IMG/VR virus record: IMGVR_UViG_3300005056_000002
Location: 1-64,000 of that record
DNA from: a virus
Strand: one strand, 5' to 3'
DNA length: 64,000 nucleotides
Part shown: in pieces, positions 1 to 64,000 of the stretch
How positions within the stretch are numbered: position 1 is the stretch's first letter
Layout of the letters: the number at the start of each line of letters is the position of its first letter
Position numbers and translations under genes: made by a program
The notes under the pieces: generated by a model
What the model was told of the DNA's origin: nothing
Database searches by the model: none
What the model saw: the letters and a program-made list of their open reading frames with translations, nothing else

Positions 1-371
1 TAAATAGGGAACTCTACAAGAGTAGTACCCTTACAAAAAGCCTCAATAACTTCATTAGAGATAGTAGCTAGTGTTCTAATACTAGGGTCTGTAGTAAATA
101 CTATCTTAGGAGAGTTATCACTATTAGCTTGTGTTGCTGCATCTTCACTAGATAGATACCATGCCTTCTCTCTATGAAGACAGTAGTCCCCTTTACGTAA
201 GATTGATGCAGTTGTTGTAGCATGTAAATGTCTACAATGCCCCAATGCAGTTACTAAATCATTAGTATCTTCTTTACCTGTTAATAGGTAGTGCCTACTT
301 ACTTCATGTACCCATACTAATAATGCTTCATCAGTAGGTGTTGTTAGTAATTCAAGTTCTTGCTTCTCCAT
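1..371 (-). CDS. hypothetical protein, partial (C-terminus lies beyond window start)
   Basis: Hand translation: the minus frame is stop-free from ATG 371..369 down to position 1 (MEKQELELLTTPTDEALLVWVHEVSRHYLLTGKEDTNDLVTALGHCRHLH...). Absent from the ORF track because there is no stop in the window. Start overlaps the end of 352..564 by 20 nt. Confidence 0.45.
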   Translation of the reverse strand, partial: MEKQELELLTTPTDEALLVWVHEVSRHYLLTGKEDTNDLVTALGHCRHLHATTTASILRKGDYCLHREKAWYLSSEDAATQANSDNSPKIVFTTDPSIRTLATISNEVIEAFCKGTTLVEFPI

Positions 372-564
372 TCTTAGTGTGTTTTTTGATAAGTTCTATA
401 TCAGATAGTCTATGTATTGCTGCCCATCTTAATGGTAAGCTAAATAAATACATTATTACCCTAGCAGGTATACCTAGTATAAGTGCTATTGTTAGCCAGT
501 AACCTACAAAGTAACAGAAACCATACTCTACACTTGCTTGCGCTAGCTTAATAAGTTGTTCCAT
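352..564 (-). CDS. small membrane protein (about 2 TM helices)
   Basis: 70-aa ATG ORF with hydrophobic run YGFCYFVGYWLTIALILGIPARVIMYLFSL. ATG lies 1 nt after the stop of 566..934. Confidence 0.5.
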   Translation of the reverse strand: MEQLIKLAQASVEYGFCYFVGYWLTIALILGIPARVIMYLFSLPLRWAAIHRLSDIELIKKHTKNGEART

Positions 565-565
565 G

Positions 566-934
566 TTATTTAAGTGTTACTCTTGTTAATTCACCTTTAA
601 GATACCTAAGTATATGGTGAAGGTGTTTGATGTTCTTTACATTGTATTCTTTATACTCTACAATATATACTTCTAATGCAGTGTATTCAGCTGTAATTCT
701 TCTACATGCATAGTTATGAAAACCATAGAACCCTTTAGAGTATAACTCTGCTGCTCTATTAGATTGACAATCCCCAGTCATTAGACCATAGATACAAGCT
801 GATGAATCTGTAGGTCGTAACTTCTCAATCTTTAACCTATTTATCTCTGTCTTAGTAGCGTGTGTTCTAAGATACTTAAGTTCTTTACGTACTTCTAGTA
901 AGAACTGCTTACGTGTTATCTTTTGCTTTTTCAT
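566..934 (-). CDS. hypothetical protein (122 aa, basic, Cys-containing)
   Basis: ATG ORF in the leftward small-gene block. AACTAAAC leader (GTTTAGTT at 936..943 on +) sits directly upstream of the ATG. Confidence 0.55.
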   Translation of the reverse strand: MKKQKITRKQFLLEVRKELKYLRTHATKTEINRLKIEKLRPTDSSACIYGLMTGDCQSNRAAELYSKGFYGFHNYACRRITAEYTALEVYIVEYKEYNVKNIKHLHHILRYLKGELTRVTLK

Positions 935-1211
935 GGTTTAGTTCTATTATGTGATTACTAAGCCAATTTATACGTGGCTTCTTTTGTAGGTTGTTAAACC
1001 AATGTCCTCCCTCTTGTATCACTTTTGGTTGGTGCTTGTTGAGGTATGCTTTCAACTGTTCTGCTTGTTGTTTAGTAAGTTGATAGTCTATGCCCATAGC
1101 TTTAATAGATATGTACATACCACAGAATATATCTTCTGCTATAATGAAAGTTCTTAGTTTCCTAAGTAGTTGAACGTTTGTTCTTCTTAAATGTTTTGGT
1201 GAGTGTTGCAT
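909..1211 (-). CDS. hypothetical protein (100 aa)
   Basis: ATG ORF with AACTAAAC leader (1221..1228) 9 nt upstream of the ATG. 26-nt overlap with 566..934. Confidence 0.5.
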   Translation of the reverse strand: MQHSPKHLRRTNVQLLRKLRTFIIAEDIFCGMYISIKAMGIDYQLTKQQAEQLKAYLNKHQPKVIQEGGHWFNNLQKKPRINWLSNHIIELNHEKAKDNT

Positions 1212-1294
1212 AAGTAATTAGTTTAGTTTAATAATAACACCCACCTCACAGCGGTACTCGACCTCTGTGTTTCCAGCGTGAGTGTTACATAATG

Positions 1295-1873
1295 TTACTG
1301 TCTTGCTTTAAGTATTCTCTTTACATTACCTTCCTCTGCAAATATTACATAAGGTGCTTTATCCCATATGTGGTGTACACCAGTGAAATTAGCTCTACAT
1401 AGTTCATCTATATCCTTAAGACGCTGACTAGAGTGTAAATCATATCTAGTAAGTATAAGTATCTTATCTATGTCTGACCTAGGTATCATTGGTTCAAGCG
1501 TCAAAGGTAAATGCTCAATAGCTTTATATATCTCCGATGGAGAAGCTATAGGTGCTTTACTACCTACTATACATTCTGATACCTCTGTATAATAGATATC
1601 AAATGAAGTTGGGTGTACACTTATAAACATCCTGTCTTTACTATCAGGTGTGTATACTAACCATTCATCAATCTCTACTGTAAGTAAATCAATATAACTA
1701 TCTAATGTAGGTAGTTGTACTAAAGGCGCACCATCGTGGTCTACACCACCATAGATATTGTTCTGCTTCTCTTGTAACATAAGTATTACTCTATCCTTAT
1801 GCTTGTTTGTGAATTGAATAGCTTGTACTATCTTTCCATTTATGTCTGTATATTGTTTCATGATAATTTCCAT
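1295..1873 (-). CDS. hypothetical protein (188-192 aa)
   Basis: Longest ORF of the left block. A second ATG at 1861..1859 forms an ATGA overlap with the stop of 1858..2043, so 1861 may be the true start. Confidence 0.6.
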   Translation of the reverse strand: MEIIMKQYTDINGKIVQAIQFTNKHKDRVILMLQEKQNNIYGGVDHDGAPLVQLPTLDSYIDLLTVEIDEWLVYTPDSKDRMFISVHPTSFDIYYTEVSECIVGSKAPIASPSEIYKAIEHLPLTLEPMIPRSDIDKILILTRYDLHSSQRLKDIDELCRANFTGVHHIWDKAPYVIFAEEGNVKRILKARQ

Positions 1874-2043
1874 GTTTTATATACTGCGTACAGTATGATT
1901 AATACTCCTATTAGGAAGTGTATCGTTAGGGCTAGTATGTTTGGGTCGTATTCTGTTGGTGATACACCTAATGTCCACCCTAATGATGATATACATACTA
2001 CGACACCTATTGCTAGTATTTGTTCGGGTCTTAGATTCTTCAT
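1858..2043 (-). CDS. small 2-TM membrane protein, paralog A
   Basis: 61 aa. MKNLRPEQILAIGVVV... aligns with MKKKLRPEQILVIGLLV... of the next ORF, indicating a tandem duplicate. Confidence 0.5.
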   Translation of the reverse strand: MKNLRPEQILAIGVVVCISSLGWTLGVSPTEYDPNILALTIHFLIGVLIILYAVYKTWKLS

Positions 2044-2231
2044 ACCTTAGATGATCTATATGTTGCGTACAACATGATTAGTACTCCTATTATAAAGTGT
2101 ACTACTAATAGTATTACACACTTCATAAGCCCCATCCACTTAAGGTGCATAGCTATTATCCATGTCATTGATGATAAGCTTACTAGTAATCCTATTACTA
2201 GTATTTGTTCTGGTCTTAGTTTCTTCTTCAT
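2040..2231 (-). CDS. small 2-TM membrane protein, paralog B
   Basis: The track ORF extends to 2270, but the paralog alignment favours ATG 2231..2229 (63 aa). The stop forms an ATGA overlap with the start of 1858..2043. Confidence 0.5.
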   Translation of the reverse strand: MKKKLRPEQILVIGLLVSLSSMTWIIAMHLKWMGLMKCVILLVVHFIIGVLIMLYATYRSSKV

Positions 2232-2233
2232 GG

Positions 2234-2401
2234 TTATAAGTATATAAATGATAAGATTGTTGTTGCCCATATTAAACAGATGGAGACTAATACAAAAGCC
2301 TCTATTATCTCTTTATGTATTAGTTGTTCTAATGTTCTTATTACAGCAGATAATGATGCTCCTAGTAATGCTAATTGTATTATTATGTGTAGTGGGTTCA
2401 T
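2234..2401 (-). CDS. small hypothetical protein (55 aa)
   Basis: Hand-found, below the track cutoff: MNPLHIIIQLALLGASLSAVIRTLEQLIHKEIIEAFVLVSICLIWATTILSFIYL. ATGA overlap with the stop of 2398..2778. Confidence 0.3.
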   Translation of the reverse strand: MNPLHIIIQLALLGASLSAVIRTLEQLIHKEIIEAFVLVSICLIWATTILSFIYL

Positions 2402-2778
2402 GAGTTGTTAGTTTTAAATGTTCTATATTCTTCTTCTGTACCTTTAAATGTAATATGCTGTACAAGTACATAATACTCAATAGCATCTACTGCTAAGTTA
2501 TTAGTGTAGACATATCTTAGTCCACCATCCTCAACATACTTTAAGTATCTTAATAAACCATCTACCTCTATGTGTTGTAGGGCTATTAGTTGTATGTTTG
2601 GTGTGTTGTGTAACTTGTAGTGTCTAAGTGCAGCTTCTAGCTCTTGTCTTCTACCTGTTAGTTCAATACTCTTTACTTGGTGATTTAATCTTTCTCTAGA
2701 TATTGTATCAGCCTTCTTATCAGATGATATAATCTCTTCCTTTAGTTCTTTAATTCTTTTGTTTAGGTAGTCTTCCAT
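2398..2778 (-). CDS. hypothetical coiled-coil protein (126 aa)
   Basis: ATG ORF. The N-terminal half is heptad-like and charged (KRIKELKEEIISSDKKADTISRERLNHQVKSIELTGRRQELEAALRHYK). Confidence 0.55.
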   Translation of the reverse strand: MEDYLNKRIKELKEEIISSDKKADTISRERLNHQVKSIELTGRRQELEAALRHYKLHNTPNIQLIALQHIEVDGLLRYLKYVEDGGLRYVYTNNLAVDAIEYYVLVQHITFKGTEEEYRTFKTNNS

Positions 2779-2781
2779 GAG

Positions 2782-2970
2782 TTATGATATTATACGTTTA
2801 TATAGTTCATTCAGCACAACAGGTGCTAAATCATTTAATGGACTATTACCAAACTCTTGTTTGAACTCTTCTTGGTTATCATCCTTCCATTCTAATAGAG
2901 TATGGTATCTAGTTGTTAGTATACCATGACTCATGCCTATCATAGGACTTGGGTTATTCTTTGTTGACAT
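2782..2970 (-). CDS. hypothetical protein (62 aa)
   Basis: ATG ORF preceded by the CTAACAACTAAAC leader (2979..2991 on +). Confidence 0.5.
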   Translation of the reverse strand: MSTKNNPSPMIGMSHGILTTRYHTLLEWKDDNQEEFKQEFGNSPLNDLAPVVLNELYKRIIS

Positions 2971-2978
2971 ATGAGTGT

Positions 2979-2991
2979 GTTTAGTTGTTAG
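2979..2991 (-). repeat. conserved small-gene leader (CTAACAACTAAAC on minus strand)
   Basis: GTTTAGTTGTTAG on +, a 13/14 match to the copies at 3110 and 3231. Lies 8 nt upstream of the ATG of 2782..2970. Confidence 0.6.
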
Positions 2992-3100
2992 ACTTATTAG
3001 TGAAGAGTGTATTAATTATGAAGTATAGTATTGTTGACCCTACTCCTATTATTAGTATGTACTTTAGTATGAATAGTATTATTGTTAGTATTGTTTGCAT
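2981..3100 (-). CDS. tiny 1-TM protein (39 aa)
   Basis: Hand-found: MQTILTIILFILKYILIIGVGSTILYFIINTLFTNKSNN. ATG is preceded by the repeated leader. Its C-terminus (..NN stop) is encoded by the leader repeat of the next gene. Confidence 0.3.
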   Translation of the reverse strand: MQTILTIILFILKYILIIGVGSTILYFIINTLFTNKSNN

Positions 3101-3109
3101 AAGTTGTTT

Positions 3110-3123
3110 GTTTAGTTGTTTAG
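3110..3123 (-). repeat. conserved small-gene leader (CTAAACAACTAAAC)
   Basis: GTTTAGTTGTTTAG on +, upstream of ATG 3100. Also encodes the C-terminus and stop of 3112..3225. Confidence 0.6.
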
Positions 3124-3225
3124 TTTATTCTCTCTTCTGACTATTGATAGTATTGCTACTACCATTACTCCTATTAATACTAACGCTGCTAGTGTTAGTA
3201 CTATTATTGCTATTATTGGAATCAT
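3112..3225 (-). CDS. tiny 1-TM protein (37 aa)
   Basis: Hand-found: MIPIIAIIVLTLAALVLIGVMVVAILSIVRRENKLNN. Same leader and same ..NN stop ending as 2981..3100, suggesting a tandem module. Confidence 0.3.
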   Translation of the reverse strand: MIPIIAIIVLTLAALVLIGVMVVAILSIVRRENKLNN

Positions 3226-3230
3226 AAGGT

Positions 3231-3244
3231 GTTTAGTTGTTTAG
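3231..3244 (-). repeat. conserved small-gene leader (CTAAACAACTAAAC)
   Basis: GTTTAGTTGTTTAG on +, upstream of ATG 3225. A further partial copy TTAGTTGTTTA follows. Confidence 0.6.
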
Positions 3245-3275
3245 ATTAGTTGTTTATCACTAGATATTTCATCGG

Positions 3276-3302
3276 ACTCCCAATACTCTCTATTACAGGG
3301 AG
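3276..3302 (+). repeat. ACTCC-N-ACAGGG motif copy (non-coding)
   Basis: ACTCCCAATACTCTCTATTACAGGGAG, spacer 14. The ends can pair (ACTCCC/GGGAGT). Confidence 0.8.
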
Positions 3303-3347
3303 TTACGAAATGACCCTAAAAGCTTAGGATATACTGGACACCACATC

Positions 3348-3386
3348 GTAGTGGTCGTTTTGACTACGTGTAGTGGTCGTTATGAC
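3348..3386. repeat. tandem 17-nt direct repeat GTAGTGGTCGTTwTGAC x2 (period 22) with embedded hairpins
   Basis: Copies at 3348..3364 and 3370..3386. ACCAC-atcgta-GTGGT and GTGGTC-gttat-GACCAC inverted repeats overlap them. Confidence 0.7.
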
Positions 3387-3603
3387 CACTTGGATTCGCT
3401 GTAGCCCTTGCTATCATTGAGTTTGTATATATTCCTTTTAATACTATAATAGTGACCAAAATGAGTGCCATAAAAATATGACTCTGTGATAGGGTGAATA
3501 GGTGAATACATAATGATATAAAAAACCTACTGCCCCAAATAATAGATCGAAAATAACAAATAAGGACAGTAGGACAAATCAAAATGAAAAAACCTATGAT
3601 ATA

Positions 3604-3626
3604 CCCTGTACCAAACAAAGTGGAGT
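3604..3626 (-). repeat. ACTCC-N-ACAGGG motif copy (non-coding, minus strand)
   Basis: Reverse complement reads ACTCCACTTTGTTTGGTACAGGG, spacer 12. Only three G. Confidence 0.6.
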
Positions 3627-3737
3627 ACAAGGTGACATAAATGACGATAAACCACTAACAACCACCATGATATACCTGAAAATATGACAAAACAAGTAAT
3701 AATGGTGTGATGCTAGTGGAAGCTGTGATAGTGTAAG

Positions 3738-3766
3738 ACAAATGTGGACAAATGTACCACAAATGT
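3738..3766. repeat. ACAAATGT x3 at 10-11-nt (helical) spacing
   Basis: Copies at 3738..3745, 3748..3755 and 3759..3766. Iteron-like phasing in gene-free DNA. Confidence 0.6.
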
Positions 3767-3900
3767 AATGTGTAATGTATGATAGTGTGTGACACAAATA
3801 ACTGTACTAGCTGTGTGTGAAATGTGATGTGAGATAGTATATGGAACTAAGGCTGTAGTAGCTCTAAGTAAAGTAATATACTATAGATGTAAAAAATAGG

Positions 3901-3953
3901 CTAGGTAAGGTAAGTATGGAAGGTACTAGCAGCTGTAACTAGGTAAGGTAAGT
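3901..3953. repeat. 15-nt direct repeat CTAGGTAAGGTAAGT x2
   Basis: Exact copies at 3901..3915 and 3939..3953. Confidence 0.7.
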
Positions 3954-4263
3954 CGTAAACTGCGACATCTACGACCTTCCGAACCCTCTAACTAACTAAC
4001 TACTAAGCATACTCCTACGCTAAGTGTACCTAAAGTGTCTAAAGTACTATAATATCATAAACTCTATGGTATCTATGTCCTGTAGAGTGTGCCTTGGTGG
4101 CGTGTGAATGAATTTTTGTCATAAAAATAGCTCCAAAGACGAATCTAAGGAGCTAAAGGTATTGGGGACATGTAATATGTGGTCAGGGGCACAGTGTGTG
4201 CATACGTAGGAGTGGACATAGTGTGTGTTGCACCATGTCTTCACCCTCCCCCAAAGGTATATC

Positions 4264-4428
4264 CTACGTAATGTGGTGAAATGCTCTAACAGCTATGAAT
4301 ATACATATAACGCCAGCTAATACCACTAAAGGTATCTGTGTTGCTATAAGAATTAAACCTAGCATAAGTATTAGAACTATTTGCGCAACTAGTAATGAAA
4401 CTAGAAGGACTTGATGTATTGTCTTCAT
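4264..4428 (-). CDS. small 2-TM membrane protein (54 aa)
   Basis: Track ORF 4264..4452 begins with TTG. The first ATG (4428..4426) gives MKTIHQVLLVSLLVAQIVLILMLGLILIATQIPLVVLAGVICIFIAVRAFHHIT. Confidence 0.45.
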   Translation of the reverse strand: MKTIHQVLLVSLLVAQIVLILMLGLILIATQIPLVVLAGVICIFIAVRAFHHIT

Positions 4429-4461
4429 AATATTCTCTGTTATTGGATGCAAAGATAGTCA

Positions 4462-4641
4462 TTAGTTGACTATCAGTTGGGTTATAACTGTGAATATTAC
4501 GGTAATTGTTGCAAGCTTGGGATTCCTTGTAATTGAATCTATGCTGCTAACATGGGCTATAGAGTATTGTGGTAATGATGCTTGAATAGCATGTCCTATG
4601 TTCTTTCCTCTTTGTACTGTAATTGTATGTGATGTCTTCAT
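4462..4641 (-). CDS. small hypothetical protein (59 aa)
   Basis: Hand-found, one residue below the track cutoff: MKTSHTITVQRGKNIGHAIQASLPQYSIAHVSSIDSITRNPKLATITVIFTVITQLIVN. AACTAAC-type leader upstream. Confidence 0.3.
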   Translation of the reverse strand: MKTSHTITVQRGKNIGHAIQASLPQYSIAHVSSIDSITRNPKLATITVIFTVITQLIVN

Positions 4642-4690
4642 GTATGAGTATATTAGTAATGTTAGTTAAATCTCTGTTGTTACCAGAGGT

Positions 4691-4718
4691 AAAACCCACA
4701 CACCTTGCGATGTGTGGG
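4691..4718 (-). terminator. intrinsic terminator after 4726..5307
   Basis: Stem CCCACACA (4695..4702) / TGTGTGGG (4711..4718) with an 8-nt loop, followed on the minus strand by TTTT (4691..4694). Confidence 0.7.
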
Positions 4719-4725
4719 GATATTG

Positions 4726-5307
4726 TTAGTTTTGTGCAGCGTACTCTGCTTCCGCAGCAGCTTGAGTAGCATCATTTACTTCATATGTACCACCTGATGA
4801 ATTAATAGTTGTAGTTGGTTCAGCAACTACAGGTGCATAGATATCAGCGATACCAGCAGTAGCATCAGCAATAGCAAGTGCGTTCATTTGCAATGCTTGG
4901 TACTGCATGTTCTGCTCTAGTTCTAAGAACCCATCAACAACTCTTGCTTGGTCACGTTCTAATGTACGTTCGTCACCAACACTAGCAGTACCAAAGTCAG
5001 GATGTCCTACCTTCATACATAAACTGTCTTCTGTTACTTCCCACTTGTCACCCTTCTTAGAGTATTCGATGTTACCTTCTACGATACCACCTTTCAAGCC
5101 TTTGAACGCCATACGTACAGCAGGATGCTCAATGTTTTGTACGTTGTTACCAATTAAATACGAGTTCTTCAAGTCTTGAAGCATCTCTTTGGGTTTACGT
5201 ACAATTGCGGTCTTACCACATGTAGTCTTAATAACAGTTAAATTAATAACCTCACCTGCTGCGTTCTTATTGATTAACGCTACTGATTGTATTCTAGTCT
5301 TTACCAT
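4726..5307 (-). CDS. hypothetical protein (193 aa), likely strongly expressed monocistronic unit
   Basis: Clean ATG ORF followed within 8 nt by a hairpin plus T-run terminator (4691..4718). Ala/Glu-rich acidic C-terminus. No family recognised. Confidence 0.7.
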   Translation of the reverse strand: MVKTRIQSVALINKNAAGEVINLTVIKTTCGKTAIVRKPKEMLQDLKNSYLIGNNVQNIEHPAVRMAFKGLKGGIVEGNIEYSKKGDKWEVTEDSLCMKVGHPDFGTASVGDERTLERDQARVVDGFLELEQNMQYQALQMNALAIADATAGIADIYAPVVAEPTTTINSSGGTYEVNDATQAAAEAEYAAQN

Positions 5308-5367
5308 TGTTTTGGGATTAAAGAGTTATGATTGGCAATATGCCGTGTATTATAAAGAACCTCATGC

Positions 5368-5386
5368 AGTACGTGTCCAACGTACT
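5368..5386 (-). promoter_or_regulatory. 7-bp hairpin AGTACGT-gtcca-ACGTACT in leader of 4726..5307
   Basis: Perfect inverted repeat 61 nt upstream of ATG 5307 and 22 nt after the stop of the 5408..5509 ORF. No T-run, so its function is unclear. Confidence 0.3.
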
Positions 5387-5407
5387 ACACAAGGAATGAA
5401 ACGAAGC

Positions 5408-5509
5408 TTACGACCTCGATATGATTGATTGTATTATAAGGGTTATTATCCCTATCACTAGTGTTACTAGTCCTAGACCAATAAGCACTATACCTATTGA
5501 TACTAACAT
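5408..5509 (-). CDS. tiny 1-TM protein (33 aa)
   Basis: Hand-found: MLVSIGIVLIGLGLVTLVIGIITLIIQSIISRS. Its ATG overlaps the stop of 5503..5682 (ATGTTAG). Confidence 0.25.
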   Translation of the reverse strand: MLVSIGIVLIGLGLVTLVIGIITLIIQSIISRS

Positions 5510-5682
5510 GTAGTCACATTAGGTGTTGGAACAAGCTGCTCTATTGTGAATCCTATAAGGAACAAAGAAGCAATTGTCATGGCACTAAACCACAAGTTGT
5601 GTAAAGTCGCTAAAAAGAATAACGACAACACAGTCATAGTGAAGCCCAAGAGTAGCATCGCTACTAGTATAGAGGTTTTCAT
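5503..5682 (-). CDS. small 2-TM membrane protein (59 aa)
   Basis: Hand-found: MKTSILVAMLLLGFTMTVLSLFFLATLHNLWFSAMTIASLFLIGFTIEQLVPTPNVTTC. First gene left of the divergent region, with AACTAAAC leader at 5695..5702. Confidence 0.35.
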   Translation of the reverse strand: MKTSILVAMLLLGFTMTVLSLFFLATLHNLWFSAMTIASLFLIGFTIEQLVPTPNVTTC

Positions 5683-5706
5683 GATATTTATTGAGTTTAG
5701 TTAGCG

Positions 5707-5718
5707 GCAAACTAGTTG
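5707..5718. promoter_or_regulatory. operator-like repeat GCAAACTAGTTG (core palindrome AACTAGTT), copy 1
   Basis: Exact 12-mer repeated at 5861..5872 within the divergent intergenic region. Confidence 0.45.
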
Positions 5719-5860
5719 AAACCTAGTACAAAGAGGTACGGGTGGTTCGATTGCCAAGACTTAGCTATGGGTTCTATTGAAGGTGGTTCAGTCTCTCAGA
5801 AATTCACACAAAAAAATATATAAATTTTTTTACTTACACCTTACCTAGACAGCACAGTAC

Positions 5861-5872
5861 GCAAACTAGTTG
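5861..5872. promoter_or_regulatory. operator-like repeat GCAAACTAGTTG, copy 2
   Basis: Exact repeat of 5707..5718, 154 nt away. Followed by several GTGTC half-sites (5872, 5886, 5920, 5948). Confidence 0.45.
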
Positions 5873-6004
5873 TGTCCTTAGTTCGGTGTCCTAGTACAGC
5901 GTAGTCTTTCAAATCCTTGGTGTCAAATACTATCTTATGTCTTTCAGGTGTCTCAGAGCCTTCCCCCAATCAATCCTCGCCCCAAATCCAATAAATCCCC
6001 TCAG

Positions 6005-6030
6005 ACTCCACTATCTTCTCTTACAGGGGG
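6005..6030 (+). repeat. ACTCC-N-ACAGGG motif copy (intergenic, 134 nt upstream of 6164 gene)
   Basis: ACTCCACTATCTTCTCTTACAGGGGG, spacer 13. Confidence 0.85.
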
Positions 6031-6163
6031 AATATTAAGGAACACGCACGCACGAATACAAATAAAATACGACATACACAAATAAATCTTTCAAACCGCT
6101 TGGCACTACCACACTAAAACCGTATCTTTACCATTCATAACAGTTTAACTAAAACCAACTAAT

Positions 6164-6655
6164 ATGGAGAACACTATTACAGATGTTAAAGACCTTAGAG
6201 TAAGGTTAGACGTAATACTAAATGCTTTACAGCAACTACCTAAGAACAGAAACGCATCATTAGCCTTTACCTCTACGGAGAAGAGTAGAATGTACATGGG
6301 TAAGTTATTAGGTGTATTAGGTACTGAATACCCTTATGAAGCAACCAAGACAGCTACTAAGGCTTCTGAGATTGACGAACCTACTGATAAAGGTGAGAAA
6401 GTAATCATATTATCAGGAGAAGAGATTAAAGACTTGGTAGGGTTAAGAAAGATGCTTAACACAGAGTTAACTAATTTCTTGGAAGTTGCTTTTGGAGCAG
6501 GCGAGACTAATGGTATTACATTAGCTAAGGACGCTAGTGCATTAACTAAGTTCAAGATGAACTCTATTGTATCTGAGGTATATAGAGGTCTATGTGAAGG
6601 TAGTATGTATTTAGGTTTACAACTAGGGGAGATTAAGGCTAAGGATGGAGAGTAA
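6164..6655 (+). CDS. hypothetical protein (163 aa)
   Basis: First ORF of the rightward gene train. ATG is preceded by AACTAAAACCAACTAAT. No motif recognised. Confidence 0.6.
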   Translation: MENTITDVKDLRVRLDVILNALQQLPKNRNASLAFTSTEKSRMYMGKLLGVLGTEYPYEATKTATKASEIDEPTDKGEKVIILSGEEIKDLVGLRKMLNTELTNFLEVAFGAGETNGITLAKDASALTKFKMNSIVSEVYRGLCEGSMYLGLQLGEIKAKDGE

Positions 6656-6902
6656 TATCTTTATTAAAGCTAAAGGAGAACAAGGTACTTTATATATTAA
6701 AGTACCTGACTCTCTTATCGAGAGCTTATGTGATGTCCTTCATGAGGGTAATCATGTAGTAGGAGCTAGTAATCCTTTACAATGGGATTACAACATAGAG
6801 TTGGGTGACAGTTATGAGATAATGACTATAGAAGAGGTGAGGACGTTCGCAGAACAGAGTCATGTTAATAATGTAAATATATTAAAAAGAGAAACAGTAT
6901 GA
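6645..6902 (+). CDS. hypothetical protein (85 aa)
   Basis: Co-directional ORF with 11-nt overlap to the upstream gene. Confidence 0.55.
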   Translation: MESNIFIKAKGEQGTLYIKVPDSLIESLCDVLHEGNHVVGASNPLQWDYNIELGDSYEIMTIEEVRTFAEQSHVNNVNILKRETV

Positions 6903-7822
6903 AGTACGATGTAAAATACCACGTTAACTTAGAGGAAATGGTGGATGCTTTTATAGAAAGGCTTAATAAGAATTGTGAAGAAGTAGGCATAAAGAAAGTA
7001 TATGAAGTTGTTATTAAGAAGGGTACGTTTAAAAGTGATACAACTGTTGGTGATAGCAGTAAGACTACACAACCATTTAAGACCATTGTATTCTCTGTGG
7101 TTAACTTAGAGAATAGAGACAAGATAGTATTGTATAGTACAGATTATAGAGTAAGTAATCCTGCACAATGGCTAAGTACTCCTTGGAGAAAGAAGATGTA
7201 TGGAGAAGTATTGTTTAACTGTTTGTTAGGGTATGGTGCTTTAGCAGAACAGCAATTGTTGGCTGAGAGACTTAGGTCTTCCCCTGTAAAGGATAAGGGT
7301 GGAGTAGAAGAGTCCAAGCCTGTAGAGTCAGAGCAGAAGATAGCTAGGGATGATTTAAGTGCTGTAGATGAAGCACTAGATGAAATGGAGAAGGAAGCAG
7401 GAGAGAAGCTTGAAAGGAAGCATCCTCTAGTAGTAAGTGATAATGGTGAGGAAGTACACTTGAATGAAGAGGACTACCAAGCATGGTTAAAAGAGAATGA
7501 TATAGTAGAGGGAGAGGCTAAACTAGAAGATGGTCCAAAGCAGGTACTACCTCTACAAGGTATACGTGCAGAAGATATAGGATTAAAAGGAAAGCCTATG
7601 GAGATAGTAATGACTGAGTCTTGGCAACCTACAGAAGCTGAGAGTAAGAAGATAGAGTATGATGTAACTGAAGAGAAGATGATGGAGACAGTTGAGAAAG
7701 TCTTTAAAGAGAACCCTATGCCTGTATATGTAACAGGTCCAGCAGGTCATAAGGCTATTAATGAAGCTATGAAAGTAGAAGCTAATAAAAGATACGGTAC
7801 AGATGGAGAAGAAAGAAATTAA
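6899..7822 (+). CDS. hypothetical acidic protein (307 aa)
   Basis: ATGA overlap with the upstream stop. The C-terminal half is rich in Glu/Asp/Lys. Confidence 0.6.
   Translation: MKYDVKYHVNLEEMVDAFIERLNKNCEEVGIKKVYEVVIKKGTFKSDTTVGDSSKTTQPFKTIVFSVVNLENRDKIVLYSTDYRVSNPAQWLSTPWRKKMYGEVLFNCLLGYGALAEQQLLAERLRSSPVKDKGGVEESKPVESEQKIARDDLSAVDEALDEMEKEAGEKLERKHPLVVSDNGEEVHLNEEDYQAWLKENDIVEGEAKLEDGPKQVLPLQGIRAEDIGLKGKPMEIVMTESWQPTEAESKKIEYDVTEEKMMETVEKVFKENPMPVYVTGPAGHKAINEAMKVEANKRYGTDGEERN
7281..7305 (-). repeat. ACTCC-N-ACAGGG motif copy (antisense inside 6899..7822)
   Basis: Reverse complement reads ACTCCACCCTTATCCTTTACAGGGG, spacer 13. Confidence 0.8.
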
Positions 7823-8036
7823 GATAAACCCTGTAGGAAGTATACCCCTTATGACTATACAAGAGAGGGCTGATTGGGGTGTTAAGTGGCAAAGAGAATG
7901 GATGGAAGCATCTAATAAGATGGGCGTTAAAATAAAGAACGCTACACTTAGTGAAGAAGAGTATAATTATGTAACAGACCCTTTAGGTCTTAAAGGTAAA
8001 GACTCTAAGCTTACATTAAAACCATCCAATGGCTAA
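7803..8036 (+). CDS. hypothetical protein (77 aa)
   Basis: Co-directional ORF. Ends ..KPSNG stop inside the 22-nt junction repeat. Confidence 0.5.
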   Translation: MEKKEIKINPVGSIPLMTIQERADWGVKWQREWMEASNKMGVKIKNATLSEEEYNYVTDPLGLKGKDSKLTLKPSNG

Positions 8037-8038
8037 GA
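8017..8038 (+). repeat. 22-nt gene-junction repeat TAAAACCATCCAATGGCTAAGA, copy 1
   Basis: Contains the ..KPSNG stop of the upstream gene and the overlapping ATGGCTAAG start of the next gene. Confidence 0.8.
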
Positions 8039-8154
8039 GCAACCAACTACAACATGTACCTATATGGAAGATTCCAGCTAGGACAAAGGAGCAAGATGCT
8101 AGGTGGGAAGAAGTATGGAAGAAGTGTACTAACATAAAACCATCCAATGGCTAA
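8029..8154 (+). CDS. small hypothetical protein (41 aa), not in ORF track
   Basis: Hand-found: MAKSNQLQHVPIWKIPARTKEQDARWEEVWKKCTNIKPSNG. Fills the gap between 8036 and 8147. Its start and end both lie in copies of the junction repeat TAAAACCATCCAATGGCTAAGA. Confidence 0.35.
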   Translation: MAKSNQLQHVPIWKIPARTKEQDARWEEVWKKCTNIKPSNG

Positions 8155-8156
8155 GA
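8135..8156 (+). repeat. 22-nt gene-junction repeat, copy 2
   Basis: Exact copy 118 nt downstream of copy 1. Confidence 0.8.
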
Positions 8157-8614
8157 TTAAAGAAGAAGAACTTTACTCCCTGCAAGAAGTTCAAAACGAG
8201 TTAAGGGCTATAGGTGCAGACCTATCCTTAGCTGAAATAACGGATATCTGTAAGAGTCCGTTGATAGCTACTACCTTTGCAATGAACAGAGGTGTAGACG
8301 TTAGACTTCCTGTATGGGGTACACTATTACGGAAGCATAGGTATGTAATAGGATTAAAGCAGAAAGCTTTATTAGAAATGAAAGGTATCATACCTGATGG
8401 CGAGTATCACGAAATGCGTAAGATGCTTGCTAAGGCGCATAAGAGACAGCTAAGTAAGATACCAAAGGTAGATATAGAAGAGTTACTAGCTCTACCTAAG
8501 ATACATAGGAGTAGTCATAGATATGATAAGCTGGTAGAGAATCAGACTTACGTACCATTGGCATACTATTACGATGAAGATACAAGAACATTCATAAAGA
8601 AAGAAGATGAATAA
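8147..8614 (+). CDS. hypothetical protein (155 aa)
   Basis: Co-directional ORF that starts in the second copy of the junction repeat (MAKI...). Confidence 0.55.
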   Translation: MAKIKEEELYSLQEVQNELRAIGADLSLAEITDICKSPLIATTFAMNRGVDVRLPVWGTLLRKHRYVIGLKQKALLEMKGIIPDGEYHEMRKMLAKAHKRQLSKIPKVDIEELLALPKIHRSSHRYDKLVENQTYVPLAYYYDEDTRTFIKKEDE

Positions 8615-9287
8615 AGATTTTGATAAGTTATTCACCATCAAAGATGGAGAGCTGTTATTGAACAAGCATGACTTAAGGATGATACCCGAGTTCAAGCTGA
8701 TGTTCGCAATGGACAAGGGTAGGGAAGGGGACTTTGATGCTAGGAAGAAGACACACTCTTTTACCTTCATTAAGTTCATGTACTTCTACTATCACCCTAT
8801 GAGTGCTTTCGTAGACATGCCTGACGAGAAGAGAAAAATACGTAGTATGGTTGCTTCTGACTTAAGAGGGGTAAAGGGTGAGCCTTGGGTAATCAATAAG
8901 TACGAAGCACCTGTATTGAAAGTATACTTAGAGCTGATAGAGATTGATGCTTTGTTCAAGACTTATATTAATGCACGTAGGTCTGTGTATAATATGGGAG
9001 AGGATATAGAGTTCTTCAACAAGTTAAGAGAGGTTAACAAGAAGAAGATAATGACTTATACTGAGCAATTGGAGAAAGCGTCGGGAGAAGAGGAACTAGG
9101 ACTACAACAAAGTGTTGAAGCTGCAACAGTTGCTTTGATGAACTCAGGTAATCAGATACTAACTATAACTAATAATCTAGCTAAAGCCTATGATGTTATC
9201 AAGGTGTTAAAGACTAAGTTGTTAGAAGCTAACAATGAAGGTAGTGCTTTGAAAGGTGGTGGAGACTTAGGGAACAGAGAAAGGTAA
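8607..9287 (+). CDS. hypothetical protein (226 aa)
   Basis: Co-directional ORF with 8-nt overlap upstream. Confidence 0.55.
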   Translation: MNKDFDKLFTIKDGELLLNKHDLRMIPEFKLMFAMDKGREGDFDARKKTHSFTFIKFMYFYYHPMSAFVDMPDEKRKIRSMVASDLRGVKGEPWVINKYEAPVLKVYLELIEIDALFKTYINARRSVYNMGEDIEFFNKLREVNKKKIMTYTEQLEKASGEEELGLQQSVEAATVALMNSGNQILTITNNLAKAYDVIKVLKTKLLEANNEGSALKGGGDLGNRER

Positions 9288-9625
9288 TGAGGTTTCCTAT
9301 AATAGTTAATGTAGAAATGAGTGACAGGTTTGGAAACAATAACATTGTAGCAAACATTGTAGACTTTGATAACGATAGGATAGAACAAGTGATAAACGAG
9401 GGTGGTAATTTTACTACCCTTGCTTATTACAATAAGAGATACATCAAGGTGATGATACCTTTTAAGGAAGTATATGAAATGCTACAACTGCAAACAACTA
9501 TACTAGATACATTTGAAGAAGAGACGCTTGCCTATGCAGATTCTAATTGGAGTGAGTATAAGGCATCTATACTAAAAGAGAAACGTAATGATAAAAGAAA
9601 CGGAGAAGGTCCAACTACTGTTTGA
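9287..9625 (+). CDS. hypothetical protein (112 aa)
   Basis: TAATG stop/start overlap with the upstream gene. Confidence 0.5.
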   Translation: MRFPIIVNVEMSDRFGNNNIVANIVDFDNDRIEQVINEGGNFTTLAYYNKRYIKVMIPFKEVYEMLQLQTTILDTFEEETLAYADSNWSEYKASILKEKRNDKRNGEGPTTV

Positions 9626-10601
9626 CGCACCTACACATGTATACAGTGATACTAAGGGTAGAGTCTACACTAGTGCAACTACTGTAATAGGTAAGTACAA
9701 GAAGCCTTTCAATAAGAAGTACTGGGGTATGTATACCATGTTGAAGAACAAAGGTATCAAGGTACGTCCTGATGGTGGTAAAGATAAGGTTATCTTTATA
9801 AGTGGTGTTCCTAGTAAGCTAAGTCAGCTATGGGGTTATCCTTCTTATGCTTGGGAAACAGAAATGCTATTTGCTAAGTGGGATAAGATGACAGAGGATG
9901 CTTGTGATAGAGGTAATGAGATACATGACTACTTAGAGGACAGTATAAACCTAAGTAAGGATGATGTAGCTGCTGAGAGTAATGATGTTATCCAACCAAG
10001 TCTAGGTACTGCTATGGCAGGTCAAGACTTCGTAACTATTGCTACAAGGCACGATTTGGACCGAACTACAATAAAAGAACGATTTCCGATAGTTTATTTT
10101 AAATTATTGAAGTATATTAATCAAGGATGCACTATATTCGCAGAGAAGAAGATTTATAGTAGTACGTACCTGATTGCAGGAATGATTGATGTATTAATCG
10201 TAAAAGGTAAGCAATTCGCTATCTTGGATTGGAAGACCAACAAAGATGAAATGCACTTTCAAAGTGGCTACTATAAGAAGATACAGAGGAACGGTATATG
10301 GATTAAGTCTGAACAGTTCTTAAGGACTGACAATACGTTGTTAGCACCTTTGAACCATATAGCTGAATGTAAAGGTATGGTGTATACCTTACAGCTAAGT
10401 CTGTATGCTTTCATCATGGAAATGTGGGGATATACATTAGTACCTGATGGGTTAATAATATGTCACATGAGACCTGGACTAGAGCCTAAGATGGTTAACA
10501 TAGCATATAAGCAGAGAGAGATACAGGATATGCTTAATCACCACATAGGTAAAGTAGTTACACCAAAGAAGAAAGGATTGCAATTCGGGATATTTAAGTA
10601 G
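9588..10601 (+). CDS. PD-(D/E)XK (RecB/Cas4-like) nuclease
   Basis: Ordered RecB-family motifs: N-terminal H-x-Y..S-A-T-T-V, EIHDYLE, GMIDVLIV...FAILDWKTNK (D...D-x-K) and the QxxxY motif in YTLQLSLYAF. Confidence 0.75.
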   Translation: MIKETEKVQLLFDAPTHVYSDTKGRVYTSATTVIGKYKKPFNKKYWGMYTMLKNKGIKVRPDGGKDKVIFISGVPSKLSQLWGYPSYAWETEMLFAKWDKMTEDACDRGNEIHDYLEDSINLSKDDVAAESNDVIQPSLGTAMAGQDFVTIATRHDLDRTTIKERFPIVYFKLLKYINQGCTIFAEKKIYSSTYLIAGMIDVLIVKGKQFAILDWKTNKDEMHFQSGYYKKIQRNGIWIKSEQFLRTDNTLLAPLNHIAECKGMVYTLQLSLYAFIMEMWGYTLVPDGLIICHMRPGLEPKMVNIAYKQREIQDMLNHHIGKVVTPKKKGLQFGIFK

Positions 10602-10627
10602 ACTCCCACTCTTCCTATTACAGGGGG
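10602..10627 (+). repeat. ACTCC-N-ACAGGG motif copy (intergenic, 21 nt upstream of 10648 gene)
   Basis: ACTCCCACTCTTCCTATTACAGGGGG followed by AGAAAC, spacer 13. Confidence 0.85.
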
Positions 10628-10647
10628 AGAAACATAAATATAAAAGG

Positions 10648-11154
10648 ATGAAAAAAGTATTGTTTGTAAACCTAGATGGAACTCTAGTGGTTACAGAGAG
10701 TGGACGACCCTACCCCTTACACAGTAAGGATTGGAAGTTCATTAATGAAACACTCTTCGCTATCAAGTTTTACTTGAAGAAAGGGTACAAATTGGTTATA
10801 GTGTCTAACCAAGATGGGGTAGCTAAAGGCTTCGTATCAGAAGAGGTGATAGTAGGTAAGTTAGAAACTATCTGTAAGAAGATAGAGGAAGGCTTCCAAC
10901 TAGAAGAGAATAGCGTAGTCTATGCTTACTGTATAGATGGAGAAGGATTTAAACATAGTCCAAACCCAGGGATGGTATACGAGATACTAGTTGATGAAGA
11001 ACTAGGATTAAAGAATAGTATTATGATGGGTAGTATTCCTGATGATTTCTTATTTGCTTCTAATGTAGGAGTCTCTCAGTACATGGATATAGCTTACATA
11101 CTAGCCGAGGACTGGAAACATAACATACAGCAGCTAAATGCATCTAGCCTATAA
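10648..11154 (+). CDS. HAD-superfamily phosphatase-like protein (GmhB / PNKP 3'-phosphatase-like subfamily)
   Basis: Motif I-like FVNLDGTLV, with Asn where the nucleophilic Asp is expected. Motif II VIVSNQDGVAKG matches the TNQ-G-(I/V)-x-(R/K)-G signature. Late acidic GSIPDD. Confidence 0.6.
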   Translation: MKKVLFVNLDGTLVVTESGRPYPLHSKDWKFINETLFAIKFYLKKGYKLVIVSNQDGVAKGFVSEEVIVGKLETICKKIEEGFQLEENSVVYAYCIDGEGFKHSPNPGMVYEILVDEELGLKNSIMMGSIPDDFLFASNVGVSQYMDIAYILAEDWKHNIQQLNASSL

Positions 11155-13393
11155 GAGCTACGAGACTATTCAGCAGATGCCCGATAACCTATTAGGTTCG
11201 TTACAACGTGACGAATCTTTTGGCGTTTTAACTGATGTCTATACTAAGGAGGAAAGAGAAGGCGAAGATGCCTTGTACACCCCTAAAGATATAGTCTTCT
11301 ACGGTACAGCTGAGTTTAGCGCAGCAGGTAATCTTTGGCTAGAGAAGGGTTACTATACGGACTACCACCCAGTCTACGACAAACAAGAGTATGACGCATT
11401 TTGGGATGGAGAAGAAGTAAAGAGAAGGGAAGGACATACCTTACCGTGTTCTGTTGTTAAAAGGAAGGATGGGAGTTACACACTCCAAGATCTTCATATT
11501 ACAGGGGAACATTACGGGTACTTAAACTATGCTCCTATAAAGAGAGTAGCGAAGGAGACTATGGAAGAGATCGAGAGGTTGCTTCTATTAGGGGAGAACG
11601 TTGACCACTTGGCAGAGCAGAAAGTTAAGACCTTACCACAGTTCTACGATAGTGATTACTACTACTTTAAAGTAGTAGACCTAGCAAGGTCTGTAGGTAG
11701 ACACTTAGTAGTAGGTAAAGCAAGGCGTAAAGGATATTCATATAAGAATGGATGGATTGCGGCTAACAGGGCTGACTTATATAGAGAGACTGTAACAGCA
11801 TTAGCAGCGTTCCACTCGGACAGTTTATATCCCGAGGGTACAATGCAAATGACCAATGACTACTTGCAGCATATTGCTAAGGAGACAGATTGGAAGAAGC
11901 GAAGGCTTAAGGATAAAGAAGACTTTATCAAGTTCGGGTATAAGAAGAACGATGGATTAGGAGTTGAGTATGGATTTAAGAGTGTAGTATTAGCTACTAG
12001 TTTTGCACCAAACAATGCAGGTGCATTAAGAGGGAAGTCTGCTGATTTCATGATGATTGAGGAAGCAGGTAAGAACCCTATACTAGCTGCGGTACTTGCG
12101 AGTACGTTGCCTACCTTGAAAGCAGGGGTAACGTTGAGTGGTCTACTTATTGTGTTTGGTACTGGTGGTGGAGAAGATAAACAATGGGAAGGATTCGAAG
12201 ACTTATTCTATGCGCCTAGTGCTGATGGATTCTTATCAATGAACAACATATGGGACGAAGGTGAGTTAGGAACTGAATGTGGTTTCTTCGTACCTAGTTA
12301 CATGGGTAAAGAAGGATTTGTAGATATACACGGTAACAGTAATGTTAAAGGTGCTGTAATCTACGAGGAAGGCGAAAGGACTAAGAAACGTAAGTCTAAG
12401 TCTGCTAAGAAGCTTACGGATTATATAATGGAAGAACCATTTAATCCTAAGGAAGCATTTAGTAGAGATAGTAGTGGGTTGTTTCCAGGTGAACAACTAG
12501 AGGAACAATTGAAGAGGGTACAGAGAGATCCAATGCTAAGAGCCTTACATAAGAATGGTAACTTGATTGATACTCCTAAAGGGGTGAAGTTCAAGGATTC
12601 TATGTTTATGGATAAGGATGAACTTAAGCACTTCCACCCACCTATTATAAACTTTCCTATAAAGAAAGGAGACGATGCGTATGGGTGTTTCACTATGTGG
12701 AGTATGCCTTATAGAGATAGGGTAACAGGTAAGATACCTGATAGTCTCTATAGGATAGTACATGATCCATTTGCTTTGAGTAAAGATACTAAGGACGTTA
12801 CTAGTCGAGATTCATTAGGTTCTTTCTATGTATATGAGAGGACTAATAATATCACAGGTGGATTAGGTGATAGGTTGGTCGCTGCCTTTAATGGTAGACC
12901 GCCTACTACTGTAGAGTTCAATGATATCTTATTTAGAGCAGCAGATTATTACAATGCTGTTATTCAGTTTGAGAATGACAGGGGAGACGTTTACTCTTAT
13001 GCTAGAGGGAAGAAGTGGCTACACAAGTTAGCTGACGAACCCGAAGTATTATGGAAGAAGGCTTTACAGTCTAAGACTGGTAGTCGAAAGAAAGGAATCA
13101 CCATTAACGTCAATAGAAAGTTAGAGGGTGTGGTATACTTGCGAGATTGGTTATTAATGCCAAGAGGTAAGGGAGAAAACGGAGGAACTTTACTAAATTT
13201 GCATTATATTTACGATGAAGCCTTACTAAAGGAATTATTGAGGTATAACTTGAACAAAGGTAACTTCGATAGGGTGTCTTCTATGATTGTACTGATGTAT
13301 GATATAAGGGAACTAGTACACACTAAGATAAGGAAACCACCTCCACCACCTTCACATGGTGGACAAGGAGTATTTGATAGAGATTTATTTTAA
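11138..13393 (+). CDS. terL: terminase large subunit
   Basis: 751 aa. Walker-A-like VVGKARRKGYS, Walker-B-like ADFMMIEEAG, and a C-terminal half with acidic nuclease-like motifs (RIVHDPF, IQFENDRGD). Lies directly upstream of a portal-size gene. Confidence 0.8.
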   Translation: MHLAYKSYETIQQMPDNLLGSLQRDESFGVLTDVYTKEEREGEDALYTPKDIVFYGTAEFSAAGNLWLEKGYYTDYHPVYDKQEYDAFWDGEEVKRREGHTLPCSVVKRKDGSYTLQDLHITGEHYGYLNYAPIKRVAKETMEEIERLLLLGENVDHLAEQKVKTLPQFYDSDYYYFKVVDLARSVGRHLVVGKARRKGYSYKNGWIAANRADLYRETVTALAAFHSDSLYPEGTMQMTNDYLQHIAKETDWKKRRLKDKEDFIKFGYKKNDGLGVEYGFKSVVLATSFAPNNAGALRGKSADFMMIEEAGKNPILAAVLASTLPTLKAGVTLSGLLIVFGTGGGEDKQWEGFEDLFYAPSADGFLSMNNIWDEGELGTECGFFVPSYMGKEGFVDIHGNSNVKGAVIYEEGERTKKRKSKSAKKLTDYIMEEPFNPKEAFSRDSSGLFPGEQLEEQLKRVQRDPMLRALHKNGNLIDTPKGVKFKDSMFMDKDELKHFHPPIINFPIKKGDDAYGCFTMWSMPYRDRVTGKIPDSLYRIVHDPFALSKDTKDVTSRDSLGSFYVYERTNNITGGLGDRLVAAFNGRPPTTVEFNDILFRAADYYNAVIQFENDRGDVYSYARGKKWLHKLADEPEVLWKKALQSKTGSRKKGITINVNRKLEGVVYLRDWLLMPRGKGENGGTLLNLHYIYDEALLKELLRYNLNKGNFDRVSSMIVLMYDIRELVHTKIRKPPPPPSHGGQGVFDRDLF
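11482..11507 (+). repeat. ACTCC-N-ACAGGG motif copy (inside terL, codon phase 2)
   Basis: ACTCCAAGATCTTCATATTACAGGGG, spacer 14. Confidence 0.8.
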
Positions 13394-13402
13394 ATTAGAT
13401 AT

Positions 13403-15742
13403 ATGAACGTACTGCCAAGACAGAAACAGACAAGGGCACAAAAGGCTATAGTAGACCCTGTAACGGGTAAGTCCTTTTGGCACAACAATGTGGACTACTA
13501 TGCAGACCAAGTACTAACAGCTGACCGTGACGACATACTAAGACAGTATAGAGTCACGGAAGGACTGATGGATGATAAAGCTTATAATTACGTATTGAAC
13601 CCACTTAATACCACAGTAGATAGGTATAAGAGATTTGGTAGTACACTACGTAACTTTGATATAATCGGACCTGTTATTAACTTATACGCAGGAGAGTTCA
13701 ATCAGAGGTTTAAGAACATACAAGTACTGGATAGTAATCCAGGTGATGACAATAGATACAAAGAGGGATTACACTCTATGATTATTGAGCATTACCAAGC
13801 AGAGACAGTTATGAATCTAGCTAAGCTAGGTTTAGAGATTGGGGATAGTCCCGAAGAGCAACAAGAGTTGCAGAGTAAAGTAGAGGTATACAATAGAGAC
13901 TTTGATAGTAATAGAGTTATTACAGGTCAAGAGATTCTAGACTATATAGCATATGACCAAGATATTGATGACAAGCATCAAGATGGTTATATAGATTGGT
14001 TGAAGTGCGGAAGAGTAGTTACATATAAGGGAGTATTCCACGATGATGTAGATTACGAGTCTGTACCGCCTTGGGAGTATACTAGTCCTAAAGGAGGTAA
14101 AGGTAGAATGTTAGAAGATGATGCATGGGGAGTCAGAAGACAAGTCATGGGTATCAATGACATTCTAGACAGATGGCACGACAAGATGTCTGAGGAAGAC
14201 GTAGAGTGGTTAGAAGCTAGGCATCAAGAGACAGGCTTCCATCAAAGTACAGGGTTTGTACAACTACCATCCGAATGGATGTCTAAGTCTGACGACTATA
14301 ATAAGAAGTCAAGCTTAGCCCAAGTAGATGGATTAGAAGTATTCCACGTACAATGGAAGAGTTTCAAGAAGATGGGTATAGTAAAGAGACAAGATACAAT
14401 GGGTCAAATCATTGAAGTTGATGTCCAAGACGACTATGTACTTAATCCCAAAGCAGGAGATTTAGATCTTGAATGGGGATGGATTAGTACAGTCTGTGAG
14501 GGATGGAGAATAGGTGATGATAGTAATGCTATCTATATTGACTTAAGAGAGTTGCCTTATAATAGAATGTCTCTTAATAACAAGTCTGAGCAAAAGTTAT
14601 CATACAATGGTAGGTACAATCAAACTCGAACAGGTAAGATTATCAGTATAGCGTCTCTAGGTGAGAACTACCAAGTCTTGTATAATATTGCTCACTATCA
14701 GTTTGAGAAGTTAATCAATAAGCACAAAGGTTCTATTAAAGTAATCCCAATCGGTCTTATACCTAAAGGTGTAGAAGGATGGGATGAAGAGAAGTTTATG
14801 TATTACACACATGCTAGTGATACAATGTTTATAGATGAAACTTCTCCTACTGCTGGAATTGCTATTAACGGTATGAAAGTACTTAGTGGTAGTGCAGGAC
14901 AAGAGATAAGAGAAGCTATTGAATTGCTACAAAGTATAAAATCTGAGTGGTGGGAATCAATAGGTATGAACAGGCAGCGATACGGAGACTCCAAAGCGAG
15001 CGATGGAAAAGCAGTAACCGAACAGGCGATTTTCAGAAGTGCAATCATTAGTGACGAGCTAAATAGAAAATTTGAAAAATTTCAGGAAAAAGATTATGCA
15101 GGTTTGCTAGATATTAGTAAATTAGCGTATCTTAATGGAAAGAAAGCTAAGTACATCAATTCAGATAGTAGAGAAGCCTTTCTTAGAGTTAACCCTGACG
15201 ATGCAGTTCATCACTTAGAGTCTGACTACAATATCTTTGTTAAGAACAGTAGGAAAGAGAATGAGAACATTGAAATGGCTAGAGAGTATGGGTTTAGTTT
15301 AGGACAGAACGCAGAAGCTGAAATGATGATGGAGTTGATAGGAAGTAGTAACTTTACTAAGACTAAGGACATCATTAAGAGGATAGACAAAGCTGCTCAA
15401 CAAAGAGAGCAAAGTGCTGCACAAGCTGATAGAGAAAGTAATGAAGCTATTGCTGATGCACAAAGACAAAGTGAACAAGCTGATAGAGAGTTACGTAAGT
15501 ATGAAGCTGATAAAGGGTACGATAAAGTACTTGACAGTACCATGCTAAAGATGAATCAAGAAGCTGACGTTGCTGAACCTGCCGATAACGCACCTGATAC
15601 TGAGACTGTTCGTATGAACGACCACAAAATCAATAGCGATGGTAAGGCACATAATCTTGCTACACAAGATTTAGAATTAAAGAGAAAGAAGGTAGCTGCT
15701 GATATTGCTAAAGGCAAGATGCAGAAAGCTACGGCAAAGTAA
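13403..15742 (+). CDS. portal protein (putative)
   Basis: 779 aa, immediately after terL and before the scaffold-like and capsid-size genes. Charged coiled C-terminal tail. Call rests on position and size only. Confidence 0.6.
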   Translation: MNVLPRQKQTRAQKAIVDPVTGKSFWHNNVDYYADQVLTADRDDILRQYRVTEGLMDDKAYNYVLNPLNTTVDRYKRFGSTLRNFDIIGPVINLYAGEFNQRFKNIQVLDSNPGDDNRYKEGLHSMIIEHYQAETVMNLAKLGLEIGDSPEEQQELQSKVEVYNRDFDSNRVITGQEILDYIAYDQDIDDKHQDGYIDWLKCGRVVTYKGVFHDDVDYESVPPWEYTSPKGGKGRMLEDDAWGVRRQVMGINDILDRWHDKMSEEDVEWLEARHQETGFHQSTGFVQLPSEWMSKSDDYNKKSSLAQVDGLEVFHVQWKSFKKMGIVKRQDTMGQIIEVDVQDDYVLNPKAGDLDLEWGWISTVCEGWRIGDDSNAIYIDLRELPYNRMSLNNKSEQKLSYNGRYNQTRTGKIISIASLGENYQVLYNIAHYQFEKLINKHKGSIKVIPIGLIPKGVEGWDEEKFMYYTHASDTMFIDETSPTAGIAINGMKVLSGSAGQEIREAIELLQSIKSEWWESIGMNRQRYGDSKASDGKAVTEQAIFRSAIISDELNRKFEKFQEKDYAGLLDISKLAYLNGKKAKYINSDSREAFLRVNPDDAVHHLESDYNIFVKNSRKENENIEMAREYGFSLGQNAEAEMMMELIGSSNFTKTKDIIKRIDKAAQQREQSAAQADRESNEAIADAQRQSEQADRELRKYEADKGYDKVLDSTMLKMNQEADVAEPADNAPDTETVRMNDHKINSDGKAHNLATQDLELKRKKVAADIAKGKMQKATAK

Positions 15743-15776
15743 TTTAATAATAGAGTTATAACTAATAATAAAGATT

Positions 15777-17138
15777 ATGCCAAAAGAAGGAACTGGTGGA
15801 AGCACCGATATAGACGATCAAATCTCATTAGAGAACCCAATAGAGCCAGGTTTTGCTCCTACTCCTGAGGATGCTGCAAGTGCTAAAGCTGCTGAACAAG
15901 CTGCTGCTGCATTAGCTGCTGAAGCTGAGAAAGACAAAGGAACTAGGACTCCACCATCTTCTACTACAGGGGATGACGCAGTGACACAAACACAAGAAGA
16001 AATGGAAGTAGGGGCTAAGCCCTTACTTCTTTCTTTAGTTGATGATGCTACTATCACTGACGAGAACAAAGCTATCAAGGCAGAATTACTTACCAAGTAT
16101 GGTGGTACTGCTGTAGATACTGAGGGAAACGTTGTTGATGCAGAAGGTAACATCAAAGGTGCTTTTGCTGATATCGCTAAGTATATGATGGAGGACGAAG
16201 CACTTACTGTAAACGCTGATGGCGATGAAGTAAATGCTGAGGGGGAAGTAACGAGAACCGCTTATCAACTAGCAGTTGATACAACTGCTGTTAATAAGAT
16301 TCATGACAACTCAGACTATGAGTTTAAGGGTGAAGATGGTAATAATAAAGTGTATACAGACAATGACGAAGGTGTCATGGATTTTGCAACTGATGTTGCT
16401 AATGATATGAACGAAGAGTGGAAGGAGGCTTTCTTCGCTCAAAATGCTGAGTTACAAGATGTATCTAAACACTTATTAGGCGGAGGTACAATGGCTGACT
16501 ATGAAGCTAGTGTAGATTACTCTGATATAGATACTACAAAACTTAGTGCTACTGAACAAGAAGCCTATGTTAGAAAGTCTCTACAGATTAGTCAACTACC
16601 TGCTGACCAAGTTGACTCAATTGTACAGATGTACAAAGATGGTAATGCTTTGGGTAAACAAGTGGATGCAGCAATTGCAAACCTTACCAAGCATGAAGCT
16701 GACAAGAGTACCAATGCTACTGCTGCGTACGAAGCGCAAATTGAAGCTAACAATGCTGCTGCTGACAAATATTGGAATGAAGTAGATGCTATTGTTGAGA
16801 AAGGAGATTTAGCAGGTATAAGTGTACCTAAAGCTGAGAAGAGTGCGTTTACTACGTACCTATCTGCTCCTGTTAACAAGAAAGGACAAAGTCAAGATAT
16901 GCTTGACGAGTCTTCTGCTACAGAACAACAAAAGTTAGCTGCTGCGTATATACGCTTCAAGAAGTACGACTACTCTACACTTGGTAAAGGACAAGCAAGT
17001 AACGAGAGAGTTAAGTCATTGCGAGAGCAAATGAGAGCGAGTGGAAAGATAAAGACCAATACCCCTGTAAGTGATAATGCTGGTAATGCTGCAAGAACAC
17101 GAGTGGATAATGAAATTAGTTTATCTAACATGCTATAA
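15777..17138 (+). CDS. scaffolding-like protein (acidic, Ala-rich, helical)
   Basis: 453 aa, low-complexity acidic/Ala-rich (AASAKAAEQAAAALAAEAEKDK...). Sits between the portal and the capsid-size gene. Confidence 0.5.
   Translation: MPKEGTGGSTDIDDQISLENPIEPGFAPTPEDAASAKAAEQAAAALAAEAEKDKGTRTPPSSTTGDDAVTQTQEEMEVGAKPLLLSLVDDATITDENKAIKAELLTKYGGTAVDTEGNVVDAEGNIKGAFADIAKYMMEDEALTVNADGDEVNAEGEVTRTAYQLAVDTTAVNKIHDNSDYEFKGEDGNNKVYTDNDEGVMDFATDVANDMNEEWKEAFFAQNAELQDVSKHLLGGGTMADYEASVDYSDIDTTKLSATEQEAYVRKSLQISQLPADQVDSIVQMYKDGNALGKQVDAAIANLTKHEADKSTNATAAYEAQIEANNAAADKYWNEVDAIVEKGDLAGISVPKAEKSAFTTYLSAPVNKKGQSQDMLDESSATEQQKLAAAYIRFKKYDYSTLGKGQASNERVKSLREQMRASGKIKTNTPVSDNAGNAARTRVDNEISLSNML
15948..15972 (+). 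repeat. ACTCC-N-ACAGGG motif copy (inside scaffold-like gene, phase 0)
   Basis: ACTCCACCATCTTCTACTACAGGGG, spacer 13. Encodes TPPSSTTG. Confidence 0.8.
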
Positions 17139-17172
17139 AACTAGTATTATTAACTAAAATTAGAAGAGAACA

Positions 17173-18672
17173 ATGATTACAACATTTCCTGGGATTAAAG
17201 AAGCCCAAATTGTTAAACATGAAACCTTTGATGGAACTGGGTTTACCAACAACAACTCGTTAGCTAAGATGCGAATGAGTAAGAGTGAAAGTTTGAATCC
17301 TGTTATTACTCACTTGATGGGTAATGAGAACAAGAAGTTCCCACTTACCTTTTTAACAGAAGGACAACGTGGAGGTATCAAGACCAACTCTATCGAAGAT
17401 ATAGAATACCACTGGAACGTTCAAGGTAAAAGAAAGCGTTCTGATACTATCGTATCACATGAGTACGCTAGTAATGCACAACCTGGTTTAAGAGGTGCTA
17501 TCTTAAAGGTTATCTTTAAGACAGACTGGCTTAAGCAACAACACACTGTTCACACACCTAATGGTAAGCAATTACGTATCTTAGGTAAAGGTGAAAGAGT
17601 GTCTACTGGATTTGAATACTCTTTCCAGTTAATCTATAGAGACTTAGATGACTATTGTCCTGTATCAGAGATGACCTCTGGAACTAGATGGGTAATGGTT
17701 GGTGGTGCTACTGTAGCTGAATCTTACTCTAGTGGTAATGAAAGCAACAAGCAAGCGCCAGGTAAGATAAAGAACCAAATCTCTATCTTAAGAAAGTCTT
17801 ATGAATTTGGTGGTAACATCAAGAACAGAACTGTAGAGTTTAAGTTCAAGACAGCTAGTGGAACTACAAACTACTGGATGCCTTATGAAGAGTACCAACA
17901 TGAAATGTCTTTTAAAGAAGATTGTGAAGAGCACTTATGGTGGTCAACTTACAACAGAGACAAGCATGGTAACATTACTACTATTGACCCTAACACAGGT
18001 TTCCCAATTCCAATTGGTGGTGGAGTAGATGACCAAATTCCTAACAAAGATACTTATGGTCGTTTGACTGTATCTAAGTTACATAACACTGTAGGTGACG
18101 TATTGTACGGAGCAACCGATACAGGGAACATGGACGTAGTATTATTTACAGGTGTAGGTGGTACTAGAGAATTTGATGCAGCTATTAAGCGTGAAGCTAA
18201 TGGTGCAGGTGGATGGGCTTTACTAGAAGGTAGTGCTGCTGACAAGTTTGTAACAGGTGAAGGTAGTAACCTTAAATATGGTGCTTACTTTAGTACATAC
18301 AGACATATTGATGGTCACACTATCACATTGAAGTCTTTACCTTTATTAGACCAAGGTGGACGTGCTGAGAACTCGCCTAAGCATCCTGAATCTGGATTAC
18401 CATTAACTTCTTACGAAATGTACTTCTTAGATATGAGTACTTACGATGGGGAGAGAAATATCCAAATGGTAAACCAAAAAGGTAGAAACTTAGTTAGAGG
18501 TATCGAGCAAGGTATGACTTTAATCAAAGGTAACAGTTATGGAGATTACAACGGTAATGCGTTGGCTTTATCAACTGACCAAGATAAGAGTTCTGTACAC
18601 TTCATGAAAACTCTAGGAGTTTGTATTAGAAGAAACACTCACTGTTTCAAATTAAGCTGTGACTTAAACTAA
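17173..18672 (+). CDS. major capsid protein (putative)
   Basis: 499 aa, follows the scaffold-like gene, and is followed by the strongest intrinsic terminator in the window (18701..18731). Position and size argument only. Confidence 0.6.
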   Translation: MITTFPGIKEAQIVKHETFDGTGFTNNNSLAKMRMSKSESLNPVITHLMGNENKKFPLTFLTEGQRGGIKTNSIEDIEYHWNVQGKRKRSDTIVSHEYASNAQPGLRGAILKVIFKTDWLKQQHTVHTPNGKQLRILGKGERVSTGFEYSFQLIYRDLDDYCPVSEMTSGTRWVMVGGATVAESYSSGNESNKQAPGKIKNQISILRKSYEFGGNIKNRTVEFKFKTASGTTNYWMPYEEYQHEMSFKEDCEEHLWWSTYNRDKHGNITTIDPNTGFPIPIGGGVDDQIPNKDTYGRLTVSKLHNTVGDVLYGATDTGNMDVVLFTGVGGTREFDAAIKREANGAGGWALLEGSAADKFVTGEGSNLKYGAYFSTYRHIDGHTITLKSLPLLDQGGRAENSPKHPESGLPLTSYEMYFLDMSTYDGERNIQMVNQKGRNLVRGIEQGMTLIKGNSYGDYNGNALALSTDQDKSSVHFMKTLGVCIRRNTHCFKLSCDLN

Positions 18673-18700
18673 GCACAACAAGTAAATTTATAATGTATAA

Positions 18701-18731
18701 GAAAGTCCAACTCATGTTGGACTTTCTTTTT
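18701..18731 (+). terminator. intrinsic terminator after capsid-size gene
   Basis: Perfect 11-bp stem GAAAGTCCAAC / GTTGGACTTTC, loop TCAT, then TTTTT. Confidence 0.85.
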
Positions 18732-18745
18732 AAACAATAAAAATA

Positions 18746-19738
18746 ATGGCAAGTAAGCAATACAATTTTGAAAGTAAAATAGAATTATCTATTAGAAGAG
18801 TGGATGGAACTAGTCTTCCTGGTGATGACCCAACAGATCATAACGTTAAGATAGGTTCAGCTCTACATGGTAAAGCACCACTTAGAGGGTTCACTACTCC
18901 TGAGGAACAAAAGTACTTACCTGAGTTAATTGGTATAGACCCTTCGGACAATGAGTTCAGAAAGAATGTATCAGATTATTGGTCTAACATATCTGTAGGA
19001 GTTCCTGCTGATGGTGTTACTGCTGAGAAGCTACAAGGTAAGATTATTACTTTTAGTATTTGGTTCGAGAAAGAAGCTGATAAGAAGAAGTTTGAAGATG
19101 CTGAGAGAGAAGGAGCATTAGACCCTGTTAGTACTTTTGATAAGAAGGCTAATATCTTAAAGGAATTAGAGAAGGTACATGGGTTTCAAATAGAGGAACA
19201 TGACTTCGCTGACTATGCTTTATTTAGATACTGTATAGTATATGGTAGAGTAGCCAACGACTTCAAAGATAGAAAAGCTAGTCCAAAGATTAGATTCTAT
19301 ATGTATAGTAAACAAAATCAAACTAAGGCTGCACATGTCTTACTTAAGAGTCGTAATGATGCTAGAACAGCTTTCATTAATGCTCTATCTGAGGATAGCA
19401 TTGTAGATGCTTTGTTGATTATGTTTAAGCAACCATTAGCTGCTTTTGATACTATGCAAGATAAACATCTAGCACTAGAAGGTTTTGCTGAGAAATCACC
19501 TGTGGACTTTGTTAAGTTTTCTAAGGATACTAACATTAGAGTTAAATCTGTTATTCTTAAAGCTGTAAGTAAGGGGATTATAAACAACCCTACTAATACA
19601 GAGACTTACTATTATGGTGAGCAGAATGAGGTTAAGCTTGGTAGTACTCTTACGGAAGCTGTATTATTTTTGACTTCTACGGAAGTTGACAAAGTAAAAT
19701 ATAGAGACGCTATTATGGCGCAACTTAAAAACATTTAA
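18746..19738 (+). CDS. hypothetical virion-module protein (330 aa)
   Basis: ORF in the structural gene train. No motif recognised. Confidence 0.55.
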   Translation: MASKQYNFESKIELSIRRVDGTSLPGDDPTDHNVKIGSALHGKAPLRGFTTPEEQKYLPELIGIDPSDNEFRKNVSDYWSNISVGVPADGVTAEKLQGKIITFSIWFEKEADKKKFEDAEREGALDPVSTFDKKANILKELEKVHGFQIEEHDFADYALFRYCIVYGRVANDFKDRKASPKIRFYMYSKQNQTKAAHVLLKSRNDARTAFINALSEDSIVDALLIMFKQPLAAFDTMQDKHLALEGFAEKSPVDFVKFSKDTNIRVKSVILKAVSKGIINNPTNTETYYYGEQNEVKLGSTLTEAVLFLTSTEVDKVKYRDAIMAQLKNI

Positions 19739-19745
19739 TTAAACT

Positions 19746-20828
19746 ATGACTACTCGTGAAATGCACGTTGGTATAGACTTAGGACTACAGAAGATTAATA
19801 GTCAGATAACCATGAATATTCGCTCGGAAGAGAAAGATTGGTTCTTGATTAACGAAGTAGAGAAGTATATAAACCAACGAACTAATAAGGAAGCGGATCT
19901 GAAAAAGAGAGGTTTCCAAGGAACTGCCAAACGAGTAGACGATGTTAAGGATTTAATTAGAACAGAAAACATACTAATTGAAGTAGATGATAGAGGGAAA
20001 GAGTTTATACGCTTTCCCTCTAATTATTTACACTATATCCGATTTGATGCTTACTCCGTTAGGGAGTGTGCTATTACTAAGAGTAAAGCTACTACGCAGA
20101 TGTATACTGCTAAGATAGACTTACTCTTTCCTACTAGTACGTTAGCAGCATATAAGATAGACCTCCTAGCAGCGTCTACCACTACTACACTATTTGATGT
20201 AGATGATTTGCCTTCTGATTATATAGTAGACTTAGAGTTTGCTAAACAGAAGTTCTTATTGATTAAAGCAATCAAGATAAAGTTAGAGAAGAAGGTGAGG
20301 GAGGTTTTGTCTCCACTAGCTTCTATTTACTGGGAAAACGGAAATTATGATAGTATCACGATAGAGAGTCCAGTAGTGTTCAATAGCGTAACTGTTATTA
20401 GGACTGATGAAGATAGTACGGACGAAACACCTCCTTTACTAACTACTAGTGTTAATGCTAGTACTAAGGAATATAAGGGATATGCGATTGGTGATACCCC
20501 TTTAAAAGCAAAGACAAGGGTGGTAAGTGAAGAATTTTTCACTGATGTAGAAAATTCTTCGATCTCGAATAGTCGCCCTGAATCGCCTGTATCTAGGGTG
20601 GTTTTGGACACTTTGGAGTTAGCCAAAACGCCAAGTGTGGTATTTGGCTCAGTCGATATTACCTACATTTGCAAGCCAAATATAATTGACCTATCTTTGG
20701 GTAGCGACTTAAATATGAGTACAAGTGTTTGTAGAGAGATAGTATCTAATACTGTTAGATATCTTAAAGCTCTACTAGAGGATGGTAATTACCAAGCCTT
20801 CGCACAAGAGAACGTACTAATAGAATAA
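19746..20828 (+). CDS. hypothetical virion-module protein (360 aa)
   Basis: ORF in the structural gene train. Confidence 0.55.
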   Translation: MTTREMHVGIDLGLQKINSQITMNIRSEEKDWFLINEVEKYINQRTNKEADLKKRGFQGTAKRVDDVKDLIRTENILIEVDDRGKEFIRFPSNYLHYIRFDAYSVRECAITKSKATTQMYTAKIDLLFPTSTLAAYKIDLLAASTTTTLFDVDDLPSDYIVDLEFAKQKFLLIKAIKIKLEKKVREVLSPLASIYWENGNYDSITIESPVVFNSVTVIRTDEDSTDETPPLLTTSVNASTKEYKGYAIGDTPLKAKTRVVSEEFFTDVENSSISNSRPESPVSRVVLDTLELAKTPSVVFGSVDITYICKPNIIDLSLGSDLNMSTSVCREIVSNTVRYLKALLEDGNYQAFAQENVLIE

Positions 20829-20846
20829 CAATTAAAAGATAAGATT

Positions 20847-21833
20847 ATGAATAAAATGTATGTATTAAAGGATGTAGCCTTCGGAACGAAAGTAGGAGGT
20901 GGTATAGTAGCCGACATCAATGAAGTAGATGAATTAGCGCCAGGTGCTACAGCTTTCTTTAATGAGAAGGGTGTATACTTAACTGCTATACTTTTAGCAA
21001 CACCTGCTACCTTAGCTGATCAAAAGACAGTTACTATGGCTGTAGGTCGTAACGATGGAGGTACGCAAATCTTTACTGTTCCACGTAAAGACGTAGATGT
21101 AAATAGAGGTAACTTTAGAGCATTTACTCGTCCTACTATTAATGTAGGTGGTGTTACTGCTCAATTAAACTTACCTATTACTGGTACAGGTGATGTAAGC
21201 ATCAAGATTAATGATACTACTCATACTTCTGCTTTCAATATCAGAACTAAGAATGTATCAGTTTATAAGACTGCTGCTATGTCTGCTGAGAATGTAGTTG
21301 ATGAATTAGTAACAAGGATAAACAAGATCACTTGGTTGTCTGCTGTTAAGTTAAACGCTACTACCAATTACGGTATTGCTATTACTCCAACACAAGACCA
21401 AGTAACTATCTCTGTTCATGCAAGTGAAATGATTGCTGATGCTGATATTAGTATTGCTACTGATTTTGTTTACGGACAAGGAGTTGGTACTGATGTATTA
21501 CAAATGGAGAAAGACTTTAGCACAGAAGAAGGTAATAGTAACCCTATTGACTGGAACGCTGAGTACTACCCAAGAGTAATGGAAGTTAATCCTAATGGTA
21601 ATTATGATTTAGTATCATTGAAGTGGGTTGGACAACATCAAACTCCAACTACATTCAAGAATGTAATGAATAACAACTTGGTATTCTCTTCTGTTAATGG
21701 GGCGACTAATCAAAGTGCTACCTTAGTAGTAGCTTTATTGGCTTTAATCTTCGGAACTGCTTATACTGCTGATGCTGGAGCTGAGACTGCTACCGATAGT
21801 GGAACTCAACATGATGGTATCGCAGGAAACTAA
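20847..21833 (+). CDS. hypothetical abundant structural protein (328 aa)
   Basis: ORF followed by a perfect 12-bp hairpin plus T-run terminator (21883..21914), suggesting high expression. No motif recognised. Confidence 0.55.
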   Translation: MNKMYVLKDVAFGTKVGGGIVADINEVDELAPGATAFFNEKGVYLTAILLATPATLADQKTVTMAVGRNDGGTQIFTVPRKDVDVNRGNFRAFTRPTINVGGVTAQLNLPITGTGDVSIKINDTTHTSAFNIRTKNVSVYKTAAMSAENVVDELVTRINKITWLSAVKLNATTNYGIAITPTQDQVTISVHASEMIADADISIATDFVYGQGVGTDVLQMEKDFSTEEGNSNPIDWNAEYYPRVMEVNPNGNYDLVSLKWVGQHQTPTTFKNVMNNNLVFSSVNGATNQSATLVVALLALIFGTAYTADAGAETATDSGTQHDGIAGN

Positions 21834-21882
21834 TTGATGTAAATTTGGTAATAACTTATAGTATAAGTTTGTTAATAATGGA

Positions 21883-21914
21883 AAACCTTACTATGCAAAT
21901 AGTAAGGTTTTTTT
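21883..21914 (+). terminator. intrinsic terminator after 20847..21833
   Basis: Perfect 12-bp stem AAACCTTACTAT / ATAGTAAGGTTT, loop GCAA, with the T-run continuing to 21914. Confidence 0.8.
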
Positions 21915-21932
21915 ATATAAAATAAGAAACAG

Positions 21933-22991
21933 ATGGCAATTGTATATACAATAAAGAAGATAAAAGATGACCAAGTTCTAACAGTAAGTCAAGATACTAC
22001 ATATACTTTATTACTAGGACTTAGAGTCATAGAATCAAAGAGTGTAATATCAGGAAGTACTACTATATTAACTGCTCATTCAGATGGAGATTACACCATC
22101 AACCTAACTGCTGATTCTGAGCCTGATGCTTCGGGTACGTTCTCAGTGGTAAGATACCTACAAAATTCAATCATACTAGATTCTCTAAATCTACTATGTG
22201 ATTGTGGGTGTACTACGTCTATCTCTAGCAATAACTGCGTAAAGGGGAATGACTTGAAAGTAATAAAGAATAAGAACATATTTACTAAACTGCTAACGTT
22301 CCAATCAGTGTACTTATCTAAGTATAGTGAAACTATGTTAGCAGATTTTACTGCTTATATAGAGAAGGTTATAGCAGCAGGTAAATGTAGTACACAAGCT
22401 AAGATAGCTCAGATGACTACAGAGGAATGTATTACTGGCAACAGTACTGATACCACAGAACTATTCAAGTTGTATGTGATAGCTTACTGGTCAGGTATGT
22501 ATTTCATAGAGAAGGCTCAAATAGGGAGTTCAGATACGGAAGAACTGCTTTATTTAGATAAGAAGTTCAAAGTGACCCTTATTAGCGAGTGTATTTGCGG
22601 CTCGTGTGTAACTATGTCCGAATTAGAGGTTTTATTTGGGGTTTTAACGCCACCAATTCAGATATATTCGTTCCAATTTGATGGGGTTCTATTAGGAGTC
22701 TCAGATTTGGAGACAATAGTTACTGATGACTACTTAGAGAATACGGCTACGCTAGAGGATGAAGCTGTACTGATAGTAGGTAAGAATATTGAAGCAGTAT
22801 TTGTAGGTAGAGTTGGGTTTGCTGTTAAGACTACAAACCAAACACCGTATCAGATTTTTGATACATTGGGTAATGATGTTACAACTATTACTTTTACTAC
22901 TGAGTATGATGCTGTTAGAGAAATACTTTTCTATGTAGCTATCAATTCTTCTACACCAAGTACGGTGTTTTATAGATTCGTTAAAAATTAA
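21933..22991 (+). CDS. hypothetical structural protein (352 aa)
   Basis: First ORF after the terminator. Cys-rich central stretch (LLCDCGCTTS, CICGSC). Confidence 0.55.
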   Translation: MAIVYTIKKIKDDQVLTVSQDTTYTLLLGLRVIESKSVISGSTTILTAHSDGDYTINLTADSEPDASGTFSVVRYLQNSIILDSLNLLCDCGCTTSISSNNCVKGNDLKVIKNKNIFTKLLTFQSVYLSKYSETMLADFTAYIEKVIAAGKCSTQAKIAQMTTEECITGNSTDTTELFKLYVIAYWSGMYFIEKAQIGSSDTEELLYLDKKFKVTLISECICGSCVTMSELEVLFGVLTPPIQIYSFQFDGVLLGVSDLETIVTDDYLENTATLEDEAVLIVGKNIEAVFVGRVGFAVKTTNQTPYQIFDTLGNDVTTITFTTEYDAVREILFYVAINSSTPSTVFYRFVKN

Positions 22992-23003
22992 ATATATATA
23001 GAC

Positions 23004-24209
23004 ATGGGAGTAATAGGATTTGGATCGTCACTAAAGACGACAGGGCAGTTTGCTCTAGACCCTAAGATAAGGGCTTTGCTAAAAGCAGAGCTTGAAACCT
23101 TGGGAACTGGGGATGCCAACGCTTATGGGTATTATGAAGATATGGATGTCTTCTGCCTAGAAGATAAGAAAACATATAGATGGAGAGAGGAAGAGTCTGC
23201 GGGAGAAACTGATGGTTTAGTAGCTACTAGTTTCACATACCCACCTGGTCTTATAGTAGAGGGTATTGACTATGGTAACAGAGTCTTTAACTTCTTTGAA
23301 GTAGCATTAGGTGGTGGAGGTAGTCCATTATTTGCACCTACTAATACTAATGGTGCTTTAGAGCTAACAGAAGACCACGGTGGTCTTACTGCTGGAACTA
23401 CTTTAAGTTCTTTGAAACTTATGACTAGGGATGACGTATTGTTTAGTGTACTATTCAAAACTGCTTTTGCTGTTATAAGTAGTAATAGAAGTACTGCTAT
23501 ATCAGGAGTATCAGGAACTACTGTAGAGGTAGGAAGTGTAGTATCTATTACATTTGCTGTAACCTTTAACCAAGGAGCAATTACTAATGGAGACGGTACA
23601 GCAGGACCTGCTTTAGTAGGTACTTTAAACAATGTATTGATAAGAGATATAGCTAATGCTACTATCTATACTGATGCATCACCTGTAGCTAATGCAGCAG
23701 GATATGTACTTAGTAATCATACCTTGATACAGGGTTCTAATAGATGGAGTACTCTATCTAGCTATGATGCTGGAACAGGGACTTATAAGGATAGTACAGG
23801 AGCAACTAGTACTAACTTAGATGGAAGTAGAAATGCAGGAAGCATTAGCTCCAATTCCTCTACTATTACAGGGGTATACAAAATGTTCGTCTTCACAGGG
23901 TCGGCAAGTGGTACACCTTCTACATCAGCAGGAGTAAGAGCATTACCGTTATCTTACTCATTGAATACTTCTAATAACATAACACAGATAGTAGTAGTAC
24001 CTGCTAATACACCAGAGGTAGCTTTTATACTACCTGCTGGAAAGACTGTACAAGTACAAGATACTGGTACGTTTGATATCTTAACTAGAGTGGTTACCGC
24101 AGTAGCAGTAGATGATGCTGGTGGTAGTAGCGTTAGTTATGAGAGACATATTATAAGCCTAGGGGCAGGATTCCCTGGAAGTGCTAACTTTGAAATAACC
24201 GCAACATAA
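23004..24209 (+). CDS. Ser/Thr/Gly-rich structural protein (401 aa)
   Basis: Beta-rich low-complexity composition typical of fibre or decoration proteins. Lies in the tail module. Confidence 0.5.
   Translation: MGVIGFGSSLKTTGQFALDPKIRALLKAELETLGTGDANAYGYYEDMDVFCLEDKKTYRWREEESAGETDGLVATSFTYPPGLIVEGIDYGNRVFNFFEVALGGGGSPLFAPTNTNGALELTEDHGGLTAGTTLSSLKLMTRDDVLFSVLFKTAFAVISSNRSTAISGVSGTTVEVGSVVSITFAVTFNQGAITNGDGTAGPALVGTLNNVLIRDIANATIYTDASPVANAAGYVLSNHTLIQGSNRWSTLSSYDAGTGTYKDSTGATSTNLDGSRNAGSISSNSSTITGVYKMFVFTGSASGTPSTSAGVRALPLSYSLNTSNNITQIVVVPANTPEVAFILPAGKTVQVQDTGTFDILTRVVTAVAVDDAGGSSVSYERHIISLGAGFPGSANFEITAT
23848..23874 (+). repeat. ACTCC-N-ACAGGG motif copy (inside 23004..24209, phase 1)
   Basis: GCTCCAATTCCTCTACTATTACAGGGG, spacer 15. 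The 5' box is GCTCC. Confidence 0.7.
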
Positions 24210-25312
24210 TGGCAGTAGATAATAGACCATCCTTTAATCTATCTAAGAATGTATACACTACACAAGATGGACCACTAGACAAGAAACAGTGGAGGTTTGA
24301 TGATGCTGATAGGGATTTATTAATCACTAGTCAGTTAGTAAAGAAAGGACATGAATTTTATCATGAGACAGATAGTAAGTGGTATAGACTAGGTACTTAC
24401 CCAACGCCAGGGAGTTTAACTGGTGTTGTTTGGGTAGATGGTAGATCGGTAGCAGGTAGTACTACTGTTGTTACTGATAACCTTACTTCTGATAGTGCTA
24501 CAGAAGCTTTATCCGCTAAGCAAGGTAAGGTGCTTAAAACAGCAGTAGACGCTAAGGTTACTTATCCTAGTGCGGATAGTACTAAAGTAGGTCATATAAC
24601 TGTGACACAAGCAGTAAATTTAGACACTATGGAGTCTGGACTTGCTTTAGCAATAATCCTAAAAGGAGAATGGGATTCTACAACAGGTTCTTTTCCTTCG
24701 GGGTCAGTAAAGAAAGGTTGGAGTTATACTGTTTCAGATCAAGTTACTCTTTCAAATAAGGCTTTTGGAGAAGGAGATAGGCTTGTAGCTTTAATTGATA
24801 ATCCATCTACTACTGTTTATTTAGCCAACTGGCAAACACTTGTAGGTGATGTATCGGCAATAAAAGCAGATATACTTCTTAAACAAGATATATTATTACC
24901 TTTATCACCAGCTCTTACGCCTATAGGGTCACCTGTAGATAGTCATGAGATAAATGTAACACTAACACAATTAAAAAGTACTGAGACTTTATTTGTTATC
25001 GACTTATTACCTAGTAGTACAAATACAACTGTTATTAATTTTCCTGTAGTTACAGAGTTTAAATTAGTAGGGTTCTATTTCACAACCAGTGGAGCAGGAG
25101 TGACCCATACTATTAAGTTTGGGCAAACTACAAATCAAGAGATATATAACAAGGTCTCAAGTAGTATTGATTTAGTAACAACAGGCGGTACTTTATTTGG
25201 AGCGTCAGGTCTTCTTACCACAAGAGAACATCAAGTACTTTGTGATATAAAGTTAGATGGGGTAATTAATAAGGTGCTAGTGAAGTACACTAGCACAATA
25301 AGCAGAAACTAA
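24209..25312 (+). CDS. tail-fibre-like protein (367 aa)
   Basis: TDNLTSDSATEALSAKQGKVLKTAVDAK resembles the conserved S-x-(S/T)-A-x-S-A-K-x-(G/V)-K motif seen in many phage tail fibre proteins. ATG overlaps the upstream stop. Confidence 0.45.
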   Translation: MAVDNRPSFNLSKNVYTTQDGPLDKKQWRFDDADRDLLITSQLVKKGHEFYHETDSKWYRLGTYPTPGSLTGVVWVDGRSVAGSTTVVTDNLTSDSATEALSAKQGKVLKTAVDAKVTYPSADSTKVGHITVTQAVNLDTMESGLALAIILKGEWDSTTGSFPSGSVKKGWSYTVSDQVTLSNKAFGEGDRLVALIDNPSTTVYLANWQTLVGDVSAIKADILLKQDILLPLSPALTPIGSPVDSHEINVTLTQLKSTETLFVIDLLPSSTNTTVINFPVVTEFKLVGFYFTTSGAGVTHTIKFGQTTNQEIYNKVSSSIDLVTTGGTLFGASGLLTTREHQVLCDIKLDGVINKVLVKYTSTISRN

Positions 25313-27180
25313 TGGGGATAGCTAAATTTTTCGACTTCGGTGATGGTATCGCCAAGTTTGTTTGGGTAGGGGCAAATATGACTGCATTTGACCTACCCTA
25401 CATTATGTTCTTGACAGGAAATAATGGTGCGGTTAAAGTAGAGGTCCAAGGAATCCTAGGAGGGAATATTATCTACGAAGAAGTCTTCGAGCATAATAGT
25501 CCAATCTTTGTTGGAGGTACTACGGCTCATGCTTCTAGACTAATTGTAAATGTAGTACTCCCTGTACAGGTGGATACTTGTGTTGTTACTGTATTACTTT
25601 ACGCCCCTATATCTATAACGGGGTTATCTTTCCCTGTACAGTACACAAACTTAATAGCAACTGACTTCAATGGGATGAAAGAAATGAAGAACTGCCTTAC
25701 TTATGTAGCAAATTCAAATGCTTCTATACCTATCCCAGAAGCTATATTTACAGCTACCGAGCTTACTGCTATTAATGTACTAACTGTATCTAATGTAACC
25801 AACATTGACCCTAGACTACAAGGGCTATCTCACCTCAACATACTAAAGTTAGGGTTTGCTAGTTCGGAGGTTATTGATACTGATGTTTTACTAGGTATGC
25901 CTGTGTTATCAGAGTTTTTCTTATACGTTTATAGTAGGGTTATTAATGATGCTTTTATGGAGTTTTCTACAGCCTTTCAAGCACATACTGTACTTACAAA
26001 ATTAGTACTAGGTAGAAGTGGTGTTTTTTCGAAAATACCTGAAACCATAGCCAACTTAAACTTAAAAGAGTTTTGGCTACAGTATGCAAACCTGTCAACA
26101 ACCGCCCCTAATATAGTAAACTACCCATTAAGGTCAGGGGCAGATAACACTATTCTAGAGCTTCTGTTTATAACGGGAAATAATCAGACTACCGCTAATA
26201 TTGCTCAGTTTAACAATGTGGAGAAGTTGGTTGCCTTGATTAAAATAAGATTCCTTGTAGTGTATGCTAGTGCTGCTAAAAATACAGAGCAACTAAACCA
26301 TATATATGAAATGGTGTACTCTAAGGTATACTATAGACCAGGTAATACTCATTCAGACTTAAGTTTAGCTAGTGGATACTTCTCTACATTAGGAGTTGCA
26401 CCTACAGTAAATACTTTTGTTCATCCTGCTTTCCGAACAATAGAGAATGTAGACAATGGGCTTAAGGTGGTGGATAGAGTATTTAGTAATCAACTTCTCG
26501 ACTTACGTAGAGATGGTTTGACTGCGATTGGTAGTTATTACACCACTATACGCAGACAAGGTTTACAGCTAGAGGGTAATAACGTAGATTATGTTCTATT
26601 AGCCAACCCTATTACTTTAGCTAGTAATAGTAATTGGTATGTAGAGTATGAAGGTACGTTAGAAGATATCTACATAGGTTCAAGTAGTGTATTTAACACC
26701 TTGGCATTTGGTGACGGCTCTGGTGTTAATGACCTCGTATTCACTCTTAGAGGGTCAGTTTCTTATTTTGCCCCTCAAGAACAACCTACAACAACTACTA
26801 CCTTTAATTCTACTAAGTATGCTAAGATAAGGTTCGAGTTTGATGGAGCAATTAATGACGAGTTAAGGGTGTACTATAATCATATACTAGTTTTTACAAG
26901 TCAACCTACAATTGGTAAAGGTAACTTAGTAATTGAAAGTATAGGAGTTAGAGGTGCTGATGGTTCAAGTCCTGCTTATCCCGCAGGGGCTAATGCTCCT
27001 TATACATCTACCTGTTTTATGTCTTACTTAGATATAAACGGTGATATATATGACTTTAATGAAACTACTGGCAATTCAATAACATCTAGTCTAGGTAATC
27101 TAGCGGAGATTAAAACAAAAGAACCAACAGGGGCTACCTACATTGATACGATGTGGCAAACTAAGGATATTAATATGTAA
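25312..27180 (+). CDS. tail fibre / receptor-binding protein with repeat region and C-terminal LamG-like domain
   Basis: 622 aa. The middle has leucine-rich-repeat-like periodicity (LTAINVLTVSNVTNIDPRLQGLSHLNILKLGF...). The C-terminus (..DLVFTLRGSVSYF..KIRFEFDGAINDELRVYYNHILVF) looks like a concanavalin/LamG jelly-roll. Confidence 0.45.
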   Translation: MGIAKFFDFGDGIAKFVWVGANMTAFDLPYIMFLTGNNGAVKVEVQGILGGNIIYEEVFEHNSPIFVGGTTAHASRLIVNVVLPVQVDTCVVTVLLYAPISITGLSFPVQYTNLIATDFNGMKEMKNCLTYVANSNASIPIPEAIFTATELTAINVLTVSNVTNIDPRLQGLSHLNILKLGFASSEVIDTDVLLGMPVLSEFFLYVYSRVINDAFMEFSTAFQAHTVLTKLVLGRSGVFSKIPETIANLNLKEFWLQYANLSTTAPNIVNYPLRSGADNTILELLFITGNNQTTANIAQFNNVEKLVALIKIRFLVVYASAAKNTEQLNHIYEMVYSKVYYRPGNTHSDLSLASGYFSTLGVAPTVNTFVHPAFRTIENVDNGLKVVDRVFSNQLLDLRRDGLTAIGSYYTTIRRQGLQLEGNNVDYVLLANPITLASNSNWYVEYEGTLEDIYIGSSSVFNTLAFGDGSGVNDLVFTLRGSVSYFAPQEQPTTTTTFNSTKYAKIRFEFDGAINDELRVYYNHILVFTSQPTIGKGNLVIESIGVRGADGSSPAYPAGANAPYTSTCFMSYLDINGDIYDFNETTGNSITSSLGNLAEIKTKEPTGATYIDTMWQTKDINM

Positions 27181-27191
27181 ATAATTAAATT

Positions 27192-27791
27192 ATGAAAACA
27201 GCATCTATTATCAGTATAGATATAAGTTCTAGAGTAGAGCAAAGTAAAATAAACAACGGAGAGCTAATAGGCTTAAAGTTTAAGTTAGGGAAGTCTATAG
27301 TAGAGAGGACTGTCGGTAAGGACTCTTTTGATATGATAGACGTTACTATATTAGTAGACGGAGTACCTACTGTAACACAAGTACCTGAGATACTATTCTT
27401 AACTAGCGTGTATAACTACGTAATCAAGCCTTTGGAGATCGGTAATAAGATACTTACTCCTAAGTTTGAGAATGGGGTATTTAACTTACTAACTAGGCTA
27501 AAGAATAGTGATGGTACTTATACAGAAATCTTTGATTACAACTACCAGTTAATACTAAGTAACTATGGTAGAGAAACTAAGATTGTTAACTTGGCTTTGA
27601 ACTCTAACGTAGTTTCACAAGCAGAAATTGATGGAGCAGCTTTCAGCGGTTTCACCATAAGCAACGTTGCAGAAGGGATTCAGATAGTGTCAGAGCAGAA
27701 AGAATTTAATATTAACATTATCAGGAATGATGATACTTTGGACGTTTGGAGCGATGTAAATGGCTTCAACAACGGAGAATTTAAAGTTTAA
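27192..27791 (+). CDS. hypothetical tail-module protein (199 aa)
   Basis: Co-directional ORF. Confidence 0.5.
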   Translation: MKTASIISIDISSRVEQSKINNGELIGLKFKLGKSIVERTVGKDSFDMIDVTILVDGVPTVTQVPEILFLTSVYNYVIKPLEIGNKILTPKFENGVFNLLTRLKNSDGTYTEIFDYNYQLILSNYGRETKIVNLALNSNVVSQAEIDGAAFSGFTISNVAEGIQIVSEQKEFNINIIRNDDTLDVWSDVNGFNNGEFKV

Positions 27792-28233
27792 AGAAATGGA
27801 TAAGAGCCTATATTACAAAGATTATATAGCTCTAGGTAAAGAAGCAGAACTAGAAAGAGGTTTTGCTTCTATGCGCTTAGAGATAGAGGATTCACCCCTA
27901 TTTGTTAAGAGATTAGTAGAGGTCGCCATAGAGAACTATAAGGAGAATAAGTTCTCTTATGATGGGGCTACCTTTGTTAAAGAACGTTATGAACACACAA
28001 GATTCGAAGCCGCAGCTTTCCCTCATGATATGCTGAATGGTTTAGGTTATGTAGGTTATAACGTAGATTTACTCTTTATGATTACTATGTTTACTTTAGG
28101 GTATCCTAAAGGTATGGTATTCAGAAGGGTCTTTCTTATGTTTGTTGGTACTAGTATCAATGTGTGGAGACATAAGAAGTTTAAGAAGAAGAATTATAAG
28201 GGAGATATTAACATTAATAATTATTTAAACTAA
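27760..28233 (+). CDS. hypothetical protein with hydrophobic C-terminal half (157 aa)
   Basis: ORF overlapping the upstream gene by 32 nt; an alternative ATG at 27796 is possible. Contains AAFPHDMLNGLGY followed by hydrophobic segments. Confidence 0.45.
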   Translation: MASTTENLKFKEMDKSLYYKDYIALGKEAELERGFASMRLEIEDSPLFVKRLVEVAIENYKENKFSYDGATFVKERYEHTRFEAAAFPHDMLNGLGYVGYNVDLLFMITMFTLGYPKGMVFRRVFLMFVGTSINVWRHKKFKKKNYKGDININNYLN

Positions 28234-28240
28234 ACACACA

Positions 28241-30559
28241 ATGGCAAAACTAGTATACGATAATGGGGGACTCGTCTTAGTAGAAATAGATGGGGTAGAA
28301 AAGATGCAAATCTTAAAGGGGGACTTTGTTCCTGAGTTTGATCTCCTTCATGTTATTATAAGTAACACGAAGAATGAAAATAAAGAAAAGATACTTTACG
28401 CTGAATTACTTAATAAGGACTCAGTACCAGTAGGAGATAGGTTAGCTTGTATAACCTATCTAGCGAATTACATACCTTTTAGACGTGCCTCAGAGAGTGG
28501 GGCAGGCTTAACAGCCCAACAACAAGCTACCTTAGACCACATCATTTATAATTTTAGTACAGATCAGCTAGAAGCAGATAGAGCTATTGTAACAATTCTA
28601 AACACATTTAGCTTATCTAATATACATGATATGACCTCAATTGGGGAAAATATTGTATTTAAGAATAACGCTTCTAAGATAACTTGGTCGCCTTTATGGT
28701 TAGGGGTGAAAGAACAACATATTCCAGCTTATCAAGGTAAGTTAGGAGTAATTCAAGCTTCGGGTAGAGATTATTCTAATTCTTATGTTATACAGCAAGG
28801 AAGTTCCGCAGCATCTAGTGGGTCAATTCCTTACGAATCAACATCTGTATTAGGAGTGTCAAGTGCAGCATGGGCTTTAAAACCTACTGTAGCGGAAGCT
28901 GTATTAGATACAGATTATTTATTTTACGAAGTCTACTACGGTAGTGACGATACAGGACTGAAAGCTTATGAACAAGTATTAAACGGAGTAGCCTTTAGTA
29001 TTGGAGATCCTTTATACTCTTTAGACCCTGCTGACAATGTAACACCCTTGGATATGTGGTACTTTAAGCAGCAAGCAGAGTTCCATATAGGTTCTGAATT
29101 GTACTTTAGGATAACTAAAAGTAATTCAAGAGATTCAGCTAGAACTATATTAAACGTTAGACCTGATAGTGTTACTTCATCAAATTACTTTGTTGAAGTT
29201 AGGCTTAGGGACTTTACAGATTTAGATGTAGAATACATAAGTCCTTTCCTAAATTACGAGGGGATGAATTTCAGTACAGATGACACCAACACCAACATTA
29301 TATTTTCAGACCATGTAACTGACGAAGCGTTAAAACCCTTCTTTATAAATGAGTTAAAAGCTATTGATAATGGTATTGGAGGTATTCAAGTGTATATCAA
29401 AGATGGAGCAAAGGTTTACATCAAAGAGTTAGATATTGATAAAACTTATATAGATGGAATCCTTGTTACTCAGACCTTAACTACAGCGGTAAACGAACTT
29501 AACTCCTTGTTTAGTAACACAGGAACATCAACAGATGCTTTACCTATTATAACTTCTAGTTTAGTCCTTAATCTAGTCGCAGGGGAATCTTTAAATCATT
29601 TATTTGAAGCTACTTATGGCTCGGAAGTCATATGGGATTTTTCAAGCGTTTTAAGTGTTACTACAAAGGAGGGTAATAATTGGAATGTAGTAGGGGGAGA
29701 TTTACTTACCGAAGCGACCTACAATGTACCTGTTATTGCTAGAAATTCAAATGGCTCAACTACAGGTATACTAGTTATAATTGTATCTGCTCCTGCTTAC
29801 GCAAATACAAAGGCAATAAGATTTAACAACAACGACTACCTACAAGCAACAGCAACAACATCAAATCCTTTCTATAGGGCAGCAAATGGCACAGGAGTAT
29901 CTGATGCTTGGACCTCTGTGGTATGGTTTAAAGGAGGTACTAATGGAAGTAGTAAGCAAACTATATATTCTTTTGGAGGTAATGATGAAGACAATGAAGG
30001 GCGTGTATGGTTGAAGTGGGATGCGTCAGGAGGAAACAAACGTATTGTATTAAGATACGGAACTAAGAACAACCATTTAAGTTGGAAAACACCTGTAAAT
30101 AGTTTTCTCAAAGAGATTTGGGGTCAAGTTATAGTTACTTACACAGGAAACCCTACAGGACAAGACCAAAATGACCTCAACGATTATTTCGGCACAGTTA
30201 AAATAGCTATAGATGGGGTAAATCAAGTATTAACCACAGAGCATAGTAATGATGGTTGGAGTGGGTCTATAAAGGCAGAGGTATTTAAGTTAGGAGAGTC
30301 CGCTTTCGGAGGGGATCATTTAAGGAATAATTGTATTATGGATGAACTATATACTTTTCATAGTGACCAATCTTCAAACATTACAGATATTTATAACGGA
30401 GGTACAACTCATGATGCATCTCTATTAACAACACCTCCTTCACATTATTGGAGAATGGGGGATGGCGATACATACCCTATTGTACAGGATAATATAGGGT
30501 CTTTACATTTTACGCAGAACAATCAATCATCAGCGGATACCGTTAATGATGTACCATAG
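28241..30559 (+). CDS. tail fibre / receptor-binding protein with C-terminal LamG (concanavalin-like) domain
   Basis: 772 aa. The C-terminal ~220 aa read like Laminin_G_3: AIRFNNNDYLQA..., SDAWTSVVWFKGG, IYSFGG, VWLKWD, IVLRYG, VKIAIDGV, DELYTF. Confidence 0.6.
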   Translation: MAKLVYDNGGLVLVEIDGVEKMQILKGDFVPEFDLLHVIISNTKNENKEKILYAELLNKDSVPVGDRLACITYLANYIPFRRASESGAGLTAQQQATLDHIIYNFSTDQLEADRAIVTILNTFSLSNIHDMTSIGENIVFKNNASKITWSPLWLGVKEQHIPAYQGKLGVIQASGRDYSNSYVIQQGSSAASSGSIPYESTSVLGVSSAAWALKPTVAEAVLDTDYLFYEVYYGSDDTGLKAYEQVLNGVAFSIGDPLYSLDPADNVTPLDMWYFKQQAEFHIGSELYFRITKSNSRDSARTILNVRPDSVTSSNYFVEVRLRDFTDLDVEYISPFLNYEGMNFSTDDTNTNIIFSDHVTDEALKPFFINELKAIDNGIGGIQVYIKDGAKVYIKELDIDKTYIDGILVTQTLTTAVNELNSLFSNTGTSTDALPIITSSLVLNLVAGESLNHLFEATYGSEVIWDFSSVLSVTTKEGNNWNVVGGDLLTEATYNVPVIARNSNGSTTGILVIIVSAPAYANTKAIRFNNNDYLQATATTSNPFYRAANGTGVSDAWTSVVWFKGGTNGSSKQTIYSFGGNDEDNEGRVWLKWDASGGNKRIVLRYGTKNNHLSWKTPVNSFLKEIWGQVIVTYTGNPTGQDQNDLNDYFGTVKIAIDGVNQVLTTEHSNDGWSGSIKAEVFKLGESAFGGDHLRNNCIMDELYTFHSDQSSNITDIYNGGTTHDASLLTTPPSHYWRMGDGDTYPIVQDNIGSLHFTQNNQSSADTVNDVP

Positions 30560-30577
30560 AACTTAAACATATAAAAG

Positions 30578-30850
30578 ATGTCAAAACAAGAATCAATGCA
30601 AGAGAAGATACAAAATTCTTCTCCCAAGTTCGCACTAGCGTTTTGTGCAGTATTCTTATGTACAGGACTTACCTTAAGAATAATAGGGTTAGATATTACA
30701 ACCCCACTAAACGCATACTTTATAGCTAAGGCTAAACAGATGGAAACTTCTGTACCTAGTTATAGTAAGGAGTTAATAGAGGATATAAAACAGTTAAAGT
30801 TGGACGTAGAGAGACTAAAAGAAGTGTCTCACCCTCCAAGATTAAAGTAA
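30578..30850 (+). CDS. small membrane protein (1 TM plus coiled C-terminus, 90 aa)
   Basis: TM segment FALAFCAVFLCTGLTLRIIGL. Last ORF before the hairpin-rich spacer. Holin-like size, but no family recognised. Confidence 0.45.
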   Translation: MSKQESMQEKIQNSSPKFALAFCAVFLCTGLTLRIIGLDITTPLNAYFIAKAKQMETSVPSYSKELIEDIKQLKLDVERLKEVSHPPRLK

Positions 30851-30856
30851 TAAAAT

Positions 30857-30892
30857 ATGGTGGTATAGCCTATGTGTATAGGCTATTACCAT
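30857..30892 (+). promoter_or_regulatory. strong stem-loop after 30578..30850
   Basis: 9-bp perfect core TATAGCCTAT-gtgt-ATAGGCTAT(T)A, extendable to ~13 bp with one bulge. No adjacent T-run. Confidence 0.4.
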
Positions 30893-30913
30893 CATAAAAA
30901 TAATAGTATTTTT

Positions 30914-30954
30914 CACAAAAACATTTTGTATCTTTATGCAAAATGTTTTTTGTG
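30914..30954 (+). terminator. A/T-rich 15-bp inverted repeat (possible bidirectional terminator or operator)
   Basis: CACAAAAACATTTTG - 10 nt - CAAAATGTTTTTTGTG (one extra T). Lies 22 nt before the ATG of 30976. Confidence 0.4.
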
Positions 30955-30975
30955 TTAATAAAATAATGTAAACCA

Positions 30976-31641
30976 ATGGAGAATTTACCTACTATTATCT
31001 CTACGGCTGCTGCTTCTATTACTGCTGCTTATCTTGCTTATAACAAGATAGTTTCGGTAGTAAAGAAGAAGAAAGCCAAAAGAGAGCCCCCACTAGAGGA
31101 AGATCAAGGAGACTACAATAAGTCCTCCTATGATAGATTGATTGATCTAAAGATTACTAATACGCTACAAAGGTCTTCGGAACGAATGTTCACTAAGACT
31201 AAAGCTTCAAAGCTAGTCATTCTAGTAGCTATTAATGGGGAGTTTGCTCCTAACAGAATTACCGCTATCTTTGAAGAGAGACAAGATAGGGAGAGTAGGC
31301 TTAACTCAGTTAGTAAGTACAACAACATCGTTATTGATGACCACTTCAAGATGCTATTAAAAAAGGTAGAGAAGGAAGGTTACGTACTAAACAGTACAAT
31401 GAAGATGCCAGGTGGGTTACTAAAGACCTTCTACTACTTAGACGAGGTTACGCATAGTCTTATCTACTTTATTAAGAGAGAATCTTTAAGTAGTAATGAG
31501 GACGTTATTGTGTTCTGTAGTGTAGAGACACAAGCTAGTACTAAGTTTACACAAAATGAAATAATTCAAATCAAGACTGAGATAGAGGGTAAAATTACTC
31601 CTGCTATCGAAGACCTAATTAAAGACGACTACAATGACTGA
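30976..31641 (+). CDS. N-terminally anchored membrane protein (221 aa)
   Basis: TM LPTIISTAAASITAAYLAYNKIVSVV followed by KKKKAKRE. First ORF after the 125-nt spacer. Confidence 0.5.
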   Translation: MENLPTIISTAAASITAAYLAYNKIVSVVKKKKAKREPPLEEDQGDYNKSSYDRLIDLKITNTLQRSSERMFTKTKASKLVILVAINGEFAPNRITAIFEERQDRESRLNSVSKYNNIVIDDHFKMLLKKVEKEGYVLNSTMKMPGGLLKTFYYLDEVTHSLIYFIKRESLSSNEDVIVFCSVETQASTKFTQNEIIQIKTEIEGKITPAIEDLIKDDYND

Positions 31642-32095
31642 TTTCCCCAATTTTCCAGTAGCCCAACTAAAGATAATTAGAAAGTGGATAAGTGCTAGAA
31701 GCACTATCGGTAAACTATATCTTAATGGTAAATTCTTCTGCTATACCTTAGAAGATACTTTAAGACCTTATGGTATTAAGGTTAAGAGTGAAACAGGTAT
31801 ACCAGCAGGACTATATGATGTATTAATAAGTAAGTCTGCTCGGTTTAAGAGAGACATGCCTATGATATTCACGGAAGACAATGGGTATGAAATCAAGAAG
31901 GAAGGTATATCTTTCAAAGGTGTACGTATACATGGAGGTAATACTCATAAGAATACAGATGCCTGTGTGTTGGTAGCTTATAACAAGATAGATGCTGATA
32001 CCATACAAGGTTCAGCTGAAAGAGACTTGGTTAAAGCTCTTAAAGAGTATACAGAGATTACACTAGAGATAGTAAACAAACAATTAAAATCATGA
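31634..32095 (+). CDS. YkuD-like / L,D-peptidase-like protein (possible cell-wall enzyme)
   Basis: 153 aa. GKLYLNGKFFCYTLED...GIPAGLYDV...VRIHGGNTHKNTDACVLVA gives a His-Gly...Cys pattern like the HG(S/T)..GC motif of L,D-transpeptidase-fold enzymes. Flanked by membrane proteins. Weak call. Confidence 0.35.
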   Translation: MTDFPNFPVAQLKIIRKWISARSTIGKLYLNGKFFCYTLEDTLRPYGIKVKSETGIPAGLYDVLISKSARFKRDMPMIFTEDNGYEIKKEGISFKGVRIHGGNTHKNTDACVLVAYNKIDADTIQGSAERDLVKALKEYTEITLEIVNKQLKS

Positions 32096-32769
32096 GTAAA
32101 ACAATAAGAAATCTAATAATCGCTATACTTGGTATAGCGATTTTAGTCATTTTAGCAAAGTACTTTAAAGATAAGATAATAGTTAGTTTAGGTGGTTACA
32201 CTACCAAAACAACTAAGACAATAATTGAAGAAGTACTAGTAAAAGGAAAGGTAGATACTGCTGCTGTATTCAACCATTACGTTAAGACCCACGGTATTAA
32301 TTTGAATCCGAAGGGGAAGGTAATTTATAAGTATCTCCCTGTAAAAGATAAGAGTGGAGTCAAAGGTGTCAAGATAGATAGTCTAAAGAAGTTCACAGTT
32401 AAGATTAAGGATAGCCTAATAGAAGGAAAGTTTACTATCTACAATAAGTTTAACGGTGATTTAGAATCTAGTATCTTTAAGTATAAACCTTTCTTCCCTA
32501 AGTACATAACTAGGACAGATACAATATTCAGAACTAAAACAATAACAGAGACACTAACTAGAGATAGGAGTTTGTTTGGTATAGGTGGGGGATATAACAG
32601 CCTCCGCTATATACTATTACAGGGGAGTTATACAACCAAAAGTAAGTGGCAGTTCATCTACTCATATGGTAAATCTTTTGATAAGGCTAAGATACTAATC
32701 AATAATGGTGTACCTTTTACCTTTGAAACTGATGACTTACATTCCTTCTCAATCATAAAACATTTCTAA
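32092..32769 (+). CDS. signal-anchored protein (225 aa)
   Basis: N-terminal TM IRNLIIAILGIAILVILAKYF, then a Lys-rich beta-like sequence. ATGA overlap upstream. Confidence 0.5.
   Translation: MSKTIRNLIIAILGIAILVILAKYFKDKIIVSLGGYTTKTTKTIIEEVLVKGKVDTAAVFNHYVKTHGINLNPKGKVIYKYLPVKDKSGVKGVKIDSLKKFTVKIKDSLIEGKFTIYNKFNGDLESSIFKYKPFFPKYITRTDTIFRTKTITETLTRDRSLFGIGGGYNSLRYILLQGSYTTKSKWQFIYSYGKSFDKAKILINNGVPFTFETDDLHSFSIIKHF
32601..32625 (+). repeat. ACTCC-N-ACAGGG motif copy (inside 32092..32769, phase 2)
   Basis: CCTCCGCTATATACTATTACAGGGG, spacer 13. The 5' box is CCTCC. Confidence 0.7.
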
Positions 32770-33398
32770 TGGCAAGTTTAAATAACATAGCAGAGAATAT
32801 AGCCTTCAACCAAGGAGAGCAATTTAACGATACCCTTAAACAAAGTGTTAAGGATAGTATTGTAGACCATAGAGCCTTATTCATAAGACAAGATATAGAA
32901 AAAGGTGGTCTTAGTTTCATGGATTATATACAGTCCTTTGAAGTAGAACTAGAAGAAGTTGATCGACCAGGTGGTGGTACTCAACTTAGAAGTAAGCAAA
33001 GAGTACCCTTACCATTAAGGATAAAGAGTAATGGTAGAAGTAATTTCAAATTTGTGGGTAGTATTGATAGAGCCAAGACTTTTAGCTTTGAACACCAACA
33101 AGCTTTTAAATATATGTGTCACTTGCCTTTACAAGGTAATGTGGTTTATTATACTTATGAGAATGGTCACATTGTAGTGATGGGAACATTAAGACCTTGT
33201 AAGATATTAATAGAAGGTGTAATGGCAGACCCAAGACTGGTAGAGGATTGTAACGAACCTCATATCTTCCCTGATGATAAAGAGTTCCCTGTGCCACAGG
33301 ATATGATAGTGAAGTTAAAAACACTAATCAAAAGAGAATTTTTACATAACCCTAAAGACGGACAAGAAGTCCATATAGAACAAGATGATAGACCTTAA
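32769..33398 (+). CDS. hypothetical structural-module protein (209 aa)
   Basis: TAATG overlap with the upstream gene. Confidence 0.5.
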   Translation: MASLNNIAENIAFNQGEQFNDTLKQSVKDSIVDHRALFIRQDIEKGGLSFMDYIQSFEVELEEVDRPGGGTQLRSKQRVPLPLRIKSNGRSNFKFVGSIDRAKTFSFEHQQAFKYMCHLPLQGNVVYYTYENGHIVVMGTLRPCKILIEGVMADPRLVEDCNEPHIFPDDKEFPVPQDMIVKLKTLIKREFLHNPKDGQEVHIEQDDRP

Positions 33399-34191
33399 AG
33401 TAATGTATGAGTTGTACGTAAGGAACTTAGATGCACAAGCAACTAAGACCATAGATGCTAGACCAGCTTTGGAAGAAGCAGTAGCAACTCTAGGTACGCT
33501 TATCAAAGGACAAGAAAGACTCTTGACCGAATACTGTAAGACTGATGTAGCTACAATATTAGCTGCATCTAGTAAAACAATATTGTCTACTATAAAGTTC
33601 CCTATAATGGATTTATATGAGGATGGTAAGAAGTTAAACTTCGCTATCCTTAAGATGTACGTAACAAGGTACGTAGATTGCAATAGAGCATTACGTGCTA
33701 ATCTAAGGAAAGAAGAACTAGCTAAAGTTAAGCATATTAACTTTACTTTATATAGAATGATTATAATGAAGTTCAGTAGGAAGATGGTCGATAAGATTGT
33801 AGAAGGAGGGTATAGCCACAAGCTAGTACCCTCTTTTGGTGGTTTTACTGTATATGGTGTAGAGAGTAGAAGAAAGAGGATTAACTGGGGTCAGAGTATT
33901 AAGAATAGAGACGCTATTTACGCTAAAGGTGGAATACCTTATGTGAAGGAAGCTGCTTTATTTCTTGATGATTATAAAGGAGAAAAATGGATGGTTTACC
34001 GCCCACCCTTGGATTATTTCGTGCGTTGGGACAAGCCTAACGACCAATATTTGGAATATAATCCAATTATGAAGGATTACTTTTATAGGGCTGCTAGGGG
34101 CAAAAAATCAATAGCAATGCAGCTATGTGAGTACAAACAAGATGGAGATAGAGCTAAAGAACTATACATACACATAAAGAGAAAAGAATGA
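33385..34191 (+). CDS. hypothetical structural-module protein (268 aa)
   Basis: Co-directional ORF with 14-nt overlap. Confidence 0.5.
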   Translation: MIDLKVMYELYVRNLDAQATKTIDARPALEEAVATLGTLIKGQERLLTEYCKTDVATILAASSKTILSTIKFPIMDLYEDGKKLNFAILKMYVTRYVDCNRALRANLRKEELAKVKHINFTLYRMIIMKFSRKMVDKIVEGGYSHKLVPSFGGFTVYGVESRRKRINWGQSIKNRDAIYAKGGIPYVKEAALFLDDYKGEKWMVYRPPLDYFVRWDKPNDQYLEYNPIMKDYFYRAARGKKSIAMQLCEYKQDGDRAKELYIHIKRKE

Positions 34192-34889
34192 ACGGATTTA
34201 AACTAGTATCAAGCAAACAGCTTATAGCCGAACTATATCAGGACTTTAATATAAGTAACGATGATTGGGTTAATAAAGCACAAAGACACATAACTAGAGG
34301 TATAGAGCTTATGGGAGTAGATGGATACTTCGAGAGAGCCTATCTAGTACAAGATGTAGTAGAGTACCAAGCACCCTTACCATGTGATAGTAAGAATATC
34401 TTAGCTATATTAACTAATGTTAATGGTACAGTCCACAGACTGCCATTAACTAAGTCTTTAGCTTTAGGTATGGACTTTAGTGGTATATCAGACCATAGTA
34501 TCTATCAAGGAGGTATAAACCATGATATGCTAAGAACTAACTTTCAGGAAGGGAAGGTACTGTATATCTATAATAGAATACCTAAAGACACTGAGGGGGA
34601 TTTACTTATACCTGATAATGCATGGTTGCTAGAAGCAATACCATTCTTCGTCATCTATAAGATGTCTCTAACTGGTTATAAGCATCCTGTAGTAAGCTAC
34701 CAAATGGCTAAGGACGAATGGAGAGCTTTATACCCTAGAGCTAAGAACAACCTGAATTTCCCTTCTGTAGAGGAAATGCATAGGTATACTAAGATGGTAA
34801 ATAACCCTGTATTCACAGATATTATTAACGAGGATTGGAACACGCTAGGCGAAGGCTCAGTAGCTGCAACTCCTATATTTGATTATTAA
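34188..34889 (+). CDS. hypothetical structural-module protein (233 aa)
   Basis: ATGA overlap with the upstream gene. Confidence 0.5.
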   Translation: MNGFKLVSSKQLIAELYQDFNISNDDWVNKAQRHITRGIELMGVDGYFERAYLVQDVVEYQAPLPCDSKNILAILTNVNGTVHRLPLTKSLALGMDFSGISDHSIYQGGINHDMLRTNFQEGKVLYIYNRIPKDTEGDLLIPDNAWLLEAIPFFVIYKMSLTGYKHPVVSYQMAKDEWRALYPRAKNNLNFPSVEEMHRYTKMVNNPVFTDIINEDWNTLGEGSVAATPIFDY

Positions 34890-34891
34890 TT

Positions 34892-37800
34892 ATGGAAGAC
34901 TTTAAAGCAATGGTTAAGGATACCTTAGCCATTAGAAACCCACCTGGAACTTGGCAGCATGGAAGGAACATGCTAAAGACTAAGAATTTCAGAAGTATTA
35001 CTAATGAAGACGGTCTAAGTTTCGAGTATAATATCAATGGTACTATTATAGGTAGTATTATAACTCCTACTGACAAGGTGTTCTTTAGTAAGAATGAAGA
35101 TGGTACAGATGAAATAGGGAGAGTTAGACTAAGTGTCGAGACCCCTGTTTATGAGACTATATTAAAGAGTACTTTATTTGGTTTCAAAATCAATTGCCCA
35201 ATAGAAGGGGTATTTTATTACAATTTTAAGGGTGATTTAATTGTATCATGGGCTGATGGTATTAAGGACGAAGCTAACAAGCCTTACCTAATGAACCTAG
35301 ATACGCCACCTGTAACCATACTACCTAATAAGACTCTAGCCAATGCAGTAGAGTTTACTAAGCTACGTATGTTTCCTGACGTACAGGAAGGAACTATGGT
35401 TCTAACTAAGATACCAACAGGAAGTATAGAAGGTGACGCTATTTATATTACATATTCTTACGTATTTGATTTAACACAAGACTCCACTAACTTTTTTCCA
35501 GTTAGTGATTTCGTGTATCTAAAACAAGGTGAAGTAACCTTAGAAACTGTATCACCTATCTTACTATCTAAGACAGGGGTAGATATAACGTTAACTAAAC
35601 TAGATACTAACTTCAAGTCATTGAAGCTAGGAATAGTTATTAGTAATGGAGGTACATTAACTGCGTTTGAAAGTCCTGTATTTGATTACACAGGAGATTC
35701 TTTTAATATGACGTTAGTAGCTATTGATAGGTTCACTAGTATAGACCCTTCATTTATTACTATCAGTAAGACTGTATTTGAAAGAATAGAGACTTTTACT
35801 AGTTTTAGTAATAGAAGTGTTGTAGGTAATACAGTTACCAAGCCTGCTTTTGATTTCCAAAAGTACGCTAACTTATTAGAGTTAAAGCCAATAGGGAAAC
35901 ACTACCCTAATAGCCAATTCCTAACTAGTGAGGATACCTTACTACCTGATGAAGTATATGCTTTCTATATGGAAGTAGAGTACTTAGATGGAACGTACTC
36001 CGATGCATTTCATGTACCTAACTTAACACCTGTAGGAACTGAAACTAATGTATTAACAGGAGCGCAAAAAGCTGACTATGATTTGAATACTTTTGCTGCT
36101 GCCAATTATAAACAGTTTCATTTATTCAATACGGGAATTTTAAATTTAGGGAATCCTACTACAAGTAAGTTTGGTTATTGGGAGAACAAGGAAGTCTACC
36201 CTAATACAGATGATTACAATAGTACAATAGATTACCAAGGTGCTGCACTAAGTGGACCAGATTTAAGAGGTACACCTATTAAGTACCATAGAGTACCTAG
36301 TGTAGAAGAAGTTATCAAGTCTAGTACTGTACAGCATTTCTATGCTAAGACTTCTGTAGGAGTAGTGGTAACTAATTTTGATGCTGTAATACCTACTGCT
36401 GTTAAGGCACAGATACAGGGGTATAGATTGAGTTTTGTTAAGCGTACAGCTAGTAATAGTTATGTTGCAGGTAACTGGGGTATGACTAGGAGAGCAACTG
36501 AATCTTTTGCATTGAACTTAGGGGTAGCCCATACACAAGGGGATACTATAGAGACTTATGATTATGTAAACTTCAACGCTAAGAACTTAGATTACTCTGC
36601 ACCTCTTAGTATTAACTTTCAGAAAGGTAGAGTATTTGGTGTAGACTTATTTAAATTTAAACCTTCTATTAATGTAACACATGTTGCGTTTAACTACTTA
36701 CAACCTAATAGTCCTGTTACGGCAGCTCCACCAGAGTTTTTTGCTCCAATCAGGAAGGTTAACAAGTATAGTTTAGTAGAGAAGACTTTAACCTATAAGA
36801 AAGGAAACAACGGAGTAGAAGGTACTCAACATAGAGAAGAAGGTATTAATATAGATTTAGAGAAGTCCTACACACTAGTAGAAGGCGACCCTATAGCTAT
36901 AGGTGTTGGACCTGGTAATCTAGAGGTAAGACATAGGAACTACCTAGCTAATATTACAGGGTTTGTATTTAGAGAAGACTTATATGCTGGATTCAAAAGT
37001 AGTAATTTGGTAGTAGTAGGTAGAGTTAGTAAGGCTGATAATTGGGCTTTAGACTTCTTAAGTGGTGATGTATTTCAAACATCTTTAGTACATGCTTATC
37101 TAGGTGGTTTGACTTACGGTCCTGCTATTGATATTAGATACCAACAGACTACCCAGACTATTATACCTAACTTGTTCTCAGCTATTCATTTAGGTGCTTT
37201 ACATAAGCCTAAGCAAAACATAACTAGTGTATCTGTAGCTGACTCAACAGGAGGGGATGCAGTAGCTGACCCTGAGATTCTAAATGCTATACCTACAGAG
37301 ATAAAGGTAACAGAAGCTTTTGGGTCTGTAGTTATAAACAACTTAAGTACTATCTTAACTGCTAATTTCTTAAAGGTAAACATAAACAAGTTCCCTTATA
37401 GAGTTAATAGGAGTATAGTTACTTCTAATGAGTCTTTGAGTGAGGGTTCTTTAAGGACGTTCTTAATTAATGACTATTATGAAATGCCTAACAGTAAGGG
37501 AGACATAATAGCTATTAGAGCTTCTGATAGACGTATCTATATACAACATAGGTATACTCTATACTTAGCAGCATTGAAGGATAAGTTGAATACCAAAGAA
37601 GGGGAGACTTACTTAGGTATAAGTGATATATTCTCTAGACCGCCCGAAGAGTTCTTATCAGATGATAAAGGAACTGTAGGTAGTACTTCTAGGTTTGCTT
37701 GTCAGATGATTAAAGGAATGTATGCTACTCTAAATCAAGAGACAGGGCAGATATTCCTTATAAAGAATGACATCAAAGAGATAAGTGCTAATGGTAATAA

Positions 37801-38710
37801 AAACTGGTTTTGGAACAACTGGGATATTGGATTAGATTATTATGAGTTAAATGCTAAAGGGCAGAAACAAAGAATAGATAATCCTTACATAAGTGTAGGT
37901 CAGCTAATAGGATACGACAAAGAGTATGACAGGTTGTTGTTTACTAAGAAGTTCTTTAGATTTACTAGACCTGATTTACTACTAGGTTCTGTACCTGCTG
38001 CACAACGTATTGTGTTCGATGGTGAGTTCTATGTATTGAATGGAGTATTACTAGAGTTTACTAATACTGATTACTTTGTTAATGAGAGTATAACTAAGAG
38101 TTATTCCTTGGAAGAAGGTGGTTGGTTATTTGACCACGATTATTTTCCAAATTTGATTTATTATACAATATCAGACCTATATAGTATCACTAATAAGTTA
38201 ACAGGAATCAATAGGGCTAGAGTTTATAAACATAATGATAAGGCTTCAAAAGGTCTGTATTATGGTAATAAATTTGAAAGTTACATTGATTTGATCTTTA
38301 ACGGAAACTTGGATATTACTAAATTGTACCAAAGTATTCTATGGGTAACTACTGTTACTAACGCACAAGGGGGAGTAGAGCAGTTTAAGACTATAACAGG
38401 ATTGATGCTGTACAATGAGAACCAATGTAGTGGGCTAATAGATTTAAAGATGGAAGGTGTAAACCCTATTAAAGGTAGGATTAACGAATGGAGTTTTAAT
38501 GACTTTAGAGACTTGTTGCTAGATGCGACTTCCCCTATAATAGAAGATAGTGGAGTCCTTAATGTAACTAACATAAATAATAGTAAGATTTGGTTTGATA
38601 AGTCGAATTTTATTAGTAAATTTATAACGGTAAGACTTATCGTTGATAATATAGATAATAACAACGTAGCCTTACATAAGGTTAATGTTAAGAGTATAAT
38701 TACTAAATAA
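34892..38710 (+). CDS. large tail/virion structural protein (1272 aa)
   Basis: Uninterrupted 3.8-kb ORF just before the internal-protein genes. Beta-rich sequence. The position is analogous to nozzle/tubular-tail proteins of podophages (inference). Confidence 0.55.
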   Translation: MEDFKAMVKDTLAIRNPPGTWQHGRNMLKTKNFRSITNEDGLSFEYNINGTIIGSIITPTDKVFFSKNEDGTDEIGRVRLSVETPVYETILKSTLFGFKINCPIEGVFYYNFKGDLIVSWADGIKDEANKPYLMNLDTPPVTILPNKTLANAVEFTKLRMFPDVQEGTMVLTKIPTGSIEGDAIYITYSYVFDLTQDSTNFFPVSDFVYLKQGEVTLETVSPILLSKTGVDITLTKLDTNFKSLKLGIVISNGGTLTAFESPVFDYTGDSFNMTLVAIDRFTSIDPSFITISKTVFERIETFTSFSNRSVVGNTVTKPAFDFQKYANLLELKPIGKHYPNSQFLTSEDTLLPDEVYAFYMEVEYLDGTYSDAFHVPNLTPVGTETNVLTGAQKADYDLNTFAAANYKQFHLFNTGILNLGNPTTSKFGYWENKEVYPNTDDYNSTIDYQGAALSGPDLRGTPIKYHRVPSVEEVIKSSTVQHFYAKTSVGVVVTNFDAVIPTAVKAQIQGYRLSFVKRTASNSYVAGNWGMTRRATESFALNLGVAHTQGDTIETYDYVNFNAKNLDYSAPLSINFQKGRVFGVDLFKFKPSINVTHVAFNYLQPNSPVTAAPPEFFAPIRKVNKYSLVEKTLTYKKGNNGVEGTQHREEGINIDLEKSYTLVEGDPIAIGVGPGNLEVRHRNYLANITGFVFREDLYAGFKSSNLVVVGRVSKADNWALDFLSGDVFQTSLVHAYLGGLTYGPAIDIRYQQTTQTIIPNLFSAIHLGALHKPKQNITSVSVADSTGGDAVADPEILNAIPTEIKVTEAFGSVVINNLSTILTANFLKVNINKFPYRVNRSIVTSNESLSEGSLRTFLINDYYEMPNSKGDIIAIRASDRRIYIQHRYTLYLAALKDKLNTKEGETYLGISDIFSRPPEEFLSDDKGTVGSTSRFACQMIKGMYATLNQETGQIFLIKNDIKEISANGNKNWFWNNWDIGLDYYELNAKGQKQRIDNPYISVGQLIGYDKEYDRLLFTKKFFRFTRPDLLLGSVPAAQRIVFDGEFYVLNGVLLEFTNTDYFVNESITKSYSLEEGGWLFDHDYFPNLIYYTISDLYSITNKLTGINRARVYKHNDKASKGLYYGNKFESYIDLIFNGNLDITKLYQSILWVTTVTNAQGGVEQFKTITGLMLYNENQCSGLIDLKMEGVNPIKGRINEWSFNDFRDLLLDATSPIIEDSGVLNVTNINNSKIWFDKSNFISKFITVRLIVDNIDNNNVALHKVNVKSIITK

Positions 38711-38716
38711 CTAACA

Positions 38717-40261
38717 ATGGCAAAGCATAATAAAAGAGGTAGAGCAGTACCTAAAGCCTTACTAGGTGCGCTAATAAGTACAGGAGTAAGTGCTGTTACT
38801 GGTATGATAGCATCTGATAGAGCTAAGAAGGAAGCTGACAAGAAAAGAAGAACAGGAATAGCTGTTCAGAAAGGTAACGAACGTTTAGAAGACATAAACG
38901 AGTTACAAGACTTCGATACCGAAGGACAAGGAGCAGTTGATTACTACAAAAATGGGGGGAAAATTGACCCCCCTGCTAAGAAGGGTAATCCTCATACACC
39001 TAGAAGTACAGCTTACAGAAGGTATGAAACTACTGCTAGAAACAAGTCAGCTAGAACAGTAAAAGGAGCTGGAATTGGAGCTAAAAGAGCTAATCCTAAA
39101 GGAAGGAAAGTAACAAGTGGTTCAGTTAACTCTTATGGTAAAGGGGGTAGAATCAACCCGAACTCCACTTATTCTACTACAGGGGGAAAATTAGTTCCCA
39201 TATCGAAAGATATGAATTTAGCTGTAGGTAACAAACATGGAGAGACTAAGATAGATGGTACATCAGGTATCAAGCTAAAGAAAGGTGGTAAAGCTATTGT
39301 AGAGGTTGAAGGAGGAGAACCAATCAAGAATGACAAGATGGTTTATAGTGATAGACTATCTCCAGATGGTGGTAAGACTTACGCAGGTAAAGCTGTGGAT
39401 TTAGCTACTAAGAAGCACGCTGCTAAAGGTAATAGAGCTAGAGTAAATCAACTAGATAAGGCTGAAAATGCTTTATTTGCTAAACAGGAGAACTCTAAGA
39501 AAGGTGGTAAGAAGGATGGTAGAGCTATTCCTAAAGCTGGATTTGGAGATTTCATAGGTAAGGCTTTTTCTAAGAAGAACCTTAAGGGTACAGCAGAGAG
39601 CCTTATACCTGCTATTGATAATATAGGTAATGCTATTATTAATGCTAACACACCTAAGATACAAGGTCCTAGTTTAACTAGAAGAAAGGCAGGTAAGACT
39701 ACAGTAAATGTAAACCCACAACTAGCAGAGACTCAAAGAGCTGTTAATGATGTTGCAGGTAATGTACAACAAAACACTTCTAATAGTGCTGTTGCTAGGT
39801 CTAATATTGCTTCTGCTAGATTAAAGGGTGCTAATCAGAAAGGTAGAATACTTGCAGGTAAGGAGAACGCAGAGACAGCCTTAATCAATGCAGAGAATGA
39901 TAAGCAAGCAAGAGTTAATGCTTCTAATGCTGATAAGGTAGATAGAAACAATATGCAGCAAACTCAGAGAGCTGATGCGGTAGGTGCTAGAACTAGTGCT
40001 AATTTAGCTAATCTTGCAGGAGACTTTATTGATAAGAAGAACTTTGATTCTAAAGAAGCTTACAATAAGGACAGGGTGGATATAGCAAAGCAAATGTATA
40101 ACAAGGGAACTACTGCTAGAGCAGATGCTTTATTAGCTTCCCCTGCGGAACAAGCAGAAGAAGAGGAAAGACTACGAAAGATGCGAGGAGGTATCAGAGG
40201 TGGTAATAGAAAGTTTAGAGCAAGAGGTTCTAATCAAAATTTAGGAACAAGACTAACATAA
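38717..40261 (+). CDS. highly basic low-complexity protein (514 aa), putative internal/ejected virion protein
   Basis: Lys/Arg/Gly/Asn/Ala-rich throughout (KKGNPHTPRSTAYRRYETTARNKSARTVKGAGIGAKRANPKGRK...). Sits between the tail gene and the SLT-containing protein. Confidence 0.5.
   Translation: MAKHNKRGRAVPKALLGALISTGVSAVTGMIASDRAKKEADKKRRTGIAVQKGNERLEDINELQDFDTEGQGAVDYYKNGGKIDPPAKKGNPHTPRSTAYRRYETTARNKSARTVKGAGIGAKRANPKGRKVTSGSVNSYGKGGRINPNSTYSTTGGKLVPISKDMNLAVGNKHGETKIDGTSGIKLKKGGKAIVEVEGGEPIKNDKMVYSDRLSPDGGKTYAGKAVDLATKKHAAKGNRARVNQLDKAENALFAKQENSKKGGKKDGRAIPKAGFGDFIGKAFSKKNLKGTAESLIPAIDNIGNAIINANTPKIQGPSLTRRKAGKTTVNVNPQLAETQRAVNDVAGNVQQNTSNSAVARSNIASARLKGANQKGRILAGKENAETALINAENDKQARVNASNADKVDRNNMQQTQRADAVGARTSANLANLAGDFIDKKNFDSKEAYNKDRVDIAKQMYNKGTTARADALLASPAEQAEEEERLRKMRGGIRGGNRKFRARGSNQNLGTRLT
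39162..39186 (+). repeat. ACTCC-N-ACAGGG motif copy (inside 38717..40261, phase 1)
   Basis: ACTCCACTTATTCTACTACAGGGGG, spacer 12. Confidence 0.8.
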
Positions 40262-40267
40262 GATAAT

Positions 40268-43072
40268 ATGCCTAAAATATTTAGTGATTTAAGTTATAAC
40301 AACAGAACCTTAAAACCAGTAGGTCGTCCAGTGGACGACCTTGCTGCGTTATACAAAAAGAAGGATGCAGATTATAACTATGTGGTGGATAATCAACACA
40401 AGATCAAAACTGCACTAGGTAACATACCTACAGCAGCAGGAAGTCAAGGTGACCAAGACCTCGTATTAGCAGCACAGCAATCAGCTGCTAAGACTATGGG
40501 TGGTTTCGGACCAGACTTAGAGAACAAAGTAATAGATACTAAGAATCTAGCTAACGACATTTCTAACAACTTCGGGTTATCGGAGATTCAAAAGAGTGCT
40601 AAACAACAAGGAGCTTATGAAGGTGGACTTAAAGAGAGGTTTGATAAAGGCGAGATTAGCCAAGGGCAGTATAATAATGCTGTTGCCTATTCTCGTAATA
40701 ACTACAAGGGGATATCTAAAGACCCAAGGACTGGACTATATAGCGGTTCGTACAGCGGTAGAAGTGTTTCAGACTATATAGATGTATCTAAAGAAGTAGC
40801 AGGAGTTCTTAAGGGATTCAAAGCTGACGAGATACCGTTAACTTTCCAAGGTAAGAGTATTGTTAAAGACCCTAATGGAACTGGGTATCTAATGTATGGT
40901 ACTAACAAGAAGGTTAGTGAAGCTGACTTGATTGAATCTGCTAAGACCTACATGAAAGGTAATGACCTAATACAAGGACAGTTTGATGAAGAAGTCTTCT
41001 ATGAACTTAATGGTATGGGTAAAGTAGGTATTAATGACATCAAAAAGCTACTAGCACAGGGTGTAAATACTGAAATTGCGGAATCGTTGGGTATAAAATC
41101 TGCCAAGGATTTAGCCACTTTGAGCGAAACTTTACAGAAGCAAGGAATCACTTTAGAGGACGCTTATAAGACTTTGAGAAAAGACCAACTTACTACAGAT
41201 GCAATGCAATTGGGTGTCGCAAAAGAAGGATTTGAAGAATATAAGCTTAAATACATGAAGCCTATAGTTGATAAGGTTGGTACAGGTACAGGTAAAGGTA
41301 AAGGTAGTGCAGCTGAGAGAGGTTTAATGACTATTAATAGAATAGGTGTTACACAAAGAGTATCTCCTACTGACTATACTGCACTTAGAGCAGGTAAGAA
41401 AGAGATTACAGCTACTATTACTACTCAAATGGCTAAATTGAAGTCTATGCAGGCTGCTATTAAGACTGACCCTAGTATCTCTACAGGAGTTATTAATGAC
41501 TTGAAGAGAAGTATTGATACAGGTAACAGAGACTTAGAGGATTTAGAGAGACAAGAGAACAGTATCAAGTCTTTCATTGTAGATAAGTCTAAGATAGACT
41601 TTGATGCTGAATACGCTGAGTACGTTAGTCTACAGAGTAATAGACAATCTATAGCTAAGTCTGGTTCACCTCAAGGTATGTCAGGTGGGAAGTTTAAGGT
41701 AATGTCTAAGAAGAAGTTTATTAATGATGCTATTAACCACTATATACAAGGAGAAGATGATGGTCTATTTGGTTCTAAGTACATCAAGCCTAGTTCAGGT
41801 CTAATATCAGGTTCTGATCCTGAATGGGCAGCTAGTAAGATAGCAGCTAAGATGGGTAAGATGATTGATAACCCAATGACAGAAGATGCATTTACCTTTG
41901 TTGTAGGTAACGCTGATAAGAAGACTCACTTACCTTATAGAAACTTACTAAGTGTGATGACTCAGAACTTAAAGAGTACACCTAAGAACTTTGTAACACC
42001 TGATGGTAAGGATTTATTTGCTAACATAGAAGATGAACTAAATGTAAATTTAGAGGATATAGATTTAAACTCGTTTAAAGTTACACCTCTATTAGAATAC
42101 AAGAATGGTAAGCCTGCTTATGCTGTTACTGTTTATAGTAATAGAACTAAGACTGGTAAGACTAAGAACCTAGGTAAGGTTATTGTTAACTATAACGGAA
42201 GTCCTGTAGGTCATGAACAGCTTATTAATAAGATATCAGTAGAGGAAGCTAAGTTCTATGCAGCTAAACACGCAGAGCAACCATTAGAAGGTCATGACTT
42301 AACTATCTATAGAAAGCTAGCTAAGACTTATATTAACAGTATGCCAGGAGGTAAAGAGCTAGATAGACTTAATATCTATACTGCTCAACCCGATGTACCG
42401 TTAAAGTGGAAGATAAATGAAGACTCTAGTGTGAACATTGTACCGAAAAAAGCTAGTGCCGATGGAGATTTCGGTGATGTGGTTTTTGAGTTACAAAACA
42501 ATGATGGTCAAGTATTTGGTATCAATAAAGATGGAAAAGAAGTGTGGGATTTACCCGAAAATCTAAAAGAAAGTCATACCTTTAGTGGTGCGGATGAATT
42601 GAAAGAAGTAGTAGGTACACAGATGCTAAACAACCATCTAAACAAACCAACTACTCCTGTTAATGATATTAACGCTAATAAAGTAATTGATATTAATAAG
42701 GTAATACAAGCAGAAAGCGGTGGTAGACCCGATGTAGTTAACACTAAGAGTGGAGCTACTGGCTTAATGCAATTATTACCTAATGGTCATAAACTAGGAA
42801 GTCCTGTAGATGACTTCAATAAACTAAATGGAACTGCGTATACTGCGGAGGACTTAAAGAAGCCCGAAGTAAACAAGCAAATTGGAACTTGGTATTTACA
42901 GACTAAGATACCCCAAATGATGGCTAGGTATAACTTACCTGATAACTCAGCTTATAGACTTATAGGTTATAACTGGGGGATAGGTAATCTAAAGAAATGG
43001 CATGAGAACGGAGCAGACTACAACAAGTTGCCCGAAGAGACTAGGAATTATATAACTAAGATTTTAAATTAA
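40268..43072 (+). CDS. internal virion protein with C-terminal lytic transglycosylase domain
   Basis: 934 aa. The C-terminus has SLT motifs IQAESGGRP (catalytic Glu-Ser), SGATGLMQLLP and IGYNWGIGN. Analogous to T7 gp16-type ejection proteins. Confidence 0.7.
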   Translation: MPKIFSDLSYNNRTLKPVGRPVDDLAALYKKKDADYNYVVDNQHKIKTALGNIPTAAGSQGDQDLVLAAQQSAAKTMGGFGPDLENKVIDTKNLANDISNNFGLSEIQKSAKQQGAYEGGLKERFDKGEISQGQYNNAVAYSRNNYKGISKDPRTGLYSGSYSGRSVSDYIDVSKEVAGVLKGFKADEIPLTFQGKSIVKDPNGTGYLMYGTNKKVSEADLIESAKTYMKGNDLIQGQFDEEVFYELNGMGKVGINDIKKLLAQGVNTEIAESLGIKSAKDLATLSETLQKQGITLEDAYKTLRKDQLTTDAMQLGVAKEGFEEYKLKYMKPIVDKVGTGTGKGKGSAAERGLMTINRIGVTQRVSPTDYTALRAGKKEITATITTQMAKLKSMQAAIKTDPSISTGVINDLKRSIDTGNRDLEDLERQENSIKSFIVDKSKIDFDAEYAEYVSLQSNRQSIAKSGSPQGMSGGKFKVMSKKKFINDAINHYIQGEDDGLFGSKYIKPSSGLISGSDPEWAASKIAAKMGKMIDNPMTEDAFTFVVGNADKKTHLPYRNLLSVMTQNLKSTPKNFVTPDGKDLFANIEDELNVNLEDIDLNSFKVTPLLEYKNGKPAYAVTVYSNRTKTGKTKNLGKVIVNYNGSPVGHEQLINKISVEEAKFYAAKHAEQPLEGHDLTIYRKLAKTYINSMPGGKELDRLNIYTAQPDVPLKWKINEDSSVNIVPKKASADGDFGDVVFELQNNDGQVFGINKDGKEVWDLPENLKESHTFSGADELKEVVGTQMLNNHLNKPTTPVNDINANKVIDINKVIQAESGGRPDVVNTKSGATGLMQLLPNGHKLGSPVDDFNKLNGTAYTAEDLKKPEVNKQIGTWYLQTKIPQMMARYNLPDNSAYRLIGYNWGIGNLKKWHENGADYNKLPEETRNYITKILN
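42665..43069 (+). other. SLT-like lytic transglycosylase domain (aa ~800-934 of 40268..43072)
   Basis: E-S at 42713..42718, then GLMQ and YNxG motifs in canonical order. Confidence 0.7.
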
Positions 43073-43078
43073 ATCACA

Positions 43079-46000
43079 ATGGGTAAACAAAAGAGTAAGG
43101 CTGTTAATACTAACAGCCTTTTTGGTGGTCTTGACACTACTAATACTACTACACCTGATGATACTGGCGGTTTACTAGCTGGAATGAGTGCCTTTAAACG
43201 AGGCACTTTTTCTACGTTAGAAAATACTGATAAAGGTGTTGACTTGGACAACTACAAGCATTTAGGCGAAGGCTTAATTAACTTTGGTAGTGTGGAACAA
43301 GCTAACACAACTAGAGCTAGGAATCAGAGTAATTGGGAACAAGTATATCACGCAGGGGCTAAGTTCTTGCCTAACGTAGCGTTAGAGATACTTAACCAAG
43401 CAGGTAGTATTCTTGATGTCGAAGACTACTTTAACAGTGATGATGAACTAGGAAACTGGTTAAGTACTTGGGCTACAGAACAGAAAGCTGCAAGTAACGC
43501 CCGTTCACCTATCTACAGGGAAAACGAAGGGGAAGCATTAGACTTCGGGGACTTCGCTTGGTGGATGGAGAATGGAAGTAGCTTAGTAGAGAGCGTAACT
43601 GCTTTTGCTGCTGTAGGTTTCGCTACAGGTGGAGCTAACTTAGCTGCATTAAACAGAGGTGCTAAAGCTTTAGAGTTCTTTAAAGTTCTTGGTAAAGGTA
43701 AAGCTGCTGCTAGTGGTACTAAAGCTGCTATACAAGGTGCAGCTACCGTTAACAATGCTTTCTTATTGAACCATGCGGAAGGTATGGGTATTGCAACTAG
43801 CGTATATGCTACAGTTTATAAACGTGAGTTAGAGAAGCTACAAGCAGCAGGTAATAAAGATGCTGATGCGTTAGCTAAGAAGAAAGCAGCTAAACAAGGT
43901 GAAAGTGCTTTAAGTGCTAATAGAATCAATATGGTATTGAATCTATCTAGTGCTAGCTTATTCATGAAGACTCCTGCTTTAACTAGACAGGTAAGAAAAG
44001 CTGTATCTAGTAAGAAGAACATTAGTAGAGCTGTAGGAGAAGGATTCCAAGAGTCAGGAGAAGAGACTATCAACATGTTGGCTGAGAAGCAAGCATTGGA
44101 CGATGACTACGGATTCACTAAAGGTCTTGAAGATGTATTAAGTAAAGAAGGGTTTGAAGCACAACTACTTGGTTTTGTAGGTGGAGCAGGACAAACAGGA
44201 CTTACTAATGCAGGTAGGAGATTGAAGCTAAGAAAGGACGAAAAAGGTTCAAGAATTAGTGATAATACCTTACAGAATCGTGCGTATGCGAAGCAGAAAG
44301 AGAGCCTAGATAAAATTGCAGAAATGAGTAAGGGCGAAAAATTATCGACCAGTTCTGATGCGATTATGAGGTCTAAAGAAGTTTTTCAATTACATAGAGA
44401 GATAGATCAAGCATTTGAAGATGGTGATACTCCTAAGTTTGAACAGCTTAAAGGTCAACTATTGAGTAACCAAGCTTACGATGCTTTTAGTAATGGTACT
44501 ACTGAGCAGCTAATTAACGTCTTTAAAGGTATTAAGGATATGGATGTAGAAGCTGCTGGTGATAAAGGTATGGACGTTAAGACTTATAAAGACCAAGCTA
44601 CAGAAGCTATTGACTTTATAGAAGGTCTTGAAGTAGAGTTCAACAAATCACAAGCGTTTGTTAATGCTGCTGATGTTTATAGCAATAGAGCTAGGAATAC
44701 ACAACTACGTACTAGAAAGGCTAAGTTAGAAGCTAACTTACCTAAGATAGTTGAGGAAGTTAAGCAAGATTTGGCAGACCTAGGAGTTAAGGAAGAAGAG
44801 ATAGAGATTGATGGTCAATTGGCTTTCAAGATTAAGACTAAGAAGAATATAGAAGGTCTTGCAAGTCTTGCAGATTATAAGGCGAGTTTGGGGGAAATCA
44901 GAGAAATCAGAAGGACTCAAACACGACTTGGACAAAGACACTTAAAGCTTACCTCAGCCGAGGAACAAACTAAGATCAAAGAGAAGATTAGAAAAGGTCA
45001 AGAAGAATTAGCAGAGGAAGCTTTGGAAGATGAGTTAGCCCCTGTAAAGAAGAAGGCTACGGAGCAAAAGGCGGCTGTAGTTCAAACTGCCGAAGATAAC
45101 AAGGTTGTTAAAGCGCAAGAAGATGCTGCTGCGGCTATAGCTAAGGCTAATCCTACTGCACCTGCTGCACCTACTACTGACCAATCTTATACATTCAAGT
45201 CTGATAACCCAGGTTTAGTTACTGTAGTTGATGGTGCTAATAAAGTAATGGCTTCTAAAGTTCCTACTAAGAGTAAGATAGAATCTCTTAAAAGAGGTAT
45301 AGCTCACTTAACTAAGAACGCACACTTAGAAGGTATGTCAGGTATCATAGCACAACACACAGAAGCTATTAGAGTATTGGAAGCAGAAGAGGAAGCTCAA
45401 CAAGCTCAACAAGCTCAAAGTTCTATGGACAACAGTGATATAGATAGTGCTTTAGATGGTTTAGCTAATGATATGTCTCCTGACGAGTTTGATGGTGATG
45501 TTGCTTTAGAGCAAGATAGTTATGATGGTGACCAAGACCCTATCTCACAAGATAAGGAAGAACAGATAGTAGGACAAGTTAGAAAGCTTATCCATGCTTT
45601 GAATGTAATGGAAGATGCTGGTTTAGATACTAGTAACTTTAAGGTAGTTTCTGATAGACTACAAAAGACTGTAGGAGAAGAGAAGCACCACAAGATATTT
45701 GAGAAGTTCAAGAGTTTATATAACCTTACAGGTCAATCACCTGTGCCTGTTGTTGATACTTATGAGAGTCTTTACTTTACTGATGCTGAGAATGAAGCAA
45801 TAGCAAGTAATGACCAAATAGTACGTGCTGATAGTATCTTAAATGATTTTTATTCTCATACTGCTTTTGGATTCAAATTAGAGGAAAAAAGAGCATTAAA
45901 AGAGTACATAGAATCACAAGGGTATAAAGTTAATGCTAAAGAGAATGTAACGGAAGCAGACAGCTTTAAAATCGTTGAAGCTTATAATAAGGTTGCCCAT

Positions 46001-58000: not shown

Positions 58001-58534
58001 GGTTTAGCTACCTCCACGTCTGCTATATTAAAGGGGCTGACAAGAAGTGCAACGTTAGGTTATGCTTTCAAGAGTCATGACTTTAAAGCTGCAATGGAAG
58101 GTACTGATTTAACTGATAACGATGCTGCTAATCTTAGAAAGACTATGACAGAAGCAATTATGTACTTGACGTTAGGTGGTAGTTACTTAATGCTGAAAAG
58201 CTTTAAGGATGGACTAGACGATGATGATGATAGAAAGTATGTATTGAACTTACTTCTTAATCAGACTGGTAGACTTAAGACTGATATCTTGTTTTACTTA
58301 GACCCTAGGGAAACTAAGAACTTGATGAAAGACTTAATACCTGTTACAAGTCTTATTACTGATACCTTTCAAATGGTGGATGCTATAGCACAGTTTGCTA
58401 TGGGTGAAGATGATGTTAAAGGCGGTATTTACAAAGGTGATAGTAGGTTGTTAAGAGAAGTTCTTCAATCTATGCCACTAGGAACACAGGCATATAAGTC
58501 GGTGAACTACGTGTCTCAAACATTTGAGAAGTAG
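43079..58534 (+). CDS. giant polyvalent virion protein (5151 aa) with ART-like domain and two-barrel RNA polymerase-like module
   Basis: Single stop-free 15,456-nt ORF with an ATG start 6 nt after the upstream stop. Gly/Ala-rich hydrophobic N-terminal segments. ART-like YHGT..GFWFT..EYVVFDP block (aa ~1490-1615). beta-prime-like RIPT..(39 aa)..GSDFDADK (aa 2887-2931). Hydrophobic segments near the C-terminus. Followed by a bidirectional terminator. Confidence 0.85.
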   Translation: MGKQKSKAVNTNSLFGGLDTTNTTTPDDTGGLLAGMSAFKRGTFSTLENTDKGVDLDNYKHLGEGLINFGSVEQANTTRARNQSNWEQVYHAGAKFLPNVALEILNQAGSILDVEDYFNSDDELGNWLSTWATEQKAASNARSPIYRENEGEALDFGDFAWWMENGSSLVESVTAFAAVGFATGGANLAALNRGAKALEFFKVLGKGKAAASGTKAAIQGAATVNNAFLLNHAEGMGIATSVYATVYKRELEKLQAAGNKDADALAKKKAAKQGESALSANRINMVLNLSSASLFMKTPALTRQVRKAVSSKKNISRAVGEGFQESGEETINMLAEKQALDDDYGFTKGLEDVLSKEGFEAQLLGFVGGAGQTGLTNAGRRLKLRKDEKGSRISDNTLQNRAYAKQKESLDKIAEMSKGEKLSTSSDAIMRSKEVFQLHREIDQAFEDGDTPKFEQLKGQLLSNQAYDAFSNGTTEQLINVFKGIKDMDVEAAGDKGMDVKTYKDQATEAIDFIEGLEVEFNKSQAFVNAADVYSNRARNTQLRTRKAKLEANLPKIVEEVKQDLADLGVKEEEIEIDGQLAFKIKTKKNIEGLASLADYKASLGEIREIRRTQTRLGQRHLKLTSAEEQTKIKEKIRKGQEELAEEALEDELAPVKKKATEQKAAVVQTAEDNKVVKAQEDAAAAIAKANPTAPAAPTTDQSYTFKSDNPGLVTVVDGANKVMASKVPTKSKIESLKRGIAHLTKNAHLEGMSGIIAQHTEAIRVLEAEEEAQQAQQAQSSMDNSDIDSALDGLANDMSPDEFDGDVALEQDSYDGDQDPISQDKEEQIVGQVRKLIHALNVMEDAGLDTSNFKVVSDRLQKTVGEEKHHKIFEKFKSLYNLTGQSPVPVVDTYESLYFTDAENEAIASNDQIVRADSILNDFYSHTAFGFKLEEKRALKEYIESQGYKVNAKENVTEADSFKIVEAYNKVAHLDKKFKNHVEVTSVKFNVLDFVTSKQDIDRELNDAVDEVLLDPSILKKGEAITFKVLDEVIYEDGTIVTKEGTVTKDGETVNRKPSEIAPIAIFYKGEQIKGAYLHTMDWVNDANIAESGDVARQRRYLSSIRQAVLDAGLDGITSKVSERSDGWLLADPKGAKNLVSINLPKVQIGIGKDGFVETGELTIANVDGKDIQNGMPYAVITTGSNEQRALPIQPIQIKEHPEYIESMVNAVKMYFANDPNDTRVNKLAEETGINIRSIKGLEQYLNKFIHLYPYKDSKTGKSYYKFNDFKKLLNSKDDNLSMVRIVGDNLEFGRGFDVGGAVGFLNRQILNQLPADKRKATIEKGIEKFTNVISNNSYMNVNKDAMLKDFQLPLITDTDVNVTTSSYDDFIKQHLRSSFYSHTLPNGKEIYTIQSNIEFDTSFAVNEKPVRTDTAVETPMIEVAAPKVVTSGDTTYTFSTEEFNEEDLDPVIDDTGSISDIFNNTPDLAKAGTVQEYLDYLGTVFPNSEVSYPLYHGTKNKFKTFDVNTWNNETDKIFHSKGFWFTHFEEEAENYGGIIKTVLVDIKKPHRKPVGFNAKNERVFADQVDDVTIALEQGNDSAILDINEGGLDGESPVTEYVVFDPKQIHTLGSKEDIEGFKKYTTVDLDPTIISDERLAELKGTTPKSLLIQGVHINIQNTVVDHLTANFLKSTLKDGDSSAAFNSFVAFKDTLKSAREHYNDARKSDDANQARVGERYHGIVSALYNNYDSLIDLAVNKLSKVNGLNVKLEGKTMDLLAERLDFDSADSNAISEDGELKEYNNWANDDVFRENIKEKMSTSVKNFFSAIDDAQVKDGVIVPVKGFLGITKTVSFDAVINDLNAILSYHNDISEGSVITPTFDNMVEVIENWVDKKPYLQNVLEALDDADEKIKNEFVSVMSKHYTHHIYVLKNKDGKFFVNNSDANNIVETIQTKWMNNLYDNDLIQENDGTFVVDGEKVAELEIEVEGLIQDLKSNSPDKYKTGSSVLKKLGFGFEDALVKHLIDNGVKYSKNHHVLLHMLTSSDGAIKLYLNNLKAISGKDVQANHPFADNTALKGFAREIGKSFPTYFASSFKDVRGRTYFGYSSNKFLTDRVRELKSNEYLLRRLQKQPFTANSLWGNALLNDSKFKKYFGYFTYDGTTTVGKEVGKKLEQSSPAEVEQAKVALFFSMRKGRDFIIRLFYPTTSNKTVQPGLQVLGKDWADGTNNGQLRKNQQHELFEILVQPEINRILSIQDDADKHNIKGYEEGGRMFNMLPALNNVKELWEKDGKLKTNINSDAKLKAVVLSEIRQYINSAVSDKLSKWDSYGLIETKEEVQMVEGDRVWMETPRALIVTGKDPKAEAFNFVVNYLVANVNIYQTFITDPAFYFKSKQWKTVVAREGVQETVNTRQGALKHYNKEDWLQEHEDIFNNIGKRLAADAAPGTDLPNSVNDSFVLGYLRDSEREVYLMEYYTALLGAEGATDYLAANSTDAQEFTTLSEHLHVLVLQGKLSTEDKVRLEGLEISGSTLLTKDIAQIFQPVKPVYVANHWKNDIEHRIYVKSSSFPLIKQLTRNLEIDKLRVAMVEQKVDRIAFESAVKVGGTNTGTQIYTDNEGTVSKSIKIDTIGRLSREGFKIQQEIPYDENKQSINDGTQQIKLLTANLRDIKGFKVRGDDSSHTGQSIQDLLDKSYKAIYDEHYTNLVADIEYDEINNTLNTDKLAELLRKEAVTRGYPLYDIAALDTYVDQHGETKFIVPLWLTGVSGKLEAMLNSIVDSRVRKLKPKGKSYTLGASEGFKPVKQGKDAQDTINNTTGIVWDAEWFGRTDGQLQPMRIEDANGNVMGSEGFDKATGFVKYAEILVPFKFKDDKGKLVKVEDYTNEDGTMDMTKLSPELLNMFGFRIPTQYLNSMSAIKVVGFLPKSSGDLLLAPADWAVQMGSDFDADKLYSNSYNTSFDSETGALSIYEGDSVIKTMENHILDLHFSIMGNKDAEVQRRILKPLDFGMLKDLADEIYGFSTGRSKGYGMTEEYQSFKYLNARAGKAGIGVFSTDNTFIAAVQNKGIFLQKREGTSIQAYSIRLGGQDSNMISDTEVNVKGANRDKTDVISAFQSLAVDDENEQGLFKLNINTSTFDAIRTLVMSGFEEDIISYFINQPIIKKYTELKVQADDSLSPLKEIEIPAKIAELFPITDTTLDVNGTDFKLKYGNTSKAELLRVISGGEADVNRQRALFNLFTEVTEFGKNIQFVQSTINTHSAGLGKDLFYSTIKAQQVNSLQNYSVVANADKLIGEYMQLDGSGASGWGKANDTEKLKMITDLRAEGYMPTTEVKVKGDFKAAVTLIKPTTLAGFTTTNALNLNNKMWSRFFPYGNRGIDTVIDALKVHIGKGTSLGSQSDNSRQAFSVIKSYLAVTGMGTYTDGDVLSERNRLMIDTKDNKSLASIIHLLRNTNKISNDFINRLELDLKKEVLPSNIVYKASVAENVDERMINASFAAMLLNNTTVLGEFNGITYTPQKLAQDLITQQLLMGGVQKSNQFIKYIPINYLVNAGYYAKLDNTNFEDAHLFNGNAITSQYLQHNPDKVQVKGLDVGFEFFEKKTIVRKTSEGDAFMDGVFSIKNPKAVSGYDIYFFNEVSDQWEQKDTLGLKDLLEYNNEGSYGESIIKSNQVPKVKTVDLPTDPTKVNKILEVAKVNEKGPDVISEPNNESLNDFYNLKSNEDIVTKLSYIFNKIQTTNKDPYHQLMATEIGKNLDKISDYKFIINRNLKAKGSHSLKDKTIQINPTKFRGREQFESTIIEEVIHALTKKAINDNKTGEVLRLKGLLNVAQEAVKEHLASLNLDPEMEFAKVIYAMKRGEALTPFQGNVIYPVINEAEFIGRLFKSKKLQELLNNKEGNLDDKSLLAKVWDYVIEILNSVGLDIKKGSALEYAVKDILSLINLETPPSSVTGEIARTQQKERTPDFIVNKFNLLNEDGSQREVDNAQEVADWVNLHTSNLEAKVVKGYVVIENKPRYNDQFTLDLDPDTIEEKQKGKASPLLRAYNNRMKNLEKLINKAEVQGDYQRSERLKDQLEIVTEKRNETVTISSLRNIENTDLYYKGQQDMEEVKEMLKSTLTLEDTLYIRKIIHFWKKATTVLFDEQDRNSSKLMEDFKSIEKDAEVLEDLLVKEETKFMNSFIRKHGKDISVADIFAHFKDINGLSSRTLDISRSGNELLNSVFKAVKEANIDALDETNEVLKDLQDMEDSIRPILKEMGHTELYDVFRQRTADGNLTGHLVKRINRDFSRGFNSQLNSLRDLNNVDGFKAMLNWGRENLKAVKLEYLIKPNQLSKEDQALAKTYREELKAELGAVHYAEYVGQQAEMVNLYQKKLDSKLRNIAEDANVKPSEIYTDVKLKKELDTWVAKNSPYMANQYLEGSFPKVAGDAKGFNNFDFVIPLPKDANGYDANYKKIESNPKLLAFYKYYNKIDAEMQMYLPDDVKRSLAYTGVPHIGKTILELFKDKGMKVGLAPIWDEIRKSIRIVEEDVISTGTIDPVTNKVESGVAIKLTKENGAEINKHTALKALEYRTKTSQEATVEMMQKWRAEKIHELATLKSFDLGKILKVYTMTTLAYKHKSKIEDSVQLAQNILESQEEYQRTEIGKIKTDTEGNLIKNTSDNSFKNLKFQFEYFVDKFKGKSNPVEGVTTKVVLTSEEKKEKKEMEALKGALDKSLDAGTISKIDHGNSITTLDGYIDELGGVAVQSKRVDNALKWVQLTKMGWNVMSSISNVGFGYIANRIEASGGEHYTGKQLTDAYKLTGHSLWKNATFNTQETETAKKIRSIMDGWDILKDASHELFSKPLDVSLGRKTKWLSPYNVTQRTEYINQAPIMIAMMMNTKIKTDKGDVTLWDGFGKDGKWDSSKGNVEASLLAETTKTLRMKIDQVNKMNHGNYDPTSALALKKNVLGRAVSQFRTWMFEGYAIRFEKAKKDAVLGDRKGRYVSTKDFFSQVGLATSTSAILKGLTRSATLGYAFKSHDFKAAMEGTDLTDNDAANLRKTMTEAIMYLTLGGSYLMLKSFKDGLDDDDDRKYVLNLLLNQTGRLKTDILFYLDPRETKNLMKDLIPVTSLITDTFQMVDAIAQFAMGEDDVKGGIYKGDSRLLREVLQSMPLGTQAYKSVNYVSQTFEK
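45039..45065 (-). repeat. ACTCC-N-ACAGGG motif copy (antisense inside giant gene)
   Basis: Reverse complement reads GCTCCGTAGCCTTCTTCTTTACAGGGG, spacer 15. Confidence 0.7.
47546..47923 (+). other. ADP-ribosyltransferase-like (ART-PolyVal-like) domain
   Basis: SYPLYHGTKNKFKTFDV...SKGFWFTHFEEEAENYG...VTEYVVFDPKQIHTLGS gives an H / aromatic-x-(S/T) / E arrangement of the H-Y-E ART clade as found in polyvalent phage/ICE proteins. Recognised by eye only. Confidence 0.5.
48017..48044 (+). repeat. ACTCC-N-ACAGGG motif copy (giant gene, phase 0, just after ART-like domain)
   Basis: ACTCCAAAGTCTCTGCTTATACAGGGGG, spacer 15. Confidence 0.8.
50075..50101 (+). repeat. ACTCC-N-ACAGGG motif copy (giant gene, phase 0)
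   Basis: ACTCCACGTGCTCTTATTGTTACAGGG, spacer 16. Confidence 0.7.
50801..50842 (+). other. possible beta-like barrel lysine motif
   Basis: VDRIAFESAVKVGG (aa 2575-2588), about 340 aa upstream of DFDAD. Compare the RHGNKG-type motif of RNAP beta. Weak. Confidence 0.25.
51725..51880 (+). other. beta-prime-like double-psi beta-barrel with DxDxD catalytic motif
   Basis: MFGFRIPTQYLNSMSAIKVVGFLPKSSGDLLLAPADWAVQMGSDFDADKLYSN. Compare E. coli beta-prime [43 protein letters not shown]. D2926/D2928/D2930 lie at 51854..51868. Confidence 0.6.
54851..54875 (+). repeat. ACTCC-N-ACAGGG motif copy (giant gene, phase 0, linker-like region)
   Basis: ACTCCACCTTCTTCTGTTACAGGGG, spacer 13. Encodes TPPSSVTG. 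Confidence 0.85.
56629..56651 (-). repeat. ACTCC-N-ACAGGG motif copy (antisense inside giant gene)
   Basis: Reverse complement reads ACTCCACTTTATTCGTTACAGGG, spacer 12. Closely resembles the 3604 copy. Confidence 0.65.
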
Positions 58535-58558
58535 GCTAAAACCAACCTAGAATGAATG

Positions 58559-58597
58559 AAAAAGGAGCAAAACCGTAATGGTTCTGCTCCTTTTTTT
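58559..58597. terminator. bidirectional intrinsic terminator between convergent blocks
   Basis: AAAAA-GGAGCAaAACC-gtaat-GGTTcTGCTCC-TTTTTTT. A 12-bp stem with one mismatch, A-run upstream and T-run downstream. Sits between the giant gene (+) and 58733..59149 (-). Confidence 0.8.
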
Positions 58598-58732
58598 ATT
58601 TAATAAGTACTCACTTAACCGATACTTCGTTCGGGTACTCTCGCCCTCGGTGGGAATCATAGACAAGCTTTGGACACTTTACTCCCGATTCTATGACTAG
58701 TGATAAACCCGCTAGTTTTACCTATTAGTTTA

Positions 58733-59149
58733 CTATGCGAAGTATGGGATTAACTGAACCTCAACATACTCATTATTTACTTTTCTTCTTACTGTAGCTC
58801 TAGTTACAGTCTTAATTACTTTACCATCTTTATCTTTAGTAACAACAGTCCTTAGTTTAGGACTAATTGCAATCTCACCATCTGGTAGTTGAAACCTAAG
58901 TAATACATCTAGGTTCTCCTGTAAGTGGTCTCTTTGGAATTGCTTAGAGCGACTTAACGCTGCTGTTTGGTTCATAAGCCCTTTATTCAGTTCAGCCAAG
59001 TCACCAATCTCTACTGCTCTCTTTAATACCTCTTTTTCTAATCTACTTATATCTTTTGATAAGAGCTTATTTTGTCTATTCCTTTTAAGTAAAGCATCTA
59101 TCATACCTACTAATATTAATCCCACTATAATATAACTAATCCAATCCAT
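58733..59149 (-). CDS. N-terminally anchored coiled-coil protein (138 aa)
   Basis: TM MDWISYIIVGLILVGMIDALL then a charged helix. ATG overlaps the stop of 59149..59868. Confidence 0.55.
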   Translation of the reverse strand: MDWISYIIVGLILVGMIDALLKRNRQNKLLSKDISRLEKEVLKRAVEIGDLAELNKGLMNQTAALSRSKQFQRDHLQENLDVLLRFQLPDGEIAISPKLRTVVTKDKDGKVIKTVTRATVRRKVNNEYVEVQLIPYFA

Positions 59150-59868
59150 TATCTTTTGTTTAAGTGTTTAATAATTATTTCTTCAATGTCGGGGTTAACA
59201 TAACCTACAGGTTTAAGTACCTCTTGGGTAACTATATCCTTAACAGCTATGTAACCATTCTTTAAATCAACAGAGACTACTTCTCTACCAATTTCTTTGT
59301 ACTGTTTTACAGTATCGGATAACGTAGTTACGTACCCTGCTGCATCATTCTTTATCAACTTGTCCATGTGCCCTTTGTGAATAGCCTTAACCAATTCCTT
59401 TTGTATAAGTGTTAGGTTAAAGGTATTAAAAGCACTATAGGTTGCAAATAATACTTCTGATAGAGACTTAGCAACCTTAGTTATTGTAGGGCTACTATCT
59501 TCTAGTTTGGCAGTATTAAATACATCTATGAACATAGCGTAAAGTTCATTATTATTATATCCTAGTCCTTTCCCTAGTAACATAATTTCTCTTAGTAATA
59601 TCTTGAAATTTACCTCTTTATACTTGAAGTCTTCCACTATATGGGTTTCTTCTTTAGCTAAGTGAATGGTATTGTTTGCTTCTATTACTAAGTCGAAATC
59701 AGTCTTAGGTATAAGGTCTACTACATGTAGTAGTATCTGATATATTTGTAATGGGTTAAGGGCTTCAACTATTGGAATTGTTCTATCTGTATCTGTACTT
59801 ACAGGTAGTACTACCTTTTGTAAACCGTTATATAAGTGGTCAATTAATTCCTGCTTGTTTGTCGCCAT
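59149..59868 (-). CDS. hypothetical protein (239 aa)
   Basis: ATG ORF, first gene after the minus-strand terminator at 59955..59983. Confidence 0.6.
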   Translation of the reverse strand: MATNKQELIDHLYNGLQKVVLPVSTDTDRTIPIVEALNPLQIYQILLHVVDLIPKTDFDLVIEANNTIHLAKEETHIVEDFKYKEVNFKILLREIMLLGKGLGYNNNELYAMFIDVFNTAKLEDSSPTITKVAKSLSEVLFATYSAFNTFNLTLIQKELVKAIHKGHMDKLIKNDAAGYVTTLSDTVKQYKEIGREVVSVDLKNGYIAVKDIVTQEVLKPVGYVNPDIEEIIIKHLNKR

Positions 59869-59954
59869 TTTCTTTAGTTTTCTTTTCTACTATTCTCCAA
59901 TACATTTCAAGGGTAGCCGCTGCTTCACAGTACTCCCCAAAATCGTCTATAGCC

Positions 59955-59983
59955 AAAAAAGGCTCTATCTTGTCGATAGAGCC
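59955..59983 (-). terminator. intrinsic terminator after 60006..60485
   Basis: Stem GGCTCTATC (59961..59969) / GATAGAGCC (59975..59983). On the minus strand it is followed by TTTTTT (59955..59960). Confidence 0.75.
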
Positions 59984-60005
59984 TCTTATTAATTGTCTTT
60001 GAGTC

Positions 60006-60485
60006 TTACTGCTCATTAGTATCTATGATACAAGCTAAGTTCATAGGATGCATTAATACTACAGCAAACTTCTGATAGCATAACTCTCTAAGGGTAGAAC
60101 CTTCTGCGAATTTACCTGTTTCAGTATTCTTTAATCCTTCTAATACTATATCAGAAAAACCATCTAATAGCTTGTTAGAAGTTAATATCTTAGTTACTTC
60201 AAACCCACTATGGTTAGCTTTAAGATAAACTACATCACCTACTTGTGCTTCTCCTTCTGTTGGAGCATTTATTACTAAAAACCCTAAATCAGTAACAGCT
60301 CTAGTACTAGCGTCTAGTAAGTTCTTTTGCTTTCCAATCTCTATTGCCGATGGAGTAATAACAGGTGCAGCGCAGCCTATTAAAGTAATCAACCCGTTAA
60401 GAGGTTTTTTAAATACTTTTGCTAATGCTTTACCTTCTTCTACTGATGGTAGTGCTAACTTAAATTCTTTTTGATTATATGCCAT
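60006..60485 (-). CDS. hypothetical protein (159 aa)
   Basis: ATG ORF bracketed by a TAnnTTTG-type -7 box (60531..60538) and an intrinsic terminator (59955..59983). QVGDVVYLKANHSGFEV faintly recalls the GroES/gp31 VGDxVxF motif; not enough to call. Confidence 0.6.
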   Translation of the reverse strand: MAYNQKEFKLALPSVEEGKALAKVFKKPLNGLITLIGCAAPVITPSAIEIGKQKNLLDASTRAVTDLGFLVINAPTEGEAQVGDVVYLKANHSGFEVTKILTSNKLLDGFSDIVLEGLKNTETGKFAEGSTLRELCYQKFAVVLMHPMNLACIIDTNEQ

Positions 60486-60530
60486 GTTATTTAAAAATTT
60501 AAAATCATTATGTTAATATTAAAATGTTTA

Positions 60531-60538
60531 CAAATATA
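60531..60538 (-). promoter_or_regulatory. Bacteroidota-type -7 promoter box TATATTTG
   Basis: Reverse complement of CAAATATA matches TAnnTTTG exactly. Lies 46 nt upstream of ATG 60485 in an AT-rich spacer, with a TTTA (near TTTG) about 20 nt further upstream. Confidence 0.35.
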
Positions 60539-60546
60539 CCACTTAA

Positions 60547-61098
60547 TTACACACTAAAGCGTAATTGTGACTTTTTTAATTCTACAGGTGGGTTAGTATG
60601 TATCTCTCCTGCACCTTCTTCCCAACTAAATACAGGTAGACGTTCAAAGGTAACCACATAAGGCTTAAGACCGAACTTAATAACCTCGCCAGGTTTGTTT
60701 ACACTCTCCCAAGCTTTCTTAGTTACTTTAAGGTACTCTTTCCTTAACTTCAACTGTGCTGTAGCTTCCTTTACAATATCTGCTAAAGTATGGTATACAG
60801 GGTCTTCACACTCGTCCATAATCCATACAGTCGTATTAGCATCTACTATCTTAGTAGCACCAATATGAAATGTTGCTGAATCTTCTTTGTGTAATAATAC
60901 AGCTTCTTCCAAAGCCATTTTAGTCTCAGGGTCTTTAAGTGCCAATTCAGCTACCTTAGCCATCTTCTTTAAGCCTACCATAGCGGTAGCGGCATCTACC
61001 CCACTATCTTCATCTAGGATAAGTGCTTTAATATTAGCAAAGGTATCCTTAGCAGGCTGTACCATTAACTTGTTAAACGGTTGTACTTTGTTACTCAT
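60547..61098 (-). CDS. hypothetical protein (183 aa)
   Basis: ATG ORF with ATGA-type overlap to 61095..61295. Confidence 0.6.
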   Translation of the reverse strand: MSNKVQPFNKLMVQPAKDTFANIKALILDEDSGVDAATAMVGLKKMAKVAELALKDPETKMALEEAVLLHKEDSATFHIGATKIVDANTTVWIMDECEDPVYHTLADIVKEATAQLKLRKEYLKVTKKAWESVNKPGEVIKFGLKPYVVTFERLPVFSWEEGAGEIHTNPPVELKKSQLRFSV

Positions 61099-61295
61099 AA
61101 CTGTTCTTGAATTTTGTTATAGAATTGTTTTCGTTCTTCGGGGCTTTGTAATAAATCAGGATTACAACAAGAGAAGTCAGGGGTACATTCATCCTCTACT
61201 TGGTTATGTATGGGATTCCCGTCTACCCATTCCTCTAATTGCTCTTGCATCCTACCTATATAAGTAGGGTTTGATACTGCGGATTTCTTATTCAT
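61095..61295 (-). CDS. hypothetical small protein (66 aa)
   Basis: ATG ORF overlapping both neighbours by 4-8 nt. Contains CTPDFSCCNP. Confidence 0.5.
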   Translation of the reverse strand: MNKKSAVSNPTYIGRMQEQLEEWVDGNPIHNQVEDECTPDFSCCNPDLLQSPEERKQFYNKIQEQL

Positions 61296-62616
61296 AGTCT
61301 CTAATTAAGTTATCTATTACATGATAAGGTAAGTCTTTCTCAGTCCATTCATAGAAGGTACATGTTAAGTCCTTCCCTATTACTTCATGTGGGTTAGCTA
61401 AAATCCACATCTTATAAGCAGTGTCTTTACTTGGTGTAACATCAAAGTACAAACCTTTCTTAGTTACACACTGGTAATTCCCTAAACTCGGGTCTTTCTT
61501 TTGTGGTATAACAGCAGTAATGATAAACTCTTCATCCATTACTCTTTTAAGCTTAACTAAAGCTACAGGTCGTCCTCCAAAAGAATACATACCATCAGCT
61601 TGTCTAAACATACTACCTTCAAAACCAGCTTTAATAGCACCATCACAATGGGCTTGGGCTGCTTTATCATTCATGATAGTAACAGTAGGTATAAGCTTAA
61701 CAGGACAAGAATTATGGATTACTAGTTTAGGCTTAATATCAGCCGTAATCATCTTCCATCTTTCTAGGTTAGTAGCTTCTTCTATAGCTAAATCAAATAG
61801 TATAAAAACAACTCTAGGTGTATTAAGACTTACGTCATTAACAGCAGAAGATATAGTACCTAATATCTCCCCATGTATGTAAAGTTCTCCATCTAAGATA
61901 AGTTCCTCTCCTTCTCCAAAGATATCTCTATTTAGATTAAGGAAGTCATTAATATGAGTTACCTTATTATAAATCTTACCATCTTTACTCTTAATAACTA
62001 CTAAGTTATTAATGATTTGGATAGTACACCTAACTCCATTAATCTTAGGTTGACCAAGACAAGGGAACTTAGGAATGATAGAACCCTTCTCTTTCTCTAC
62101 ATGAGGGTTCTTCAAGTAATAATACTTTCTTTCCTTCCATAGTTTACCAGTAGGGTCAGTCCAGTTACTCTTCTTACGATAGTACTGTTGTGCCCTCATA
62201 GGCTTAGCATTACCATCCTTATCAGTACGATTCTTAGGTAAGAACTTGTTCAACTTAGTTAATAAGTCTGATAACCCTATGTCTTCTGTCATACTTGTGA
62301 ATCCCATTTGCATAGGTACATCAGGTGTGATATAAGAAGCAATAGCTTCATCTAAGGTCATATACCCTTTACGCTTCTTAGTATTAATAGTACTTTCAGC
62401 TTGTGATACTGCTTGTTCAAAAGGTGTAGTAGCGTTAGATTTACCAATGTTCTTCCCTCTAACGTTCCTTTCCCATCTTAGGGATTGTGCCCCTTCAAAT
62501 TGACCATAAGACTTCCTTATGTCTACTTGTAAACCAAGAGCCAATACTTCAATGCTCCATTGAAGTATGCTCCCATTAGCGGCTCTGGCGTATAATGTAT
62601 CAAACGCTTGGTTCAT
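61288..62616 (-). CDS. ATP-dependent DNA ligase
   Basis: Nucleotidyltransferase motifs in order: I QPKINGVRC (K191, KxDG-type with Asn), III LILDGELYI, IIIa VFILFDL, IV FEGSMFR, V ALVKLKR. Has an N-terminal ~85-aa extension ending KKRKGY. Confidence 0.85.
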   Translation of the reverse strand: MNQAFDTLYARAANGSILQWSIEVLALGLQVDIRKSYGQFEGAQSLRWERNVRGKNIGKSNATTPFEQAVSQAESTINTKKRKGYMTLDEAIASYITPDVPMQMGFTSMTEDIGLSDLLTKLNKFLPKNRTDKDGNAKPMRAQQYYRKKSNWTDPTGKLWKERKYYYLKNPHVEKEKGSIIPKFPCLGQPKINGVRCTIQIINNLVVIKSKDGKIYNKVTHINDFLNLNRDIFGEGEELILDGELYIHGEILGTISSAVNDVSLNTPRVVFILFDLAIEEATNLERWKMITADIKPKLVIHNSCPVKLIPTVTIMNDKAAQAHCDGAIKAGFEGSMFRQADGMYSFGGRPVALVKLKRVMDEEFIITAVIPQKKDPSLGNYQCVTKKGLYFDVTPSKDTAYKMWILANPHEVIGKDLTCTFYEWTEKDLPYHVIDNLIRDYE

Positions 62617-62743
62617 GGTTCTCTCTTAAATAAGATTCCATAGATAGCTGTTGTTCTGTACGGCTATTACTATTATAAGGTCTATCTACACCATGTCTCT
62701 CCATAGCTTCTATAATCTGTTCTATAGTTAATAAGTATTTCAT
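62600..62743 (-). CDS. small hypothetical protein (47 aa), not in ORF track
   Basis: Hand-found: MKYLLTIEQIIEAMERHGVDRPYNSNSRTEQQLSMESYLRENHEPSV. ATGA overlap with the stop of 62740..63441, and the 3' end overlaps the ligase start. Confidence 0.4.
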   Translation of the reverse strand: MKYLLTIEQIIEAMERHGVDRPYNSNSRTEQQLSMESYLRENHEPSV

Positions 62744-63441
62744 ATCATTTCAATTCTACTAGTTAATATTTCCTTCATATCCTCACCTCTATAAGCTGCT
62801 AGTGGGTCATGTAGTTTTAAATGCGCTAACTCTACTATAGCTTTAAATTTTCTTACTATCTCATTACAATGTAAGATTCTCTTACAAAGTACTTCATAGT
62901 CAAATGTCATTTCCCCAATTCTAAATTCTAATGTCTTGCAATGTTGGTGAACTCTTACCCAATCTCTAGTCCAACTCATATCCCTACCATTGTAAGTACC
63001 TTTATAACCCCATGAATCTAATTCAGCTAGAATCCACTCTTTATTAGCTTCTACTAATTCAGGTGTAATCTTATGGTACATATCAGTACAGTCTATATGG
63101 TAATGTACTCCACTTCTAGGGTCTAGTTCGCTATTCCGTTTTAGTGCTTGTGAGATATCTGAAAGACATCTAAGCCCTGTTAAACCACTAGGTATTCTAA
63201 ACCTTTGTTCATCTTTATCAATGTTAACAGACATAATGTTAGGTATATTAGTAAATACCCTGTGAGAGAAGGTATCCTTTCGCATACATTCAATCTCGAA
63301 ACCAGTACTAAAAGGTAGGAGATAATCTCCTACCTCGTTAGCATCGGGGTCATCCTCACTAAAAGCATGAGGATTTTTAAGTAATACTTCGTTAGTGCTC
63401 TCTATGAGGTCTACGTGAGCTGGTAGTAGTAGTTGCAACAT
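62740..63441 (-). CDS. amidoligase-like protein (Amidoligase_2 / GS-like fold)
   Basis: STGFEIECM (GxExE-type strand), SGVHYHID (HxH) and KTLEFRIGEMTFDYEVLCKRILHCNEIV (cf. tiEFRxhxgTld...) match the order of conserved blocks I recall for the putative amidoligase family. Confidence 0.55.
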   Translation of the reverse strand: MLQLLLPAHVDLIESTNEVLLKNPHAFSEDDPDANEVGDYLLPFSTGFEIECMRKDTFSHRVFTNIPNIMSVNIDKDEQRFRIPSGLTGLRCLSDISQALKRNSELDPRSGVHYHIDCTDMYHKITPELVEANKEWILAELDSWGYKGTYNGRDMSWTRDWVRVHQHCKTLEFRIGEMTFDYEVLCKRILHCNEIVRKFKAIVELAHLKLHDPLAAYRGEDMKEILTSRIEMI

Positions 63442-63955
63442 TCTTCTTTTGTTTATCTACTAGCTTCTGAGCTTTAGCAGCGGTTGTTTTACTTACTTTG
63501 TTTTTAGCAGTCTTAGGTGCTTTAGTAGTGCCTAAAGCTTTCTGTGCTTTAGCTACTTTAGCTGCTTTATCTACTTTAGATTTCTCCATTATCTCAATGA
63601 TAGCGTTCTTTCTACCTATACTATTTCTTTCGTTATAGTCTTTTACCATCGCAAGGACTCCAACCCTCTCTGATTTCAGGGGAATCGCACGTGAGTACTT
63701 AGTACTTCCTATCATTACTATAACGTTCCTACCTACAGCTCTAGCATTAATCTGCTTTTTGATTACCTTCTTAACTAATTTCTTAGCTTTAGGCTTCTTA
63801 GCTGCTATAGCCTTAGCTTTAGCTGCTGCTTTCTTAGCCTTCTCTTTAGCTTTGATTGCTGCTTCTTTCTTCTTAGCTGCTGCCTTTTGTTTAAGTGCTA
63901 GTGCTTTCTTTTTTGCTGCTTCTTTTTGTTTAGCAGTTGGTTTCTTGTTCTCCAT
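63392..63955 (-). CDS. histone H1-like Lys/Ala-rich DNA-binding protein
   Basis: 187 aa. The N-terminal 65 aa are AKK/KKA repeats (KQKEAAKKKALALKQKAAAKKKEAAIKAKEKAKKAAAKAKAIAAKKPKAKK), followed by a globular middle and a second KA-rich tail. Confidence 0.65.
   Translation of the reverse strand: MENKKPTAKQKEAAKKKALALKQKAAAKKKEAAIKAKEKAKKAAAKAKAIAAKKPKAKKLVKKVIKKQINARAVGRNVIVMIGSTKYSRAIPLKSERVGVLAMVKDYNERNSIGRKNAIIEIMEKSKVDKAAKVAKAQKALGTTKAPKTAKNKVSKTTAAKAQKLVDKQKKNVATTTTSSRRPHREH
63657..63682 (+). repeat. ACTCC-N-ACAGGG motif copy (+ strand, antisense to the minus-strand H1-like gene)
   Basis: ACTCCAACCCTCTCTGATTTCAGGGG, spacer 14. The 3' box is TCAGGGG. Confidence 0.7.
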
Positions 63956-64000
63956 TGTCTTGGGGTTTTAAATTAGAATTATAATATTTGAGGTTCAATT

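Follow-up and report, generated by a model that had tools for sequence, protein, structure and literature searches.

The source virus of this DNA is a marine crAss-like phage with a genome of ~88 kb, of which ~81 kb was recovered and 7.7 kb is missing. The window, the whole 64,000-nt stretch that was analysed, contains 18 copies of a bipartite motif, 12 on the plus and 6 on the minus strand. When the window was extended with the source scaffold, at least 23 copies (15 plus, 8 minus) were found in the recovered ~81 kb. The 16 copies described in the earlier note were all verified in coordinate and strand; two minus-strand copies within the window (32333..32361 and 38529..38557) and five copies beyond it, given below in window-relative coordinates, were added. 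Profile-HMM scores ranged from 13.7 to 27.5 bits in 22 of the 23 copies. The exception, at 45036, scored only 9.7 bits, under a background match at 70551 (10.9 bits), and was counted as a weak member through its regular-expression match.

-6320, plus: motif copy outside the window, source scaffold
-5442, minus: motif copy outside the window, source scaffold
-1014, plus: motif copy outside the window, source scaffold
3275..3303, plus: motif copy GGACTCCCAATACTCTCTATTACAGGGAGTT in a ~1-kb non-coding region, antisense to the leftward early unit; 17.9 bits
3601..3626, minus: motif copy, non-coding, co-directional with the leftward genes; forms a convergent pair with the preceding copy, 328 nt apart; 13.7 bits
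6004..6032, plus: motif copy GACTCCACTATCTTCTCTTACAGGGGGAA (the 6005 copy) in the 856-nt divergent regulatory region, with the first late gene (6164) starting ~130 nt downstream; 26.3 bits
7278..7305, minus: motif copy antisense in gene 6899-7822, over a weakly conserved part of its protein; 22.7 bits
10601..10629, plus: motif copy (the 10602 copy) filling the 46-nt spacer between the exonuclease gene, whose stop is at 10601 where the copy starts, and gene 10648; 22.0 bits
11482..11509, plus: motif copy in the terminase large-subunit gene, superimposed on the conserved peptide LQDLHITGE with use of the rare synonymous codons CTC, CTT and GGG; 16.4 bits
15947..15975, plus: motif copy, sense in gene 15777-17138, encoding TPPSSTTGD in a variable linker-like segment; 25.2 bits
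23848..23876, plus: motif copy, sense in the C-terminal part of gene 23004-24209, which is without homology in relatives; 19.7 bits
32333..32361, minus: motif copy antisense in gene 32092-32769, newly added; 23.9 bits
32600..32626, plus: motif copy (the 32601 copy), sense in gene 32092-32769, with rare codons CTC and CGC; forms a divergent pair with the preceding copy, 264 nt apart; 21.2 bits
38529..38557, minus: motif copy GACTCCACTATCTTCTATTATAGGGGAA antisense in gene 34892-38710, newly added, with a C-to-T change in the 3' box (TATAGGGG in place of TACAGGGG); 22.0 bits
39162..39188, plus: motif copy, sense in gene 38717-40261; 21.9 bits
43079..58534, plus: giant 5151-aa virion-protein ORF with an ART-PolyVal domain and the RNA-polymerase catalytic signature DFDAD at residue 2926 (nt 51854)
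45036..45064, minus: weakest motif copy, GCTCC...ACAGGGGC, antisense in the giant ORF; 9.7 bits
48016..48045, plus: motif copy, sense in the giant ORF; 19.2 bits
50074..50105, plus: motif copy with the longest spacer, sense in the giant ORF; 18.0 bits
54850..54878, plus: best-scoring motif copy, GACTCCACCTTCTTCTGTTACAGGGGAAA, sense in the giant ORF, encoding TPPSSVTGE; 27.5 bits
56626..56652, minus: motif copy antisense in the giant ORF; 16.3 bits
63656..63685, plus: motif copy, TCAGGGG variant, antisense in minus-strand gene 63392-63955; 17.5 bits
64722, minus: motif copy outside the window, source scaffold
69090, plus: motif copy outside the window, source scaffold

The motif spans ~30 nt and has the consensus g-ACTCC-ac, a pyrimidine-rich spacer, cTaTTACAGGGgaA and then ~12 T-poor nt, with a gap of 12–16 nt between the boxes (mode 13). 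The spacer had already been described as pyrimidine-rich, and it was found in addition to be semi-conserved rather than arbitrary. An AT-rich segment, TATTACA, abuts an invariant GGG, and the conserved positions run on into G-A-A. The downstream depletion of T persists in copies antisense to genes (23 T vs 34.3 expected, P=0.007), for which the local strand is as a rule T-rich.

All genome modules carry copies. Seventeen of the 23 lie in genes, at no consistent position relative to the gene starts downstream, and six in non-coding DNA, which by hand estimate makes up ~7 % of the sequence; the four non-coding copies previously reported in the window are among these, and four of the six are co-directional with their flanking genes. 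Recurrence roughly every 3–5 kb, as claimed in the earlier note, was not clearly borne out by the spacing (gap CV 0.73 vs 0.96 for random placement, P=0.08). The proposed 12:4 bias towards the genome plus strand was not significant, either in the window (12:6, p=0.24) or across the genome (15:8, p=0.21). Motif orientation does not follow transcription, with 13 sense and 10 antisense copies, and the antisense copies have profile scores as high as the sense copies. Close copies tended to have opposite orientations (seven of eight neighbouring pairs <2 kb apart; label-permutation P=0.006) and no two minus copies were adjacent, each having plus copies as its neighbours (17 runs, the most that could occur, P=0.005), but this tendency was noted after the fact, and a random distribution of the minus copies was not rejected (P=0.11).

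Co-occurrence of the two boxes above chance had previously been a matter of judgement and was borne out by 100 dinucleotide-preserving shuffles, in which the pattern CTCC-N12-16-CAGGG was found 0.74 ± 0.86 times (largest 4) compared to 16 times in the window. The four other plus-strand ACAGGGG sites reported previously (12978, 27127, 35573 and 36415) were also confirmed. Synonymous-codon shuffles, which preserve each protein and its codon usage, gave 1.15 matches (largest 5) vs 12 observed in genes, and 0.19 vs 9 for the strict form of the motif, in agreement with the earlier view of a DNA-level signal rather than a protein repeat. Codons that are rare in this phage were enriched in the copies, namely CTC (3 vs 0.14 expected), TCC (5 vs 0.21) and GGG (8 vs 1.29), and the in-gene copies lie mostly over poorly conserved protein segments. 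The motif is maintained by selection acting on the DNA itself. It is next to inconceivable that the pattern arose by chance or follows from coding, be it a recurring peptide or codon preference. Some coding links do exist: T-P...(T/Q)-G peptides are specified by four sense copies, stretches of both boxes also appear in the DNA for a similar peptide in the exonuclease loop of relatives, and in the terminase gene the conserved HITGE residues are encoded where the 3' box lies. Both types of shuffle refute an origin in coding or chance, and six copies are non-coding and ten antisense. The codon phases described for the sense copies were verified for box 1, which occurs in all three frames, but the 3' box occurs in only two; in the antisense in-gene copies the 3' box is in one frame (5/5).

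Conservation in related phages, put forward previously as a check, was not observed. Only chance-level matches were found in ~860 kb of relatives, in phi14:2 and in the collection scans, and the relatives without the motif have 42–76 % capsid identity to this phage and share its gene layout. Judged by these comparisons, the motif is private to this phage. No analogous private motif was detected in the relatives, for which the 21-kb samples give low power; in the distant relative L030 the 3' box alone was enriched. The spacer holding the 10602 copy is missing from L002 and L208, in which the flanking genes abut, and the L208 counterpart of the region upstream of the late operon is only 36 nt long and lacks the motif, so the motif-bearing non-coding DNA is new in this lineage.

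Most probably, the motif is recognised on double-stranded DNA by a protein machine that the phage specifies. One unlikely form of this would be a putative phage nickase making single-strand interruptions on either strand. Known nick motifs are likewise dispersed, asymmetric and indifferent to gene boundaries, with about a dozen sites per genome (14 in tf, 13 in Rembedalsseter), and the genes of this phage include a DNA ligase and a PD-(D/E)XK-type exonuclease. However, in each characterised system the sites are confined to one strand, and a one-strand nick motif is rejected here by the 15:8 distribution. The known consensuses (T5 R/GCGCRGG; phiKMV-like CGACxxxxxCCTA/CTCCGG; tf/Rembedalsseter WACT/RTGAC) are 7–19 nt long with fixed spacing, compared to ~30 nt and a variable gap, and related phages preserve both the number and the position of known nick sites (the tf-type motif is conserved across 61 phages), whereas this motif is absent from relatives. 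A nickase (HNH, GIY-YIG or similar) was undetected in the scanned proteins, and of the six contig ends in a fragmented assembly of this phage, only one lay near a motif. The nick-site alternative in the earlier note shares only CTCC with the phiKMV consensus and departs from these systems in strandedness, length, spacing and conservation. Still less probable is an origin as the ends or footprints left by a small mobile element, or a role in site-specific recombination, in which inverted motif pairs would serve as crossover sites on either side of invertible or mobile cassettes. The opposed orientation of close copies, the near-identity of some copies over 25 nt (-6320, -5442, -1014 and 32601) and the location of the 10602 copy in DNA missing from relatives would fit, but likeness stops at the ~30-nt core, with no common flanks and no target duplications, and the terminase copy clearly arose where it lies, through synonymous substitutions in the codons of a conserved peptide. 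Several pairs lie within essential genes, where inversion would be lethal, and the 3276/3604 and 6005/7282 pairs are uninverted between independent assemblies. Between the -6320/-5442 pair there are a 131-aa ORF without a Pfam match and a 55-aa ORF too short for a recombinase, and the other proteins scanned yielded neither a recombinase nor a transposase. A function at the RNA level, as a structured element, processing site or small-RNA target, is highly improbable. Weak CTCC/GGGG pairing is conceivable and, of eight copies folded, those at 3276 and 38529 gave better folds than their own shuffles, but z-scores are near zero in most copies, predicted structures differ among copies and 10 of 23 copies would fall on the non-transcribed strand. 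A hairpin or known RNA is largely refuted, with no consistent fold and no Rfam match.

A genome-wide binding site, or ‘self’ tag, for a lineage-private sequence-specific DNA-binding protein is a possible explanation, nearly as likely as the promoter reading discussed below. Such a protein would act on the DNA and not on transcripts, possibly marking it for replication initiation, packaging or condensation or shielding it from the phage's own nucleases; orientation would be of little import and site density would be what selection acts on. This is consistent with copies in both orientations, unlinked to gene direction, in all genome modules, with in-gene copies arising from synonymous or tolerated changes in particular frames, and with a motif confined to one lineage, as predicted for a fast-evolving protein–site pair. 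An 808-aa early protein with no homologue in 50,697 phage genomes could be the factor, and the opposite orientation of close copies could reflect pairing or looping. The uptake sequences of Pasteurellaceae and Neisseriaceae are similar in being ~10–30 nt long, in both orientations and mostly in genes, in particular frames and at poorly conserved protein positions, with point changes in place and differences between lineages. They differ in belonging to cellular genomes, in numbering hundreds to thousands, in being tied to competence machinery and in having frames that correlate with preferred rather than rare codons, and we know of no analogous phage system. Cluster A mycobacteriophages have stoperators, ~13-bp asymmetric repressor sites dispersed through the genome. 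These also number two to three dozen genome-wide, some in genes, but they are short, transcription-oriented and found in temperate phages with an identified repressor, whereas the copies here are oriented independently of transcription, and neither a repressor nor a lysogeny module was seen. Against the tag, scans identified no DNA-binding domain or candidate protein, literature searches turned up no dispersed phage tag of this kind, and the promoter-like 3' half (AT-rich segment, G run and T-poor stretch) and the new motif-bearing non-coding DNA exactly upstream of genes are left unexplained.

We tentatively favour the motif as a candidate phage-specific promoter-like transcription-initiation site, possibly of a new promoter class, since its order of upstream box, pyrimidine-rich spacer, TATTACA, G run and T-poor stretch fits this function. 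The gACTCCac box would be the specificity element, ~20–28 nt 5' of the start; the spacer would set the distance, with a tolerance of ~2 nt each way comparable to two-element promoters; TATTACA would be the melting region, and RNA would start on the G run (GGGGAA) and continue through the T-poor initial stretch. The motif may be read by the RNA-polymerase domain in the giant virion-protein ORF or, alternatively, by the host polymerase redirected by a putative phage factor. The 6005 and 10602 copies would drive the genes next to them, and the ~20 other copies may be internal or antisense starts for re-initiation, regulation or replication priming.

Known phage RNA polymerase promoters (T7/T3/SP6 and P23-45) are similarly conserved asymmetric motifs of 20–30 nt with ~15–25 sites per genome, lineage-private specificity and the phage's own virion polymerase, and the order of a GACTC-ACTAT-like upstream segment, an AT-rich segment and an initiation-like GGG(A/G)A is shared as well. 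A precedent for the promoter reading comes from P23-45: its single-polypeptide two-barrel polymerases start at 14 and 7 mapped sites that carry specific conserved motifs, and the motif is missing from relatives without the polymerase. Several observations weigh against it. The known promoters lie upstream of genes or mapped starts and are co-oriented, whereas 10 of the 23 copies here are antisense, scoring as well as sense copies, and 17 are in genes, unrelated to gene starts. T7-class spacing is rigid, unlike the variable gap here, and no T7-like polymerase gene was found in the scanned proteins. Relatives with a polymerase of the same type normally keep a related promoter in place, but the relatives here and phi14:2, which should have a virion polymerase of the same kind, lack the motif. 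Scans with Pfam, PHROGs or NCBIfam, which covered proteins of the recovered ~81 kb apart from many small ORFs, turned up no further RNA polymerase, sigma-like factor or other candidate reader.

The cultured crAss-like phage phi14:2 belongs to the same virus order and shares the genome layout. Its early virion-polymerase transcripts have no detectable common upstream motif, and its middle and late genes are transcribed by the host polymerase (sigma-A) from host-type promoters, 120 of 137 matches being intergenic and all but four of those sense. These promoters, expected upstream of late genes, consist of an A-rich segment, cTTGa/c, ~19 nt and then TAnnTTTGTA, unrelated to ACTCC...TTACAGGGG, and the motif as a Bacteroidetes-type crAss promoter is rejected. 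No promoter of that type was found in the region upstream of the late operon in the window, so another promoter must serve this operon. For the phage-polymerase promoter proposed in the earlier note, the layout and the 6005 and 10602 positions are in agreement, while the antisense and in-gene copies and the relatives are not. Spacers are scarce in the late block, and sense copies occupy two of them: the 6005 copy, within the 52-kb late operon's regulatory region, and the 10602 copy, immediately before the kinase-like, terminase and portal genes.

The window phage is a crAss-like phage of the order Crassvirales. Ring and tail proteins are encoded in the window, together with the following genes of the rightward structural (late) block, which extends from 6164 to 58534:

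11138-13393, rightward, terminase large subunit
13403-15742, rightward, portal
17173-18672, rightward, crAss-type major capsid protein
43079-58534 (+), giant ORF of 5151 aa, with an ART-PolyVal ADP-ribosyltransferase domain (residues 1496-1611) and the motif DFDAD (residue 2926)

Genes up to 5307, and again from 58733, are leftward and have early or replication functions (primase, ligase, ThyX, rIIA-like and exonuclease-type functions). Among deposited crAss-like phages, none has a major capsid protein more than 39 % identical to that of the window phage; the uncultured relatives with capsid identities of 55-76 % derive for the most part from environmental sampling, including one from Tara Oceans. 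Relatives above about 76 % capsid identity were not found in phage, viral-contig, metagenome or protein collections, with the exception of one 3.2-kb contig that was 93 % identical and reached no motif site. The source is an 88,467-bp metagenome scaffold (ENA ERZ23495903, scaffold_96), and the same phage is present in JGI sample 3300029927; the source samples also include MEYE16-2 (SAMN03458688). Flanking sequence extended the window by 7,603 nt on its left side and by 9,441 nt on its right, so that about 81 kb was read in total, equivalent to the scaffold except for its positions 44559-52241. The window and scaffold_96 are circular permutations of each other, as would be expected if the genome, of about 88.5 kb, were circular or had terminal redundancy. 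Position 1 of the scaffold corresponds to window 28884, inside the gene at 28241-30559, and the window spans that point; the two offsets between window and scaffold differ by 260 nt from the scaffold length.

The giant ORF occupies the position typical of crAss-like phages, after the tail and ring genes, and is predicted from its catalytic motif and this synteny to be a two-barrel virion RNA polymerase. Its catalytic motif has Ala in the fourth place, whereas the study of phi14:2, a cultured crAss-like phage, gives Ile or Val there for crAss-like polymerases. The ART-PolyVal domain and the catalytic motif are fused in a single ORF. Scans of the larger ORFs in the roughly 81 kb read, against Pfam, PHROGs and NCBIfam, gave no match to a T7-like RNA polymerase.

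The motif is a real, statistically secure DNA-level signal that is under selection. Every copy listed in the earlier note was present in the sequence, and the pattern CTCC-N12-16-CAGGG was matched 16 times in the window compared with a mean of 0.74, and never more than 4, in 100 dinucleotide-preserving shuffles, bearing out the over-representation that had been judged by eye. Two minus-strand copies, at 32337 and at 38529 (with TATAGGGG), had been overlooked, and with the flanks the total reached 23 (15 plus, 8 minus). A profile HMM built from the copies scored 22 members at 13.7-27.5 bits. The copy at 45036 is a weak member, scoring 9.7 bits, under one background match of 10.9 bits; all other background was at most 6.9 bits. 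Anchored logos gave the core g-ACTCC-ac, spacer, c-T-a-T-T-A-C-A-G-G-G-g-a-A. The gap between ACTCC and ACAGGG was 13 nt in 11 copies, 12 nt in four, 14 nt in three, 15 nt in four and 16 nt in one, and the spacer was 74 % pyrimidine with only 6 % G. Rather than two boxes joined by an arbitrary spacer, the motif is better seen as one element of about 30 nt in which small indels are tolerated, because the best copies are near-identical through the spacer as well (ACTCCrCTrTATTCTATTACAGGGG in three copies, for example).

The arrangement of the copies along the genome was less ordered than first proposed. A bias towards the genome plus strand was weak (12:6 in the window, p=0.24; 15:8 overall, p=0.21), and the spacing of copies, described as recurring at intervals, was not clearly regular (P=0.08). 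Relative to local transcription, 13 copies were sense and 10 antisense, with comparable scores in the two groups. Copy orientations did alternate maximally (17 runs, permutation P=0.005), and seven of the eight neighbouring pairs less than 2 kb apart were in opposite orientation (label-permutation P=0.006), a pattern noticed post hoc and for which random placement of the minus copies was not rejected (P=0.11). Six copies lie in non-coding DNA, by hand estimate about 7 % of the sequence, and the other 17 of the 23 lie inside genes.

An origin of the motif as a coding repeat, arising from amino-acid sequence and codon usage, was rejected. When synonymous codons were shuffled within each late gene, keeping protein sequences and codon usage, 1.15 matches were obtained (largest 5 in 300 trials) against 12 observed, and the strict form of the pattern gave 0.19 against 9. 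Together with the existence of non-coding and antisense copies, this upholds the earlier view that the motif is not a protein repeat; a coding artefact or chance was left with almost no weight. The rarest codons of the genome were concentrated in the copies, with CTC, which accounts for 1 % of Leu codons, found 3 times against 0.14 expected, TCC 5 times against 0.21 and GGG 8 times against 1.29. The near-invariant peptide H-I-T-G-E of the terminase is encoded where the 3' box of its copy falls, and the copy is completed by the codon choices CTC, CTT and GGG, which most of 35 relatives do not make; this copy therefore arose in place. All three frames are used for box 1. For the 3' box, six of eight sense copies read ACA-GGG and the other two CAG-GGG, and the five antisense copies in late genes all give CCT-GTA or CCT-ATA; the frame in which a TAA stop would arise is thus avoided. 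A comparison with relatives was possible for four in-gene copies, three of which fall in segments that are linker-like or poorly conserved. A non-coding requirement has thus been written into essential genes against codon preference, providing a clean case of overlapping constraints.

In the sequences compared, the motif is private to the window phage. Across 863 kb from 60 relative loci with capsid identities of 26-76 %, the profile gave marginal matches only (best E=0.017), and those examined were coding coincidences, arising from Thr-Gly codons or from an exonuclease T-P...L-T-G-E loop. The motif-like matches in the exonuclease gene of three relatives came from the peptide TP..LTGE in a variable loop. 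Likewise, the enrichment of TACAGGGG in relatives and its 24:1 strand bias reflected mainly in-frame Thr-Gly coding, and a 35-nt identity with the L002 contig in the terminase gene, considered as nucleotide-level conservation, was mostly due to the invariant peptide LQDLHITGEHYG, with a small number of codons also in common. L002 and L208 (72-74 % identity), the nearest relatives for which usable sequence existed, had no motif at the sites matching 6005 and 10602. The late operon of L208 begins 36 nt past the divergent genes, compared with 856 nt in the window, and the exonuclease and kinase-like genes abut in both relatives, where the window has a 46-nt spacer consisting of the motif and an A-rich leader. 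The motif-bearing non-coding DNA, namely the region upstream of the late operon and this spacer, is therefore new in the window lineage.

No motif copy was found in phi14:2, and in a k-mer scan of that genome the strongest over-representation (P about 1e-6) was not comparable with that in the window phage (5e-12). The same scan of 21-kb pieces of relatives returned only coding repeats, apart from the contig L030 of a more distant relative (IMGVR_UViG_3300036715_000723, 673-16590; 54 % capsid identity). There, TTACAGGG occurs seven times in 21 kb against 0.35 expected, at five plus and two minus sites, with an AT-rich upstream part in place of ACTCC, and it could be a sister form of the signal in the window phage. 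A guess that the contig carrying the protein P0143 was the L030 contig proved wrong. Pattern scans of viral contigs and of 185,579 bacterial and archaeal species genomes gave, among the matches listed, isolated single matches at about the chance rate, with no second copy in any matched stretch. Restriction of the motif to one lineage means that recognition systems turn over quickly within Crassvirales.

The motif is classed as a dispersed phage recognition signal of the promoter or nick-site type, and against each known family used for comparison, other than uptake-sequence-like behaviour, it lacks one or more of the defining features tested. We rank first, tentatively and at well under even probability, a phage-specific promoter-like initiation signal, the first hypothesis of the earlier note. 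What stands of it is the layout: an upstream box, a pyrimidine-rich spacer tolerating about 2 nt either way, an AT-rich TATTACA and an invariant GGG, with conservation extending into G-A-A. The roughly 12 nt 3' of the motif are also T-poor, even in copies antisense to genes, where the strand is otherwise locally T-rich (23 T against 34.3 expected, P=0.007). Spacers in the late block are very few, yet two hold sense copies, one being the regulatory region of the operon, which has no phi14:2-like host-type promoter. Transcription would start on the G run; the reader would be either the giant ORF, through its virion polymerase domain, or a host polymerase that a phage factor redirects; and copies within or antisense to genes would act as internal or antisense starts. 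A precedent is phage P23-45, whose two-barrel polymerases rely on specific motifs at start sites that have been mapped, and the giant ORF would supply the polymerase that promoters of the P23-45 or crAss virion type need. Such promoters would be expected to be shared by relatives with an orthologous polymerase, however, and the motif was absent from about 860 kb of relatives and from phi14:2, with only the 3' box found, in L030 alone. It also speaks against the hypothesis that orientation was uncorrelated with genes and that most copies are within them. Moreover, phi14:2 transcripts made by the virion polymerase have no common upstream motif, and its late genes are read by host polymerase. Promoters of the T7 class have a contiguous consensus of about 23 bp with invariant spacing and are co-oriented upstream of genes, in contrast to the 12-16 nt gap and mixed placement of the motif. 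N4-type virion polymerase promoters are stable DNA hairpins with a 5-7-bp stem and a 3-nt loop, whereas the motif forms no consistent hairpin, most z-scores being near zero. Nor does it share the -33 TTG or -7 TAnnTTTG of crAss-like middle and late promoters (host sigma-A, phi14:2 type); the consensus derived here from regions upstream of phi14:2 g070, g075, g108, g092 and g093 was A-rich, cTTGa/c, about 19 nt, TAnnTTTGTA, of the Bacteroidetes sigma-A type. Nothing specific matched the RNA-guided dCas12f-sigmaE system. For proximity of copies to terminators, our own script overlooked an evident hairpin and a tool scan was no clearer.

Nearly as likely as a promoter is a DNA-level binding site or self-tag, which would account for the genome-wide spread and the indifference to orientation and genes, and for the behaviour within coding sequence, in part parallel to that of DNA uptake sequences. 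Uptake-like tags occur in both orientations, lie in genes at weakly constrained positions and are made in place, as observed for the copies here. They also need a cognate receptor or binding protein, for which a lineage-private protein such as the 808-aa early ORFan P0141 (L063 15189-17615, outside the window) would be a natural partner, although a candidate by guess only. For P0141, searches of 50,697 phage genomes and of Pfam, NCBIfam and the PDB found no match; a domain of about 80 residues (~451-524, FKKGDYIV...NW[RK]YAT.EE) is common to 36 otherwise unrelated metagenome proteins, and a single-sequence structure model had a pLDDT of 28. Searches for a reader in Pfam, PHROGs, NCBIfam, the PDB (sequence and profile) and phage tblastn returned nothing useful, so that family, structure and profile searches were all negative for a binding protein, and a binding site leaves the promoter-like 3' half unexplained. 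Its bolder form, a categorically new viral self-recognition tag as counterpart to bacterial DNA uptake sequences, we consider unlikely. Here a lineage-private phage protein, possibly P0141, would read the ~30-nt signal, present on both strands at intervals of about 3.5 kb, to distinguish the phage's own genome from host DNA, for example for replication initiation, packaging or nuclease sparing, and synonymous sites and linker peptides would have been remodelled by selection, or by molecular drive, for tag density. The nick sites offered as an alternative in the earlier note are distinctly improbable: those of tf, phiKMV-like, T5 and Rembedalsseter-like phages have fixed spacing, measure 7-19 nt, occupy a single strand without exception and keep motif and position across related phages, and the motif, at about 30 nt with a variable gap on 15 plus and 8 minus sites, departs from them in each respect. 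Contig ends in a fragmented assembly of the same phage, an indirect proxy for physical breaks, fell near a motif in only one of six cases and were dismissed as breaks at copies. Recombination or mobile-element sites are more improbable still, with likeness confined to the core, no shared flanks, target duplications or terminal inverted repeats, the in-place origin of the terminase copy, no recombinase or transposase among the proteins scanned and no inversion between paired copies across two independent assemblies; copies as boundaries of homology were rejected once low-complexity filtering was switched off. A role at the RNA level is very improbable, as the copies fold differently, for the most part no better than their shuffles, and neither Rfam nor tRNA searches gave a match. 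IHF-like, Chi-like and topoisomerase-site readings were set aside as numerology or as incompatible with the motif length. The remaining probability was assigned to mechanisms not thought of.

CrAss-like phages are among the most abundant viruses known. As a polymerase signal, the motif would, to our knowledge, be the first defined for the family of their giant virion RNA polymerases; the phi14:2 study, the only experimental one, found no promoter motif for the virion polymerase. Should the motif prove not to be a promoter, it would belong to a kind of dispersed DNA-level signal, a binding or self-tag site, that our literature search did not find described for phages. Either way, it is a concrete substrate that can be synthesised to ask what sequence a crAss-like virion polymerase or DNA-binding factor recognises.

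Several further elements were observed in non-coding DNA and around gene starts. A hairpin, GGGTGGTTCGAGTCCACCCTACTCACA, on the minus strand at L063 18168-18198 (about window -5419 to -5389, outside the window and directly 5' of the minus-strand copy at -5442) resembles a tRNA T-arm with the 3' acceptor strand; no tRNA was detected there by ARAGORN or Rfam, and it may be a tRNA remnant or mimic. Classic hairpin-plus-T-run terminators lie 3' of the capsid gene (18673-18745) and of the gene at 20847-21833 (21834-21932), and the latter spacer holds TAAGTTTG, the sole Bacteroidetes-like -7 element seen in the late block. At 1857-2226, in a gap of 536 nt without called genes (1862-2397), there are two direct-repeat pairs about 180 nt apart and 77 % identical, not reported by Tandem Repeats Finder, which are probably uncalled tandem paralogous small minus-strand ORFs. 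About 1 kb of non-coding DNA inside the leftward early unit (3226-4263), with two convergent motif copies, is reminiscent of the long intergenic regions in phi14:2 (g004-g006) whose transcription is very high at an early stage of infection. A 37-nt segment, TAAAACCATCCAATGGCTAAGA..., is duplicated at 8017-8053 and 8135-8171, holds the start codons of two adjacent small genes and looks like a duplicated translation-start region.

Follow-up and report, generated by a model that had tools for sequence, protein, structure and literature searches.

A two-box motif repeated across a crAss-like phage genome, a possible initiation site for a phage-encoded RNA polymerase

Two elements at 6005..6030 and 10602..10627, which a preliminary description took for promoters at the head of rightward gene modules, belong to a family of about 25 copies. 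The number of copies, their presence on both strands and their location, which is mostly inside genes, mark the motif as a recognition signal specific to this phage and spread over its whole genome, rather than a mere pair of operon promoters. It may be where an RNA polymerase encoded by the phage starts transcription. The source phage is crAss-like, with a genome of 88.5 kb; positions refer to the 64,000-nucleotide stretch analyzed here, the window.

The motif family and its two flagged copies

The motif, about 30 bases long, follows the pattern GACTCCAC-N9-13-TTACAGGGGRA: two boxes, 12-16 nt apart (mode, 13), form an asymmetric element in which CTCC and ACAGGG are the most strongly conserved parts and a -10-like centre is less so. 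Across the roughly 84 kb of the 88.5-kb genome that were scanned, a profile HMM identifies 24 robust copies, compared with none in 50 triplet-shuffled genomes; a robust copy scores at least 14.6 bits, and the best score over the shuffled genomes is 11.8 bits. The window holds 17 robust copies and one marginal copy; a regular expression finds 12 copies on its plus strand and six on its minus strand, versus 1.35 expected. Counts out of 25 comprise the 24 robust copies and the marginal one, and by this count 16 copies are on the plus strand (that of the window) and nine on the minus strand. Their spacing is Poisson-like (5 gaps shorter than 1 kb, about 6 expected), and intragenic and antisense copies have HMM scores equal to those of spacer copies. 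Neither flanking repeats nor hairpins were found around the copies, and no bacterial or viral contig elsewhere was found to carry several of them. RNAalifold predicts no pairs, and no secondary structure, in the 25 aligned copies, which thus lack the template-strand hairpin (5-7-bp stem, 3-nt loop) of N4-type virion-polymerase promoters.

The two flagged copies are present exactly as first described. The copy at 6005..6030, ACTCCACTATCTTCTCTTACAGGGGG (6003..6033 on the plus strand in the HMM search, 26.4 bits), lies in the divergent non-coding region and faces the first rightward gene, whose ATG (6164) is 133 nt on. The copy at 10602..10627, ACTCCCACTCTTCCTATTACAGGGGG (10600..10630, plus strand, 23.4 bits), begins directly 3' of the TAG stop of an exonuclease-like gene, covers 26 of the 46 bases of the exonuclease-to-HAD spacer and is followed by AGAAACATAAATATAAAAGG-ATG; the spacer is mostly motif plus a short A-rich leader, and the genes beyond it are, in order, PNK3P/HAD-like, terL, portal and a Crass-type capsid gene. 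The two copies differ by an indel and have in common GACTCC(C)A, a pyrimidine-rich stretch and TTACAGGGGG, the exact form of which is confined to these two positions.

Other parts of the preliminary description fare less well. Its "only sizeable spacers" in the rightward train are joined by those at 18673-18745 (73 nt), 21834-21932 (99 nt) and 30851-30975 (125 nt); terminator-like sites (a hairpin and a T-run) are clear in the first two, while the third has a hairpin whose T-run is not clear. Nor is the motif limited to spacers, and the placement argument does not describe the family because most copies are intragenic and many are antisense. The promoter reading of the flagged copies keeps some support: both face downstream genes, the second makes up most of a spacer that the nearest relative has kept, the phage encodes its own RNA polymerase, and no host-type promoters were found in the spacers. 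Their placement, however, is not distinctive in a family with 19 of 25 copies in ORFs and 11 of 25 antisense.

The nearest relative, L083 (~72% nucleotide identity), has the same exonuclease-to-HAD spacer, with each box intact (9/9 and 9/9) and the A-rich leader still present; the stretch between the boxes has diverged. Relatives more distant than L083 lack both the spacer and the motif family; those at ~70% amino acid identity have neither spacer nor motif at that boundary.

Placement relative to genes

Two further copies in the window are non-coding and convergent: 3274..3306 (plus strand, 17.8 bits), in a 1-kb non-coding stretch and antisense to the leftward module, with a long hairpin predicted by folding at 3349-3392, ~45 nt downstream; and 3599..3627 (minus strand), sense to the leftward module and the weakest robust copy (14.6 bits). 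Sense copies within ORFs, all on the plus strand, are found at 11482..11510 in terL (18.5 bits), at 15946..15977 in ORF 15777..17138 (26.3 bits; the capsid gene is 1.2 kb downstream), at 23848..23879 in ORF 23004..24209 (21.1 bits), at 32600..32627 in ORF 32092..32769 (20.7 bits), at 39160..39189 in ORF 38717..40261 (23.6 bits) and, in the giant ORF 43079..58534, at 48016..48046 (20.9 bits), 50074..50107 (20.5 bits; just 5' of the part homologous to RNA polymerase) and 54849..54880 (29.1 bits, the top score in the genome). Antisense copies on the minus strand occur at 7276..7306 in ORF 6899..7822 (22.8 bits), at 32331..32362 in the same ORF as the 32600 copy and divergent from it (23.9 bits), at 38527..38558 in ORF 34892..38710 (25.9 bits; an ATAGGGG variant) and at 56624..56653 in the giant ORF (17.4 bits), where the marginal motif-like site, 45034..45064, also antisense on the minus strand, scores at chance level (11.0 bits). 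The copy at 63655..63685 (17.9 bits), a TTTCAGGGG variant, is on the plus strand and antisense to the leftward ORF 63392..63955.

Relative to local genes, 14 of the 25 copies are sense and 11 antisense. The 19 intragenic copies use all three reading frames and divide 10:9 between sense and antisense, versus about 14:5 under neutrality (P=0.03), an expectation derived from stop codons that close two of three frames in the antisense orientation (a 3:1 open-frame advantage for sense); this suggests that antisense copies are wanted, not merely tolerated. Non-coding DNA makes up 6% of the genome yet holds 6 of the 25 copies (P=0.003), four of which face downstream genes. At least two intragenic copies overlie conserved peptides and add no residues: the 11482 copy overlies LQDLHITGEHYG, with codons CTC/CTT/GGG common only to relatives L014 and L017, and the 39160 copy, which a protein alignment shows not to be an insertion, overlies S/T-Y-x-T-x-G-G-x-L-x-P. 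These copies therefore arose through codon choice rather than insertion. Selection thus acts on the DNA, since the copies fall in every reading frame and coincide with conserved peptides.

Could the family still be devoid of any function as DNA, as a repeated peptide motif, a codon-usage artefact or an in-frame scar of a MITE-like mobile element? Several sense copies do encode T-P-P-S-S-x-T-G-like peptides in low-complexity regions. Against this hardly credible reading, copies occur in three frames and on both strands, the frame of the first box varies with respect to that of the second, six copies are non-coding, and codon-shuffled genes yield 0.25 sense and 0.68 antisense matches to the regular expression versus 8 and 5 observed; the frame, strand and shuffle results effectively refute it, and the conserved peptides, the clean flanks and the lack of multi-copy contigs elsewhere also speak against it. 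Mobile mini-elements (MITE, REP or RPE-like) would be inserted DNA with terminal or internal inverted repeats and, within ORFs, additional residues; the copies show no structure, and those at 11482 and 39160 show no insertion.

Candidate readers of the motif

If the motif is a signal in DNA, what reads it? Host RNA polymerase is a poor candidate. The phi14:2/Bacteroidetes-type promoter, TTG-N18-21-TAnnTTTG, is absent from the spacers of the window; as a positive control, this pattern was applied to phi14:2, where it picks out six spacers that precede middle/late genes (g070, g075, g092, g093, g108 and g110), four of which are published middle promoters. The motif contains no TTG (-33) or TAnnTTTG (-7) blocks and is ruled out as a promoter of this type; it shares with the middle/late promoters of phi14:2 and the beta-crassvirinae (an A-tract, TTG, N18-21, TAnnTTTG) the Crassvirales setting and recurrence in spacers before structural genes, but its sequence is unrelated. 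A published search for the phi14:2-type motif in crAss-like genomes gave 137 hits, overwhelmingly intergenic and sense. Sites of the σ70 type show no excess in 1..20000 (58 found, 65 expected), and none lies in a spacer; a σ70-type promoter is ruled out since no such site coincides with the motif boxes, and their 12-16-nt spacing is too short for TTGACA-like and TATAAT-like hexamers 16-18 nt apart. It is quite improbable that only the two flagged copies matter, as σ-dependent host promoters, with the rest incidental look-alikes. The centre of many copies does resemble a -10 element (TATATT or TATCTT, 8-9 nt ahead of the G run), but strong conservation falls on CTCC and ACAGGG instead, no -35 or -33 partner lies within a workable distance, and 24 copies versus none expected, scoring at least as well as the spacer copies, are not incidental.

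The phage has a polymerase of its own. The segment 50489..51895 (plus strand) of the giant ORF, which encodes 5151 amino acids, is homologous to the gp66 virion RNA polymerase of phi14:2 (6VR4 chain A, E=6e-27, amino acids 2471-2939; DFDAD at amino acid 2926), and no other polymerase is a candidate reader of the motif. Tentatively, a phage RNA polymerase, most plausibly this gp66-type enzyme, may recognize the motif and initiate at it on both strands. It would bind the upstream box, GACTCCAC, and melt the A/T- and pyrimidine-rich 9-13 nt that follow; the 5' end of the RNA would fall within the G run of TTACA-GGGG(A/G)A or immediately ahead of it, on the motif-bearing strand. From sense copies (6003, 10600, 15946, 23848, 32600, 39160 and others) transcription would be initiated or replenished along the long gene trains, which have almost no spacers; antisense copies would yield antisense or primer RNAs. 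The excess of copies over shuffled genomes, selection on the DNA, the enrichment in non-coding DNA, the conserved L083 spacer and its absence from more distant relatives, the gp66-type polymerase itself, the lack of host-type promoters in the spacers and the asymmetric, unstructured motif argue for initiation by the phage enzyme. The many intragenic and antisense copies, which score as high as spacer copies, argue against it, as do three sense copies deep within the last gene of the rightward train, the lack of a copy directly upstream of the capsid gene, and a sense spacer copy, L011 16355, that lies between a stop codon and the terminator hairpin of its spacer, upstream of the hairpin and not after it; no copy follows the terminator-bearing spacers of the rightward train. 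Precedents are divided. In phi14:2, early transcripts made by gp66 showed no common upstream motif, which counts against a polymerase signal, and middle and late genes are transcribed by the host polymerase (10.1101/2020.03.07.982082). Related two-barrel (gp66/QDE-1-like) phage polymerases do use conserved promoter motifs: in Thermus phage P23-45, an AT-rich motif serves the virion polymerase and a GC-rich one the non-virion polymerase (PMC10770324). Like P23-45, our phage encodes a gp66-type polymerase and has a phage-specific motif, unrelated to the host consensus, with copies ahead of gene blocks; unlike those of P23-45, which came from mapped transcription start sites and ChIP, its motif was defined from sequence alone, is mostly intragenic and is antisense in about half of its copies.

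Nearly equal in probability is the alternative that the motif is an orientation-independent DNA tag, which a phage protein recognizes on the DNA itself for a purpose other than making mRNA. That purpose might be site-specific nicking, priming or origin function, packaging or discrimination of self-DNA, or architectural binding. Site density would then matter, as it does for the uptake signal sequences of Haemophilus and Neisseria. Random orientation relative to transcription, parity within genes despite the sense advantage, Poisson-like spacing, equal copy quality in and out of genes and copies built into conserved coding sequence through codon choice all fit this alternative, as do the convergent pairs 3274/3627 and L011 16355/17254, which flank hairpin- and AT-rich non-coding stretches; the L011 pair adjoins weak replication-initiator-like and helicase genes. 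The nick sites of T5, phiKMV-like phages and tf (CGACxxxxxCCTA/CTCCGG; TACT/RTGMC) are likewise short, scattered and present in coding regions, and that of phiKMV is also bipartite; all known systems, however, mark one strand (PMC3517423), versus 16:9 here. Furthermore, no candidate enzyme was found among the phage proteins scanned, recognition of this kind is a class of mechanisms rather than one, and it leaves unexplained why a spacer of nearly pure motif arose and persisted between the exonuclease and HAD genes, facing the packaging genes.

Cluster A mycobacteriophages have stoperators, 13-bp sites that are co-oriented with transcription and bound by the prophage repressor. Operator- or roadblock-like sites of a phage transcription regulator, which would modulate elongation or timing in both modules, are an unlikely explanation here: about two dozen asymmetric sites across the genome, in short spacers and ORFs and enriched in non-coding DNA, would suit it, but a variable 12-16-nt spacer is awkward for a rigid binder of duplex DNA, and no repressor-like or HTH protein was detected among the proteins scanned. 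Stoperators proper are ruled out by the random orientation and by the lack of a detected repressor-like protein.

A possible self-recognition signal and its likeness to T7 promoters

Competent bacteria use the USS (Haemophilus) and the DUS (Neisseria) for DNA uptake; these asymmetric signals occur in dozens of copies and are tolerated in ORFs, and the USS is found in both orientations, with an extended consensus of ~30 bp around a conserved core. Like them, and like stoperators, the phage motif exists in dozens of asymmetric copies fitted into ORFs via codon and peptide choice. It is possible, if doubtful, that a virulent crAss-like phage maintains by codon selection a ~30-bp self-recognition motif, about every 3.5 kb and on both strands, whose reader is the injected gp66-type polymerase or another virion or early protein. 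If so, no recognition sequence of a Crassvirales polymerase would have been defined before this one, or else the motif would belong to a DNA-tag system (nicking or priming) new to this viral order. For transcripts of the crAss-type virion RNA polymerase in phi14:2, no motif was found; the present genome combines a sharply delimited candidate element in 24 copies with a gp66-type polymerase and a lack of host-type promoters. If the motif is not transcriptional, the case is still unusual, as a lytic phage would carry a long asymmetric signal embedded, on either strand, in conserved coding sequence; this would point to an unrecognized DNA transaction in Crassvirales (nicking, priming or self-marking).

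The motif also resembles T7-group promoters (TAATACGACTCACTATAGGGAGA): both are asymmetric, have a box with GACTC and an A/T-rich part before a G-run start, and number about two dozen in a genome; TATTACGACTCCGCTATATTCTATTACAGGGGGAA is the sequence of one copy of the phage motif. Unlike the T7-group promoters, the motif has ~10 extra bases between the box and the G run and a spacer of variable length; every T7 promoter points the same way as the genes and nearly all lie between genes, in contrast to the mixed orientation and largely intragenic placement here. Among the proteins scanned (~84 kb), no Pfam, PHROG or PDB match to a T7-like single-subunit RNA polymerase was found. An ORFan of 808 amino acids in this phage is a repeat protein.

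Two spacer copies and the family around them

Both motif copies proposed as promoters in the preliminary description are present. At 6005..6030 the sequence reads ACTCCACTATCTTCTCTTACAGGGGG, and the ATG at 6164 begins 133 nt further on; the copy at 10602..10627 (ACTCCCACTCTTCCTATTACAGGGGG) starts immediately 3' of the stop codon that closes an exonuclease-like gene and runs into AGAAACATAAATATAAAAGG-ATG, the first ORF beyond this spacer encoding a PNK3P/HAD-type phosphatase. One indel separates the two sequences, and exact TTACAGGGGG occurs only in these two places. Their spacers had been called the only sizeable ones in the rightward train; that is not so, as spacers of 73, 99, and 125 nt exist too (18673-18745, 21834-21932, and 30851-30975), the first two with clear hairpin and T-run sites.

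Once the pattern is relaxed, the two copies become members of a dispersed family with the consensus GACTCCAC-nnTnTTCT-ATTACAGGGGAA, a phenomenon of more interest than the original two-promoter claim. The regular expression CTCC.{8,18}[CT][AT][CT]AGGG matches the window 12 times on the plus strand and 6 times on the minus strand, versus 1.35 times in total in dinucleotide shuffles; within rightward genes it finds 8 copies in sense and 5 in antisense orientation, versus 0.25 and 0.68 in codon shuffles. An additional 20 kb of the same genome (the pieces L010 and L011) holds 7 more. A profile HMM built on the 25 aligned copies places 24 of them at 14.6-29.1 bits, clearly apart from all else, with a marginal copy at 45034-45064 (11.0 bits); 50 triplet-shuffled genomes yield no match at or above 14.6 bits, their maximum being 11.8. 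The CTCC and ACAGGG boxes lie 12-16 nt apart (mode 13). No shared secondary structure was found among the copies, and a hairpin-type element, terminator, or REP is ruled out by the absence of a consensus structure; nor is there an Rfam or tRNA match in any of the three stretches (window, L010, L011), and relaxing the cutoff to E<=1 around the non-coding copies gave none either, which excludes a known RNA family or tRNA.

The window belongs to the genome of an uncultured crAss-like phage: the product of ORF 17173..18672 gives a match to the Crassvirus major capsid family, with terL and portal genes upstream of it, and an 88,467-bp ENA scaffold and a JGI contig are the same DNA. Coverage outside the window comprises about 20 kb (L010 1..10000 and L011 10370..20369). 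Besides the rightward train (6164..58534) there is a leftward module of replication type, which wraps round on the circular map. The phages in GenBank are only distant kin (<40% capsid identity).

Placement, orientation, and origin of the copies

Non-coding DNA makes up 6% of the sequence yet holds 6 of the 25 copies (P=0.003). Relative to local transcription, 14/25 copies are sense and 11/25 antisense; the 19 intragenic copies divide into 10 sense and 9 antisense, versus the ~14:5 expected under orientation-neutral placement because three frames are open in sense and one in antisense (P=0.03). The absolute-strand split is 16:9 and the spacing is Poisson-like. By HMM score, intragenic and antisense copies are as good as spacer copies, and the top copy lies within the 5151-aa giant ORF (43079..58534). 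A promoter role is plausible for the two spacer copies, but the placement argument made for it fails because ORFs on both strands are dotted with copies of the motif that are just as good or better. Some distances between neighbouring copies recur (5953, 5901, and 5931 bp, and five more at 4290-4466 bp, in contig coordinates), although the 5931-bp interval spans an unread 5.3-kb segment at contig 45073-50409 and its two copies may not be neighbours; the recurrence of ~4.3-kb and ~5.9-kb distances may be chance and is not counted as evidence.

Two pairs of copies are convergent, and both flank non-coding or small-gene segments: 3274(+)/3627(-), around a hairpin with an 18-bp stem, and L011 16355(+)/17254(-), nearly identical 28-nt copies 899 bp apart, of which the 16355 copy lies upstream of its spacer's terminator hairpin. 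The former pair falls within 3226-4263, a kilobase without called genes that also contains AT-rich DNA; its hairpin occupies 3349-3392 (z=-2.2 for the 105-nt segment). This region may be an origin or the counterpart of the long, heavily transcribed intergenic regions of phi14:2.

How did the motif come to lie inside genes? Sense copies occupy all three reading frames, with the first box shifted in frame relative to the second, and antisense copies always use the sole stop-free frame; the three frames, both strands, and the codon-shuffle controls rule out a peptide repeat or codon artefact. The copy at 39160, in ORF 38717..40261, overlies a peptide conserved in homologues of 41-45% identity and adds no residues, and the terL copy at 11482 overlies conserved LQDLHITGEHYG; both thus arose in situ through the choice of codons and residues, which rules out in-frame insertion of a mobile element for both. 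The 15946 copy sits in a variable low-complexity region, where an insertion origin is undecidable. In terL, the codons CTC/CTT/GGG are common to the relatives' loci L014 and L017, which are no closer than relatives with TTA/TTA/GGA; this weakens the case for the synonymous changes as lineage-specific selection, and this site could be of older date or have come under selection separately. One relative, of 29% GC and 69% aa identity, carries the sequence of 11482-11510 (CTC CAA GAT CTT CAT ATT ACA GGG GAA) unchanged, and the terL-internal motif-like sequence is missing from seven other relatives; conservation of this kind at synonymous sites could point to a functional site of older date inside terL.

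The motif in relatives and what might read it

The loci of 26 related phages (387 kb, 49-76% capsid identity) contain a few weak intragenic matches and none in their spacers; in L001 and L014 there is no exonuclease-HAD spacer because the two genes abut or overlap. The nearest relative (sample ERZ23498651; 82% nt identity across the capsid region, 72% across the exonuclease-HAD region) has a 50-nt exonuclease-HAD spacer that keeps AGACTCCCA (9/9), TTACAGGGG (9/9), and the leader AGAAACATAAA, the inner pyrimidine-rich stretch having diverged. Cluster mates of this 72-82% nt relative were not found, and a 514-aa protein has no close homologue. No multi-copy contig exists in IMG/VR or among 185,579 bacterial and archaeal genomes; single matches (4 in IMG/VR, 36 in GTDB genomes) are all consistent with chance. 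De novo k-mer and self-BLAST analyses found no analogous family in relatives, the self-BLAST being underpowered, since even in the window it hardly detected the motif. That the motif is a DNA-level signal under selection, particular to this phage sublineage, is certain.

Sigma-70-type sites are not enriched (58 versus 65 expected), and no host promoter consensus, sigma-70 or Bacteroidetes, occurs in window spacers. In the phi14:2 genome sequence, the middle/late promoter regions show an A-tract followed by TTG, N18-21, and TAnnTTTG; used as a search pattern, this arrangement picks up six spacers ahead of phi14:2 middle/late genes, four of which are the published middle promoters, and matches 0 window spacers. 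In phi14:2, the host polymerase transcribes middle and late genes, and gp66 transcribes the replication module, without a common upstream motif (10.1101/2020.03.07.982082); in Thermus phage P23-45, both gp66-like polymerases use conserved motifs (PMC10770324). The giant ORF carries an ART-PolyVal ADP-ribosyltransferase domain (aa 1496-1611) and a gp66-type RNA polymerase segment (aa about 2471-2939), whose homologue is the virion RNA polymerase gp66 of phi14:2 (6VR4, E=6e-27) and which has DFDAD in place of DFDID at residue 2926. As a single 5151-aa ORF with ART-PolyVal fused to polymerase, it far exceeds phi14:2 gp66 (2180 aa).

We tentatively regard the motif as a candidate promoter-type initiation element for a phage polymerase, a reading that comes first in our ranking while falling short of probable. 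It agrees with the layout of the motif (conserved box, then A/T-rich stretch, then G-run), the enrichment in spacers, a spacer created and conserved at the boundary between recombination and packaging/structural genes, and the combination of a phage-encoded polymerase with absent host-type promoters; however, it offers no natural reason for the antisense orientation of nearly half the copies or for three quarters being intragenic at full strength. Those copies are better accommodated by an orientation-independent DNA tag used in nicking, priming, packaging, or architectural binding, an explanation ranked only just behind the first, which comes without a candidate enzyme and is unlike every known nick system: all of these mark a single strand (PMC3517423), whereas this motif lies on both. 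Stoperator-like sites bound by a regulator are unlikely, ordinary host promoters, which would concern the two originally proposed spacers only, very unlikely, and an artefact barely credible. The motif offers a concrete, testable candidate for recognition by a Crassvirales polymerase or another phage protein. No T7-like polymerase was found as a reader in the roughly 84 kb covered; an 808-aa ORF (L011 13345-15771) is a repeat ORFan with five tandem ~85-aa repeats (KGEYIVI...NYCFKQRE...NWRYATTDE...KPF) and no Pfam or PDB match, and adjoins two intergenic motif copies.

Terminator-like sites and control regions

Hairpin and T-run terminator-like sites occur in most other spacers (window 18673-18745, 21834-21932, 30851-30975, and 58535-58732; also L010 and L011), usually just 15-30 nt ahead of the next ATG. 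The leftward module resembles a series of short units split by leaky terminators, with no recognisable promoter behind them. The sequence GGTGGTTC(G/A) recurs in non-coding control regions (window 5741-5748 and 5782-5789; L011 16322-16350) and elsewhere only once, on the minus strand of the giant ORF (about 49133). At the L011 site it forms a hairpin resembling a tRNA T-arm (GGGTGGTTCGAGTCCACCC), and a motif copy follows 11 nt downstream; neither ARAGORN nor Rfam reports a tRNA, so these sites may be what is left of decayed tRNAs, or else a second signal. Strong terminator-like hairpin sites (5394-5360 and 4718-4695, minus strand) flank a 193-aa ORFan (4726-5307, minus strand), an arrangement that suggests a separately, highly expressed early gene.

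Follow-up and report, generated by a model that had tools for sequence, protein, structure and literature searches.

The locus considered here raises the question of what a phage encodes in one uninterrupted reading frame of 15.5 kb, and whether such a frame is genuine. The window, a stretch of 64,000 nucleotides, comes from a complete phage contig of 88.8 kb that is crAss-like. The frame, which the original prediction had described as a single ORF, is indeed open from position 43079 to 58534 on the + strand, starts with ATG and encodes a protein of 5151 aa (576.6 kDa). It is the final gene of the rightward structural block, in which terminase, portal, capsid and ring protein genes are followed by a 1272-aa muzzle-like gene, the genes for a 514-aa and a 934-aa protein, and the giant ORF, whose start is separated from the stop of the 934-aa gene by 6 nt. 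This arrangement, with two further genes between the muzzle-like gene and the giant ORF, is as in crAss001.

A frame of this size could be an assembly or sequencing artefact that merges two or three neighbouring genes, all the more as the modules described below are split over two or three genes in most relatives. However, other assemblies (Logan, JGI, NCBI) supplied seven independent homologs (P0002-P0008) that are full-length, at 4990-5680 aa, and collinear with the giant protein end to end, and a 4946-aa ORF is present on one IMG/VR contig. Conservation among the full-length homologs spans both module junctions, and the 15.5 kb of ORF DNA, with a G+C content of 36%, is stop-free throughout. 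Furthermore, the N-module, the polymerase and the zincin-like domain lie in one frame in at least 10 related metagenomic phages with 26-57% identity. Because these phages retain the one-frame fusion, we reject an assembly artefact, which we regard as extremely improbable; the same seven collinear proteins speak against the frameshifts that were considered along with the original prediction. A DNA-level search of the phage collection returned nothing, and neither did PADLOC.

Module-by-module comparison makes it very likely that the giant protein is a crAss-like virion RNA polymerase to which two large companions have been fused, giving one chain of 577 kDa. The order is N-module, ART-PolyVal insert, two-barrel RNA polymerase (RNAP), zincin-like domain and helical C-module, and blastp placed the modules through crAss001 gp49 and gp50, p-crAssphage gp44 and gp45, and Flavobacterium phage FpV4 gp32 and gp33. 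Fusion of the three proteins in some phages has already been reported (Drobysheva et al., 10.1101/2020.03.07.982082), and the three-protein fusion was thus previously known for the crAss-like group, which the original prediction had missed.

The polymerase module (residues ~1620-3680, 47936..54118, + strand) was identified as a two-barrel DNA-dependent RNAP of the gp66/QDE-1 type based on its matches to PDB 6vr4, PHROG and FpV4, with its outer limits inferred from the length of gp66 and the FpV4 alignment. Residues 2470-3162 align with residues 969-1687 of Cellulophaga phage phi14:2 gp66 (6vr4_A, E 3.6e-27) in two stretches, 2470-2938 against gp66 969-1387 and 2959-3162 against gp66 1489-1687, so that the range of the gp66 bridge helix and trigger loop (1489-1687) falls within the aligned part. 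The matches to PHROG 16227 (E 9e-63) and FpV4 gp32 (E 6e-80, blastp) agree with this assignment. The catalytic DFDAD (residues 2926-2930, 51854-51868, + strand) is aligned with DFDID of gp66, and GSDFDxDK is invariant across eight homologs, which confirms the RNAP-like part of the original prediction. PHROGs gave no match outside the polymerase, and PDB sequence searches with the stretches before and after the polymerase core gave nothing. It is noteworthy that the polymerase is encoded among virion genes and that both companion modules share its ORF. In phi14:2, the gp66 polymerase enters the host along with the DNA and carries out early-gene transcription even under rifampicin (10.1101/2020.03.07.982082).

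The first companion, the N-module (residues 1-1470, 43079..47488, + strand), is the counterpart of crAss001 gp47 and p-crAssphage gp45 minus their zincin domain. Residues 73-235 match residues 82-249 of p-crAssphage gp45 (E 7e-13, blastp), and the conserved segment was found in 40 IMG/VR loci, each time at about aa 70-160 of the ORF. Past the first 250 residues the link with crAss001 gp47 is marginal, as suggested by the hhalign comparison of residues 1000-1233 with gp47 1099-1323 (E 2e-4, probability 47%). No match to the N-module was obtained from PDB (two alignments), Pfam or PHROG, an ESM Atlas search with residues 940-1470 gave nothing, and a search with the A5 zincin-domain profile found no second zincin-like copy in this module. 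The AF2 model of residues 1-600 is all-helical with low confidence (pLDDT 52), too poor as a query for fold searches. The Gly/Ala-rich hydrophobic segments predicted near the N-terminus do exist (residues 165-246, 43571..43816, + strand; motif LLNHAEGMGIA), rank among the most conserved stretches of the giant protein in the alignments, and contain the invariant G180 and G184. Further along the chain lies a low-complexity, partly acidic linker (residues ~560-950, 44756..45928, + strand) that is poorly conserved, with an identity to homologs of 0.17-0.24 as compared to 0.4-0.6 elsewhere in the protein. The acidic region of the original prediction corresponds to residues 751-1000, which have a net charge of -24.

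Downstream of the polymerase, residues 3681-3990 (54119..55048, + strand) form a zincin-like (minigluzincin-like) domain of the kind seen in ejection proteins, which aligns with the HExxH domains of FpV4 gp32, crAss001 gp47 and p-crAssphage gp45. Searches of PDB with the A5 profile matched an internal virion protein (9sfn_G, 3.2e-8), N4 vRNAP (11fw_A, 1.5e-5), projannalysin (2.9e-5) and an ejection protein (8vb2_A, 8.8e-5), and hhalign related the domain to N4 C1 (94.8%) and phiKMV gp37 (95.5%). By these profile comparisons the domain is a homolog of N4 vRNAP C1 and of the phiKMV gp37/gp16-type internal virion proteins. Its motif, however, is EEVIH (residues 3781-3785), not HExxH: the first His is replaced by a Glu that is invariant in the fused clade, whereas the motif keeps its catalytic Glu and its second His. 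No HExxH occurs in the whole giant protein. From the alignment, a nearly invariant Glu in a downstream conserved 'xEF' block is a candidate for the third metal ligand.

The second companion, the C-module (residues 4004-5151, 55088..58531, + strand), corresponds to crAss001 gp49, FpV4 gp33, the C-terminal part of p-crAssphage gp44 and phi14:2 S0A048, as supported by blastp and by the fold matches given below. It is found in 32 IMG/VR loci, most of which show 27-41% identity across nearly the full length. Its AF2 model is mostly alpha-helical (pLDDT 75.5, pTM 0.73), and among BFVD entries resembles the cr111_1 'RNA-polymerase subunit' (TM 0.57) and the phi14:2 'structural protein' S0A048 (TM 0.56). 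Comparison with PDB by sequence and by fold gave no solved relative, with a fold library that ends in April 2026, which the N4 CTD entry 11fw may postdate, and with a query of 1148 residues, from which single domains may escape. Foldseek against PDB returned only CRM1-type solenoid noise (TM about 0.07), and the wide VIA-align search only generic three-helix-bundle matches (model residues 35-156, Z below 10). By hhalign, the C-module showed no similarity to N4 C2 or phiKMV gp37.

The same three modules are present in crAss001 as gp47, gp50 and gp49 (with gp45 and gp46; Bayfield et al. 2023), in the same neighbourhood of a muzzle protein, two smaller cargo proteins and the RNAP set. In contrast to the single frame found here, they are separate genes on two strands in crAss001, gp47 carries the zincin-like domain, with a canonical HEAFH, at its C-terminal end, and there is no ART domain. 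The nearest cultured relative of the polymerase part is FpV4 (26% identity over more than 2000 aa), in which gp32 (4287 aa) and gp33 (1596 aa) retain the present order of RNAP, zincin-like domain and C-module, although they are two genes, the motif is a canonical HEVIH, no ART has been reported, and the N-terminal 1860 aa have no similarity detectable by blastp. In phi14:2, the set gp65-gp66-gp67 likewise stands at the end of the structural genes and shares the homologous polymerase, the DFDxD site and a C-module-like fold, but it consists of three genes rather than one, and its zincin-like domain is reportedly in gp65, before the polymerase, whereas here it comes after the polymerase. The ART insert and the EExxH motif are features of the present protein as compared with phi14:2.

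The original prediction that the giant protein and its two upstream neighbours form an ejectosome or cargo set agrees with these homologies, since crAss001 gp47, gp49 and gp50 were detected in virions by mass spectrometry (PMC10172136), and with the position of the set after the muzzle-like gene as in crAss001. The FpV4 and phi14:2 homologs also carry virion structural protein annotation. As had been predicted, the 514-aa protein (38717..40261, + strand) is basic (pI 10.3); it has an N-terminal TM-like segment and is a candidate small ejection protein. The 934-aa protein (40268..43072, + strand) contains the predicted SLT lytic transglycosylase domain at its C-terminus (Pfam PF01464, E 4.8e-13, residues 810-917) and is a candidate peptidoglycan-cutting ejection protein.

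All three proteins are devoid of cysteine (0 of 5151 residues in the giant protein, and 0 of 6599 with the 514- and 934-aa proteins included). Cysteine makes up 0.68% of the rest of the proteome, giving a P of about 5e-16 for the giant protein and 2e-20 for the three proteins. All eight giant homologs have zero cysteine, and a near-complete lack of it extends to every homolog. In relatives the genes that immediately precede that of the N-module also encode Cys-free proteins, including same-place counterparts of the 514-aa protein, whereas 4-12 Cys occur in the muzzle-like proteins of the closest relatives. The crAss001 proteins gp47, gp50 and gp49 are cysteine-poor, with 1, 3 and 1 Cys in 2341, 2412 and 1349 aa, respectively, and N4 gp50, gp51 and gp52 have none. 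Lack of cysteine is a published signature of Schitoviridae ejection proteins (PMC11445570). Since this trait, already described in N4-like phages, singles out the equivalent functional set in the present phage, it may offer an inexpensive way of recognizing ejected proteins from sequence in uncultured phages.

The membrane-active architecture that had been attributed to the giant protein is weakly supported. With 19-residue Kyte-Doolittle windows, the value of 1.3 was passed once, by the best window (residues 173-191), whose score of 1.48 lies below the usual TM cut-off, and every other window scored 1.23 or less. The predicted C-terminal hydrophobic segments are present, but none of the three reaches a score of 1.0, and all fall within helices of a helical fold that is predicted with fair confidence. 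By this hydropathy measure no classical transmembrane score is found in the giant protein, and the sole clear TM-like segment of the set is at residues 14-32 of the 514-aa protein (KD 1.77). This hydropathy profile does not favour the idea that the giant protein is mainly a pore-former, in which hydrophobic N- and C-terminal segments would make a DNA channel with the polymerase as a passenger; a match to microcin E492 is likewise insignificant (E 0.49). Such a role would nevertheless fit the conservation of the Gly/Ala-rich segments (165-246, 363-380) with their invariant glycines, a conserved C-module segment that is abundant in small residues (MGWNVMSSISNVGFGYIANRIEASGG), the membrane association of the N4 and DEV vRNAPs (DEV gp71-N has predicted TM helices), and the sharing of the zincin-like domain with gp16-type ejection proteins, which make part of the channel. 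Overall, we consider a mainly pore-forming role unlikely, and favour a virion polymerase with fused companions.

Between the N-module and the polymerase lies an ART-PolyVal ADP-ribosyltransferase domain (residues ~1496-1611, 47564..47911, + strand), an accessory insert at the N-module/RNAP junction. The ART-like part of the original prediction is borne out by Pfam PF18760 (E 3.8e-11), for which the score of 44.3 bits exceeds the curated cut-off of 31.2 and the match covers profile positions 9-131 of 140; a PDB sequence search gave no solved relative. The motifs YHGT, GFWFT and ILD/EYVVF are recognizable, and of the H-Y-[D/E] triad the His is in YHGT and acidic candidates are in ILD and TEYVVF. 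At the central aromatic position, however, GFWFT stands here where the relative P0005 has GIYFSS, and activity is not assured because W/F replaces the central Tyr of the family. The insert is missing from four relatives (P0002, P0003, P0004 and P0008), with gaps and no alignment across it, and the ORFs of L004 and L037 gave zero Pfam domains. P0002 has a different insert, probably an SF1 helicase according to precomputed Pfam labels and a Walker A motif within the insert, which suggests that module junctions accept accessory inserts.

The giant chain thus combines ART, polymerase and zincin-like domain, in line with the polyvalent character claimed for it, and Iyer et al. described the same polyvalent architecture for N4-like vRNAPs (PMC5512222). 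Like polyvalent proteins (Iyer et al. 2017), it is a multidomain, probably virion-delivered protein in which ART-PolyVal is combined with a zincin-like domain of metallopeptidase type and an enzyme that would act early. Unlike these, it consists for the most part of conserved core rather than of interchangeable effectors in a row, with variation confined to the junction inserts; the ART insert is the only part of this protein with a patchy distribution among relatives. In contrast to the expectation that more than 3000 functionally dark residues might hide further anti-host effectors, these residues are conserved over their whole length in relatives and match crassvirus core modules, namely the N-module, the polymerase flanks, the zincin-like domain and the C-module. 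We therefore reject hidden further effectors in the conserved parts.

By analogy with phi14:2 gp66, the crAss001 cargo and N4 vRNAP, the giant protein would be made late, when the structural genes are expressed, and kept inside the capsid. When infection begins, the TM-like 514-aa protein and the SLT-bearing 934-aa protein would exit first, opening peptidoglycan and membranes, and the giant chain would then thread through portal and tail largely unfolded, with the absence of cysteine perhaps sparing it from disulfide trapping in the periplasm. The polymerase module would refold in the cytoplasm, where early phage genes could be transcribed without host polymerase, and the ART insert may modify a host target, like T4 Alt. 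For the N-module and for the zincin-like and C-module parts, ejection and encapsidation would be the most likely roles, as for the terminal domains (N and C) of N4 vRNAP, and by this analogy these parts are probably not true subunits of the polymerase.

A rival view is that the chain is cut. The junctions match gene boundaries in relatives and are sites that accept inserts, and the giant ORF may be a true polyprotein that is cut, once synthesized, packaged or ejected, at ~1470-1620, ~3990-4004 and possibly ~3680 into gp47-, gp50- and gp49-like proteins, perhaps by its own zincin-like domain. Drobysheva et al. hold that the fused forms are likely cleaved, with the zincin-like domain perhaps activating the polymerase (10.1101/2020.03.07.982082), and Iyer et al. 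proposed zincin-like peptidases as processors of polyvalent proteins. However, all 11 proteins that have N-module, polymerase and zincin-like domain in one ORF carry Glu as their first zinc ligand (EExxH), whereas 14 other forms, mostly split, carry His. If self-cleavage were required, the reverse would be expected, even though this pattern belongs to one clade and hence to one evolutionary event. Moreover, N4 vRNAP is present in virions as one uncut chain of 3500 aa despite its HExxH domain. That domain has the same position as the one described here (PMC13434306, PMC5512222). We regard a polyprotein as a serious possibility, if short of an even chance.

Alternatively, and only tentatively, we propose that the giant protein of this clade is a single working chain with an N4 vRNAP-like build on an unrelated polymerase fold. 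Its zincin-like domain would lack canonical zinc chemistry and would serve ejection or packaging within an ancient cassette common to N4 vRNAP C1 and gp16-type proteins, and its junctions would be slots for exchangeable injected effectors; as a whole, this proposal is less likely than not. Coliphage N4 (Schitoviridae) likewise has one giant ejected chain, gp50 (3500 aa), along with the ejection proteins gp51 and gp52, and its layout of N-terminal domain, polymerase, zincin-like C1 and helical C-terminal domain of ~1100 aa is as here. In both phages the zincin-like domains are homologous and the giant protein and its two smaller partners are cysteine-free, and N4 relatives at times have ART or lysozyme domains (PMC5512222). 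In contrast, the N4 polymerase is T7-like and single-subunit, a fold unrelated to the two-barrel, QDE-1-like one found here, and no sequence similarity was detected between N4 C2 and the C-module.

Crassviruses rank with the most abundant of all known phages. If the single-chain proposal is true, their "RNAP subunits" gp47 and gp49 would be translocation and encapsidation modules. The one-chain lineage offers a simple test case for the threading of a 577-kDa protein through a tail, for cutting, and for a zincin-like domain with an altered metal motif. The zincin-like domain links the ejection machinery of crassviruses with that of Schitoviridae and T7-like/phiKMV-like phages. Finally, 3' of the giant ORF, at the coding-strand switch between the convergent gene blocks, there is a hairpin with a 16-bp stem (58559..58595, no strand assigned), which is likely a bidirectional terminator at which transcription of the giant gene stops.

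Our results indicate that the 5151-aa giant protein of this crAss-like phage, encoded at 43079..58534 (+), is a fully fused crassvirus virion-polymerase set, an assignment that is well supported. Its sole Pfam match, above the curated cut-off, is ART-PolyVal (residues ~1496-1611), and the catalytic DFDAD of the polymerase lies at residue 2926. Blastp aligned residues 73-235 with the N-terminal end of p-crAssphage gp45, residues 1764-3938 with FpV4 gp32, and residues 4713-5135 with three proteins: crAss001 gp49, FpV4 gp33, and p-crAssphage gp44 (at its C-terminus). Furthermore, the zincin-like domain (residues 3681-3990) aligns with those parts of FpV4 gp32, crAss001 gp47, and p-crAssphage gp45 that contain HExxH, and the middle of the N-module (residues 1000-1233) is collinear with crAss001 gp47 in a marginal alignment (E 2e-4). 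Based on these sequence matches, the chain is read as N-module, ART insert, RNAP, zincin-like domain, and C-module, equivalent to crAss001 gp47 + gp50 + gp49. Fusion of a virion RNAP set has already been described (Drobysheva et al., bioRxiv 10.1101/2020.03.07.982082), and thus the core of the original prediction is of a known kind; of added interest are the absence of cysteine, the EExxH variant, a zincin-like domain whose homologs span three phage groups, and the junction inserts.

The ORF runs uninterrupted through 5151 codons and encodes a product of 576.6 kDa. It comes last in a rightward gene block of 52 kb, which encodes the large terminase, portal, major capsid protein, and crAss ring protein, followed by the 1272-aa muzzle-like, 514-aa, and 934-aa SLT proteins, and it starts 6 nt past the 934-aa gene. 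A hairpin at 58559-58595, 3' of the ORF and between convergent gene blocks at the coding-strand switch, has a perfect-looking 16-bp stem flanked by A and T runs and is probably a two-way terminator. The genome is one contig of 88,826 bp whose first 25 bases are repeated at 88,727. Since the start of the contig recurs ~99 bp before its end, a complete phage genome is indicated, the assembly being a complete circle or having a short terminal repeat. When residues 1-1750 were searched against proteins of 2833-9015 aa, seven others (4990-5680 aa; Logan, JGI, and NCBI assemblies) were recovered, all collinear with the giant protein from end to end (26-57% identity), and IMG/VR contributes one further contig with a 4946-aa ORF and two loci with a frame of >3900 aa reaching the end of the fetched DNA. 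These collinear homologs from other assemblies, together with sequence conservation that crosses the module junctions, confirm that this is a single ORF and not an assembly artefact.

In crAss001, gp47, gp49, and gp50 were detected in virions by mass spectrometry, alongside two smaller cargo proteins, gp45 and gp46 (PMC10172136). In phi14:2, the virion RNAP gp66 and both adjacent gene products are present in virions, one of the three bears a zincin-like domain, and gp66 was shown to be delivered into the cell along with the DNA and to transcribe early genes despite rifampicin (bioRxiv 10.1101/2020.03.07.982082). The presence of homologs in crAss001 virions agrees with the proposal that the giant protein and its two upstream neighbours form a virion cargo or ejection set, as does the lack of cysteine in these three phage proteins. 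These neighbours are encoded directly 5' of the giant ORF (38717-43072): the 514-aa product, a basic protein (pI 10.3), carries the clear TM-like segment of the set at N-terminal residues 14-32, and the 934-aa product bears an SLT domain at its C-terminal end. All three proteins contain zero cysteine against 0.68% in the remaining proteome, which has a chance probability of ~5e-16 when the giant protein is taken by itself and ~2e-20 when all three are counted. Likewise, cysteine is absent from eight of eight giant homologs, and split versions contain 0-3. Among the related loci that were examined, the protein encoded immediately 5' of the N-module gene never contains cysteine, and the next one upstream has 0 or 1; related IMG/VR loci contain cysteine-free counterparts of the 514- and 934-aa proteins at the equivalent position after the muzzle-like gene. 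In the closest relatives, the muzzle-like proteins contain 4-12 cysteines. The same pattern is found in N4, where gp50 (the vRNAP), gp51, and gp52 have none. In the Schitoviridae, cysteine suppression is conserved in the ejection operon and has been explained by transit through the oxidising periplasm (PMC11445570); the crAss001 paper makes no mention of cysteine (PMC10172136). The cysteine-free trio thus lends independent, sequence-level support to ejection of the 514-, 934-, and 5151-aa proteins. By analogy with relatives, the giant protein would be synthesized late and packed into the capsid, and would be ejected, largely unfolded, after the 514- and 934-aa proteins. In the cytoplasm it would then refold and transcribe early genes, and it may ADP-ribosylate a host target.

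The fusion or fission state of the module set is widely variable. The C-module, present in 32 IMG/VR loci, is mostly encoded by its own gene of about 1340 aa, sometimes lies within ORFs of 1640-1855 aa (two of them with HExxH near the start), and sometimes shares the frame of the polymerase. The conserved N-terminal segment, found in 40 IMG/VR loci, always occupies positions ~70-160 of its ORF, which is 1416, 1890, 1957, 2554-2868, 3253, 3641, or >3900 aa long. The zincin-like domain lies at the end of the N-module protein in crAss001 and p-crAssphage, and reportedly also in phi14:2, whereas it follows the polymerase in the giant protein, as in FpV4 and N4.

When a 17-sequence profile of the zincin-like domain was searched against PDB, it matched a 1337-aa internal virion protein (9sfn_G, 3.2e-8), the N4 virion RNA polymerase around its HExxH motif (11fw_A, 1.5e-5), a tetrameric ejection protein (8vb2_A, 8.8e-5), and the minigluzincins projannalysin and MJ1213. 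With hhalign, it scored 94.8% against N4 (residues about 2210-2320) and 95.5% against phiKMV gp37 (residues 419-547). Judged from these matches, the domain is a shared component of podovirus ejection proteins. The motif in the giant protein is EEVIH, and the first position is Glu in all 11 one-ORF proteins that join N-module, polymerase, and zincin-like domain, whereas His occupies it in each of the 14 other forms inspected. Because all EExxH proteins form one clade, this split probably reflects one evolutionary event. The fused chain may be cut, but its invariant Glu fits poorly with a reliance on this domain for self-cleavage, although a single clade probably counts as one event. One relative (L027, IMGVR_UViG_3300043409_001893) apparently has two zincin-like regions, one in an upstream gene (2717-3280) and another (HEILHA) where the C-module gene begins, which hints at a duplication or a relic of the domain's move.

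The ART domain sits exactly at the N-module/RNAP junction. Among full-length homologs, it is missing in P0002, P0003, P0004, and P0008, and present in P0007 and also in P0005, where the insert is longer; the related segment of P0006 lacks the His. A Pfam search of the ORFs of two IMG/VR relatives (L004 and L037) gave zero matches. The P0005 junction insert spans 600 aa (residues 1428-2027) and comprises an ART-PolyVal with canonical GIYFSS and ~400 further residues. P0002 has 627 extra aa (residues about 3871-4498) where the zincin-like domain meets the C-module, with a Walker A GRGGTGKT at 4062, and the protein bears precomputed PIF1/UvrD/AAA_30 (SF1-helicase) Pfam labels; this insert looks like an SF1 helicase delivered within that relative's giant chain. 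The remainder of the chain is conserved throughout, except for a partly acidic linker (~560-950). Since the chain is conserved outside the inserts and the linker, the functionally "dark" residues suspected of hiding effectors are instead conserved core modules.

The C-module was modelled with fair confidence as a mostly helical body (pLDDT 75.5, pTM 0.73) that resembles the predicted folds of crAss-like proteins labelled 'RNA-polymerase subunit' and of S0A048, a 'structural protein' of phi14:2 (TM 0.5-0.58); a search of solved structures gave no match. It is also weakly similar, at E ~1e-2, to polyvalent-protein domains and an internal core protein of phiKMV type. The N-terminal 600 residues gave a poor, all-helical model (pLDDT 52). 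Membrane-active architecture, also part of the original prediction, is weakly supported: the glycine-rich segments are conserved, but only a single window of the giant protein reaches a KD hydropathy of 1.48, and the C-terminal segments cited as hydrophobic stay below 1.0 and fall within helices that the C-module model predicts. Contact with membranes could still be made by the conserved glycine-rich segments, as reported for N4-type vRNAPs. One of them, LLGFVGGAGQTGLTNAG (residues 363-380; 44165-44218), has invariant G365, G368, and G369, and its profile match to the pore-forming microcin E492 is not significant (E 0.49). An acidic run, GLDDDDDRKY (residues about 5044-5053; 58208-58237), follows a hydrophobic helix in the C-module and is conserved in all relatives.
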